64,000 nucleotides of DNA. Source: Mobula hypostoma. Taxonomy: Eukaryota. Position numbers and translations under genes: made by a program. The stretch lies in assembly GCF_963921235.1 (NCBI RefSeq), contig NC_086108.1, forward strand, positions 75,704,001 through 75,768,000, read 5' to 3'. Below the pieces are notes generated by a model that saw only the letters and a list, made by a program, of their open reading frames with translations, did not search any database and was not told where the DNA came from. Of the stretch, positions 1 through 64,000 are shown piece after piece; position 1 is the first letter of the stretch, and every line of letters starts with the position of its first letter.

Positions 1-414
1 ATCATCATGTGCCAGTTTCCAACTGCCTAAAATCAAGGAAAAGTTTTGCTACAGCGGAGGAACTACCGCACGGAACATACAGGATTTACCTCTGGCAACA
101 AACAGAAGCCAGAACCCCACCAAACAATACAGTGCAAGACCCCACAGAAATGTTACCAGACGGGGCACTGCTTGACAGACGGAACTGGTGCACTCTCAAC
201 AGAGCGAGAGCGGGAGTTTGTAGGACGGGAGACAATATGGTGAAGTGGGGTTTAAAGACCAGCTAATCCTGTGAGTGTGGCGAAAGGGTGCAGAACATTG
301 AACACGTTCTGTGCAACTGCCCACTCTCACCTGATTTAGCTGACACTGACCTGCTCAACATCAACCAAACAACACTAGAGTGGCTGGCTGTCTGGTGTGA
401 CAAGTTATGATGAT
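1..414 (+). mobile_element. 3' end of a non-LTR retrotransposon, Ingi/Vingi-like, with C-terminal CCHC zinc finger and (TGA)n tail
   Basis: Frame of ORF 9..266 reads WCTLNRARAGVCRTGDNMVKWG. Past one stop it continues SCECGERVQNIEHVLCNCP (Cx1Cx8Hx3C-type finger) ... LEWLAVWCDKL*, ending ttatgatgataa and abutting a CR1 fragment. Confidence 0.55.
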
Positions 415-1480
415 AAATTACCCAGACTATCCCTACTACCTTTTTTGAACAAGGGGACAACATTCACCTCCCTCCAATCCTCCAGTACCATTCCCATGGA
501 CAACGAGGGCATGAAGATCCGAGCCAGAGGCTCAGCAATCTCTTCCCTCGCCTCGTGGAGCAGCCTGGGGAATATTCCGTCAGGCCCCAGGGACTTATCC
601 ATCCTAATATATTTTAACAACTCCAACACCTCCTCTCCCTTAATATCAACATGCTCCAAAACATCAACCTCATTCATATTGTCCTCACTGTCATCAAGTT
701 CCCTCTCATTGGTGAATACCGAAGAGAAGTATTCATTGAGGACCTCGCTCACTTCCACAGCCTCCAGGCACATGTTCCTACCTTTATCTCTAATCGGTCC
801 TACCTTTCCTCCTGTCATCCTTTTGTTCTTCACATAATTGAAGAATGCCTTGGGGTTTTCCTTTACCCTACTCACCAAGGCCTTCTCATGCCCCCTTCTT
901 GCTCTCCTCAGCCCCTTCCTTGCTGCCTTATATTCCTCAATAGACCCATCTGATCCTTGCTTCCTAAACCTCATGTATGCTGCCTTCTTCCACCTGACTA
1001 GATTTTCCACCTCACTTGTCACCTGTGGTTCCTTCACACTACCATTCTTTATCTTCCTCACCGGGATAAACTTATCCCTAACATCCAGCAAGAAATCCCT
1101 AAACATCAACCACATGTCCATAGTACATTTCCCTGCAAAAACATCACTTCAATTCACACCTGCAAGTTCCAGCCTTATAGCCTCATAATTTGCCCTTCCC
1201 CAATTAAAAATGTTCCTGTCCTCTCTGATTCTGTCCTTTTCCATGATAATGCTCTAAAGTCCAGGGAGTGGTGGTCACTGTCCCCCAGATGCTCACCCAC
1301 TGAGAAATCTGTGACCTGACCCAGTTTGTTACCTAATACTAGATCTAGTATGGCAATCCCCCTAGTCGGCCTGTCAACATACTGTGACAGGAATCCGTCC
1401 TGGACACACTTAACAAACTCTGCCCCGTCTAAACCATTGGAACTAATCAGGTGCCAATCAATATTAGGGAAGTTAAAGTT
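415..1480 (-). mobile_element. CR1 LINE ORF2 fragment (endonuclease-RT linker)
   Basis: ORF 405..1121(-) contains KENPKAFFNYVKNKR, LNEYFSSVFT, KSLGPDGIFPRLL, DWREVNVVPLFKKG, all typical of CR1 ORF2. Confidence 0.9.
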
Positions 1481-2199
1481 CTCCTGAGTTAAAGGACTAA
1501 AGATAAAGATTTAAAGATTAACTTCGTTTATCGCATGAAAAAATAAATATACAATGAAATATATCGTTTGCATCAAATCATATCAGGGAGGATTGTGCTG
1601 GTGGGAGGAGAGGGGGCAGCTCACAAGTGTCACCACACATCTGGTGCAACAGCATGCCCACAGCTCATTAACCCTGAACTTGTATGTCTTTGGAATGTGG
1701 TACAAGATGGTAGCACTCAGAAGAAGCACATGTTGTCCAGGAACAACATACAAACTCCTCATGGACAACGGTGGAGGTGAACCCCACTCTTACAGCTGGT
1801 CCTGTATTAAGAAGATAAGAAACAGGAGCAGGAGTCAGCCATCTGGCCTATCAAACCTGCTCTGCCATTCAATAAGATCATGGCTGACCTGACCATGGAC
1901 TTATCTCCACATACTTGCCTTTTCCCCATATCTCATAACTCTCCTACTATGCAATAACTATGTAATAATATTACACTAACTGCTATGTTACTGTGCTGGC
2001 TACAGTAGAAAAATAATGGGAATCTTGTATGTTTAAAAACCATTTTTGATCTATTTGGGTGTGATGTGGGGGGGGTGCAAGCATGAATATTTTTATAAAT
2101 TGTGGAAAAGCTGGAGTTAAAATATATTGCTAATTGCTGCAGCTAATGCATTCAGCATGCAAAATAATCAAACAAAAGAGTCACATGTACCAAGTTACA

Positions 2200-3555
2200 G
2201 TGAAGAAATGGTCTTGAATGTTGTTCATACAGATCAATTGATTACAGCAGTGCATTGCAGTAAAGCAAAGTAAAACAAAAGTGCAGAATAAAGTGTTACA
2301 ATTACAGAGAGGAGTGTAGTGCAGGTTGACAAGGTGCAAGGTCAGATCGAGTTAAATTGCAAGATTAAGAGTTTATCTTGTACTGGGGAGCCATTCAACA
2401 GTATTATAGCAGCAGGATAGAAGACCATAAGATATAGGAGCATATTTAGGCCATTTGACCCACCATTTTGTCATGGCTGATCCATTTCTCTTTCAGCTCC
2501 AATCTCCTGCCTTCTCCCTGTATACCCCTTCATGCCCTGACTAATCAAGAATCTGTCAACCTCTGCCTTAAATATACCCAGTGACTTGACCTCTACAGCC
2601 GCCTGTGGCAATGAATTCCACAAATTTGACAGAAGCTGTCCTTGAGCCTGGTGCTATATGATTTCAGACTTTTGTATCTTCTGCGTGAAGGGAGCGGGAA
2701 GAAGAGAGAATGTCTGCGATAAGTGGGGTTTTTGTTTATACTGGCTGCTTTACTGAGGCATCAAGAAGTGTAAGCAGAGAGGAGGCTGGTTCCTGTGATG
2801 TGCTGAGCTGTGTCCACAACTCTGCATTTTCCTGCACTCACAGGCAGAGCCGTTGCCATAAGCCACAGTTCATCTAGGTCGGATGCTTTCTATGATCCAT
2901 CAACGAAAATTTGTAAGGGTCTACGAGAGCGTGCTAGATTTCTTTAGCCTGCTGACAAGGTAGAGGTGCTGGTGCGCTTTCTTGGCTGCACTGTCTATAT
3001 GGTTAGCCCATGAGAGACTATTGGTGATATTAACTCTTAGGAACTTGAAGCTTGCAACCTCAACACCATTATGTATACAGCAGCATAGGCACCACCCCAC
3101 TAGTTAACGACCAGCTCTTTTGTTTTCCTGACATTGCGGGAAAGATTGTTGTCATAACACCATGTCACTAGGCTCTCTACCTCCTTTATGTACTCTGATT
3201 CATCTTTATTTGAGAACCAGCCACTAGGGTGCTATCATGCAAAGTTGTAAATGCAGTTAGAGCAGAATCTGGCCATGCAGTTATGAGTATACGGAGAGTT
3301 GATCAGGGGCTGAGGATGCAGACTTGTGGGACACCACTGTTGAGCATAATCATGATGGAGGTGTTGCTGCCTATTCTTACTGTTTGCAGTCTGTTGTTCA
3401 CAAAGTCAATTATTAATTTGCAAATGAAGATACTGAGTCCCAGATCTGGGAGTTTGGAGATCAGTTTGCTTAGAATTATAGTCTTGAAGGCAGAATGTAG
3501 TCAAAACAATAATCTAATGTGGGTGTCTTTACTGTCTGGATGCTCTCAATGAGTA
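2200..3555 (-). mobile_element. Degenerate Rex1/Babar-type LINE fragment with an embedded CR1 3'-end piece (~2425-2625)
   Basis: Minus strand resembles the other Rex1-like copies (FKFL, SAFNTII and GVPQ-type segments). Heavily mutated; boundaries approximate. Confidence 0.6.
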
Positions 3556-3915
3556 GTAAAATTGTTACACTCCCACAGACACATGATATGAGCTATTATC
3601 AATAAATAGTAAAATATTAAAGGGTCTGACCAGAGGAATGTATTTTTGAAAAAGCTGTTGCTCCAAACTCTCATATGTTCTACACAGTATTTTTTGGGTC
3701 AATTTCTGCAAAACAGATATTTCCACAAAATAACTTGCACAGTTTCAATGAAAATCTCAGGAGTGGTACAATGCTAGTTGTTTTGAGTTTTGTATAGCTC
3801 TTTATTGACCTCTAGTGGCTTGTAGATTGTTTGTATACGTACCCTATTTTTTATTTATTATTGCCTGAAATCCTAAAGAATTAAGGATGCAAGGTTTATT
3901 TGTTTCAATTTACAG

Positions 3916-4087
3916 CAGAAGAGAGAATACCAAATTAACTGATGCAAATAACAGCCATCTCTTCATTGAGTTCTGCAATTACCGACAGGGATTTGTGGAT
4001 TATATTGATTATCGCTACTGCAACCTCCCTGAGGCGGACAAGGATGTAACAGAACAGAAAAAAGTCGAAATATGTGAACAGTTTTCT
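3916..4087 (+). CDS. TOE1: TOE1 (target of EGR1, Caf1-family deadenylase) penultimate coding exon
   Basis: Acceptor tttacag|C, donor TCT|gtgagt. Encodes RRENTKLTDANNSHLFIEFCNYRQGFVDYIDYRYC...ICEQFS, matching the TOE1 HLxLEFCNY...IDYRC...ICxxFS segment. Phase 0 join to the next exon. Confidence 0.93.
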
Positions 4088-4206
4088 GTGAGTATAACGT
4101 CTTTGGTGAAATTTGTACCCTTTTCCATAAAATTCCTCCCTTGAAGTGACTTAGACCAGGGGTCCCCAACCTTTTTCGCACCACAGACTGGCTTAATATT
4201 GATAAC

Positions 4207-4448
4207 GCAAACACAAGGAAATCTGCAGATGTTGGAAATTCAAGCAACACACATCAAGGTTGCTGGTGAACGCAACAGGCCAGGCAGCATCTCTAGGAAG
4301 AGGTACAGTTGATGTTTCGGGCCAAGACCCTTCGTCAGGACTCACGAAGGGTCCTGACAAAGGGTTTCGGCCCGAAATGTCGACTGTACCTCTTCCTAGA
4401 GATGCTGCCTGGCCTGCTGCATTCACCAGCAACTTTGATGTGTGTTGC
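4207..4448. mobile_element. Palindromic Penelope-derived insertion (inverted terminal-repeat pair, each arm with a hammerhead motif)
   Basis: Arms ~4242-4341 and ~4351-4450 are reverse complements. TSD ttaatattgataac (4193-4206) / ttaatatcgataat (4449-4462). The same sequence ends GIY-YIG-coding Penelope fragments elsewhere in the window. Confidence 0.8.
4306..4342 (-). ncRNA. Minimal type-I hammerhead ribozyme motif (CpG-decayed)
   Basis: Minus strand reads agtc-CTGACGA-agggtcttggccc-GAAA-catc-aactg. Core boxes and stem II are intact; stem I/III carry transitions. Confidence 0.65.
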
Positions 4449-5696
4449 TTAATATCGATAATATTCTTGCAGACCGGCCAACGGGTGGTGGGGGTGGGGG
4501 GGGGGTGTTCAAGTTCAACGGTGCGTGACAGGGAATGAGGAAAGATGTAGCTAACTCATATCGTTTCATATCACCAAATCATATTGTTTCCTTGCGGCCC
4601 AGTGGTTGGGGATCACTGAGTTAGACCATAAGTGGTTTACTCTAAAATTTCTGAATACAATCCCTGAAACAATCAATCCATGGGAACAATAGCCAGATAT
4701 CTTTGTATATGTTTTTCTGATGGTTATGAAGAATTGGGGATTATATGTTCAGAATAGCATAGCATGACTCTTGTAGCAGACAATATGGGTATTAATTTAA
4801 TAATTGGTTCCTTGAAGTTGTTATAGCCAGGGGGTAGTTGGGATAAGCTCCCACTGCTTACTAAATGTGCCCAATGGCATGCGTCTCAAATAGCCTCTGA
4901 CAACTGAAGTTCTGGTCTTCACAGTAGAACGTTTCTACTGACAGGAGAAGGGGCAAAGATGAGTTACTGGTGCCTTAAAACCTATTGCTTCAGGTAGATG
5001 GGGGTTGGCAGGTCATCTAGGAGAAGGAAAACTCTGATCTCAAACCCCCTCTGCCTTGTTGATATACCCACCCATGGGGAAGGCTACAAGAGTAAACTGC
5101 AAGAAAAACTGGAGCTGGAGTCCCTAATGCAGTCCCACATTGAGCTTAGTACAGGCAGCTCCTGCGACACCACGGGGGTGGAACTGGTTGTTTTGTGAGC
5201 AGAACTTAACTATTCAACACCAACATTCTCCAGAACAAAATGATCTCATTAAAGCTTAATAAATTATGCAGCGTGATGGCAGATGTTGGGATATTGTTTC
5301 TTAAGGTTGCACACTCTGCCATTGAAGTTAGGCCTCAGAATAAAGGCTTGGCTATGCAGAAACAAAATGAGAAATTTCTTCACTATGTTTGCAATTCTGT
5401 ACTGACGGAGGCTCAGTGAGTAAATTCAAGACAGATTAGATTATTTGTGATCTAATTTGGTTAGTATAGGAAGGCAATGCTGAGGTACAAAGTCAGACAC
5501 TTTAGTTGGGTAAAATAGGGCCAAGTAGCTCACTACTATTAATGTTCACGTAAGCAACGCACACAATGTTAAATGTCAACTGTATTCTTTTCTAGCTGGC
5601 CTGCCGAGTTCCTCCAGCATTTTGTGTGTGTTGTTCAGATTTCCGGTAGCTGCAGACTTTCTCTTGTTAATGTTCTTATGATATGTCTTTTAAAAG

Positions 5697-6383
5697 GCTT
5701 ATGGATGGTGTCGTAATGGAATGAAATGCACGCTGTCACACAATATTGACCTCATCATTGACGAAGATGAACGGATCAAGGATGTTAAAAGAAAGAGGAG
5801 AAAGGCTAGAAGACGACGGAAGCAGCAGGCAGTGGATTTGAGTGATAGTGCTGTGGAACCAGTGTCGATAGATAATGTGACTCCTAACGATGGCCCTCCA
5901 CAAAAGTTACTGTGTGGTAGTAGCGATGAGCAACCAGAAAAAATGGACACTGGGGAGGTTCAGGCTAAGCTTTTAAGTGATGTACAAGCTTCCAATGGCT
6001 CCATTTACGAAAAGAACACTGAAGATGATCTCTGTTCAGGAACAGATATGCAGGACTTAAGCAACAATAAAAAGGGGAATAATCCTGGGAATCAATTGTG
6101 TCCAGCAAATGAAACTGTTGTGGAAAGGAACAAAATGGAAAAATGTGATGGAGGTACGCACCGTGCTGGATTTGATGCATTCATGACTGGATTTATAATG
6201 GCTTATATTATGATGTGGAAAAATAGTGAAAATAGCACAGCCACAGATCCTTGGCTCCCAGACTGCCGTAATAAACTTTATCTGAGTGGGAAATCCATAC
6301 CCTTACAGATTTCTAAAAGCTCTTTTTCAAAATCTTCAAAAGCTCACAAGGCCAAGATTGAATTGGTGTGGGGCAAACACTGA
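5697..6383 (+). CDS. TOE1: TOE1 terminal coding exon (CCCH finger completion, basic NLS, HRAGFDAFMTG motif)
   Basis: Acceptor taaaag|GCT. Encodes AYGWCRNGMKCTLSHNIDLIIDEDE...KRKRRKARRRRK...HRAGFDAFMTGFIMAY...PWLPDCRNKLYLSGKSIPL...SKAHKAKIELVWGKH*. Confidence 0.96.
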   Translation, partial: AYGWCRNGMKCTLSHNIDLIIDEDERIKDVKRKRRKARRRRKQQAVDLSDSAVEPVSIDNVTPNDGPPQKLLCGSSDEQPEKMDTGEVQAKLLSDVQASNGSIYEKNTEDDLCSGTDMQDLSNNKKGNNPGNQLCPANETVVERNKMEKCDGGTHRAGFDAFMTGFIMAYIMMWKNSENSTATDPWLPDCRNKLYLSGKSIPLQISKSSFSKSSKAHKAKIELVWGKH

Positions 6384-6420
6384 GATCTGGGCCACAAAGT
6401 TTATGGCAAATAGTTTTAAA

Positions 6421-6426
6421 AATAAA
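6421..6426 (+). promoter_or_regulatory. Candidate TOE1 polyadenylation signal AATAAA
   Basis: AATAAA 38 nt after the stop, followed by a T-rich tract. A second AATAAA lies near 7045. Confidence 0.45.
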
Positions 6427-7349
6427 TGATTTCCAAAACTCCCTTCAGTTTACTTTTATGGTCTTACTTAAAGTAAATGGTAAATTTCTAAAAATGAGAT
6501 AGCTACTTTAAACTATCTGGTCTTTAAGCAAATATCACAATTCTTTCCCTTTTAGTTTACCTTTAGTTTATGTTTTGGAAAGTGCTTAATAGTACAGCCT
6601 CAAATTGAAATCTGATAAAGCATAAGTATTGATAGACTGCCTTTTTCTTTGAGGTACTCTGGATATTAAAGATTTAATCTTCCAGTTATTTATATTGCAG
6701 ACAGTCCATTGCTTGCAGTTTGAGTAGTTTTTTAAATAACTAATGGAGAAACTCAGCGGGTCAGGCAGCATCTATGCAGAGGAATAGAGTTGATGTTTTT
6801 GACCAAGAGTTCCTCAGTATTGTGTGTGTATTGCTGTCGATTTCCAGCATTGCGTGTGTTTTTGAAGTCATTTGATCATAAAGCACTTTTCCTGTAATTA
6901 AAAATCTCATTGGATTTCTTTGATACATAGCAGCATTTTTAAAATTTAAGTGAGTCCAAGTAATTTCCTTAAATTCCTACTCCAAATATGTACTCAAGAC
7001 ATAAAGCAATAGTTATTCTTCAATCAGGTTATTGTGAAGCTTAAAATAAACAAGGACACTCCAGCCTGTATGTTCGTATCTTATCACTTAGTATTGGTTG
7101 TGCCTCGTGCTGGTGGGGGTAGATGGCATGTGGCTTAAGTAGGCTGCTCTAAAGGTCACATCATCAGATGAACTTTGCTGGGGAATTCAGTTGTCATTTG
7201 TGGGTTATATGGTGGAAATATTTGATTCACAAGGTAAAGTATACCACAGAATAGTTAGCCATATTCATACAAGCTAGTTAATGGTAACTCAAGATGTCAA
7301 TGCCTTGATTGTATTGCTAATTATCAAGCAGTGGTGGTTACATTGAAGA

Positions 7350-9515
7350 AAATAGAAACATAGAAAACCTATAGCACAATACAGGCCCTTGGGCAAACAA
7401 AGCTGTGCCAAACATGTCCTTACCTTAGAGCTACCTAGGCTTACCCAAAGCCCTCTATTTTTCTAAGCTCCATGTATTCATCTAGGTGTCTCTTAAAAGA
7501 CACTGTCGTTTCCACCAGCAGCCCATTCCACGCACTCACCACTTTCTGCATTTTAAAAAAAAAATTGCCCCTGACATCTACTCTGTACCTACTTCCAAGC
7601 ACCCTAAAACTATGCCCTCTCATGCTAGCCATTTCAGCCCTGGGAAAAAGCCTCTGACTATCCACATGATCAATGCCTCTCGTTATCTTGTACACCTCCA
7701 TCAGATCACCTGTCATCCTCCGTCACTCAAGGAGAAAAGGCTGAGTTCACTCAACCTATTCTCACGAGGCATGCTCCCCAACCCAGGCAACATCCTTGTA
7801 AATCTCCTCTGCACCCTTTCTATGGTTTCCACGTCCTTCCTGTAGTGAGGCAACCAGAATTGAGCACAGTACTCCAAGTGGGGTCTGACAAGGGTCTAAT
7901 ATAGCTGCAACATTATCTCTCGGCTCTTCAACTCAATCCCACGATTGATGAAGGCCAATGCACTGTATGCCTTCTTAACCATAGAGTCGACCTGCACAGC
8001 AGCTTTGAGTGTCCTATGGACTCAGACCCCAAGATCCCTCTGATCCTCCGCACTGCCAAGAGTCTTGCCATTAATGCTATATTCTACCAAAATGAACTAC
8101 CTCACACTTATCTGGGTTGAACTCCATCTGCCACTTCTCAGCTCAGTTTTGCATCTTATAAATGTCCCACTGTAACCTCTGACAGCCCTCCACACTATCC
8201 ACAACACCCCCAACCTTTGTGTCATCAGCAAATTTACCAACCCATCCCTTCACTTCATCTCGGTCATTTATAAAAATCACAATGAGTAGGGGGTCCCAGA
8301 ACAGATCCCTGAGGCACACCACTGGTCACCGGCCTCCATGCAGAATATGACCAGTCTACAACCACTCTGCCTTCTGTGGGCAAGCCAGTTCTGGATCTAC
8401 AAAGCAATATCCCCTTGGATCCTATGCCTCCTTACTTTCTCAATAAGCCTTGCATGGGGTACCTTGTCAAATGCCCTGCTAAAATCCATATACACTACAT
8501 CTACAGCCTACCTTCATCAATGTGTTTAGTCACATCCTCAAAAAACATTCAAATCAGGCTCGTAAGGCACAACCTGCCTTTGACAAAGCTATGCTGACTA
8601 TTCCTGATCATATTACGCCTCTCCAAATGTTCATAAATCCTGTCCCTCAGGATCATCGCCATCAACTTACCAACTACTGAAGTAAGACTCACTGGTCTAT
8701 AATTTCCTGAGCTATCCCTACTCCCTTTCTTGAATAGGGAACTACATCCGCAACCCTCCAATCCTCTGGAACCTCTCCCGTCCCCATTGATGATGCAAAG
8801 ATCATCGCCAGAGGCTCAGCAATCTCCTCTCGCTTCCCACAGTAGCTGGGGTACCTCACATCCGGTCCCGGTGTCTTATCCAACTTGATGCTTTCCAAAA
8901 GCTCCAGCACATCCTCTTCCTTAATATCTACATGCTCAAGCTTTTCAGTCCACTGCAAGTCATCCCTACAACCGGCAAGATCCTTTCCCATAGTGAATAC
9001 TGAAGTATTCATTAAGTACCTCTGCCATCTCCTCCGGTTCCATACACACTTTTCTACTGTCATTTGATTGCTCCTATTCTGTCACATCTTATCCTCTTGC
9101 TCTTCACATACTTGTAGAATGCCTTAGGGTTTTCCTTACGAAGTCCTGACGCAGGGTCTCGGCCTGAAACGTCGACTGCACCTCTTCCTAGAGATGCTGC
9201 CTGGCCTGCTGCATTCACCAGCAACTTTTATGTGTGTTGCTAGGGTTTTCCTTAATCCTGTCTGCCAAGGCCTTCTCATGGCCCCTTCTGGCTCTCCTAA
9301 TTTCATTCTTAAGCTCCTTCCTGCTAACCTTATAATCTTCTAGATCTCTATCATTACCTAGTTTTTTTTTTAAACTTTTCATAAGCTCTTTTCTTCTTGA
9401 CTAGATTTACAACAGCCATTGTACTCCACGGTTCCTGTACCCTACCATCCTTTCCCCGTCTCATTGGAACATATCTATGCAGAACCCCACGCAAGTATCC
9501 CCTGAACATTTGCCT
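7350..9515 (-). mobile_element. CR1 LINE, 3' portion with internal deletions
   Basis: Minus-strand ORFs contain GNYRPVSLTSVVGKL, SQHSFVKGRLCLTSL and GDLMEVYKITRG. The 3' microsatellite-like tail appears as atagaaacatagaaa at ~7352. Confidence 0.9.
9139..9240 (+). mobile_element. Short Penelope terminal-repeat insertion with hammerhead motif, inside CR1
   Basis: Exact 14-bp TSD tagggttttcctta (9125-9138 / 9241-9254). Contains agtc-CTGACGC-agggtctcggcct-GAAA-cgtc-gactg. Confidence 0.85.
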
Positions 9516-9861
9516 GGGGATATTTTTGGCAAATGTGCAAAAGTGCTCACTGTTAGGAACTTGAAGCATAAACTTGATCTCGGAACACATGCATTTCCTC
9601 AAAAAACTTGCTGCATGCAACTGAGTAACTTTGAAGATATGTCCTCAACTTCTGATGAAAGCAGCATATTGTTTTATAGATAATTTGATATAAGGTGTAT
9701 ACAATTTGCCCAAATCTAATGCAAGAGTAGTAATTCAAAGAAGTGTGAAATAAAACATTAAGCATGTCATGTCCATCACCCTTTCACTATTTGTGACTTG
9801 AGAAATGGCCTCAATTGCTGGAAACCATAATAGAAACAAAATTTTCACTTCAATTTAAAGT

Positions 9862-9867
9862 TTTATT
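9862..9867 (-). promoter_or_regulatory. Candidate distal TESK2 polyadenylation signal
   Basis: tttatt on + is AATAAA on -. A U/GU-rich tract (tttgtttct) follows ~25 nt downstream on -. It marks the end of the repeat-poor AT-rich block. Confidence 0.5.
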
Positions 9868-10093
9868 ATAGAGTTCTGAATTTTAAGACATTTATCAAAT
9901 ATCTTCATAAATATGAAAATAGATCTACAATAAACATTTTCTTCCCATTGCAAAAAATTGCATAAAATGTAGTGACAATGTAAAGGCATTATTACAAGTG
10001 CAAACAATCTAGTTACTTAAGTATCTAATAGAACCTGTTAAAAGGATAATCATAGGTCATCATTTAAACTTGCATATCTCAAAGTAAATGATA

Positions 10094-10434
10094 CAGTACT
10101 GTGCAAAAGTCTTAGGTGCTTTCAAAATAATCAAAAAATTTACTATAAAGAGCAGTAAACAGTTTTTAAAAAACTAATTTAAGTCACCATTTGGTGTGAC
10201 CACACTTCAAAACTGCATCAAATCTGATACACTCATGCAGTTTTAAACGAAAAATTGGCTGTTAGGTTGTTCCAAGTACCTTGGAGAACTTGCCACAGTG
10301 CTTCTGCAGACTTTTGCTACCTCGCTTGCTTCTGTCTGTCAAGGTAATTCCAGACAAACTCTGGTGTTGAGATCAGGGCTGTACCATCTGAAACCATAAA
10401 AATCTAGGGTGCCTAAGACTTTTGCATAGTACTG
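10094..10434. mobile_element. Tc1/mariner non-autonomous element
   Basis: TA-cagtactgtgcaaaagtcttagg ... cctaagacttttgcatagtactg-TA: TIRs plus TA TSD. Confidence 0.85.
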
Positions 10435-13400
10435 TACAAGAATGGTCATGAGATGTACTGAAACAAAACAAATTGCATTCTAAATTTAATCAATAACTCC
10501 ACAGTAGACACAAAACAGCTTTCAAGTTTCCATTGAAGAACATCCTTTTCAGGGACTTTGCCCAGTTTAACATTTCTTAGAACCAACAGTTTCATAATTT
10601 CTGAGTCATTCGACGTCATTAATGAATTTTTCTTAATAAATTGGAAAGGATCACTTCATTTCACATTCTGACTCATAAACATTGTACAACTATTTGAGTT
10701 GTCTTCTTTTTGCAACCACAGTACTCCAGTTATTTATTCAATGTATACTGTTGTAATTAAACAACTTTCTGGAAAATGTACAATTAAGTTTGATTAATGA
10801 ACAAATTCACATTAATATTGCTATTCAATGTCAACACTTGTGGGTTGAATTTCCACAGCATCCGTTGATACTCCATTCTTCACAGAGATTCATTTTCCAT
10901 AATACAACCTATGTGACCAAATAAATCCAAATATGTACAAGGGCAAAATTACTTGTGGCAATTCTTACAAAATTACAAACCGTACAGTACTTCATTTAAA
11001 GGTTTTCCATTACAACTAGATCATTTGCAGTGGTAAATATACCAAATAGTTCAAAGTCTACAACTTTTCCATAATCATTACAAAAATAATTTTCCTAAGT
11101 CTCTAGTAGGCTTCAACATCCTATACAGCCCATTAATAAAAACAGCAAAACCGACATAGTTCCCCAAACCATATGATTTGCCTCTAGAAAGTGTTTACAT
11201 TTGGTTCTGTTATGATTCAAAGTAGACTTTCATTCTCCAAATCCAATGTCCTTATGTTACATTTTGTTGCCAGATTGATTTGTTCTTCAAACAAGCTAAT
11301 AGTTTTTTCTCCCCCATGACTGCAGCAGATGGAAATTACAGACTCCAAATAACCTTAGTTGACTGAATTCATACTTCACTTGTCATTCTACAACTAATAA
11401 TCACCAAAAACAACCAGTTGGGCTCTGTGCTGATTTCTACATAGAGCCAAGCACCAACAGTTTTTGAAATCAAGACTTGATAAACAAACGAATTCCACGT
11501 CCATTAATGGTTGCTTTGTAGTTGCTTTGTAGTCTGATAAAGATGACACTTCCATTGGTATGGCGTGGTGTTCTCCATTTTCATACCATTTCAACAAGTA
11601 TGAACTATAAAGAAGTACCCAGAGCCCATTTACTGTTCTACAATAAACTTAAATTTTCAGATGAAATCACACTTGTTAGACATTTGATAAAATAGCTTTA
11701 GCTGCATTGAATAGCTATTTGGAGCCTGGAGTTTCCCTTAAAAATCCAGATTAATTCATCATAAAAGCACAGCCAGGAAGTTATTCAAATGATGGAAATG
11801 TGAATATTAGCTGCTTAAATACATTATATTTCCCCCCACTAGGAAAAATGTGAAGGAAATTAATTATCAAATAGCAAACTATCAAGTACAACTTAATTTT
11901 TTCCACTTAAATGTATTTGCTAACAAAAGTCTCACAGTGAAAAATTCCTTAATGGAAGACCAATTGATAATCAAAGTCCTTTACAAACATTTTTAAATGG
12001 AGTTCAAGTAACAATTCTTTCTAAACCTTGACAATTAAATCTAGAATTAAGAATTTAAAACTTTAAGAAATTGATTTCAAAAGTTTTATTGCCAAAATTG
12101 TTTCCCAATTTGCCAATTTTAGAAAATAATGCATTTCCAAAACTAATGCCCAATGCACGTTATAATACTGTACATTTAACTGTTAAGTTCACAAACCAGG
12201 AAACCATTTATCCTCAATCAGCATAGACAAAAATTCTGCTGAATTTTTCCAATTAGTGGTTTTCAAATCATAACTTAAATAACCTTGAATTAGAGAGTTG
12301 AAAATTGATGGACTTGCTTGTGAATTTGAAGTGGTGGATAAAGCTTCTGAGAAAAGTAGTTTCCTCTCTATCCACAGAAAATACAGGTTTCACAGCATCT
12401 ATTAGGAGCTTCCAGACAGATCACAATGCTTGGGTGATCATTAGTTTGAAAATTAATAAAATTCTACTTAAAGCAAAATAGTCTTTTCTGGGCACATCAA
12501 GCTCACTGGATTACCTGACCATTTTAGATCGGCCATTATGCTTCTCAAAACTCTGTGTTTTAGTTATTTAAACATACACTTCATCTGAAGTTGCCTGCAA
12601 AGCCCACAGCCACATGGTAGACTGACTATTGGTCAATATTCTCCTCCATCTTCCTATCTTCATTTGAAACATTGATATATGGTTTCACAGTGCATGTTCC
12701 AGATCTCCTATATGGAGGGTCCCAAGTACAGCTAACCAGTTATACTTTAAGGATCCATGTAGATGTAGCAAAAGCATGGTTATGAAAGCAGCTCAAAAAT
12801 AGGCAAGTGAAAACACCCAATTAAAAATGTAATCCACACCTCAGTACCAGATGTAGCATGTCCCTCTGTTCAGAAATGAAGGTAGTTAATCATTAAATGA
12901 AAAGCAATGAACTCTATAGAAAAAAGTTGAATAATTTCTGAAGCCTTTTTTTAAAGCTACTATTTTGAATAGTTTAGAAGCTTGCAGATTTTCTTGCAGC
13001 CATGGGATAAATTCCAGTATTGCACACTAAAAGGGCACTCAGCTTTCTCCATTGTACTATTGAGAAAATAGGTGGTAGGCAGAAATTTGAAAATAATGTA
13101 AGGTACATTAGTCATATGCAATTTTTTGTCACCTATTTTCTGCGAGTCCCAGCTTATTTTCAGGTCATTATGCTCCTAGTTACTTTAATAACTAATAACC
13201 ATATCACATTCAGAAACAAGACTTTCTGGAAGATGTTACTCAACAAACTATTCCTAAAACTACCTGTTTTCTGCTCAATTACAGCCATGTAATAGACAAG
13301 TTTTGGTAAAGAGCAACTCAAAATAGCACTAATTAAGCTATATTTGGCTGTACATAGACTAAAGAAAAACAGAACTGGATTTAAAATGTAATCCCACTAG

Positions 13401-16347
13401 TTTTCTGTCCTTTAATACCTGGTTCTGTTTAGAGAAAGCAAAGTAGCAAGAATACTCAATTCAGAAATGGAAAATTGTAAAATTTGACCGTTCAGATCAA
13501 AATAAGGAACTCCTTACACTCAAATTTCTGTATAATTTCTTGATGGATATAAGAGTAACTACAGAATGGGATCCAATGATTGAGGGAGATGGGGAGCTGT
13601 GTTCATTAAAGAGGGTCAAGTATGATTGGTACAGCAATCTAAGTTCCAGCAAAAAAAAATTAAACTGCAGATGCTGGAGATCCAACCAAAAACAATCAGC
13701 AGGTCAAGGAGTACCTGCAAAAAGAGAAACCATTAATATATCAGCTCTGTGATTCAACTCTTTCCACAGATCCAACCCAGCCTGCTGATCATATCCAATA
13801 TTATGATCCAAAATATTTTCCATTTTCAAAGAAAAATAGTTCGTATGTTTTTGCTGTGCAACTACCCGCCCCCCCCCCCCCGCCATTGTTGATTTGGATG
13901 GTTATAAATCAGTACATTGTATATCTGCCCACTTGGTATCAGTAATTAATTTATGTAAAACAGTGTGTGAAACTAAAACTAAGTAGAAAGAATCAACACA
14001 AAGTTTAACCAAACCAAAAGAAAGAGGTATTCTAGTTTAAAAATACAAAATCACATGGATTGTCACTTGAACAATATAACATTATAACAGTAACCCAAAC
14101 CATGGCCAATTGGTGGTCAAAGATGATGTCAAGCAATGTGTTACCATCTTCAAAATAAAGCTCATTAAAGTACAGTACAAGATAATCTCTGCTAAAAACA
14201 CTTATGCAGCACTTACAATCTCAGCCAAGATTTCAATCTTAATAGAACGAATTACGTAGTGCAACTTATTTAAACATCTTCATAAGAAATGATAAACTGA
14301 GCAGAAGCGAGGAAGGACTTTTTCTATTCTGGTATTAGATTACATGGGTCATACCTCAAAGTGAATGCAAGTCATTTTCTCCATAGAATTATGCATTGCT
14401 TGCACACTTCTGGTACAGAAAATAGAAAAATGTCACCAAGATATATTTTTTTTTATATAAAGTTCAGGAACCAACTTCTTCAAGATTTAACAGTTCATCC
14501 CATCAAGGAATCCCAAAAGCACATTCAAACAAAGAAACCAAGAAAAATCCAAGGGAATTTCTAAACCAAACAAGCCTCAATGCAAATAACGCAGCTAGCC
14601 AAATTAACGTAGGATTCAAACGCACTTCAGTTTTAATTAAAAACTAGAGAGCATTAAGTAAATGGTGCAATTTGATTAACACAACTGTCTTCACCATAAC
14701 ACTGTAACTTGGATGGTCAAACTGAATGTTATTCAAAAGAAAACTGGTCAAATCACAAGAAAATAAATAAACATACATAAAAACGTAAAACTAAAATAAC
14801 GCAATTTAAAGAAATTAGAAGCAAATGCTGATCAATTAATTTAATTTGATGGGTCTAAATAGTGGGCGACATCGCACATCTGTTGACTACATCAAATTCG
14901 ACTGGGGGTACAAATTGACAGATTATCAACAATACAATAAAATGCATAGTAGGAAAATCTGGAATAAGTTTGAAAAAAAATGGTCAAGATAAACTGAGGT
15001 AACTTTACCATTAGTTAAGGTGCAAATTATATGGTCTAATTTACCTTAATGAATATTTCCAATCTAGATTAAATCCAGACTTCGCTTAAACAAAGATGTA
15101 AAAATAAAAATTCTGTAATTCACATCCATTAGTAAAACCTTAACTAATTGATTAAATAAAAAGCATTCTCCACAAGGAGTAGTAGTATGCATCTCGATAA
15201 GAGGAAGGAAGCAGAAAATACAAAATCTACACTTAAATCATGGCACAACAGCCAATTACAAAGAAATACGAAAGAGTTCACATTTTTTGAGATCAAGAGA
15301 AGAAAGCTAATTTGAACAAAATCTCAAAATAATGGAATTGATTGCACAGTAAAAGATAAATACACCATCGATTTTCTTTTCTGCAAACTTGAAAATCTTT
15401 GCACTAATCCTGTGAGTTGACCCATCATAGATGATTACAGACATGGCACCTTGTGGCAATACATCCAACTCTGTTACAGTAGTCCAGGTTGAAATACAAA
15501 ATATACAGTAGTAACATCTTTCAAGCTATAGGAAAGTGATGAAGTGCTTGTCTTGTAGTAAGAAATCTTTATGGTCCACCTTGTTAATTTGAGTATAGCT
15601 TAAATTTAGTCAAAAATTACATCATTCATGTGGACACAGAAAGTATTGATAAACACAGTTTACTGTGTACTGGTACGCTTGGATTTGCAGGCTATCCTTA
15701 AAGGTAACACAGTACTCTTACCTCGCACAGATTTATGTAGAAACATGAAAAAAACAATGAAATAGATTTTTAAATAATTCGTAAAATATAGATGTAATTT
15801 TTTGAGAGGAGTCTCGACTAGCCCACAAATAAAAAGTTGGTTATTTTTCCCAATAAATATCCCAGAAAATTTTAACTGCAAGTCCAGCTATTAAAGACCA
15901 TAGATGATGCAACAAATCATTTCCAATAGAGGAAAATTGGAAAATATTTACTTGTTTACAAGCCGAGGAAAACTAGTCATCAAACTGATACCTCACAAAT
16001 ACTGAAAGGCGCTGGGGTACATATTGCATGCATGCAGGTGATATTTAGTAGAAGTTACCTTTGGCTGGTTTATAAAGCTACTTCCATAAAATATATGAAT
16101 CAATTAGAAATAAGATGCAAAAGGTTTACCCAAATAAGTCAATTTACCATACTGGCCAATCACCAAATATCAAATTAATCAGAATAGACTGTGATCCATG
16201 GTACCTGCACCTCAAAGTTTGAAAAGAGCTTTGGAATTCTAGACTTTCATATCATTCCTGACCAGATAAAAATAACTGGATTTTTTTTTTTTTAATCAAG
16301 CAGAAAGAAGTTGTTAAAAGTAACCAACACAATTTATGAATGTTTCT

Positions 16348-17375
16348 TCAAATATTGCATTTTGACTGAAGGTGGCAAGGATTTGAATTCATGCATGGAT
16401 TCAGCACCACAGAGGAATGCCCTTCCACGTCAGATGCTTCAGCACAATTACCTGGGTCTATTTCATCTCGCTCCAGTGCAATACTGACACTAAAAGATGA
16501 CTTGTGTTCTGGTATTGCTAATTTTGACATGTCCCTCTGCATTTCTCGCTCCTTCACTTCTTCACTGGAAATTGAGCTATTCCAGTTGCCGCAAGATGTA
16601 CCATTTAAATTTGGCTCATTGCCTCCTGTTATACAATTACAATTCAAGCTCTCTGGAACGCGGAGACTGTAGCTTTCTTCAGTTTTTAAGATGTTTAGTT
16701 GTGTCCTGCGCTCTGTACACAGGTCATTTCCATCCGGTATGTCTTCACTTCCTGAACAGTCCATAGCATCAAACTGTTCTGATGAAAGAGATTGCAGAAT
16801 TGGAAGTTTCTGTTTAAATGGTGGAATCTCCGAAACAGAATATTTGGAAGTGTTCAACACTTTCTGTCTCACATCCGTTCCCAACTGCACCGGGTCACAT
16901 TTCCCCAATGTTAATGAAAAGGGCCCAAAACTATGACATTCTTTTGTTGGCAAAACAGGTGAAACTGGAAGGGATCGATATCGTCGCTCAGAGACGAAAG
17001 TTTCCTGAAAATCCCCAGTAAGGTTCTGTTTGGCTTGGGTTGTTGAAATGAACGAGCAGTCTGCAGAATCAGGTGAAGGCAGGTCAAATGCTAGAGATAT
17101 TACCGATTTACTTGGTGTGTCTACAAATTTTATTTTTCCACCTTTCAAGTCCTGCCTTGCAATGAAAGGATTAATTTTGTGTGACGTTCCCTTGCTAGGA
17201 GTATAGTATGGATCTTGGACATTAATCTTCCGACTAACTTTTCGGGTAAAGAAATCAGACCGACTGCGAGAAAGCCATATATTACGACGTGGCCGAGGCG
17301 ATTTGGGTGGAATCTTATCACTTGGACATACCAGAGGACTGCATCTTTTTATTGCCTGTCCTTTCTCCCCAGCAC
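16348..17375 (-). CDS. TESK2: TESK2 terminal coding exon
   Basis: Acceptor tatag|GT (phase 1). Encodes ...IPPKSPRPRRNIWLSRSRSDFF...DPYY...INPFIARQDLKGGKIKFVDTPSKSVISLAFDL...RRYRSLPVSP...CNI*, matching the TESK2 C-terminal conserved blocks. Confidence 0.95.
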
Positions 17376-17660
17376 CTATAAATGATCATAAAATAAGAAC
17401 ATTACAACCAATTTACAACTTAAAGAAATTTAAACCTGCAATACTTGCTAATAATATTTCTAAGCCACAAGGACTGAGCTACTTTGCATAAAACCAGAAG
17501 ACAGCAACACTACTAAAAGAAATGTTAACAGTCCTCTTGTCAGTGTATTAAAACTTTCTTGAGTTTAACCATGAGCAATCCAGATAAACATTGAGTAAAA
17601 TTAAGTAAAGATATAACAGTGCTAGTACACACAAAATTTCATGGCAGGTCAACTTTAAGT

Positions 17661-18050
17661 ACATTCAATGGCCACTTTATTAGGTACACCTGCTTGTTAA
17701 AGCACATATCTAATCAGCCAATCGTATGACAACAACTCAATGCATAAAAGCACGCAGACATAGTCGAGGTTCAGTTGTTGTTCAGACCAAACATCAGAGT
17801 GGGAAAGAAATGTGATCGAAGTGACTTTGACCATGGAATGATTATTGGTACCAGACAGGGTATCTAAGTATGTCAGAAACTGCTGATGTCCTGGGATTTC
17901 TGTGTGCAATGATCTCTAGAGTTTACAGAGAATGGTGCAAAAAAAAACACACAAAAAAAGTGAGCAGCGGTTCTGTGGGCAAAAATGCCTTGTTAATGAG
18001 AGATGTCAGAGGAGAATGGCCAGACTGGTTCAAGCTGATAGGAAGGTTGA
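17661..18050 (+). mobile_element. Tc1-family DNA transposon fragment
   Basis: Begins ta-cattcaatggccactttattaggtacacc. Translation resembles a Tc1 N-terminal HTH region (SETADVLGF..ISRVYREW). Confidence 0.65.
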
Positions 18051-18084
18051 TCGGTGCCTGAGAAGAATGTGGTAACCTGTTGCA

Positions 18085-19355
18085 ATGACTATCATCCAGA
18101 AGCATTTACATCCACTATGATGAAGTGCTTTGAGAGGTTGATGATGAAACACATCAGCTTCTCTAAGAAGTGACTTACAGCCATGCTTATTTGCCTAACA
18201 TCACAACAGGTCAACAGCAGGTGCCATTTCATTGGCTCCCCACTCAACACTGGAACATCTAGACAGTGAAGACGCATACATCAGGATGTTCTTCATTGAT
18301 TACAGCTTGGCATTCAATACTATCATCCTCTCAAAACTAATCAATAAGCTTCAAGACCTAGGCCTCAATACCTCCTTGTGCAAATGGATCCTCAATTTCC
18401 TCACTTGCAGATCCCAGTCATTTCAGATTGGCGACAACATTTCCTCCACAATCACCATCAGCACAGGTGTGCAAGGCTACGTGCTTAGCCCCCTGCTCTA
18501 CTTTTACTTGCTTTATACTTATTTCTGTGAGGCTAAGCACAGCTCCAATATCATATTTAAGTTTGTTCACAACACCACTATCGTTAGTCAAGTCAAAGAA
18601 GGGGTGACAAATCAGCATTTAGGAGGGAGACTGAAAACGTGGCAGAGTGGTGCCACAACAACAACCTCTCACTCAGTGTCAGTTATACCAAGGAGCTGAT
18701 TATTGACTTCTGGAGGAGGAAATTGAAGTCTTCAACCAGTGATCAGAGGTGGAGTTGATCAGGAACTTTAAATTCCTTGTGTTATCATTTCAGTGGATCT
18801 GGCTTGGGTCCAACATGCAAGAACTATTCAGCAAAAAAAAAAGCACAACAGCACCTCTAACCTTAAAGAAAAGCCTACAACAGTAGTGGATACAGCTCAG
18901 TCAATCACAGGTAAAACCCTCCCCACCACTGAGCACATCTACATGGAGCACTGTCACAGGAAAGCAATACCCATCAAAGACCCCCACCACCCAGGCCAAC
19001 AGGAAAGAGGTACAGGAGCCTCAGGACTCAAAGCACCAGGTTCAGAAGCAATTACCACTCGTAATCAGGCTCTTGAATCTGATGGGATAACTTCACTCAT
19101 TCCTTCACTGAACTGTTCCCACAACCACTGCACTCATTTTCAAGGACCCTACAACCCATTTCCACAATATTTATTATTTATTTTAAAATTTTTTTTTTCT
19201 TTTTTTTTCTTTTTGTATTTGTAGAGTTTGCCTTTTGCACACTGGTAGTCTGTCCATTCTGTTTGTTGGGGTCTTTTCAGGGAATCTATCATGTTTCTTG
19301 TATTTATTGTGAATGCCCACAAGAAAGCAAATCTTGGGGTTGTAAATGGTGATAT
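18085..19355 (+). mobile_element. Rex1/Babar-type LINE RT fragment
   Basis: ORF 18232..18699 contains [17 protein letters not shown] and GYVLSPLLY. Preceded by MKCFERL. Confidence 0.85.
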
Positions 19356-20139
19356 AATAATATTAAAATATTATATACATCCAGCTGCTGAATAACTATA
19401 CTACATGCCTTTCTTTAAAAAAGAAAAATGCAAGTTTTGAAGGCAAAATCCATTTCTTCACAATCTAAACTCAAACCCAAACAATCATAAATATTGATAT
19501 TAAAATCAATCAGGTGAGGGTTCAGACTGGGGTGGGGTGGTGAAAGAAATCATTTAATACCTGAGAACAGGACCAAACCAATCATTTTGGTGGCAGACGC
19601 AGTGTGCTAATGTCCTATTTTGGTGAAGCAAAATTTCAATAATCACATTTTAAAAAGGTTGAGATTGAAATTAACTACTGCCCACTTGCTTTCCCAGTGT
19701 TTTGGGGTCACAGTACAAACAGATATCTAAACAAAGTACACTGGAAAGATTGTGAACAAAGGGAATAAAAATCAATTGAAGCAAACCATTAGGGTAGAGT
19801 TGATTGAACCTGATATTTGTAACATAACTTATATTTGCAAATTATTTAAAACTCTAGATGCCCCCAACATTGGATAAAGTCTATTCATTTTAGCAATATT
19901 TAAACCATCACCAGTCCAAAATACAGGGGAAAAAAGCAGCTTCAAATGGTTTATTTCTCATCAGTGATACAGACAAGTGCTGGACAACCACCAAACTAGT
20001 ATTTCTCCCCTTTAACAATCACATTTACATTATAAATCTGCACCTGGCAGCAAGAACATGATAAGGAATCTGTTTCTCTCATTAATTTTCTTAATCTCAG
20101 TGCAAATGAGGACAAAGCAAAACCACTCGTCCCTAAACA

Positions 20140-22200
20140 AAATACAAAAAATGCTGGAGATAGTTAGCAGGTCAGACAGCAACTATGGAGAGGAGTAAAC
20201 AGTCGACATTTCAAGCTGATCCTCCTTCATTACGGCTCGAAAAAAAGGAGGAAGGTGGTGGAAGGAGGAAAGGCTGGTCGGTAAGGACAAGGAAAAATGT
20301 TATGGCAGCAGAAGAATGTGGTAAAGGGCAGGAAATGGAGCTGACAGGTGAGACCAGGTGAGTGAACCATGGGAGAAAGGGAAGATCACAAGCCACTCCG
20401 CCATGAGCTAAACTATTCTCCCATCTAGACAAGAAAGAGGTGGGGAGGGGGGGGGAACCAGAGGGAGGTAATGCGCAGGTTAAGAGAAATGGTAGAGGGG
20501 AACCAGAATGGGGAATGGAATAGTGGGAAGGGTGGGGGGGAAAGAGAAGTTACCAGAAGTTAAGAGAAATTGATGGTCATGTCAGAATGGAAAGTTGAAT
20601 TAAAATGGATAGCCACTAAGAAACCTGCACGTTTACAGCAGTGTGTCAGGATAGACATCAGTGGGGAGGGTTGTCAGCACTTGAGAGTCATGTACAGAGC
20701 GATCCCTAATGAAAGCAGAAAGTGGAAGGAAGAAAAGATGTGTTTGGTAGCAAGATCCTGTTGAAGGTGGTGGAAGGTGCACAGAATGGTGTGTTAGGTG
20801 CGGCGGAGGCTTGTAGGAAGATAGGCAAGGACAAGGGGAACTCTATTCCTGTTATGACAGCAGGAAGGTGGGGCAAAGGCATATGTCCAGGAAATGGAGA
20901 TGCAGCTGAGAGCAGCATTAATGGTAGTGGTGGTGGGGTGGGGGGGGGGACCCTGTTCTTTGAAGGAGGGCATCTCAAATGTTCTAGAATGAAAAGGCTC
21001 ATCCTGGGAAGAGATGGAGGAACTGAGAAAAGGGAATAGAATTTTTACAAATGACAGGGTGGGAAGAGGTTTAGTCAAGTTATTTGAGAGGGTCAGTAGG
21101 TTTAGAAAAGTTAAATGTAGACAGTCTGTCTCCAGAGATGGAGACAGATTGAGAAAGGAGAATATAAGAGATGGACCACAAGTAAATTTGAGGACAGATT
21201 GGAAGTTTGAGGCAAAGTTGATTAAATAGGGCTCAGCATCAGTGTAGGAAGGAACAACAATGCAGTCGCCTATGTTAAGAGAGGAAGATCTTAACCTCTC
21301 CACAAAGCCACTAAAAGGCAGGCATAGCTGGGGGCCATGCAGGTGCCTATGGCTAGAGTTTGGGTTTGGAGAAAGTGAGAGGAGCAGAAAGAAATTGAGG
21401 GCAAGGACGAATTTAGCTAGACGGAGGATATTGGTGGAGGGGCAAGTTAGGCTTATTGTCTAGAAAAAAAAAAGATTTAAGGCCTTCCTGATGGGTATAA
21501 AACTGGACACCTTTAGTGAAAAATGAGGTGATCTGCGCCAGGGAATAGCGATTGAAGAGAGAGTGTGTGAAGTGTTACTGATGTAGATAGGAAAGGACTG
21601 AATCAAGGGGACAAAATGGAGCTGAGGTAAGCAGATACAAGGTCAGTGGGGCAAGGATCAGGTAGAAATAATGGGTTTACCCAGACATTCATGTTTATGG
21701 ATCTTGGTAGGAGGTAGAAACAAGCAGTGCGGGGTAAGGGAACTGTGAGATTAATGGCAGTTGATGGGAGATCTCCAGAGTTGCTGAGGTTGGTGATAGT
21801 GCAGAAGACAATGGCCTAATGCTCCTTAGTGGGGTCCTTTTCAAGGGCTATATAAGAGGATACTGCCTGGCCTCTGCATGGTAGATGTCAGTCCCCCAGA
21901 CCGCAACATCACCATCCTTGTCTGCAGATTTGCTTATGAAATTGGGATTGATGTGGAGAGAGAGTGTAGAGGGCAGTGCTTTCAGAGAGAGTGAGATTCA
22001 AATAAGACAGGAATTGATGTCTCTTTGGCAGTCAGAAATGAAAAGATCAACAGCAGGCAGTAGACCAGAGCAGGCTTGTCCAAGAAGAGAATGTGGGTTG
22101 AAGACAGAACAATAGGTCATCTGTGCGGGAGGGGAATCCATACCAAAGAAATGGGCTCTGAGGCAGAGGCAACAGAAGAGCTCGGCATTGTGGCAGGCAG
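20140..22200 (-). mobile_element. Penelope-like element, degenerate RT to 3' terminal repeat
   Basis: Minus strand has AIGTCMAPSYA (PLE RT GxxMG motif) at ~21320-21353 and NRNRVPLVLAY. A degenerate hammerhead-bearing terminal repeat sits at ~20140-20230. Confidence 0.75.
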
Positions 22201-23261
22201 GTGCAGACCTCACTGAGCTGTGGGTGCAGGGAGCAATAAAATATAAAAGGGGGACAGTAATAAACTATGATGGGAGCACACCACTGCAATTTTATTTCGC
22301 TAGAAGGCAATGGCAAACCACTGCTGTAACTTGCCTTGTACACAGTTCCCCACTACGTCAGAGAGGCATGGTGGGAAATCACCCACAAACCGGAGAAACT
22401 CCGGATGCGACGTACCTTTCCTTTTTCTTAAGAAGATACAACGCTTGCAATTCCAATAAATGCTAGTAACTTTCTTAGCTTAGTTATATGCCTGTTCTGC
22501 TTGCATAAGCTGAGTTGGTGGTGCCTGAGCAGATGACCAAGGACAATTTCAAAGGCAAACCCAGCCAAACTGTCTTTCATGGATATGCTTTGCATCAGAA
22601 GTTGTTGAATAATCAAGGGTCTTTACTTTTCCCTTCTTGCAGCACAAAAACTTGTGGGGAACAATTTTAGCTGTAAGAAGTCATGTAAAATTCAGCCATA
22701 TACTGTATTTCTCATCCTGGTACATTACAATCAGACATAGAACATGGACCCTTCAGTTCACTGTTCCACACCGACCATTAATCACCCATTTACAAAAATT
22801 CCACTTTTTCCTCTTAGATCCCACACCAACTCCACTTTCCCAATTCCCTTGCCACCACCTATCCTAGAAACAATTAAGGAGGCCTTGTAACCTACCAGCC
22901 AAAAGATCTTTGATATGTAAGTGGAACTAAAGCACCAGGGGAAACACACATGATGATCGGGAGAATATGCAAGTCCTATAGACAGCATTCAAGCTTAGAA
23001 CTGAACTTGAGCTTCCGCTAAGACAACAGCACCATCCCAAGCCACTGTGCAGCAAGCTATTGAAGTCAATCTGAGAATAACTACTGTATATGCTTTAAGT
23101 CCACTGCCCACCTTAACTTCTGTCCATGTACAGCAAATCCATTTGCTTACACTAGGTCCTTCTCTGCCTTGTCTATTTAAGTGCCTGCCTAAACATCTCT
23201 TAAATGTAGTGACTGAGCCAATACCATTCCTCTTCTGGCAGGCAGCTGCATACACGGCAGA

Positions 23262-25285
23262 TGTTGCCTTTGAAATGAGAGTGGTAGCTTGGATTGGCTG
23301 CTTTCTAGAGTTATTCGCTGAGCCCGGAGGTTAGGCGCAAACATTTCAGTTGAGGTGACGTCATCAGCGCGCAATTGAGTGTCCACATTTATGTTGGTCC
23401 GACATGTTGATCTGATTGGTTGGCTACTGCGCTAGCCACTAGTCTCCACTGGGTCCAGGCCAAATGGACAACTGAGTGATCTCTGCTAGCCCGTATCCCT
23501 GGTTATCAGTCCTTGTGAGCGTTGGTTCTTCAGGTGCCAACAGCTCACCCCTCAGCCCCGATTCCACAGATGCATTGGTTCATAAATTGAATTCAGTTCA
23601 ATATGCTTGTTAATAGAGTCTTCAGTTGAGAACCAAGCTTCTAAGAATTATCTTGATTTCTTGTTTTGTACTTCTTCCAGGATTTTTGTAGTTTCCCAGA
23701 CAAATCCATGTCCTTCTTGGTCTTCATGTACTGGGATGAGTGACACATCATTGTGTGATTGTGTGTTCTTTCGGCTAGTGGATAGTTTTCTCATCTGTCC
23801 TACGGAGTGTTTAGGGTAGTCTCCCTATCAGATTTGGTATATTACATTTGTTCTCTCCATATGGGTGTTAGATCTATGGGTTTCAAATGAGCATTTGATG
23901 ATTGGGTTGGGTTTGTATACTGCTATTATTCTGTGTGGTTGGAGCAGTCTTGCCATCATTTTGGAAATATTCCTGATGTATGGTAGGGTTAAGTCTCTTT
24001 CTTTACTCAGTAGGAGTTAAAAGGTTGTTTCTCTGGACAAGACATCTTTTGATGAAGATTTTTTGGATAACCATTGTCTGTGAATACTTTGAAACGGTGA
24101 TTTTCTTCTTGAGGTCTTGAGCTACTGCAATATGTTTCCACCCAGTTGAATAGCTTTCAGACAATTTAGTTTGTGGCATTTGGGGTGAATGCTGTGACAA
24201 TTGAGAATTTGGTCTATATTCGTTCTTTTCTGGTAAACAGACGTTTCCAAACTTCCATCCATATTCCTCCTGATCAGCACGTCTAGGAAAGGGAGTTGAT
24301 CATTTGTTTCAATTCTCACGGTAAAGCTAGTATCACTGAATATGTTGCTGATTCGGTTTTGTGCCTCTTATCTGATTGCATTCCTGACAAACAAGATAGC
24401 CCACCCTTAGTTTAGGTCTGATCACTGGTAATACTGTCCCTCTCCAGATTTTGCAGTACAGCTTCTACAAAGAGCCAAGATATAGGAGATCCCATTGGTG
24501 TTCCTTTCAACTGTTTGTAGAGTTGTCTGTTAAATTTGAAGTATGTTGTTAAGCACAAGTTAAGTAGCTCGCATATACTTTGGGGTCTCATCCTCTGGGT
24601 CATTTGTTTTTTTTTTTATAAAAAGTGTTCACATATCATTTATTTCGCCAAGCTGTGGTCGATTGGCATGAAGAGCGCAGTGACATCAAATGAGACCATT
24701 ATTTTATCATCATCCAGCTAGATGCTCTGCAGCTTCTGTGGAAACCATCATGCATTGCTTACTTAATAGTCCGACTGAGTGACAAAATGCCTCAAGCATA
24801 TCTATAGTTCTTTCGCTAGTTTGTAGGCTGGGGTTCATGGTAGCAAAACGCTAAGTCACAGGGGAATGCTTTCTTTGTGGATCTTCAGTAGTCTGTAGAA
24901 TTTTGCAACATTCACATTGTCTGCCTTCATTCTGAGACATTTCTGCTTAGTTGTTTCCTATGCAGCTTCCAGCATGCGTAAGCTTGTGTTGATATGTCTG
25001 GTGAGATTTGAGGTTCGATCATTGTCAATTGGTCAATATATGGCAGTGTCTCCGAGTAACTCTTTGGCCTTTGTGATGTAGTCAACTTAGTCTAGCATGA
25101 TTGTCATGCGTCCCTTGTCTGCTGGCAGTATTACAGTGTCCTTGTCCTTGCTGGTTATTGAGTGCTTCTTGCTCAGTTTTGGAGAGCATATTGAGTTGTT
25201 AATTTCAATTCATTGCTGGTCCAACAGTTTGCATTATTTGCTATTGTACTATTTCTGAGAATTTGTTGGACTCCAGGAAGTTTTC
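23262..25285 (-). mobile_element. Second Penelope-like family (RT and endonuclease region, degenerate)
   Basis: ORFs contain LLNLCLTTYFKFNRQLYKQLKGTPMGSPIS and LPFLDVLIRRNMDGSLETSVYQKRT, typical of PLE RT. A hammerhead-like motif lies near the 3' end at 23335-23372. Confidence 0.85.
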
Positions 25286-26010
25286 CATGGAACACAGAAC
25301 ATAGACATCTACAGCACATTACAGGCCCTTTGGCCCACAATGTTGTGCCGACCATGTAACCTACTCTAGAAACTACCTAGAATTTCTCTACCACATAGCC
25401 CTCTATATTTCTAAGCTCCATGTACCTAAGAGTCTCTTAAACGATCCTATTGTATCCGCCTCCACCACCGCTGACAGTGCATTCCATGCACCCACCACTC
25501 TCTATGTGAAAAATTTACCTCTGGCATCCCTCCTGCAGCTACTTCGAAGCACCTTAAAACTATGCCCCCTCATGAGGCAAGATGTTGGCTTCTTCATTCT
25601 ATCTACCATAATGCAATGTAAAAGGGAACTATAGACTTGAACCCCAAGTCCCTCTGTTCATCAAGATTTCTTGGCACCCTACCATTTACTGTAAACATCC
25701 TGACCCCCATGACTTCTCAGTCAGAATTAAAATTCAATCTGCAAATGCTTTTTATCTGATCTATATCATGATCCAGCACTGGACAACCTTCGTTATCCAC
25801 CACACCATCAATTTTCAGGTCATCTGCAAACTTACAATTATTCCTCTTACATTCACATCCCATATTAAAACCAAGAGGTCCCAGCACTGATCCCTGCATA
25901 ACACCTCTAGACACAGACTCACAATCAGAAAAGCATATTCCATCACCACCTTGTCTCCTTTCACCAAGCCAATTTTGGATCCAATTAACCAGCTCATCTT
26001 GGATCCCATA
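25286..26010 (-). mobile_element. CR1 fragments: a 3' end, plus an RT piece that continues at 30351-30395 across the Academ insertion
   Basis: ORF contains GVMQGSVLGPL..KFADDLKI. The flank ggatcccata|tgccttaac rejoins across the insertion. Confidence 0.8.
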
Positions 26011-26804
26011 TAGTCCGTGAGCCAGGACCCCAAATTTGGGCCACCGGTACCATCTGGAGGGAATAATTCTTAGTGATTTTTGGCAAGGTATACACCCCTA
26101 GTGCTAGAAAATATGTGATAGCATTGCAGCGGTGGTAGCTTTCTGTGATCCCATGGTGCTTTGCCTATGATAAGAAGAATTATGCCAGGTACCTGTCCCC
26201 TTACTTTGCTCAGATAATGGACCTCCCAGAGAAGAATCCTATGTATGAGGCCTTCAAGACAGGCCAATTCTCAGTGCAGCTGTGAAGTAACAACCCCTTT
26301 GGGCAGATCCCTGTGGACCAGGCTATGGAAGCCACAGTGAACAAAGACACACTGACTCCTGGAGGCACATCACGGTTCAGCCTGAATGCTGGAGCTATCA
26401 AGCGTTACTACATAACAGCTGAGCACCGCAGTGTATTCCTGGGAGTTATGGGAGATGGCGCAAGGCAACTAATCAGAGCTTTGCCATGTGGAGCTACAGC
26501 AGCCAAGAATTCAGAAAGAGGAGGAAGCAGTTTCAGCAGTGGTTAGCCTCATACATGAATGGGTTAACCCACTTGCAGAGAAGTAGAACCTCATTAGCAT
26601 CTCTATGGCAAAGGCAGCCCCCAAGGACATTGCCTCCGACCTGACGAAGGCATATGAGATTGGTGAGCAATGCTAAGCAACCTTCAAGGATGAGAGACTA
26701 GAGGAAGACCCACCAGCAAAGAAATTCCATGATCCAATGAAAACCAACAAGCTGAAAATATTCAGTGATATGTGTAAGAGAGAAGTGAAATCAAATGCGA
26801 GGGC

Positions 26805-27826
26805 AAACACGAGGAAATCTGCAGATGCTGGAATTTCAAGCATAAAAGTTGCTGGTGAATGCAGCAGGCCAGGCAATGGTGTGGCTCATCAGCAAAAATG
26901 ATGAAACTATGTACAGGGAGGAGGTCAAACACCTAGAGAGCTAGTGCAGGGATAACAACTTGACGCTTAATGTCACCAAAACCAAGGAGATGATCGTCGA
27001 TTTCAGACGGCCTCAGCCTGAGCACATACCCCTCAGCATCAGCGGCTCCACAGTGGAGAGAGTGGAAAACATCAAGTTCCCTGGGGTGCAGATCTCGGAC
27101 AATCTCATCTGGTCCAGGAACACCACTGGGATTGTGAAACGGGCCCAGCAGAGATTGCACTTTCTGAGGAAGCTTAAACAAACATCACTCCCCACTAACA
27201 TCTTAACTACATTCTACAGAGGCATGGTTGAGAGTGTGCTGACCTTTTGCATCACAACCTGGTACTCCAGCTGCAGTGCTGTCGACAAAAGAGCCTTGCA
27301 GAGGGTGGTTAGGGGAGCAGAGAAAGTTATTGAGGTCTCCCTACCTTCTGTCCAAGACCTCTTTCAGAGTCGATGCCTCCAGAAGACATGGTACATCATT
27401 AAAGACCCCTCACACCCTCTCCATGAACTGTTTGTTCTTCTACCATCAGGCAGAAACTAAAACCACAAGGCTACTAAACAGCTTCCTCCCACAGGCAGTC
27501 AGACTGCTAAATAGCTGCTCCACCTGACTCTGCTTTGAACACTATTAACTTGCACTGGATACTTATAACTGATTTTAACTGGCTGTTGTGTTTTACTATT
27601 TACTGTTATGTTTATTATTTAGCGTTGTGTGTTATGTTATGATTGCACTGCCCCTGAGAAACGCTGTCTCATTCTGCCCTGCAGAGCTGATGTATGGTTA
27701 GAATGACAATAAAGTTTTTTGAATCTTGAATCTCTAGGAAGCGGTACAGTCAACGTTTCGGGGTACCTCTTCCTAGAGATACTGCCTGGCCTACTGCGTT
27801 CACCAGCAACCTTCATGTGTGTTGCT
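26805..27826. mobile_element. Palindromic Penelope terminal-repeat insertion inside Academ, itself interrupted by a Rex1 LINE
   Basis: TSD tcaaatgcgagggc (26791-26804) / tcaaatgggagggc (27827-27840). Same arms as the 4207-4448 element, with the centre deleted. Confidence 0.8.
26876..27730 (+). mobile_element. 5'-truncated Rex1/Babar LINE
   Basis: ORF 26960..27460 contains LNVTKTKEMIVDFRR...AQQRLHFLRKLK...LLPSGR. Ends with AATAAA and a (gaatctt)n tail. Confidence 0.88.
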
Positions 27827-28954
27827 TCAAATGGGAGGGCGATCATCTTGAAAGCAGACAGGTCTTGGTTTGGACGCATCATAGTGATGGCACAAGGGCG
27901 CAGTCTACGTATGGAGGATATCCTTTCTCATCCCCTTGGACCATTGCCCTGGGCCCTGTCCAAACCAGAAGGATCGCTGAGAAAGACAAATAAAGCTACT
28001 TTAGCCAAAACCTTGCAGAAAAATGTAGCAGTAGAAGAGCAACTCCCAGGAAAATCTGCTACATTGGTTGATGGAATGAACTTGGTCCAAAGAGTGAAAG
28101 GTGATCAAGTTTCAGAGATGTTGCCACAACAGTTCTGGGTATGGCTCTGAGAGAAGGCAGTCAGAGTAGCAGGATAGATGTTGTGTTTGACACATAAGGA
28201 GAACTCTATCAAGAATAGTGAAGGATCTCTATGGGGTGAAGAGACTGGTCATGAGTTGCAAGGTATCACAGGCACACAGATGGTGAATGGAGGAAGGCAG
28301 AGTACAGAGCAAAGCTACAGGAGAAGATTCTGTGAATGACAAATGTTACAGAATCACATCTCAAGACAGTGAGGTGGTGTCAGCTCTTCAGTGTCAACAA
28401 GAAGCAGATGGCTGCCTACTTCTCCATGCTGCCCATGCCACAAGAGAGGGATACCAATCTGTAGTGATCTGCTCAGAAGACACAGATGTCTTTATCATGT
28501 CTTTAGCATTTTGTGACAAGACTGAAGCCCCATTGTTCCAGACATGAGGCACTAGAACCCGTATAAGGCTTGTAGACATCAGGAAGGTTGCCGCCACTGT
28601 TGGCATAGAGGTTCATAGGGCTCTCATCGGGTTGCACACATATACAGTATGTGACACTAAGCGCTTTTGCAGGCAAAGGGAAGACAAGTGCCCTAAAACT
28701 TCTGACCAGCAACAGGGAAACTCAGGACACATTCTTGGAGTTGGGTCAGGAATGGGACCTCTCTCCAGAACTGATGGACAAACTGGAGGCATTTACATGT
28801 CTCCTGTATGCCCCAAAAGCATCAACCATCAAGGTCAATGAGTTCAGATATCACCTTTGCTGTGCCAAAAAAGGTGAAATCGAAAGTCATCAACTCCCAC
28901 CATGCAAGGATTGCTTAACAAAACATGTACAGCGAGCCAACTACCAGGCTGGTA

Positions 28955-29995
28955 CAGTGCACTGCAAAAGTTTGGGCACCCCCGGTCAAAATGTCTGTTA
29001 CTGTGAAGAGCTAAGCGAGTAAAAGATGAACTGATTTCCAAAAGGCATAAAGTTAAAGATGACACATTTCTTTAATATTTTAAGCAAGAAAACTTTATTT
29101 CCATCTTTTACAGTTTCAAAATAACAAAAAAGGAAAAGGGCCCAAAGCAAAAGTTTGGGCACCCTGCATAGCAGTATTTAGTAACACCCCCTTTGGCAAG
29201 GATCACTGCTTGTAAACGCTTTTTGTAGCCAGCTAAAAGTCTTTCAATTTTTGTTTGGGGGATTTTCGCCCATTCTTCCTTGCAAAAGGCTTCCAGTTCT
29301 GTGAGATTCTTGGGCCGTCTTGCATGTACTGCTCTTTTGACGTCTATCCACAGATTCTTGATGATGTTTAGGTCAGGGGACCGTGAGGGCCATGGCAAAA
29401 CCTTCAGCTTGCACCTCTTGAGGTCGTCCATTGTGGATTTTGAGGTGTGTTTAGGTTCATTTTCCTGTTGTAGAAGCCAGCCTCTTTTCATCTTCAGCTT
29501 TTTTACAGACAGTGTGATGTTTGCTTCCAGAATTTGCTGGTATTTAATTGAATTCATTCTTCCCTTTACCAGTAAATGTTCCCTGTGCCACTGGCTGCAA
29601 CACAAGCCCAAAGCATGAACGATCCACCCCCGTGCTTAACAGTTGGGGAGGAGTTCTTTTCATGAAATTCTGCACCCTTTTTTCTCCAAACATACCTTTG
29701 CTCATTGCGCCCAAAAAGTTCTATTTTAACTTCATCAGTCCACAGGACTGGTTTCTAAAATACATCAGGCTTGTTTAGATGTTCTTTTGAACCTTTTGAA
29801 TAAAACTTTTTGGTACTTTTTTGTTATTTTGAAACTGTAAAAAATGGAAATAAAAAAGTTTTCTTCCTTAAAATATTAAAGAAATGTGTCATCTTTAACT
29901 TTATGCCTTTTGGAAATCAGTTCATCTTTTACTCACTTAGCTATTCACAGTAACAGAAATTTTGACCGGGGTGCCCAAACTTTTGCATGCCACTG
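28955..29995 (-). mobile_element. Tc1 transposon (long-IR type), internally deleted, nested in Academ
   Basis: TA TSD. ~180-bp inverted repeats starting cagtgcactgcaaaagtttgggcaccc. ORF 29108..29611(-) contains QQENEPKHTS...WPSRSPDLNIIKNLW (decayed DD34E). Confidence 0.92.
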
Positions 29996-30619
29996 TATAT
30001 GGAGAAGGTGTTTGGAGAAGGACCCACAAGTGCCAAGCCCTGTTGGCACAGATGGAAGATGGAGAGAGAAGAGGAAGCTGAACAGTTCTCACAGTGTAGA
30101 CTGGCAGACTGTGAGAACCAGGCATCCACCTCAGAGAGTGTGGAAAGTTCAGATGAAAATGTGGAAAACGTGGAAGACTTGGGAAATTATGATTATTAAT
30201 CATAAATTATGAAAATTATGATGATAAAGCTAGCACTGATGCAATGCTAACACATATTTTCTAACTCTAGAGATGTATACCTTGCCAAAAATCACTATGA
30301 GCATTATTCTCCTCAGATGGTACCGACCAACCCTACTGGCTCACGGACTAATATGCCTTAACTTCCTGGACTAGTCTACCATACAGGACCTTGTCCAATG
30401 TCTAAGAGTCAACACGGACAATGTCTACCACCCAGTATTGAATTCTCTATACTCAAATTAGTGAGGCAGAATTTCCTTGCACAAAGCCATACTGGCTATA
30501 CCCGAAACATTACCTTTCCAAATGTATTGCTTAGGATTTTCTCCAATAGTTTCCTACTGCTAAATGCAAGGCTCACATCAGCAAAGGAAAATGCAAGATA
30601 ATTCAAAAGATAGGCACAT

Positions 30620-31445
30620 GATGAGAAGAGAAGGGACAAGAGGGTAACCAGAATGAGGAACAGAAGCGAGGAGGGGGATTACTGTAAGAGAAAGAGATTA
30701 CTACAAGTTAGAGAAATCCATGTGCATACCATAAAGTTGGAGGCTACCCAGGTGGAATAAATATGAGGTGATTCACCTCCAGCCCAGGTTTGGCCTCATC
30801 AAAGCAATAGAGGGGATCATGGACAGATGCTAGAATAGGAATGGGAGGTCGAATTGAAATAGGTGGCCACCAGGGTTCCTGCCACTTGTGGCAGACAGAC
30901 TGAAGATGCTCAACAAAACAGTCCACCAACCTGCATTGGGTCTCACCAATGTAGAGGAGCCTGCATTGACAGCACTGAATATAATAAATCACCCCAACAG
31001 ACTCACAGGTGAAGTATCATCTCATCTGGAAGGACTGTTGGAGGACCTGAATGAGGACAGAGGTGTAGCAGTGCGTATACTATGTAATGCAGGGATAAGT
31101 ACTAAGAAGGAGATTAGTGAGGACAAGTGGGCAAGGGAGTCATGTAGAAAGTGATCCCTAAGGAATGCAGATGGGGGTGAAGGGGAGGAAAATATATGCG
31201 GAGTGGTAGGATCCCACTAGAGATATCAGAATCTGAGAGAAGGGAATAGCATTGCTACAAGTAACAAGGTATAGAGAAGATAAGTATGAGAGTCAAAGGT
31301 TTGTAAGTTTCCAGTCCTGATGAAGGGTCTCTGCCTCAAAACACTGAACATTTATTCCCCTCCATAGGTGCTACCTGACTTTCTGGGTTCCAACAGCATT
31401 TTGTGTTGCTCAAGGTTCCAGCATATGCAGAATGTTTTGCATTTA
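30620..31445 (-). mobile_element. Penelope-like GIY-YIG endonuclease fragment with an inverted terminal repeat on its 5' side (31305-31445)
   Basis: ORF 30744..30992(-) reads IYYIQCCQCRLLYIGETQCRLVDCFVEHL. A +strand ccagtc-CTGATGA-agggtct motif sits at 31311. Confidence 0.85.
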
Positions 31446-31696
31446 TAATTCAAGAGATGTTCATTTAAGAAAATAAACCATTTTGTGCATCCAAAAAAAA
31501 TTTTATATATAATACTTGAAATCAACAAAACAATGTTACTCTCTAATCACTCTCAACAGGGACAGTAAACATGACTTCAGATGCATCATCTGCAGGTATC
31601 TAGCAGTTCCACCCTTCATTTACTTCATCTCCTGGAGACTAGGAAAGAAACAGAAGCTTTAATTTACAAGTCTGCTAATTAAAAAGGCATGCTTAC

Positions 31697-31835
31697 TTTT
31701 TTGTAGGTTAATTGGCTTTGTCTCCATACTTTCTTCATTGTTAATGCTTCTATTTTCTTCTTCTTGTAGTTGTGATATAATGTGTTCTATCACATTTACT
31801 ATTTCTGAGAAAGATGGGCGAAGCTTTGGATCCAT
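31697..31835 (-). CDS. TESK2: TESK2 exon (end of kinase domain)
   Basis: ttccag|ATG...A|gtaagc. Encodes MDPKLRPSFSEIVNVIEHIISQLQEEE; 139 nt, phase 0 to 1. Confidence 0.95.
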
Positions 31836-32199
31836 CTGGAAAAAATGTGCAGGTATTCTTTTCTTCATTTAATCATTGTTGTATTGCAATTTAAAGCATT
31901 CTATAAACAATATAATTTTATTTAAGCTATTTCACAGAGAAACCAGACAAAAAATGCTTAAAGCATTACTGCCGAAAATAGAGGATTTTCAACAAACAAG
32001 GTTGTGCCAGCAGTTATTTTAACTTTCCACATGTTGACTGGGACTCCCATACTATAAAAGAACTGGGTGGTGTAGAGTTGTCAAATATGTTCAGGAAAGC
32101 TTCCACAAGACCATGAAACAAAAGCTGAATTAAGCCATTTGGCCCATCGAGTCTGCTATGCCATTCAATCATTGCTGATTTCCTTAATCTATATATAGA

Positions 32200-34520
32200 G
32201 ACCATAACTAGAGAGAGTGCAATACTGGATCTCCTATTAGGGAACAAGACAGGGCAGGTGACAGAAGTGTGTGTCGAGGAACACTTTAGATGTAGTGATC
32301 ACAATCCTACTAGTTTCAAGATAATTATGAAGGATAAGACAGTCCTTGTGTTGAGATTCTAAATTGGAGAAAGACCGTTTGATGGCTTCAGAAGAGTTCT
32401 GGCAGGTGTGGTTTGCAATAGGCTGTTTTCTGGCAAAAGTATGCTTGATAAGTGGGAGGTATTCAAAAGTGAAATTTTGAGAATAGAGTTTTTAATGATC
32501 CTGTTAGAATCAAAAACAAGGCTAACAGGTTTAGGAAGCCTTACTTTGAGGGGTATTGAGGCTCTGGTTAAGAAGGAGGGGCATAGCAAGTATAGGAAAG
32601 CAAGGAACAAATGAGGCGCTTGAGTATAAGAAATGCAATAGAACACAAGAAGGAAATCAGGAAGGCTAAAAGATGATACGAGGTTGCTCTTGCAGACAGA
32701 GTGAAGAAGAATAAGTGGTTTCTATAGTATATTAAGAGCAAAAAGATCAGCAGGGACAATATTGGTCCACTTGAAAAATCAGCATGATCATTTATGCACG
32801 GAGATGGAGAAGATCTGAAATGGATTTTCTGCATCTGTATTTACTCGGGATGTAGACAGAACTGGGCAAAAGAGTAGTGAGGTCATGGACTGTAGTAAGG
32901 TGACAAAGAGGAGGTGCTTGCTTCTTGGGGAAAATTAGGGTGGCTAAGTGCCCAGTGCTGTACAAGGTGTCCTCTCAGACCTTGTTGGAGGCTAAAATTG
33001 CAGGGGCCCTGGTAGAGGTATTTAAATTGTCCTTAGCCACAGGTGAGATGCCAGAGGACTGAATTATAACTAATGTTGTTCAGTTGTTTAAGCAAGGATC
33101 TAAGAATAAGCTGGAAATAATAGGCCAGGAAGCCAGGCATCAGTAGTAGGTAAGTTATTGGAAACTATTCCAAGGGACCGGATACAAGTATTTGGATAGA
33201 CAGGGCCTGATTAGAGATAGTCAACTTAGCTTTGTGCATGGTGCATTACGTTTATCCAATCTTAAAGAGTTTTTCCAGGTGGTCACAAAGGAAACTGAAG
33301 GCAGCAAGGCAATGAATGTTCTCTATATTGACTTTAGCAAGCCCTCTGACAAGGTCCTGTATGAGTGGTGAAGAAGGTTCAGTTGCCTGACATTCAGGAT
33401 GAGGTAGTAAATATAGCTTTAACATTGGCCTCATGGGAGAAGCTAGAGAGTGGTAGTAGATCAGGGATTCCCAACCTTTTTTTTGTGCAGTGGGCCAATA
33501 CCATTAAGCAAGGGGTCTGTGGACCACAGGTTGGAAACCTCTGTAGTGAGATGGTTGCTTATCACACTGGAGGCCTGTAACTGGGGGCATACCAGAGATT
33601 AGTGTTGGATCAGTTGTCTTTTATCATCTTAATCCAGATCATTGATATAATGTGGCAAACAAGATCAGCAAATTTACAGATGACACCAAGAAAGACCAAA
33701 TTTTGCAGCGGGATATGGACCAGCTAGAAAAAATGACAGATGGAATTTAATGTTGAGGTCCTGCACTTTGGGAGGACAAACCAAGGTAGGACTTACAAGG
33801 TAAGTGGTAGGGCACTGGAAATTGCTGTAGAGCAGAGGAATCTGGGAATACAGATTCATAATTCCTTGAAAGTGGCAAACACAGATAGAGTCATACTGAA
33901 AGCTTTTGACACTTTGGCCTTCATAAATCGAAGTATTGAGTGCAGGAATGGCATATTATATTTAAGTTGCACAAGACATAGGTGAGGCCAAATTTGGAGT
34001 ATTGTGTACAATTCCTGTCAACTATTTACAATAAGATTGGAAGAATACAAAGAAAATGTATAAGGATGTTGCCAGTACTTGAGGAGTTGAGTAAAAGGGA
34101 AAGGTTGAACAGGTGAGCACTTCATTCCCTGGAACTTAGAAGAATGGGTGGAAATTTGACAGAAGTATAAAAAAAATTTATGAGGGGCATAGATAGGATT
34201 AGTGTAAGCAGATTTTTTTTCCCCATTGAAGTTGGATGAGACTAAAAGTAGAGTTCATAGGTTAAGGGCAAAAGGTTGAAATATTTAAGGGGAATCTGAG
34301 GGAAAACTTCTTTACTCAGAGGGTAGTGCAAGTATAAAATGAGCTGTCAATGCTAGTAGTAGATGCAGGTTCATCTGCAACATTGAACCAAAGTTTGGAT
34401 AAGAAAATGGATGAGATGGGTATTGAGGGCTATGGTCAAATTGTGAGCCAATGGAACTGGACAGAACAGCACAGAATAGGTGGGCCAAAGGGCCTGTCTG
34501 TGTTGTAGTTCTTTATGACC
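32200..34520 (+). mobile_element. Old CR1 LINE ORF2 (degenerate) with a small hAT-like MITE at ~33462-33543
   Basis: Contains ILDLLLGN, MEFNVEVLHFGRTN and VRPNLEYCVQF-type segments. MITE termini cagggattcccaacc / ggttggaaacctctg. Confidence 0.85.
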
Positions 34521-34621
34521 CAATAGGCCTTGTCACTAGAAAATTCCTCTCTTCAACACCTGTTTGCATTTAGCATCTGAAGAGGATATATGGCATCTGC
34601 AAACAGGCCAAACAGTAAAGA

Positions 34622-35410
34622 GTAAACACATGAAAAAGTCCGCAGGTGCTGGAAATTCAGAGCATCACACACAAAATGCTTGAGGAAATCAGGTCAGGCA
34701 GGCAGCATCTCTGGAAATGAATAAACAGTCAATGATTCAGGCCGTGACCTTTCATCAGGACTGGAAAATAAGGGGAAGAAGCCAGAATAAGAGATCGTGT
34801 CTGTGTCCTTGTCTGTGAATAGGCAGGTTTTGTGCACGCAGGATGAGGCAGTAAATGAGAGGAGTCAAAGTGGGGGAATGGAAGAAAAGGAGGAGGGAGA
34901 AAAATTACTGTAAGTTGGACAATCGTTGCATGTCATCAGGTTGGAGACTACCCAGATGGAATGAGGTGCTGTTCCTCCAACTTGAGTGGCAGCCTCTATT
35001 CCCATTCCATCATGGCAGTCCAGGGCCTCCTTTACTGCCACAATGAGGCCACTCACAGGTTGGAGTCACGACATCTCATACTCCATCTGGGTAGCGTCCA
35101 ATCTGGTGGCATGAACATCAATTTCTTTAACTTCCCCTAAATTCCCCTCCCCCCTTCTTCCATCCCCCACTCTGGCTCCGTTCGCTCCTCTCCTGTTCTC
35201 TTCACCTGCCTATCACAGCCCTCTGGTGCCCTTTCTCCTTCCCTTTCTCCCATGGTCCACTCTCCTGCCTATCACCTCCCCTGGTACCCCTTCCTTCCAT
35301 GGTCCACTCTCCTTTCCTATCAGATTCTCTCTTTTCCAGCCCTTTACCTATCACTCCCCTGCTTCTTACTTTCTCCCCCACCCCACCCAGCACTGCGTGT
35401 GTGTTGCTCG
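34622..35410. mobile_element. Inverted Penelope 3'-end structure (minus arm then plus arm)
   Basis: Minus-strand hammerhead-like cagtc-CTGATGA-aaggtcacggcct-GAAT-cattgactg at ~34726-34763. The plus arm ends gtgtgttgct like the other copies. Confidence 0.7.
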
Positions 35411-36109
35411 AGTAGTAAAGAGGCTGCTCTACCAGATTCAAGAATTCATTCTGATACAAGCAGGCAGAGAAAGCAAAAGGAATAAATAATTTAAATGCAG
35501 ATCATTGATCAGGAAACAAGACAATCACATAAGATTAAAGGAGAAAGAAGTATTTTTCAAAATTCTACAAAATTTAGCTGCAAAGCTGCATATTCAAATT
35601 TTCAGAAACATGTACAACTTACTAAATTATTAAAAATTGTATTACTGCTGATTCAACAAATTACCTTTACCCATTTGCATTTGACCAAAAATAGTGTACA
35701 AACAAATGCCATGCCTTGCCTCAGTGATTTCAGAGCAAACCCACTAGCAAAATTAAACAATACACCGCTGTTGAGAGCAGGATGTCACAAAATAATTTTC
35801 AGATTGCCATGTTTAACCGTATACATGCAGACACCAGGAGCTGCTATCTAATGTTCCCAGTGATATCGAGTGCAATAGCCTCACCATTACCAAACAAACA
35901 ATATTTAAGCTTTTATTTGTTTTTGTTTTTTGGTTTTTCTTCCATCTGTATGCAAAATCTAAAGAAAACGTTACATTCCCGCCCGCCCCACTCTTGCCTT
36001 ATCCAAAACTGAAAAACAACTGAGAGCAAATTTTTACTGGTGAAGATATTACCCTTCCATGTTGATAGGATTACACAGAAATAATTCACTCTGACTGCAT
36101 TTTACTCAC

Positions 36110-36196
36110 ATTACAACAATTGAACGCAAGTTGAAGGAAGCTGGGTGGGCAATCCCCTACCATGTTCTGAAACGCATCATAATCTAATCCAAAGTT
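36110..36196 (-). CDS. TESK2: TESK2 exon (kinase subdomains X-XI)
   Basis: tttag|AAC...AAT|gtgagt. Encodes NFGLDYDAFQNMVGDCPPSFLQLAFNCCN; 87 nt. Confidence 0.96.
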
Positions 36197-36844
36197 CTAA
36201 ATTTTGTGCAAAGAGAATCAGAAAAGAAAATTATTTATTAATTGTATCATGAGTACATATTTTAGCAGCATTATAATAGTATGAAGCATACATAATAAAA
36301 ATAAATCTATGAATTTAAATTATGAATCTATTTTGGTTTGATATCAAACTAAAAACATGTTACTTATTCATATTACATCTGTAACACCCAGTTTAATTGG
36401 CAGATACTTCCATCACTGAATTTGCTCAAATTGTGGGCAACTGATTTGAAAAATAATTTTAAATAGTTCCACATATAAAAGTAAACAGCCCTTTCTCATC
36501 TAAAGATTTCTTAAATAATTTTGTGAGTGCACAGAACCCAATGACAGAAGGTGATTTACCAGTTCCTCAGGGGCACACACAGTCAAAAAAAGCCACACCA
36601 TCATGCAAAGAATATATAAATATAAATTTGGAATATTAGATAAATTGTTAAAATGTACCAAATTGTTTACAAGATAATCATGTTAGGAAACAGCATTCCT
36701 TTTAGAATATTGACCTACATATATGACCACACCAAATTAAATATTTTTTTTAAACTATGCATCTACACATTTTTTTCTTAAATGATGCATTAATCAGTAA
36801 TACAATTTAGTTTGTTAAACCACAGATTTTTCCTTATCTTTTTA

Positions 36845-36952
<108 letters not shown>

Positions 36953-38171
36953 TCATTAGATAAGAAACAGTGTTAGGAACTATGGCCATCCAATTAGAAA
37001 AGTTATTTATTAAAATTCAAAGAATAACTATGTAATGATAAGGAGTTTCATGTTCTCAGGATCCCCCAAAGTACTTCACATCAAAATTTTTATAGTTACT
37101 GTTATTCAGGAAAAGACTAATACCAGATCACATATAGAACCATTGCAAAAAAAATAATAAAAGTCAATTATTATTTTGGGGATATTAATAGTGGAAAAGA
37201 TTACCTGAACTCCCTTTCACGCTTCCAAATCACTTTCGAACACATTACCTGATGCACTAACATCAAATACTGCAGCATACCCAGTATAGCATAGAGGAAT
37301 TTCTACCCCAAACACCATGAGGCAGACTTCCTTTTACTTCAAGTAGTATTGGTAATGTTCCAAAGAGACCCCAACTCCCCATCCTGACTCAGATGTTTAA
37401 TGAATCTAACCATGTTGACTGTTTAAGTCATCTAGGAACATCTGACAACCACAAAATAGTCACAAAAAAATGTAATATTGGAAACATTTCTGTCTCAAGT
37501 ATTACATTCAGAACATCCAGCAAAGAAGTTGCAAGGAGACATGATTACAGCTTCCTTAAATTTTTTTTTTAAATAACTGCAAATGGGCTATTTTTCCCAG
37601 AGCTTGGTTTTCAACATAACAGTTTCTGAAGCTCATGTGTCTGTTTCAACAAAATCACAGTTTTAAAATTTCTCAACAGTTCAGTCATTAAAAATGTTGC
37701 CAAATAAATTCTACGCCACTTGTTTTTAATTGGATATATAAAAAGCAATAATCTTAAAACACACTGGTAACTAGCCAGAAAGATAAAAACATCAGATACA
37801 AGAACACTGAAACACAAGGTGTTGAAATAAAAGTAGGATTTTTTGTCAATCGTCACTGCTCAATCATGCAGCAAAATCATGTTTCATCTTTTGTCTCTGC
37901 ACCATTTCCTGAACTGGTCCCATATCCTGTAATATTTCAAAATCAATCCACCTACATCTTGAATGTTCAATGTCTTGAACCCCCATCTTCCTCTTCAGTT
38001 CAAAATACCAAGATTCACTACCCTCTCGGGGTAAACAAACAACATCTCAGTTGTCCAGAATGCACTTAATTTGAGACAATAATAAACTACAGCTATAATA
38101 ATAGAAACTATAGTTCTGACCCACTCAGGAAAAATATTAACTCTTGTGTCTATTCAATTATTTGGTATTGT

Positions 38172-38866
38172 GAGGAGAAGATGGCAGTGCGACGCAGCGC
38201 GCAGCAGCCACTCTGGTGAATGATATCTGTCATCTGTCAAGTAGGGTGCCGTGCACAATCCTGATTTGATGGAGACAGATGTGAGAGCACAGAGGAACAT
38301 CTGGAGAAACTTCTGAAATGCCTTCTTCGTTGCCGCTGCTACTGTGTGATCCAGAATCTCCGGAGGCGAAGGCTCCCGAGTCCTCGGCTTTGCTTGTTGC
38401 TCGGAGGCCGGGGAGGGGTCAAAGTGCTCGGCGGCCGGGGCGGGGTCAAAGCGCTCGGCAGAGATGGTGCTCGGTGTCAGAGGGCTGGTTGGAGGCTCGA
38501 AGCTTTCGGACGGACTCAGAGTTGGCTGTGGTTGGGTGCTTCCAATGCATTGGCAGTTGTCGGTGCCTGGAGGTTTATGGCAGGGAGAGTTTCTCCCTTT
38601 TGCCGCCTGCTATTGGGGACTATCAGGAGTCGATCGGAACTTTGAGACTTTTTTTTACCGTGCCCATGGTCTGCTCTTTATCAAATTATGGAATTGCTTT
38701 GCACTGCTGTAACTATATGTTATAATTATGTGGTCTTGTCAGTGTTAGTCTTTGGTTTGTCCTTTTTTTGTGATATCACTCTGGAGGAACATTGTATCAT
38801 TCCTTAATGCGTGCATTTCTAAATGACAATAAACGAGGACTGAGTGTCCTCATAATCTAATCTAAT
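38172..38866 (+). mobile_element. GC-rich non-autonomous retroelement (probably Rex1-dependent)
   Basis: Starts gaagatggcagtgcgacg. Internal 27-bp tandem duplication (~38400-38458). Ends aataaa...(aatct)n. Confidence 0.55.
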
Positions 38867-39261
38867 TATTTCCTTCAGGACAAATAAAGTTTTATTTTAT
38901 CTTAATCCATCAAGTCCCATAACAATCTAGCACCTATCAATGAGATTACTTCTCATTCTTCTGAACAAAGGACAATTTTGCATCAATATACTTGATCAAT
39001 ATCTGTCCTTGTATGACAGATCTAGCAGGCCAATTCAGCCCAACCCCAAAATAAGCACAATCCTGAAAATGTGTAAATAAAATACATTTTTTTGCTCAGT
39101 GATCACTGCCAGATTCACTAAAAATACCAAGGCAACATCAGAGTACAACAAAGTGCATTTTAAAAAAATACATTGAAACTGGAAAAGTAGAAATGACAAA
39201 CAGAAAATTAGGCATGTAAATTAATTTTCCCCAAGTCTCTGATAAAGAGGAGAACACAAAC

Positions 39262-39346
39262 CTTTTCATTATAGGGCTCACTGCGTAGCACTTCTGGAGC
39301 CATCCAAAATGGTGATCCAACCACCGATAGCCTTTCCGTAGTCTCA
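39262..39346 (-). CDS. TESK2: TESK2 exon (activation loop, APE)
   Basis: aaaag|T...AAG|gtttgt. Encodes ETTERLSVVGSPFWMAPEVLRSEPYNEK; 85 nt, phase 2 to 0. Confidence 0.96.
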
Positions 39347-39764
39347 CTTTTGGGATGAAAACCACATGGATTAGTACTTGTGTAAATAGGGGGAAAACTG
39401 CTCTTGTTCAGTTAGTATAGCATCGAGAAGCTAGTGGACCAGAAGTTGAATTTAAATGCATGACATTTGGACAAAATATATTTTTTACAATGTAACCATA
39501 TCAACCAAAATTATCAAGATTGCATGCTTATACGCATTACCTAATCTGTTGCAGATCACCATTTGGCAAAGTTGCATCATAATCATGATTACCTATCAAT
39601 TGCATTCATAATACCCACTAGTCATCTTAACACCAATTTGGGATCGCCTTTTTTCCAAATAAACCAAGCCCAACTTCCACGGGTTACTCTACATCACAAT
39701 TTCTACAAGAAATTGACTTAATATAACCAGTGACTATACAATTCTACTGATCTCACTCAATTCA

Positions 39765-40270
39765 GAATCCTCCCGCTTTGGAGGAGACTTGGTATGTCAC
39801 CAAAGACTCAAGCAAATTTCTGAAGATATATCATAGAAAGCATTCCATTTTCCTCACCACCTGGTACTGCACTGGATCAAAAAAAGACTGAAGAGGGTTG
39901 TAAACTCAGCCAATTCCATCATGGACACTAGCCTCCCCAGCATCAAGGACATCTTCAAAAGGCAATGCCTCAAGAAAGGAGCATCCATCATGAAGCACCC
40001 TCACCATCCAGCACATGCTCTCTTCTCATTACTACCATCAATGAGGTGGTATGGAACCTAAAGACACACACTCCATGTTTTAGGAAAAGCTTCTTCTCTT
40101 CAACTACTTCTGTCACTCTTCGCCTTTACTATCAGATTTCTGAATAGTCCATGAAGCCTTCCTAACTATTTGGCTCTCTTTTTGCAGCTAATTTTTATAT
40201 ATTTTGTTTTCATAATTTTAAGCATTTTTTATGTATTGCACAGTGGTTCTGAGGCAAAACTGTTGGTGTT
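39765..40270 (+). mobile_element. Rex1-type LINE 3' fragment
   Basis: Similar to the 3' ends at 45700-46100 and 57830-58320. Confidence 0.65.
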
Positions 40271-40764
40271 CAAACAACATCACATGGTAATAGTCAAAAG
40301 ATACTAGGCATCTCTCCAGTAACTCTGAACCTGATTGACAACAAAAATATGCATAAATTGCTTGCATTACTGCTTCATGTGTCACCACCTTATACTTGCT
40401 GGATCGTGGAACTATAGTATAAACTATCCTAGAGATGAAGTGATTTCAGAGGGTTAGCAAGTCAGCACAAGTATTTATTTTCTTTAAAAGGGAAACCAAA
40501 AATATCACCATGCTTAAAAAGTTGAAGATAAAATTACTGAACAGAATTGCAAGTTTTAAATATTAGATTTCCTAGAGGCAGCTAATATGGAAGGTGAAAC
40601 TATCAACAATTGAATAATATGCTATTAAAGTACAGTTTTCACAGAAAAGATGATTAGTATATAGAATACAGGAAGAAGACTTATCACTGTGTGCAGCCTG
40701 TAGCAGCTTGATTTAGGACCAACTGGATAGTCCCTTTTCAAAGCTCTCATGGCGAAGCAGTACA

Positions 40765-41345
40765 ATACCCCTCCACCCATCTTCATATTGTCTACAAACT
40801 TTGCGACAAAGCCATCAATTCCACCATCCAAATTATTGACATATAACTAAAAAGAAATGGTCCCAACATAGACTCTTGTGGAACACCACTAATCACTGGC
40901 AGCCAACCGGAAAAGGCTCCCTTAATTCCCAATCTTTGCCTCCTGCCAATCAGCCAATGCTTTATCCATGCTAGTATCTTTCCTCCAATACACTGGAATC
41001 ATAACTTGTTAAGCAGCCTCATGTGTGGCCCTTGTCAAAGGCCTTCTGAAAATCTAAGTACACATCATCACCCAATTCTCCTTCATCTTACTTATTATTT
41101 CTTCACAGAATTCCAACAGATTTGTCATCCAAGATTTTCCCTTGAGGAAACCATGCTGACTACAGCTTATTTTATCATGTGCCTTCAAGTACCCCTGAAA
41201 CCATATCCTTAACAATCAACTCCACATCTTCCCAACCACTGAGGTCAAACTAACATGCCTATAATTTCCTTTCTTCTGCCTCGCTATTTGAAGAGTGGAG
41301 TGACATTTGCAATCTTCCAGTCCTCCGGAACCACTGCAAAATCTA
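40765..41345 (-). mobile_element. CR1 RT fragment
   Basis: Contains GNYRHVSLTSVVGKM and AKFVDNMKMGG. Confidence 0.8.
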
Positions 41346-41617
41346 GTGAGTCTGAAACGTCGACTGTACTCTTTTCCATAGACGCTACCTGGCCTGCTGA
41401 GTTCCTCCAGCATATTGTTTATGTTGCTTGTATTCTTCACTATAGGTTTGTCACATGCTTGTCTCTGGATTCTTTCTTGGACCCAGGCACTAATGGCATG
41501 AGAACAAAAGACCAAAGAATTTATCTTTCCGTGCTTGTGGATTGAACCCCTATTTATTAAGACACCTTTCGCTCAGTTCTTGGGACTTCAAAGATGCCTA
41601 GGTGAGTTCCCATCACA

Positions 41618-41755
41618 AGTCCTGATGAAGGGTCTTGGACTGAAACATCGACTGTTTACTATTTTCCATAGATGCTGCCTGGCCTGCTGGGTTCCTCCAA
41701 CATTTTCTGTATATTACTTTGATTTCCAGCATCTGTAGATTTTCTATTGTTTATG
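41618..41755 (+). mobile_element. Penelope terminal-repeat copy with hammerhead motif; a further partial copy at 41350-41430
   Basis: Reads agtc-CTGATGA-agggtcttggact-GAAA-catc-gactg. Confidence 0.75.
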
Positions 41756-42661
41756 AAACAGACTGGGTGACCATTTTGCAGAACACTTCATCCTAAAAGA
41801 GCAACCTGAATTTACAGTTCAAAGTCAACCTAATTCTCTATTCTAACCTTGACACATCTTTGAACTCTCGCGCAATTCCAACAGAAACTAGAACAGCATT
41901 TTGTCTTCCAGCCAGATAAAATGTGTTCAGAAAATCAGGTCTTGCCAGTTTGCATCAAAGCTAAAGTGGGACTGGATGAAAAAATTCTATAAAAGAAAAC
42001 TAAGCAGGTCATCCTTGCAGATTGATTAGCTTTGTTCTGTAAAGCAATCACCAACTGCCAGGATAGAGACATTGTGCATACTGAAAGCAATTCAGATGAA
42101 AAGTTATGATCTTTACTCTCACTACAAATACTAGCCTGTTGAATATTTCCAGCATTGTTTTATTTCACGTCTTTAATGACTGTGGTAGTATGTAATGCAG
42201 TAAAAGGAGTCCTCTCCCACACTGCCTCTGCCTCCATTTCACCCCTATCATTTCTAATATATCTCTCAAATTTCCTTCTCTTCGAAATATATCTGCTGAA
42301 ATTAACAAACTTCACTCTCTCAGCCACTGTCACCAAAATTTAATCAAAAATCTAGAACATTCATCAATCCTATCAACCACCAATGCTGCCACGTGCTTGC
42401 ACCTTTTCTCTGTATTTCAGATTTCTAGTACAGTACCTGTAATTTTTGACTCACTAATGCATCTAATTACTGTATCAATAAAACTGCTTAACAAAATAAT
42501 AGAAGCAATTATAAACATTGATTCATTAGAATTGTGCATTCACTTCACCTTGTACTTCAAGATGTTTGATTAACTGTCTTAACAATTAAAACAGAATAAG
42601 TCTACAAAATATTTTTTGCCACAGTTACAAATTTAATAGTAATTTTAAAAGATTAACTTAC

Positions 42662-42741
42662 TTGTCAGGGATTTTCTCAGCCAGACCAAAGTCACCCAGC
42701 ACTCCAGTGTATCTACCTTCTTCCATTTTAATTAAACAATT
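42662..42741 (-). CDS. TESK2: TESK2 exon (DFG)
   Basis: ttacag|AAT...AA|gtaagt. Encodes NCLIKMEEGRYTGVLGDFGLAEKIPD; 80 nt, phase 0 to 2. Confidence 0.96.
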
Positions 42742-44795
42742 CTGTAAAAGATCAGATCACAACTTTAAATGGAAGTTGCGGTCATTACGTTCATTATCCC
42801 ATTACGGTGAAATATATTGGTGCATAATCTTTGATCTTTAACCAAGTTAAGCTAACAGGATACGTTGTAGAATTAATGATGAATACTCAGCTCACCAAGT
42901 CTAAACTGACCATGTACAGCAATCCCTGTCTCCCATTCCTTCCTTATAGTACTGCAAATTACTTCTCTCTTGGCTTACCCAATTCCCTCGTGAACGCAAA
43001 CGATCCAAGAAAACTGAAATGCAACACAAGATGCTGGAAATTCTCAGGTCAGGAAGCAGTTGTGGATAGAGAAACAGTTAACATTTTAAAATTAGGTCAC
43101 CAAGCTAAAACCTGCCACATGCTAGGCAAGCCATAACTCTGCTTCTTTTAAAGGAGGCAGTTGATTGGGTCATTCATTCTGCAGAAAAAAAACGAAGCAA
43201 GCCTACATTGTAAGCTGCCAGGAAATGGGTCCAACATAGAAAGTGATCTCATCAGTCACATAGTCTCAAAAAAAAACTGAGCCTGTTCAGTTGAATTCTG
43301 AATGTATTTTACTAAAATTCTGTTATGTGCAACATTAGGCGCAAAATGCTCCAGACAAATTCAACAAAGCTTAATTTTCTTTAACTTATCTGCATCTTAC
43401 ATTTTATGCTCGGCTTCCACACATACTTTGACTGTTTACTTTTTATAACTGTCTAATGTACAATACAGAAATCATTTTACTTGATAGCCTGTACAGGGTC
43501 TTGACATTTTGAAAATAAAATATAAATTCTATATGGTGGCCATATAAACAATTCAGTTTTGAGTATTGTCTCTGCAGCAGTTCGTTCAGTTTCTATTTTA
43601 AAAGAAGAAATAAAACAATTTTTCTCCCAAGAGGAGATACAGGAGTGCTCCTTCTTAAATTAAAACCAAGAAAAAAAACAAATACCGATCATAACTTGGG
43701 TCAACCCACTGACGCTTTCTCCATTACACTTCACAAGCTCTATTGTCAGGTGATGTTGTCAGTACTTCGAAAGGAAGTTATTAATGGCACTCATTTTTTT
43801 TCAAGTTTGATATGGCAAGTGATTTATCCACAAATGACTTACTACAAATTGAGTCATTCTGACCATAACATGATCAGTCATTCAGCATGGGAATAGGCCC
43901 CTAGACCAACCACCCAATGAGAAATTTCACACGCATATGCAAATAGAAACTCAAGTCATCAGGCTGGTTCATCTGGAGAACTTTGCAATACTTATTAAGC
44001 AACATCATATTTTTCCCCCAGAGTACATCAGGTCAAGTTCCAGGTGCATGTTAATTCTTTAACCAAATACAGTACTAAGATTCTAAAATAAGAAACATAA
44101 CTTGGAAATGAGTTTACAGTGTAAGAGAAGCCAATAATCTAAGAAAACTTTTCAAGATGACCAAGCTTCTTTCCAAGAGAAATGTGCCGAATTCTATTCT
44201 AAATAATATTCAATGCCCCAGTAAAACAAGCACACTTAACTCTGTGAGGGGAAAAAAATTCTATAATACCACATGTACTCAACTGCAAATTTTTAAAGCT
44301 GTTTTCCAAAAGGAAACAAACACATGCTTTGATAAATGAAGTGTTCTGAGGTAAAGAAGTGAACCACTGAAAAATAAATTTCCAGCAAAGATTTAACACA
44401 TTCTGACAAAAAGGTTCAGAATATATATCAACTGTGCAACCCACTTGCAAAAGCATGCAACTCAAGTAATACCAAATCGTAAATATTTAGGCTCCAGTAA
44501 GGATTTACAGAGCAAACAAACTAGAGTTTATAAGATTAGCTTTACTTGTCACATGTACTTCAAAACATACAAATATGTCACCTGCATCAAATTAAATCAG
44601 AGAGGATTGTGCTGAGCAGACTGTAAATGTTGCCAGAATTGTGGCACTACATAGCATACCTACAGCTCACCACCCTAACATGGGAGGAAAACTGGAGCAC
44701 CAGGGGAGAACATACAAACTACTTCCAAGCAGCAGCAAAGATCAAACAGTGATCTTACAGCTTGCACTGTAAAGCATTGGGCTGCTCGCTAAGCT

Positions 44796-44996
44796 TTGTT
44801 GCTGTTCAGTCGTTTAGTCGAGTTCAACTCTTCGTGACCTCATGGACCATAGGGTCTTCATGGCAAGACATGGAAGAGATTACCAGACTTTTCTTCTGAG
44901 CAGGTACTGCTGATGCCCAGCCAGATTGGCTGGGTTTGAACTCAGGACCATCTGCCTTGAAGTCCAGTGCTGCTGCCACTACACCACTAGCTGGCC
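44796..44996 (-). mobile_element. tRNA-derived SINE with RTE/BovB-like 3' tail
   Basis: TSD cgctaagct (44787-44795 / 44997-45005). Head has A box tggtgtagtgg and B box gagttcaaaccc. Tail reads ggtcacgaagagttgaactcgactaaacgactgaacagcaac. Confidence 0.75.
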
Positions 44997-45324
44997 CGCT
45001 AAGCTACCATGCATCTAACCATTAGAAAACCACCACTAGCACAAATAACAGCAGATGCTCAGAGAGAATCCAGTAATGATCACTAACAATATTAAAATAA
45101 TTCAAAGCCATTCTTAGACAAGTGGAAAATGTTTTGGCAATTCATGTTTTAAAAAGAGGTTCATGTAGGTAGGTCATGCCTTTTAGAGTACACTATTTGA
45201 TAATGCATCAAAATATACAGACAGAAGATTAAGTCGTCTAACACAGCTATGCAATAGAGAGAAAGGTACAGGCCTGTTAATGTTATGACAGCAGTGGAGG
45301 CATTAATAATTCCCTAGTAAACAA

Positions 45325-46115
45325 AACATACCCTACACTCACGACCGTGTGGGTCAGCACAGCTCAAAAGCCAAGTATAAATTTACCAATGATATCATTG
45401 TTGTTGGCAGAATCTCAGATAGAGATGAGGCAGCATACAGGAGCAATATGCATCAGCTGGTTGAGTGGTGCCGCAACAGCATTGCATTCAATATCAGCAA
45501 GACTAAGGAAATAATTATGGACTTCAGGAAAAAGTTGGGAGAAAACACCCCAATCCTCATTGAGGGATCAGCAGTAGAAAGGATGAGCAGCTTCAAGCTC
45601 CTGGATATCAACATCTCAAGAGGATCTATCCTGATCCCAACACATTGATGCAATCACGAAGAAGGCACAGCAGTGACTACAGTTCATTGGGAGTTTCAGG
45701 AGATTTGGTATGTCACCAAAGACTCTAGATCTCTACAGATATACCATGGAGAATATTCTGTCTTGTGGCATCACTGCTTGGATTGAGGGATCCAATGCAC
45801 AGGATCAAAAGAAGCTGCAGAGATTTGTAAACTCAGCCAGCTCTATCACAATCACAAGCCTCTCCACCATCAAGAACACGTTGAAATGGCAGCAACTCTC
45901 ACCATGCAGAACCTGCCCTCTGGAGGAAGTACAGGAGCTTGAAAATTTGCATTCAACAGGTATGAAAAGCCTCAGATTTCTGAACAGTGCAGGAACACTA
46001 CCTCACTATTCCCCTTTTGCACTAATTATTTATTATTGTAACCTATGGTAATTTTACGATCTTGCACTGTACTGCTGCCACAAAACAAATTGCACAACAT
46101 TTGCAATAATAAACC
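45325..46115 (+). mobile_element. Rex1/Babar LINE 3' fragment
   Basis: ORFs contain KFTNDIIVVGRIS and NISKTKEIIMDFRK. Confidence 0.8.
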
Positions 46116-47065
46116 AGAATTTGGTAACACACTTTTGATAGCTTGCTAGATGGACATAACTTACTTGAATTCAACTCCATGCACAATCCCTATACAAAGG
46201 AGATGCCAATTCCTTCAGGTGCTCTCAATCAAACAGGGTCTACTCAATCGAGCCACCACATAGACAACATCTATTATCTCTCACCACACCATCGGGAATG
46301 GGGAATCTTCTTGCATTCAGTCAATAAGTGACTCCAGGTGATCCAGACTCCAAGATTTATTGATTGATTTATTTTTAAGCACACCAAGGAGGCAAGACAA
46401 CCTGGAATGAGCAAGAAGTCAGGAAGGAATACATTCTCTAGCTTGGTATGGAATTTGGAGACAAAGGAGACTGCAGGTGCAGGAATCTGGAGCAACACAA
46501 ATGCTGGAGGACCTCTGTGTCAGGCAGCATTAACGGAGAGCATTAACAGTCCATGTTTCAGATAGGGACCCTTCTTCTGTATTTAAAGACATAGGGGAAG
46601 ATAGACCAATGTAAAGAGGCTGAGGGAAAGAGTAGAGCAAAAACTAGTGATAAGTAGATTCAGGTAAGACAGGGCAATATGCAGATAGAGAAAGGGAGAG
46701 TGGAAAATTCAATCTGGAAAATGACAGGCAGAAGCAACAAAGCTGAAGATGATGGGATCTGATAGGATAGGAAGGTGAAGAACATTAATCAAAGGAGTGG
46801 CAAGCAGATGGGAGTAGTGGGGGTAGGGATCCAGTGGGAAGAGTGTGGTGGTGTGCAGGAGCAGAAAGAAACAGGACTATGGGGGCAGTGATGAGTGTAG
46901 GGCTGTGTAGATCAAGAGGAGAGAGAAAGGGGTCAGAGTGGATATACTTCCAGAAACTTTAAACTTATATTTTAAATATTTAAAATAAGTCCTTCCTCCC
47001 AAATTTGGAGTAACAAACATTTGGCAAATATCAGTATTAAATTTTGATAAGTTGTATTTCATCTC

Positions 47066-47506
47066 CAGTACTGTGCAAGAGTCTGAGGCATATGATATTT
47101 TCTTGGAATGGCGTGGGGGGAGCACTGTGGGAGGGGTATGGGACAAGTGACAGAGAAGGAGTACCAGGGATGGGGGTGGCACAGGTACAGACACCAAGCA
47201 AGGTCATTTGATTCCAAACAATTGGTTTATTAATCATTAAAGAATGTCTTTCTGGTGCTTCCCTCTCCCTCCCCTCTTCCTTTCCCTTCCCCTTTACCCA
47301 ACCACAATTACCCTCCTCCAGACCCCTTCCTACTCTCAGTCCACAGTAGACAGCCACATCAGAATCAGGCTTATCATCACTTGTGTCATGAAATTAGTTT
47401 TTTTTTTGCAGCAGCAGTACAGAGCAATACATTAAATTACTACAGTAATGTCAAGCCTTAACCACCCTAGCTATATACATTAGTCCAAGACTTTTGCACA
47501 GTACTG
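47066..47506. mobile_element. Tc1-type MITE, same TIR family as 10094-10434, with extra internal sequence
   Basis: Termini cagtactgtgcaagagtc ... gacttttgcacagtactg-TA. Confidence 0.65.
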
Positions 47507-47534
47507 TACTTATCAATTAAACTATGGTGTATTT

Positions 47535-48105
47535 ATATAGACTAGCATAATAACAGTCACTTGGCCCAAGAAACTGCACCAGGTATGACGCTAACCTAAC
47601 TAAACCCTACTGCCTGCACATCGTCCACATCCTCAATCTCCTGTACATGTGTCTGTCCAGATACCTTTCCAGCAGTACTATTATATCTGTTTCTACCACT
47701 TCTCCTGGCAATTTATTCCAGACACCTATCCCTGTGGAAAAATACTTGCCTTTCAATTTCCTTAAAACATTCACCTTCTGTCCTTAAACCTATGTGCTCT
47801 GGTATTTGAGATTTCCACCTTGAAAACAGACCATTTGCATTCTCAAATGCATATACCAGAGAGGCTCTTTAGCTTCCAGTGCTCCAGAGACAACAATCCA
47901 AGTCTGACCAACTTCATAGCAAATGCACTCCAATCCAGACATCATTCTGACAAACCTTTTCTGCTCCCTTGCCAAAACCTTCAATCCTTCCTGGAATGTG
48001 ACAACCAAAGCTGCACACAGCACTCCAAGTGTGGCCTAATTGAAGTTTTATACAGCTGCATTGTGATTTTCCAACATTAATACTTAATTTTCCAACCAAG
48101 GTATT
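47535..48105 (-). mobile_element. Old CR1 3' fragment
   Basis: Minus strand contains RPHLE(C)..QLW and QKRFVRMMSGLE. Confidence 0.7.
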
Positions 48106-48863
48106 TATTTGGATTAAATTGGGCAATATTTTGCCCAGTTCACTATACTGCCAATCTAGTTATCAAAGGTGAACAACAATGAGGAATAGCAGCCACAGAC
48201 TTTCTGCTATATTCTTGCTTTTTGACTGTGAATTGGTTACAGTCTAACAGCAAGATGGTTATTACCAAATATCAATCACAACATTATTCGTGGTTCACTT
48301 TACTGCTTTATTCATGGATGTCATGAAAATAACATGTTTGTTGACATTTATTATGAAGTCTAAATCAAACCCATGAATTCAAGTAATAAAAGGAGAAAAT
48401 ACAGATCTAACCCATTTGATACTATTTTCACAAAAATGTAAGTAGTATTTATTCTAAAGTACTCCAAAGATGGGGAAAAAAAGCTGGTATTTTGCCTTCC
48501 CTAAAAGAATACGAGAATGTGAGAATCAGGGCAGGCTGTGTCTTGGGACAATGTGATCCTGCAATAATGCTTAAGATTGCTATACAATAATGGAGGATGT
48601 AGGCAGCATCACTGTGATGACAATACAGGTTTGTGTACAAAAGCTTCTTAAAGTCAAACTACAGTGTTAAACAAATCGATGTTCAACTTTAGACAAGTAT
48701 GGATTTGCCTATCAAGTAATTCTGCTCCATTAGTTAATAAGTCATTTTAAAATAAACTTAAAACAAATTTATTTGCATAAGTAACTCATGATTGAAACAG
48801 GATCCAAGGGTGGGGGGGGGGGGGGAGAAGGAGAATTAATTCATTCCTCTTAACATACTATAC

Positions 48864-49010
48864 CTTAGAAGTCAGATCCCGATGAAAGACACCTTTGGAG
48901 TGCAAATAACCGAGTCCAGAGGCAAGATCATGTGCTATTTTGACCCGAATAGGCCAGGAAAGATGTTCATTGCTGTCCAACAACTGTTCAAGATTCCCTC
49001 CATTAATATA
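48864..49010 (-). CDS. TESK2: TESK2 exon (catalytic loop HRDLTSK)
   Basis: tttcag|TAT...AAG|gtatag. Encodes [49 protein letters not shown]; 147 nt. DLTSKN is the TESK signature. Confidence 0.97.
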
Positions 49011-49689
49011 CTGAAAAGAAAGCAAACAAGCCAGGAAGTCAGTATCAAGCAACCTCATACGACAATTTAAAATAAATGTAAAGCACTTAACCACTCTACT
49101 GGCACTGTTTCATTTTCCAAATAATTTCAGGGATGCCTACTTCAGCATCCTTCACTTGGATGAGCTGTATTAAGTTGTCCCTGGGACAACTTTTAAACAG
49201 ATTATCATTACATACACATCTTAAAAATATCACAGATCAACTTTTATTTATGACAATCCAAGTCTTTTAATTAGTCTTTTGCTCAAACTTTGAACTTTGC
49301 ATAGGCATCAACTTCCCTTTGATTGTTCAAGCCATTAGCCAACACTAAAGGGTAATTTAGGTTAATGAGCTTAAGCTGAGAATCACTTAGTCCAGCAGCA
49401 AAAATCATATCCCATTATACTACCCCCATTTCCTATATCAAGACTTCATAAAGGTTCCAAGATAGTTCAAGTAGCTAAATAACTACAAAGTCCTACATTT
49501 TCCTTTTAATAATTAAAATCCTCTTTTCCCAAGCCCACAACTTAACTTCAGACCTACATTAATCTTTCACTTAAATATCATCCAACTAAATACAACTTTA
49601 ACATACATAAACAAAAAATTAAAATACAAGTAGTTCGATATGTACTTGAGCTACAAGCTTCAGGAGTAAGATTAGGTTGGGACCCAATA

Positions 49690-50312
49690 CCTCGACTCTA
49701 TTTTATCTGCCTTCATTCAGTCCCTTGCCACCTAAAACTGCAACACTTCACAAGCTCTCAATCTCAACAACTTTTAATTCCCTGTCCTGATTACCGCATT
49801 TTCACCATGGATGCCCAGTCCCGACACACTTCTGTCCTCCATCAAAAAGGCCTTGAAACTGTCTGCTTCTTTCTTGACAACAGATCCAACCAGTTCCCTT
49901 CCACCACCAGCCTCCTCCGTCTGGCAGAACTGGTCCTCACCATCAACAACTTATCATTCAGCTCCCTCCGCTTTCTCTAAACTGAAGGGGTAGCCATGGG
50001 CACCTGCATGGGCCTTAGCTATGCCTGCCTTTACATTGGCTATGAATAGTCCGTATTCCAAAACTTCCTTAGTAATGCTCCATAACTCCATCTGCAGTAC
50101 ATTGACAACTGTATTAATGCTGCTTCATGCACACATACTGAGCTCGTCAACTTCATTAACATTCCCTCCAACTTCCACCCCGCCCTTAACTTCACTTGGT
50201 CCATTGTTAACATCTCTCCCCTTTCTCAATCTATCTGTGTCCATCTTTGGAGACAAACAGTAAACCAGTATCTTTTCTAAACCAACCAATTACCACAGCT
50301 ATCTTGACTATA
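49690..50312 (+). mobile_element. Penelope RT fragment; continues at ~53775-54945 after Rex1 insertions
   Basis: Contains GVAMGTCMGLSYACL and LPFLNLSVSI. Ends at agctatcttgacta. Confidence 0.75.
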
Positions 50313-53300
50313 ATGTGAGTAACGTGAATAATGTGTGCTGCCTTAATGACCATCCCCTGGTAACACTCACATCTACAGTAATGAAATGCTTTGAGAGGTT
50401 GGTCATGACCGGACTGAACTCCTACTTCAGCAAAGACCTAGACCCATTGCAATTTGCCTATCGCACAATAGGTCAACAGCAGATGCAAATCTCAATGGCT
50501 CTTCACACGGCTATAGACCACCCAAACAACACAAACACCCATGTCAAGATGCTGTTCATCAACTATAGCTCAGCATTTAATACCATCATTCCCACAATCC
50601 TGATTGAGAAGTTGCAGAATCTGGGCCTCTGTACCTCCCTCTGCAATTGGATCCTCAACTTCCTTACCGGAAGATCACAATCTGTGAGGATTGGTGATAA
50701 CATCTCCTTGCTGACTATCAACACTGATGCACCTCAGGGGTGTGTGCTTAGCCCACTGCTCAACTCTCTATATACCCATGACTGTGTGGCTAGGCATAGC
50801 TAAAATACCATCTATAAATTTGCTGACAACACATCCATTGTTGGTAGAATCTCAGATGGCGACAAGAGGGCGTACAGGAGCGAGATATGCCAACGTGGAG
50901 TGGTGTCGCATCAACAACCTGGCACTCAGTGACAGTAAGACGATTGTGGACTTCAGGAAGGGTAAGGCAAATGAACACATACCAATCCTCACAGAGGATT
51001 CAGAAGTGGAGAGAGTGAACAGTTTCAAGTTCCTGGGTGTCAAGATCTCTGAATTGAATTGAATTGACTTCATTTCTTACATCTTTCACATACATGAGTA
51101 AAAATCTTTACTTTACGTCTCTGTCTAAATGTGCAATCATAGTCACTTATAATAATTTATAATAAATAGAACAGTCAATGTCACAAAGAAATACACTCAA
51201 ATCAGTGTGAGTTACTCAGTCTGATGGCCTGGGGGAAGCTGCAGCTCCAGAGATCATTGGTGCTAGCTTTCATGCTGCAGTCCCGTTTCCTGGATGGTAG
51301 CAGCTGGAATAGATTGTGATTGGGGTGACTCAGGTTCCGAATGATCCTTCGGGCCCTTTTCTCACACCTGTCTTTGTAAATGTCCTGAATCATGGGAAGT
51401 TCACAACTACAGATGCACTGGGCTGTCTGCACCACTCTCTACAGAATCCTGCGATTAAGGGAGGTACAGTTCCCATACCAGGCAGTGATGCAGCCAGTCA
51501 GGATGCTCCCAGTTGTGCCCCTGTAGAAAGTTCTTAGGATTTGGGGGCCTATACCAAACTTCCTCAACCGTCTGAGGTGAAAGAGGCACTGTTCTGCCTT
51601 TTTCACCACACAGCTGGCGTGTACAGACCACGAGGTCCTTGGTGATGTGGATGCTGAGGAACTTAAAGCTGTTTACCCTCTCAGCCCCAGATCCATTGAT
51701 GTCAATAGGGGTTAGCCCATCTCCATTCCTCCTGTAATCCACAACCAGCTCCTTTGTTTTTGTGACATTGAAGGAGAAGTTGTTTTCTTGACACCACTGT
51801 GTCAGAGGTGACTTCTTCCCTGTAGGCCACCTCGTTATTGTTTGAGATAAGGCCAATCAATGCAGTGTCAGCAAATTTAATTAGCAGATTAGAGCTGTGG
51901 GTGGCGAGACAGTAATGGGTATACAGGGAGTAAAGGAGGGGACCTAGTACACAGTCCTGAGAGGCTCCTGTGTTGAGAGTCAGAGGGGTGGAGGTGAGGG
52001 AGCCCACTCTTACCACCTGCCAGCAATCTGACAGGAAGTCCAGGATCCAGCAGCACAAGGCAGGGTGAAGGCTGAGGTCTCTGAGCTTCTGGTCCAGCCT
52101 GGATGAAATTATGGTGTTAAATGCTGAACTGTAGTCCAAGAACAGCAAACTCACATAACCATCCTTCTTCTCCAGATGTGTAAGGATGGTATGTAGAGCG
52201 GTGCCTATTGCGTCATCTGTCTATCAATTTGTTGGTAGGCAAACTGTAGGGAGTTCCAGTTTGGGTGGTAACAAGCTGCAGATGTAATCCTTGACCAGCC
52301 TCTCAAAACATTTGTTTATTATTGAGATGAGTGCGACAGGACGCCAGTCTTTCAGGCATGTTACTTTGGTCTTTTTTTTTGTACAGGGACAATGGTGGAT
52401 AATTTGAAGTATGAGGATACTCTACACTGGGAGAGGGAGAGATTAAAAATGTCTGTAAACACACCTGCCAGTTGTGCTGTGCACATACTGAGTACTCGCC
52501 CTAGGATGTCGTCTGGTCCTACAGCCTTGCGACTATCCACTTGTTGGAAACATCTACATATCTCAGCCTCAGAGATGACCAGGTTGCAGGTTATAGCGGC
52601 GGCTCTCCTCAGAGGCTCAGAGTTAGCGACATCGAACCAAGCATAAAAGCATTTGAGCTCACCTGGGAGAGAGGCCGTGATGTTGGCGGCACCACTACTT
52701 TTGGCTTGGAAGTCTGTGATGGAATGCAACCCTCACCACAATTCACATGTGCTATTCATTATGAATCTTGACTCCATCTTGTCCCTGTATTGTTGTTTTG
52801 CAGCCTTGATAGCTTTGCGCAAATCGTAGCTGCTTTTCTTAAACTCCTACTGATTGCCAGCAGCGTAAGCTCTGTGTCACGCGTTAAGTGCTGCTCACAC
52901 GGAGCTATTGATCGAGGGTTTATCGTTCAGGAAGACACTGACTGACTTCTGGGGGACAACATCATCGATGCACTTCCAGATGAAGCAAGTGACCCCATTC
53001 GGGAACTCGGAGACATCCTCATCACGGAAGACATTCCAGTCAACGTCATCGAAGCATTCCTGCAGCATGGAGATCGATTGGTCGATCCAACAGTGGATGG
53101 TTTTAATCTGAGGACCTAATCTGGTCCCAACAGATCAATGCAGTTATAAAGTAGGCAAGACAGAGACTATACTTCAATAGGAGTATGAAGAAATTTGGTG
53201 TGTCAACAAATAAACTCAAAAACATCTACAGATGTACTGTGGAGAGCATTCTGATAGGCTGCATCACTGTCTGGTATGGGGGGGGGTCTACTGCACAGGA

Positions 53301-53765
53301 GCGAAAGAAACTGCAGAGGGTTGTAAATTTAGTCGGCTCCATCTTGGGTACTAGCCTACAAAGTACCTAGGACATCTTCAGGGAGCAGTGTCCCAGAAGG
53401 CAGCATTCATTATTAAGGACCTCCAGCACCCAGGGCATGCCTTTTTCTCACTGTTACCATCAGGTAGGAGGTACAGAAGCCTGAAGGCACATACTCAGTG
53501 ATTCAGGAACAGCTTCTTCCCCTCTGCCATCCAATTCCTTAATGGACATTGAACCCTTGAACACTACCTCACTTTTTAAAAAAAATATACATTTGTTTTT
53601 GCAAGATTTTTAATCTATTCAATTTACATATATTGTAATTGATTTACTTATTTATTATTCTATCTTGTTTTTTTCCTTCTATATTATGTATTGCATTGAA
53701 CTGCTGCTGCTAAGTTAACATATTTCACAACACATGCCAGTGATAGTAAACCTGATGCTGATTTT
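50313..53765 (+). mobile_element. Rex1/Babar LINE (50313-51051 and 53107-53765), split by an antisense Rex1 copy
   Basis: ORF 50315..50803 contains MKCFERLV...DPLQFAY...INYSSAFNTII...PQGCVLSPLL. The host sequence aagatctctga|ggaccta rejoins across the insert. Confidence 0.88.
51052..53106 (-). mobile_element. Antisense Rex1/Babar LINE nested in a Rex1 LINE
   Basis: Minus ORFs contain KAVGPDDILGRVL...FTDIFNLSL and LDYSSAFNTI. Tail seen as (gaatt)n at 51051-51066. Confidence 0.88.
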
Positions 53766-53774
53766 GATTCCTAT

Positions 53775-54945
53775 CCTATCTGCTGTGCCTTTTTCCAGTT
53801 CCTTTGCCTCCATGTCTGGTCCCAGCATGACGCTTTCCTTTCCAGGACATCAGAGATGTTCTCCTCCTTCAAAGAACGGGGTTTCCCATTCTCCACCATT
53901 GATGCTGCCTTCATCTGCATCACCTCCATTTCCTGGATATCCGTGTTCACCTTATTTTCCTGCCGCTTTAACAGGGATAGAGTTTTTCTTGTCCTCACCT
54001 ACCACTGTGTGAGCCTCAGCATCCAATATATCATTTTCCCCAAATTCTGCCACCCCAACAAAATCCTGCCACCAAGAACACCTTTACCTCCCCTTCCCAT
54101 GCCCCCATCCTCTGCAGGGATTGTTCCCACTGTGGTTCGACTGCCCATTCATCTCTCCCAACTAAGTTCCCTCCTAGCACTATCCGTGGAAACTGCAGAA
54201 GTGCTACACCTGCCCATTCACCTCCTCTATCATCTCCATTCAAGGCCCTAAACACTCCTTCCAGGTGAGGCAACACTTCACCTGCAAATCCGCTGGGACT
54301 CACCTACTGTTTCTGGTGCTCTCGATGCAGCCTCCTCAACACAGACTGTGGAACCACTTTGTCGAGCACCTCCACTCCATCCACAAAAAATGGAATCACC
54401 TGGTGGCCAACCATTTTAGTTCCTATCCCCATTTCCATTCCGACATATCAGTCCAAGGTCTCCTCTTCTGCCATAAAGAGGCAAATCTCAGGTTGGTGGA
54501 GTAACACCTTGTATTCCATCTAGGTAGCTTCCAACCTGATGGCACGAACATCAATTTATCTGACTTCCTGTCATTTTCCCCCTTCCCCAATTCCCTACTC
54601 TGCTTTCTTGCCACTTCTCCTCACCTGCCTCCCAACAGCTTCTGATGCCTCTCCTCCTTCCCTTTCTCGTATGCTCCACTCTCCTCCCGTCATATCCCTT
54701 CTTCTCCAGCCTTTAATTTTCTGACCAACCATTTCCCAACTTCTTATTTTTCCTCACCCGCCCCCCCCACCCCAAACAGGCTTCACCTATCATCTTCTAG
54801 CTTGTTATTCTTCCTCTCTCCTATTCTAGCAACTCCCCCTTCTTTTCCAGTCCTGATGAAATGTCTTGGCCGAAAATATTGATTATTCATTCGTTTCCAT
54901 AGATGCTACCTGGCCAGCTAAGTTCCTCCAGCATTCTGTGCCTTT
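53775..54945 (+). mobile_element. Penelope C-terminal/GIY-YIG region and 3' terminal repeat with decayed hammerhead
   Basis: Contains FKERGFPFSTIDAA..NRDRVFLVLTYH, RQHFTC and FVEHLHSI. Motif ccagtc-CTGATGA-aatgtcttggcc-GAAA at ~54847-54875. Confidence 0.8.
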
Positions 54946-56319
54946 CTTTGGTGGGGACGCTCCTTTTTTTTTACCTCATTGCTATACAGACACTGGTGAA
55001 AAAGCTTGTTTCTTTGGCATAAATTAACCTTTAGTTCAAAGTTTTCTATAGTTGCATAATAAATCAATTTTCTAAAGCCTTTTTGTCAAGATGAAAAGCC
55101 CAAACGTTTATTACACAATTTTTACTCATGCCACAATACCTCCACTCCAGCAGCATTATGGCATTTCTTGCCCAAAACATTTTCAGCACTGGAATGTCTA
55201 CTTAGCATTACAGCAGCTGAGAAAGGACAAAGCATCCAAGGTGTAAGGTGTGACAACCCCAAGGCCGGGACTTCTGAACACCTTACTACTACCCAGTACA
55301 CATTATTTATTACAGCACCAACATCATACTGTTGTATATTTACTCACATGTTGTATATGCACTGTCAATTTGTCCTTCATTTGTTAACATTGTGATAAAT
55401 TATTTTATATGCTGTACGTGATAGATGAACAGTATTTTACACCTTGGTCCCCTAGGAATGTTATTTTGCTTAGTTGTATACATGCGTATAGTCGAGTAAC
55501 ACTAAACTTGAACCTGTGTGGTCAGGTCAATGCTGAACATCACATCCTCAGATCTATAATTTACAGAACTTAGTTATATGGTTCAACAGTCTGATGGCTT
55601 GCTAAACTGCTTCAAATCAAAATAAGGCTTTTTTAATACAGCATCTCATCCTCCACAGTGCTGGAATCTTTTAAAGCCATCCAATTGACTTCAAGGAACA
55701 AATGATGCATGATAACTGAATTGGCAGTCGATAGATAACTGGTTTACTTGCAAAATAGATATTTTCTGTCCTATGTTCGTTATAGAACTAACATTTGCTG
55801 CATAACACAGGAAAACAGAGAGGGCCCAGAGGCCCTTTGAGCCTGTCCTGCCATTTACTATGATCACAGGTGATCTATGTAGATGTTAACTCCTCTTCTG
55901 TGACACTTCTTCATACCCCTGTTCCCTGGTCCATCAAATATTTATCCACCTCTACTTTAAATATTTACAATGATCCAGTTTCTACCAGCTGCTGAGGCTG
56001 AGCATTCCAGAGATTCACCACTATGTGAGAAATTCTTAATATATACTTTATTCTTAAATGACCAGCCCCTTGTATTGTGAACTCATGTTCAAGACCATCC
56101 CACTACTGAAAACATTTCAACGAATACCCTGTCAAAGCTACTTCAGATACGTTTGAGTAGAGTCACCCCTCATTCTTCTCAACCTCAAAGAACCACTTTG
56201 TCTCTCTTTGCAAGGTAACCGTTTCATCCCAGGAGTCAGCCTGATGAAACTTGTTTGTACCATCTCTAACACTGAACGATGGCCAAAATGCCATGTGTCA
56301 CCTTAATGACTTGGTATAC

Positions 56320-58350
56320 TGCTTGCTCACCATCACAAGTCTATGTACTTAACCACCTGCTTTATTCACTTGATACCCATGATTGTATGGCCAAGTATAG
56401 CTCCAATGCCTTATTTAAGTTTGCTGATGTCACCACTGTTGCCAGCCAAATCATAGGTGGTGACAAATCAACATATATGATGGAGATTGAATATCTAGTT
56501 GAACGGTGCCACAACAACCTCTGACTCAATGTCAGCAGAACTAGAAAGCTAATTTTCAGCTACAGGAAGAAGATAGAGGTTCATGAGCCAGTGCTCATTC
56601 GGAGTTCAGATGTTGAGAGGGATGGTAGAGAGATCCTTGGCGTCATCAAACACTAGTGAAGTTTAGTGCAGATACACTCGTGAAGTTTAAGAGACTACTA
56701 GACAGGTATATGGAGGAATTTAAGGTGGGGGCTTATATGGGAGGCAGGGTTTGAGGGTCGGCACAACATTGTGGGCCAAAGGGCCTGTACTGTGCTGTAC
56801 TATTCTATGATCTATCAAATCAGAGGATCTGTCCTGAGACCACCATGCAAGTATTATCACAAAGGCAGCAAAACAGTGCCTCTACTTTCTTTAAAAATTT
56901 GCATGTATTTCACATGTCATCAGTAACTTTGACAAACTTCTATAGATGCATAGTAGAGAGTATCCTAACTGGTTGCATCATGGCCTGATCTGGAAATTCC
57001 AATGCACAGGAACTGAAAAGTCTACAGAAAGTGGCAGATAAAGCCCATCCACCACAGCCAAAGCCCTTCCCACCACTGAGCACATTTACATGGACTGCTG
57101 CCAAAAGAAAGCAACATCAATGACCCCCACAATCAAGGCCATGCCCACTTCTCACTACCACCATTAGGCAGGAGGTACCACACCACCAGATTATTACCCT
57201 ACAACCATCAAGCTCCTAAACTGGTATGGACAAGACCATAAGACAAAGGAGCAAAATTAGGCCATTTCACCCTCAAGTCTGCTCCACCATTCCATAATGG
57301 CTGATTTAGTATCCCTCTCAAACCCATTCTCCTCATAACTTTTGATACCCTTAGTAATTAAGAACCAATTATCTTCTGCTTTAAATATTCCCCAGGTCTC
57401 TGTACCTCCCTCAGTAACTGATCATTGACTTCCTCATCAGGAGGTCACAGTCATTGACAACACTGATGCTCCTCGGGGATGCGTACTTACACCACTACTC
57501 CACACTCTCTACACCCATGACTCCATGGCAAGGCACAGCCCAAACCCCATCTACAATATAAATTTGCAGATGTCACAACTATCGTTGGCAGAATTTCAGA
57601 TGGCAACAAGGAGACCTTGCACTCAACATCAGTAAGACAAAGGAATTGATTGTGGACTTCAGGAAGGGGAAGTCAATGGAACACACACCAGTCCTCATCA
57701 AGGAATCAGCAGAGGAAAGGGTGAGCTGTTTTAAGTTCCTGGGTGTCAATACATCTGAAGATCTATTCTGGGCTCAACATACTGATTCAATTACAAAGAT
57801 AGCACGACAGCAGATGTATTTCATTAGGAGTTAGAGGAGACATGGTATGATACAAAAGACTCTCAGAAATTTCTACAGATGGAGAGCATTCTAACTAGTT
57901 GCATTATTATATGGCATGGAGGGGCCATTACAGAGGATTGGAAAAAGCTGCAGGAAGCTGTAAACTCAGCCAGCCCCATTATGAGCACTAGCTTCCCCAG
58001 CAACAAGAACACCTTCAAAAGGTGATGCCTCAAAAAAAAATGGCATCCATCATCAAGGAAACTATCACCTAAGAAATGCCCTCTTCTCACTGCTATCACC
58101 AAGGTGGTACAGGAGCCCAAGGACACACACTCAACATTTCAGTAACAGCTTCTTCCCTTCCACCATCAGATTTTTGAATGGACCATGAACCCATTTATAC
58201 TTCCTCACTATTTTATTTTCTTTTCCTCTCTTTTTGGACAACTTATTTATGTTTTTTGTTTCCTCCTGTAATTTATAGTTTTTATTATGTAATGTACTGC
58301 TGCTGCAAAACAAAATTCATGGCATACAGTATGCCAGAGATACTTAACCC
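56320..58350 (+). mobile_element. Cluster of Rex1-type and CR1 3' fragments
   Basis: Contains FKFADVTTV and IVDFRKGK..FKFLGV motifs; a CR1 tail at ~56665-56812. Confidence 0.7.
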
Positions 58351-59507
58351 AGTTCCGATTCCAATGATGTGAGCAATGAATTGCAGATTCACCACCCTCT
58401 GAATAAATACACTCACAACTACGAACCGAGAACCGGCTCACTTTCAAGGATTCTTTACAATCTATGTTCTCGACATTTATTTTATTATTTGTACAGTTTG
58501 TCTTCTTTTGCACATCAGTTGTTTGTCAATGTTTATAAATTTTATTATATTTCTTTAATTTCTTGTAAATGCCCACAATAAAATGAATCTCAAGGTACTA
58601 ACATGTGTATACTGTGATAATGAGCTTTACTTCAATTTAGCTAGCATTTTGTGATTCATGCTCCAGAACAACTCTATACCCCGCTACTTCACTCGCCGTC
58701 TCTCTCCATTTAGATTAATTTGGCTCTTGTTTTCTCTTACTGAAATGCATGACCTCGTACTTGCCAACATTAAACTCCATGTATCAGTCTATGACTGCCT
58801 CAGTACAACACAGAAATGAGGATTTTATAGCCCCGCTAACAACTCTGGGAGTCTTAAACAGTCACGATACTGTAGGTATCTGAGCACATTTACTACAACC
58901 GCAATTTTGTTCATTCCTTGAATCAACATCTATGCAATGAATAAACTTTGCTACATTAAAAGAGATGTGCTATAAGTACTAACAAAATGGATCACAAACT
59001 GTCCCACTATTTACTCATTTCAACACCAAGCACAAAACCACATAGTAGTTCCACATGCTCTCAATACCAACCAGCTTGCTTCATAAGAGAACAGATTAAT
59101 GGAACTAAGTCTCCTACTTGAACAGCTCTAGGAGGAAGAACTCAGCCATGAGATGCAAATAGATACAAGCAGCCAAAGAAATAATTTGCTGTTGATCATT
59201 ACAAGGTCACCATAAAAATGTCAAAAATCTGCCAAATTACCCGAGATTTTCTAGCTTCCATATGGAGGTTGGGAAGAAGGATGTAGATCTTCTGTTTCAA
59301 GCTACTCAGCCCACATCACAGGGTGAAATTTTTAGATCGATGGCTGAAGTGCCAAATATTTGTACTCTGCAGGTTCTTTTGTAGGTTCATGTGGAAGGAG
59401 CACAAATTTAATAGTGCTGGAAGTTATAGTTCAAATGAAAACAAATGAAGTGTAAATAATTTTTTAAAAAATATTTTCTTAAGTTAAGTGTTTGCAATCT
59501 AGGAATA

Positions 59508-59822
59508 AAGTAAAGGCATCCGTTAGTCTTGCGAGACATGGATCTGCGCCTGGAAAGTCTTCACTCTCCAGGGCACAGGCCTGGGCAAGGTTTTATGGAA
59601 GACTAGCAGTTGCCCATACTGCAAGTCTCCCCTCTCCACGACACCGATGTTGTCCAAGGGAAGGGCATTAGGGCCCATACAGCTTGGCACCAGTGTCGTC
59701 GCAGAGCAATGTGTGATTAAGTGCCTTGCTCAAGGACACAACACGTTGCCTTGGCTGGGGCTCAAACTCACGACCTTCAGATTGCTAGTCAAATGCCTTA
59801 ACCACTTGGCCACGTGCCCACA
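59508..59822 (-). mobile_element. Full-length tRNA-derived SINE
   Basis: Exact 13-bp TSD caatctaggaata (59495-59507 / 59823-59835). Head gtggccaagtggttaaggc ... gtgagtttgagcccc (A and B boxes). Confidence 0.85.
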
Positions 59823-60170
59823 CAATCTAGGAATAGCCTGCAATAAACTGTCAAAATAAATTCTCCCAGGTTTAGATAAAGCTCTCAAACCTAACTGCGT
59901 ACAATGTTTTTAACCTGACTATATTTTTAACCTAACTGCGTAAAATGTTGAGCTTCTCACAAAGTTGGGCTGCAAAGAGTAAAGACACAGCCATTCCCCA
60001 GATGGGAAATCTGTCTACAGAATCCAGATGTTGTTTAGAGGCAGCATCTCAATTCATTTGAATGGAGAGAAATTACAGAAGCAAAAGGTAAGCTTTACAT
60101 AAAAAAGTTAAACAGAGTTAAAAAGAAATGTATTGTGATACCACTACCAGCTACTGACTTAGTAACTTAC

Positions 60171-60219
60171 TTCAGTTAATGCATGCAGTTGGCCTTCATG
60201 AACACAAACACCCATAAAC
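60171..60219 (-). CDS. TESK2: TESK2 exon (kinase subdomains IV-V); earlier exons lie beyond the window
   Basis: ttgcag|G...GAA|gtaagt. Encodes FMGVCVHEGQLHALTE; 49 nt. Confidence 0.95.
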
Positions 60220-61674
60220 CTGCAAAACAAAACAAAAAAAAAACATCATATTTCACCCATTTCATAGTGAGGAATCATTCAGTACACCTCTAGGCTAAAG
60301 TGAATAAATTTTGAAAATAATGGAAAACAGAACAACTTAAAATTATTAACCACTAAAAAAAATGTCATGACTAGTCAGAAGCACCATTTCCAATTTCTTT
60401 GTGTATTTTCCCAAATAATGTTTGCTCATGTCTTTACCTCCATAGTGACAAGAGTTTGAAAAATGACCACTTTCATTTCATACGCATGACATACCCATTG
60501 TTCCAGGTTAGTATATCCTCTAACGCATTACAAGTTTTGTTACCAACTGCTTAAATTCTTTTTTTTAATCTGAAGACCAAATCTGAGCATCTTAAAGATC
60601 AGATCCTAAATTGAAACATGCATGTTGATATAAATTCACTACACAGAATAACCAATTTATATTCTGGATTATCTTACATTAAGTAACCAAAGTTTTAAGG
60701 AAGGCCATTGTTCTACCATTAGAATTTTATTTCCTTGAATGTGAACAAAATAGTGACAGCTATATTTAAACATAATGAAGGGTTCTCGTTAACCTTCACT
60801 TACAACTCCATGAAGAATTTGTAAAGGCTTCATATTGTAAGTCAGTACTTTGAATTATCATTTAGTTCTGAGACCCTGGGTTCCACAAGGGCTACTTGTT
60901 TACAAATCCTGATCCAAACACTGACTTAAAAGCAGAAGTCTCTAAAACTAATTTGGTAAAGCACAGCAAAAAGAAAACCTATGGTAAAACAAAAATTGAG
61001 AACCAAGAATATTGGAGTCACATCAAGGACAAAGATGGCTGGATTCAGTAGTACAAACTGGTCCTGCATATTTCAAACTGGTACCACTAAACGTTCCAAA
61101 ATAATAAGTTACAAGGCAACAGGAACAGTAAATCATTCAAAAGATGATCTCAACTTCACTTCTGGGTTTCCATTCAATTTATTTAACGACTGAGCATCCA
61201 TACCACTCCTAGGATAGAAAAAAAATTAGACACAACCCTTAAATTTCACATTTCTAACCTTACTCTTATGGTGTCAACTTTCCTTTTGAAGGTCCTGATC
61301 AGCAATCTTAGTTCTATAGACTACTCGCACAAGTCGAAGAATCCTAAATGTTGAGTTAATTACCCTTATTATCCCAATTTTCAGATTCACATCATGGAGT
61401 TCAGAACTAAGAGCAAGCACAACGCTTTATTAACTGGTATGTGATTCTGTGCCAAGTTTAATACCATCAGCAACAAGGAGACTAAACAGATACCTTGGAC
61501 ATTCAATGGCATTACCACCCTCAATTTTTCAACTGTTAGTCCGAAACCAAAGTGATGCAGCCATGCAAATGAGTTGGCTAATCAAATCAGAAGCAAGACC
61601 TCTGCTGGTAAATCACTCATCATCTGACATCCCAAGCCTTACCACCACAAGGCAGACTAGGAGCACAACAGAAT

Positions 61675-62972
61675 GTGAATACCAGGATCTGATAGAGCAG
61701 TGCAGAAACGGGGTGGAGTGCAAGCTTATAGAGGTGGAGTGTAGAGGTTTTGCTGGTTCATTGTTGTCACGGACCCCGTGACGGGGATAAAGAACCAGCA
61801 GAAATAGAAACCACTTTGGAGTCTCATATTGCTATAAACTTCTAATATTTATTAGTAACTATGCAATACAGTAATATAAATGTAGATAAATCAAACAGGT
61901 TAGCAATGATTATATATAAAAGTAAATGTGGAATATATATGTACAAAAACCAAGCTTCTTTAAGTTTAAGGGGTAAAAAGATACAGTCTTACGATGTTGA
62001 GTACAGTTTGTGGTATTTAGTTGAGTAGCGATGGAGAGAGTGAGAGAGAGAGAGAGCGATAGAGAGTGTTGAGTCTTCAGGTGAGCTGATACCATCAATC
62101 TTCTCGTCGTCCTCCAAAATCCTTCACAAGTCACCGACTGTGACTTTAACCAGGGGAGCCAGTCTTCCTGTGGTGGAGCTATCACCCAGGTGAGGGTGGA
62201 CACATAGACAACTCCCCACCAGTTAACCCCTTCTCCTTCAAACTGGAATAGCAATTTGGATCGATCCGCCTGACTGATCCTCCAAAATCCACTTTCTCTG
62301 CGGGCATAACAATGCTCATTCGGTGTCCAGATCATGTGTCCTGAGGTCTGTATCATCTGACCTCCCATTTATTTCTCTGTGCTGAGCATCACCTGTCATT
62401 CAAAGAGTCGCTCCCTCCTTTGTCTGTAAAGGAGTACAAGCAGGCAACAAGTCCTTGGAAGTAACATCATCAACCTGCTGAAAATCATAACATTGAGTGT
62501 CCACCGCCTTCGGTCACCATAGCAACTTACGAGCTGCTTGGTGCTGTCTCCAACTCCAAACTCAGTAAAAATCCAGTTACTCCCAATGCCTTAAAGTGAC
62601 AGTCCAACTGTTAAATCTTCGTCTCTCTCTCTCTCTTCAAAAGCAACATATCGGTGGTAAATAACTGTCTCTCTCTCCTTTCCAAAAAAACCATCAATGA
62701 TAAATGTCTCTCTCCAAACAGTTAATAGGGGTACTCCAGGATCCCCTCACACTGTGTAGAACCTACTCTTTCCTTGGCATTACAGGGCTGCAAAGAGCCA
62801 GAAGCTGCTGTACGAGCCTCCAGATGGCTATGGATCAAGAGGTGCGACCCATGGACCAATGCTGCTGGGACACAAGCCAGGGCCTGATCAACCCTGGCTG
62901 GGTTACCTGAGTGAGGGCATCTGAGTGAAAGATCTGAAACACCCAATGGCCCCAGGTTACATCACTGATGTG
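61675..62972 (+). mobile_element. Hero-like (restriction-like endonuclease) non-LTR 3' fragment, interrupted by a solo LTR
   Basis: Removing 61765-62755 gives EYQDLIEQCRNG..IEVECRGFAGSL-CRTYSFLGITG, followed (frameshifted) by RASRWLWIKR. Confidence 0.65.
61765..62751 (-). mobile_element. Solo LTR (Gypsy-like)
   Basis: Termini TGTCAC...CTCACA. 4-bp TSD ttgt/ctgt. AATAAA on - near 61848. Splits a recognisable host reading frame. Confidence 0.75.
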
Positions 62973-63489
62973 ACCAATACATCCTAGGATGCATCTCATC
63001 CAAGTATAATTCTGTTCACAATTGCACACAATAGCTGGAGATTCATCAAACAGCAACACTCTCAGAAGCTGCAATTTTTACCAGCTGAGAGAAAAAGGAA
63101 ACAAAGCATACAACCTGCCAAGGAATAATAAATGCTGATTCCATTCCTTTATCTGGAGTCATAGAAAGAAAAAGGAGGCAATGCAAAAGATTCCCTTCCT
63201 TGACATTAAAAAGGTTTTTAAATGATAATTTGATAGTTTGTACTGATTACTAATTTTATTAATCTAAATTTAAATTCCACAGCTGTCACATGGTGGAATT
63301 TGAATCACCAATCCAGATCCAAGTGCTGCACAACCATTACAATAATACTGAACTATACAATGTACCAGAATCTACAGCGAAGTATATTGCATCGTCACTG
63401 TAATAACGTTGGGCAAACAGGCCAATAATTTCATACCTAGCAAGCTCCCACAAACTACATTATAACCGAAAAACAGTATTCTGAGACTT

Positions 63490-64000
63490 GAGAACAGACC
63501 AATACAGCACAGTACAGGGTCTTTGGCCCATAATGCTGTGCCGACCTTTTAACCTACTCCGAAAATCAGTCTAATCCTTCCTTTTACAGAGCTGTCAATT
63601 GTCCTTTTATCTATGTGCCCAAGTGTCTTTTAAATGGCCCTAATGTATCTGCCTCTACCACCATCCCTGGCAGAGCATTTCTCACACTTACTATTCTGTA
63701 TAAGAAAATCCTCTCTGATACCCCTCTTCCCCCATGCACCCCCCCCCACATACTTTTCAACAATTATCCTCAAATGACGTCCTTGCATATTAGCCATTGC
63801 CACACGAGGGAAACAGGTGCTGGCTGTCCACTCTGTCTATGCCTCTTATCATATACACCTTAATCAAGTCACCTCTCATCCACCTTCACTCTAAAAAGAA
63901 AAACTCTGGCACATGCAACCTTTCCTCACAAGCCATGTTCTCTATTCCAGGCAGCATCCTGATAAATTATCTCTGCATCCTCTCTAAAGCTTACACATCC
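63490..64000 (-). mobile_element. CR1 3' fragment
   Basis: Similar to the CR1 3' ends at 7380-7850 and 25290-25570. Confidence 0.75.

Follow-up and report, generated by a model that had tools for sequence, protein, structure and literature searches.

What carries the short hammerhead-like motif that recurs along a 64-kb stretch of Mobula hypostoma DNA (hereafter the window), and does the spread of this motif depend on ribozyme cleavage? The window includes parts of two host genes. On the + strand, the segment 3869..6383 contains the last two coding exons (3869-4141 and about 5694-6383) of a gene for which we infer the name TOE1-like from weak CAF1 and CCCH matches, upstream CAF1-type motifs and the synteny of TOE1 with TESK2. 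The coding exons of TESK2 lie on the - strand within 16348..60245, as an exon at 16348-17385 and exon-containing frames at 31662-31868, 36845-36952, 39211-39411, 42661-42756, 48861-49109 and 60162-60245.

The motif in the window and across the genome

The six main copies of the original prediction were all recovered in the 64-kb window at the positions and on the strands assigned to them, and its three weaker copies also proved real (20200-20230 on the - strand, 31313 and 41350 on the + strand, the last of them cut short within helix II). When a 28-nt core pattern was allowed at most 3 mismatches, it gave 3 matches in the window as against 0 in 100 shuffles. A profile search of the window gave 16 matches at E<1e-3, a count that includes the 7 window copies from which the profile was built. 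An Rfam scan of the window at E<=10 returned no hammerhead match, and a family-independent minimal-hammerhead descriptor found 0 intact copies there. The expectation that every window copy carries a substitution thus holds, and by the same descriptor the copies are probably inactive. Their substitutions follow neutral CpG decay, and the motif density (16 per 64 kb, compared with 104 per 600 kb of genome samples) is close to the genome average. The window copies are decayed and, probably, inert passengers.

Genome-wide, the repeated motif is 37 bases long. An exact 33-mer occurs 6,969 times (0 for the reversed control), and a degenerate pattern requiring an intact core finds at least 54,272 copies (control 0), in agreement with the high copy number that had been proposed; relics of the motif number about 600,000. 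With the descriptor, 14 intact hammerheads were found in samples taken at even spacing across the genome (600 kb in all), the reversed control giving 0. The predicted core is borne out by the 54,272 pattern matches, where CUGANGA and GAAA are accompanied by U16.1 and H17, and so is a helix III with no loop, ACGT being the majority form of the palindrome in subfamilies A, B, C6 and D. The proposed consensus has to be amended in its stems: its core boxes stand, but helix I opens with TAGTC in young copies, CAGTC being the older form, and the closing pair of helix II in the commonest young form is G-U (CCT-GAAA) rather than G-C. Pair 10.1-11.1 is G-C in A1, B and D, whereas subfamily F and the most frequent young form have a G-U wobble there.

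Helix I has 4-5 bp and helix II is preceded by an unpaired base after A9. This layout agrees with published minimal hammerheads in its core boxes, the extra base between 9 and 10.1, G10.1 and the palindromic 15.2-16.2. According to Cervera and De la Pena (2014; PMC4209133), metazoan pLTR minimal hammerheads are likewise of type I, with no helix III loop, a palindromic 15.2-16.2, an unpaired base 9/10.1 and a helix I of 4-5 bp. They also lie in pLTRs, mostly solo; a few form tandem pairs spaced about 3 kb, and some are closely paired, one on each strand. The Mobula family differs from them by its number (at least 54,272 core-intact motifs, as compared with about 4,000 in coelacanth and 9,000 in Xenopus according to the same paper), by a short helix II (4 bp) that is usually G-U closed, and by one A6C subfamily. 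From its sequence, the motif is a minimal type-I hammerhead belonging to the pLTR of a Penelope-like element of Neptune type; this kind was described in 2014. No cartilaginous fish is named in the passages and supplementary lists of PMC4209133 that were searched, further supplements of which may name some. No elasmobranch record of the family turned up in searches of open-access papers; supplements to PMC4209133 and to bioRxiv 2026.07.22.740005 may list motifs from sharks or rays.

The hammerhead majority is near-identical across subfamilies A1-A3, B and D, the flanks of which differ. A separate subfamily "E" was considered and discarded, as it did not separate cleanly from the others. In the old subfamily F, U2.1-A1.1 replaces C-G, with T in 18 and C in 4 of 30 loci, in the selection of which position 2.1 played no part. 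Helix II of F has U-A where A and B have U-G, and its palindrome is in the CpG-decayed form. Relative to A/B, one stem change is two-sided (helix I) and one is one-sided (helix II), the stems being otherwise invariant, and at the level of sequence subfamily F shows an apparently compensatory change in helix I. This change sits at a CpG, and the putative compensation concerns one pair in one old subfamily. None of the 30 F loci has an ORF directly upstream.

The parent element and its insertions in the window

The predicted link with Penelope elements is supported by copies bearing an ORF with RT and GIY-YIG regions, where the hammerhead lies in the pLTR. A full-length element is organised as pLTR-ORF-pLTR, with two hammerheads about 3.5 kb apart around the RT/GIY-YIG frame. 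In 7 of 20 long-frame loci, one hammerhead directly precedes the ORF start and another is found 3,462-3,728 nt downstream; at 2 of the 20, the frame is open without interruption (1,013 and 1,015 aa). In Pfam, the ORF matches RVT_1 at E 2e-5 and GIY-YIG at E 5e-4 to 2e-3, neither match reaching its curated cut-off. The ATG follows the predicted cut at a distance of 137-138 nt. Ahead of the endonuclease, the linker reads CX4CX2C, which fits the Neptune criterion CX2-5CxxC, and by this linker motif only the element is assigned, from its sequence, to the Neptune clade. As in that clade, according to Craig et al. 2021 (bioRxiv 2021.04.23.441226), the RT is followed by a CX2-5CxxC linker and by GIY-YIG at the C terminus, and partial tandems, inverted 5'-truncated partners and a tail occur. 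All three are present here, as partial-tandem pLTRs, inverted 5'-truncated partners and a 30-40 nt tail. The 3' ends of the copies are bimodal, one group falling about 65-70 nt and the other about 100-105 nt beyond the cut on its 3' side, and correspond to the Penelope "tail"; among 291 copies, none (0/291) extends into the ORF.

The first two window copies form one inverted Penelope insertion (4204..4450, both strands) in the last TOE1 intron, with an inverted arm carrying the tail (4204-4342, - strand) and a direct arm devoid of it (4351-4450, + strand). The target-site duplication on either side (4191-4205 and 4447-4461) is 15 bp long and contains a single mismatch. Both copies predicted there are present, but they do not stem from two independent insertions. 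They were also considered as a natural dimer, a view abandoned because they lie on opposite strands and would make a 100-bp hairpin. The hammerhead of young subfamily A at 4306..4342 (- strand) has lost the palindrome through G16.2 to A and the first helix I pair through G1.1 to A, both by CpG decay; the subfamily A copy at 4351..4386 (+ strand) carries the core change G8 to A and C15.2 to T. The insertion at 9142..9241 (+ strand) is minimal: 100 nt long, it has the 5' strand of helix I as its exact starting point, is flanked by a 14-bp target-site duplication (9125-9138 and 9241-9254) and contains a hammerhead (9142-9178, + strand) in which A9 is changed to C but the palindrome is preserved. 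Most copies are intronic, but this one sits between the TOE1 and TESK2 stop codons, outside the introns shown.

Older and more complex insertions are found further on. A decayed copy in a TESK2 intron (20132..22231, - strand) comprises RT and linker fragments (20629-22231), the 3' UTR and a hammerhead, likewise decayed, that ends near 20197. Within 30705..31452, an old GIY-YIG fragment (30705-31231, - strand) is accompanied, in opposite orientation, by a decayed hammerhead and tail (31313-31452, + strand). The old subfamily B insertion at 34636..35418 (both strands) has on the - strand the endonuclease end, 3' UTR, a decayed hammerhead (34726-34763) and the tail, with an inverted arm at 34998-35418 (+ strand). 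The copy at 41350..41434 (+ strand), truncated by its start inside helix II, retains GAAA-CGTC-GACTG, and a minimal subfamily B insertion (41618..41753, + strand) starts from helix I and bears a helix II mismatch and G16.2 to A. At 53769..54955 (+ strand), an old thumb and GIY-YIG fragment (53769-54568) is followed by the 3' UTR and, from 54849 on (+ strand), by a strongly decayed hammerhead. To these are added a small inverted relic with its hammerhead mostly gone and a flanking 9-bp duplication (5548..5668, both strands), a decayed copy lying downstream of the TOE1 stop codon (6741..6817, - strand), a young tail-only fragment lacking the hammerhead (26803..26875, - strand), a young inverted insertion joined at the hammerhead 3' end (27728..27830, both strands), a very old relic of the hammerhead 3' end and downstream part (43021..43087, - strand), a decayed old copy (46481..46578, - strand) and an RT fragment with no attached hammerhead (49687..50581, + strand). 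A Pfam search of the window's Penelope fragments gave no matches. Within the window, copies are solo or inverted, and tandem arrays of short units do not occur.

Copying through the cut site and the role of cleavage

Among 75,024 young copies, 98.6% keep a pyrimidine at position 17, and about this proportion would have been copied straight through the cut site. The 5' ends of copies concentrate on the outer border of helix I rather than at the cut, and many short copies begin on the helix's first base; of 154 copies, 19 have their start between -32 and -29 and none at +1. The sequence of this start cluster matches the initiator consensus. A pile-up of 5' junctions at the scissile bond was not supported, with 305 junctions at +1 compared with 194 at +5 and 174 at -8, the matched controls, and 2,150 at G5; a cruder control gave about 530 at the cut site versus 146. 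From this small excess, some templates may be cleaved. Inversions with 1-4 nt of microhomology account for 20 of 30 cut-site junctions, and 11 of 20 G5 rows fold back on 2-3 nt of microhomology, in a pattern extending beyond subfamily A. Contigs of four sequencing runs, from which RNA ends cannot be read, showed no position where many ends gather, and among the joints listed from them there was no GT-AG joint ending at the hammerhead.

In the predicted monomer fold, GACG of the core is paired with CGUC (-13.5 kcal/mol, versus -9.5 for the open form). Two copies give a double-hammerhead form at -17.9 kcal/mol, less stable than an extended duplex at -35.3, and folding energies are no better than those of shuffles (z -1.5 to +0.8). 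A monomer predicted to be folded off and a weak double form fit the low or protein-dependent activities that have been published. Cervera and De la Pena (PMC4209133) describe dimers and trimers as no more than weakly active, and Frangieh et al. 2024 (PMC11167929) saw cleavage when the element's protein was present and not otherwise, while insertion in vitro did not require it to take place. Dimer activity is on record, then, but the statement that such hammerheads cleave as dimers was too strong.

The subfamily with A6C in the core (C6) bears directly on the question. It has 2,216 pattern matches in the genome, represents 7 of 55 readable copies in random genomic DNA and is the older lineage (11.6% versus 3.8% non-CpG divergence). 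A tree of endonuclease ends (37 rows, with 12 of the A rows kept) did not join the C6 copies as one clade. In another hammerhead, A6C is described as lowering Mg2+ cleavage about 100,000-fold. The amplification of this subfamily argues that catalysis is not strictly needed. The same substitution occurs naturally in the hammerhead of phage Bcep176 (PMC3088659, PMC7151607), which is a single phage ribozyme, whereas here it defines a whole retroelement subfamily. No report of A6C in Penelope elements was found in the open-access literature.

The reading that we consider probable is that of an amplified pLTR hammerhead, nearly all genomic copies of which keep the cut site. The monomer would likely stay folded off, cleavage after GUC is predicted only when two copies pair through ACGU, and the element's protein probably helps. 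The RNA would start at or near helix I, and reverse transcription would prime internally at the tail. Run-off at the RNA 5' end would give inserts of 100-135 nt such as 9142-9241, and fold-back would give the inverted pairs. The scissile bond of the template would never have been cut, or would have been re-ligated, and cleavage would be at most an occasional processing step. The Poseidon element PAc of Anolis carolinensis (PMC11167929) is similar: its pLTR bears the hammerhead close to where the ORF begins, reverse transcription starts at two sites and so leaves a 30-40 nt tail, and uncut RNA is the main template. It differs in that its cut falls 26 nt inside the ORF, not upstream of the ATG, and in that the Mobula protein has a Neptune-type CX4CX2C linker.

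It is doubtful that cleavage is instead essential, the two hammerheads of a transcript cutting each other so that the 3.5-kb unit is circularised and copied around the circle into more-than-unit-length copies, read-through then reflecting re-ligation. Such a circle was already proposed in PMC4209133, the core is retained across subfamilies, and at loci L063, L065 and L067 the ORF is flanked by two intact hammerheads. Upstream and downstream pLTRs are also slightly more alike within a locus than between loci (0.967 versus 0.954, 6 loci), but this gap is small and shared ancestry predicts it too. Starts piling up at -32 need a linear, uncut RNA, and the A6C lineage was amplified. Moreover, hammerhead mutants of the Anolis element showed normal insertion in vitro, and RNA ends at the cut were not observed (PMC11167929).

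It is likewise unlikely that hammerhead chemistry is vestigial and that the sequence was kept as a start-site, promoter or protein-binding element. The A6C subfamily and its expected loss of Mg2+ cleavage, the G-U at 10.1-11.1 in the young majority and the clustering of starts on the initiator consensus would be explained. Naiad elements (bioRxiv 2021.04.23.441226) also amplify without hammerheads. Against this, every other subfamily, young ones included, keeps all core bases and the palindrome, helix I of F is apparently compensated, and the older A6C lineage may have had help in trans.

That the short inserts make up a distinct family, a non-autonomous retrozyme or SINE spreading by means of a small circular RNA of its own, appears highly improbable. 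In contig depth from sequencing runs, hammerhead-and-tail fragments outnumber pLTR-ORF junctions about 100-fold, and many inserts share one 5' start. Non-LTR retrozymes with a pLTR-derived type-I hammerhead are described in the one chondrichthyan sampled (Li, Clavereau and Pollet 2026, bioRxiv 2026.07.22.740005). However, those form tandem arrays of 50-1,000 nt units, whereas copies here are dispersed, solo or inverted, with starts away from the cut site. Along their length, the inserts match the pLTR of ORF-bearing copies colinearly (89-96% identity) and have the same two 3' ends; as is typical for the parent element, they show target-site duplications and inverted arms. For the young family, this reading is largely refuted; for the old F family it may still hold. 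The non-coding inserts do carry the motif, as originally noticed, but as 5'-truncated or inverted copies of the parent and not as a unit travelling separately. Finally, co-option of intronic copies as regulators of TOE1 or TESK2 pre-mRNA is barely conceivable: most window copies are intronic and several are sense-oriented, but none passes the descriptor, their density is near the genome average, both orientations are present and their substitutions fit neutral CpG decay.

Meaning for Penelope hammerheads

The kind of element is already known, and the family is notable by its copy number, with intact motifs about 10 times the published vertebrate counts, and by its A6C lineage. With its young copies, nearly identical and with frames still open, its intact hammerheads in pairs and its naturally occurring A6C lineage, this family offers a convenient system for telling apart the roles of cleavage, circularisation and folding alone in Penelope retrotransposition. 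With tens of thousands of intact motifs in the genome, intronic ones might conceivably also cut host pre-mRNA in trans. It may be imagined, as a tentative reading of the sequences, that an ORF-bearing A6C lineage at tens of thousands of copies and a read-through of the cut site in about 98-99% of young copies, from RNA starting at helix I, would make the hammerhead a protein-gated switch or start element, cleavage being dispensable for amplification. If this were true, the genome would be a natural experiment on the role of Penelope hammerheads.

Hammerhead copies in the window and in the genome

All six hammerhead copies named in the original prediction (at 4306, 4351, 9143, 34726, 41618 and 54847), as well as the three weaker ones (at 20200, 31311 and 41350), were located in the window. 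The core pattern matched three times, against none in 100 shuffles, and a profile built from seven window copies gave 16 matches at E<1e-3, these seven included. The suspected decay is general, each copy being broken: none passes a family-independent minimal-hammerhead descriptor. The break is G8A in the hammerhead at 4351, A9C in that at 9143, and loss of the palindrome in those at 4306 and 41618; the old copies each carry several changes. A search of the window with Rfam returned no hammerhead match, presumably because the Rfam hammerhead models expect a helix III.

The insertions at 4204-4450 and 5548-5668 lie within the last intron of a plus-strand gene ending at 6383, which we take to be TOE1-like from weak domain matches and synteny with TESK2. 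The frame at 16348-17385 is TESK2 (best named match a whale shark protein, 67%), which places the host among cartilaginous fishes; kinase exons continue along the minus strand as far as 60245. The proposed intronic placement holds for the copies at 20132-54955, found in both orientations within TESK2 introns. Those at 6741 and 9142 are located between the stop codons of the TOE1-like gene and TESK2. Other repeats include a Tc1/mariner-like element at 28967-29984, so named by us from its sequence, which has inverted repeats of 133 nt and contains part of a transposase (29108-29635). Decayed LINE reverse transcriptase fragments are numerous and belong to two or more other families; they lie at 405-1510, 8083-9138, 18199-19224, 26945-27460, 45310-46051, 50264-53577 and 56320-58313. 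The minus strand carries a weak (25%) match to Penelope reverse transcriptase at 24439-25173, possibly a more distant Penelope-like family, and a tRNA-like head at 59757-59819, below the Rfam gathering score. The latter belongs to a repeat also present in another genomic locus (L018), probably a tRNA-derived SINE.

The high copy number that had been proposed is borne out genome-wide. A core-intact degenerate pattern gave 54,272 matches, and the 33-mer of the original prediction has 6,969 exact copies in the 3.48-Gb genome, both reversed controls giving 0. Sampling of 60 evenly spaced stretches of 10 kb gave 104 copies with the profile (0 reversed) and 14 with the descriptor, which extrapolates to about 600,000 relics and about 80,000 intact motifs. 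Of the 600,000 sampled bases, 33,479 lie in DNA resembling one young element. Published counts of minimal hammerheads stand at ~4,000 for the coelacanth and ~9,000 for Xenopus (PMC4209133).

The Penelope-like carrier and its short inserts

In agreement with the predicted link to Penelope, an ORF of a Penelope-like element (PLE) was found upstream of the motif. Twenty loci were fetched, picked for long open frames out of 150 scored matches. In seven of them, the ORF start is immediately preceded by a hammerhead, and another hammerhead follows 3,462-3,728 nt downstream. A truncated partner in inverted orientation accompanies several others, and two hold a single open frame of 1,013-1,015 aa. The PLE frame matches RVT_1 and GIY-YIG, both below curated cut-offs, and has a CX4CX2C linker, a type named as a Neptune/Nematis mark by Craig et al. 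(bioRxiv 2021.04.23.441226). At the five loci measured, 137-138 nt separate the predicted cut from the ATG that follows it.

The short non-coding inserts are pieces of the PLE itself. That at 9142-9241 has a 14-bp target-site duplication. The stretch at 4204-4450 is a single insertion, inverted and flanked by a duplication of 15 bp; it was rejected as a natural dimer, since the two arms would fold together as a 100-bp hairpin. The 3′ ends of 291 young copies form two peaks relative to the cut, at ~+65-70 and ~+100-105, and not one of the 291 runs on into the ORF. This two-peak region is the Penelope tail; in the Anolis element, according to PMC11167929, the tail marks two internal reverse-transcription starts.

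At window positions 9179-9241 and in the tail at a further locus (L063), each of the two 3′ ends falls ~18-21 nt past a CCAGCA word. Upstream TGCTG motifs are able to pair with either word, and this pairing may form a structure positioning reverse-transcription starts. At two loci (L004:1470-1497 and L063) and at 34763-34790 of the window (minus strand), helix I is immediately preceded on its 5′ side by a branch-point-like word, a pyrimidine tract and CAG; this 3′-splice-site-like stretch is common to the young subfamily A and to subfamilies B and C6, the last having C at core position 6. The Penelope intron of D. virilis ends at the same place (PMC4209133). No spliced joint at helix I occurs among the joints listed.

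Possible selection on the fold and a search for traces of cleavage

The flanks are distinct in subfamilies A1-A3, B and D, but the majority sequence of the hammerhead is the same in all of them apart from position 7, position 11.1 and loop II. For the oldest subfamily, F (26% divergence), 30 loci were selected solely on the bases 3′ of position 17, and none has a directly attached ORF. At position 2.1, 18 of the 30 have T, the partner of the A at 1.1, and four have C; in helix II, U-A replaces U-G. This stem compensation, with a single two-sided change, at a CpG, would give modest support to selection on the fold. Folding prediction yields an inactive monomer, in which the core GACG is bound to CGUC, and puts the double-hammerhead form much higher in energy than the competing duplex; folding energies are no better than those of shuffles. 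These predictions fit the low activity published for dimers (PMC4209133) and the protein dependence of the Anolis hammerhead (PMC11167929).

Were cut RNA used as template, copies starting at +1 from the cut would be expected. Position 17 is a purine in 1,066 of the 75,024 young copies that retain the sequence 3′ of the cut, 15 of the 30 inspected being junctions, hence a share of ~1.4% beginning at +1. A control position gave 627 copies, with junctions in 7 of 30 inspected, and two-purine patterns numbered 305 at +1, 194 at +5 and 174 at -8. Inversions with 1-4 nt microhomology account for 20 of 30 junctions at +1. From these counts, a small share of cut templates is possible. The strong signal lies elsewhere, at G5 (2,150 junctions, with a pattern not limited to subfamily A), mostly from fold-backs, the inverted arm ending at -31 in 11 of 20. 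Three independent insertions (L148, L149 and L150) have the same unusual inversion junction adjoining the cut site, and the two arms of L149 differ at subfamily-diagnostic bases, as if derived from two RNA templates.

Of 154 copies not used for locus centring, 19 have their 5′ start between -32 and -29, and no start coincides with +1; a further cluster near -206 was dismissed as a poly-C artefact. The first base of helix I, position -32, matches the initiator consensus, a motif short enough for chance to supply it. The RNA would start at this base, and the 100-135 nt inserts would be run-off cDNAs off uncut RNA.

The A6C lineage and the standing of the family

In sequence and context, the motif agrees with the minimal hammerheads of Cervera and De la Pena (PMC4209133), its catalysis being predicted. 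Tandem retrozymes derived from pseudo-LTRs (pLTRs) are described from one chondrichthyan in bioRxiv 2026.07.22.740005; in contrast to these, the copies here are not tandem arrays. No description of this PLE hammerhead family in elasmobranchs was found in the open-access text searched.

Genome-wide, 2,216 matches were obtained with a pattern that requires C at core position 6. Thirty were inspected (L291-L320): 26 have common older-type flanks and four are independent changes in A copies, and several have the endonuclease end upstream. At loci not chosen for C6, it is present in 13 of 20 copies with the older-type flank, versus 2 of 206 A copies and 3 of 27 B copies; in random DNA, it is present in 7 of 55 readable copies. 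A C6 copy number in the tens of thousands, with wide error, is suggested. This lineage is older than A (11.6% versus 3.8% divergence); a tree did not resolve C6 copies as a clade. A6C is known from a phage hammerhead (PMC3088659, PMC7151607), and in another hammerhead it lowered Mg2+ cleavage ~100,000-fold. No paper on A6C in Penelope elements was found in the open-access literature. Of note in this family are its abundance, the statistics on read-through of the cut site and the A6C lineage. In the last, a subfamily with a core change known to suppress Mg2+ cleavage was nonetheless amplified, probably to tens of thousands of copies.
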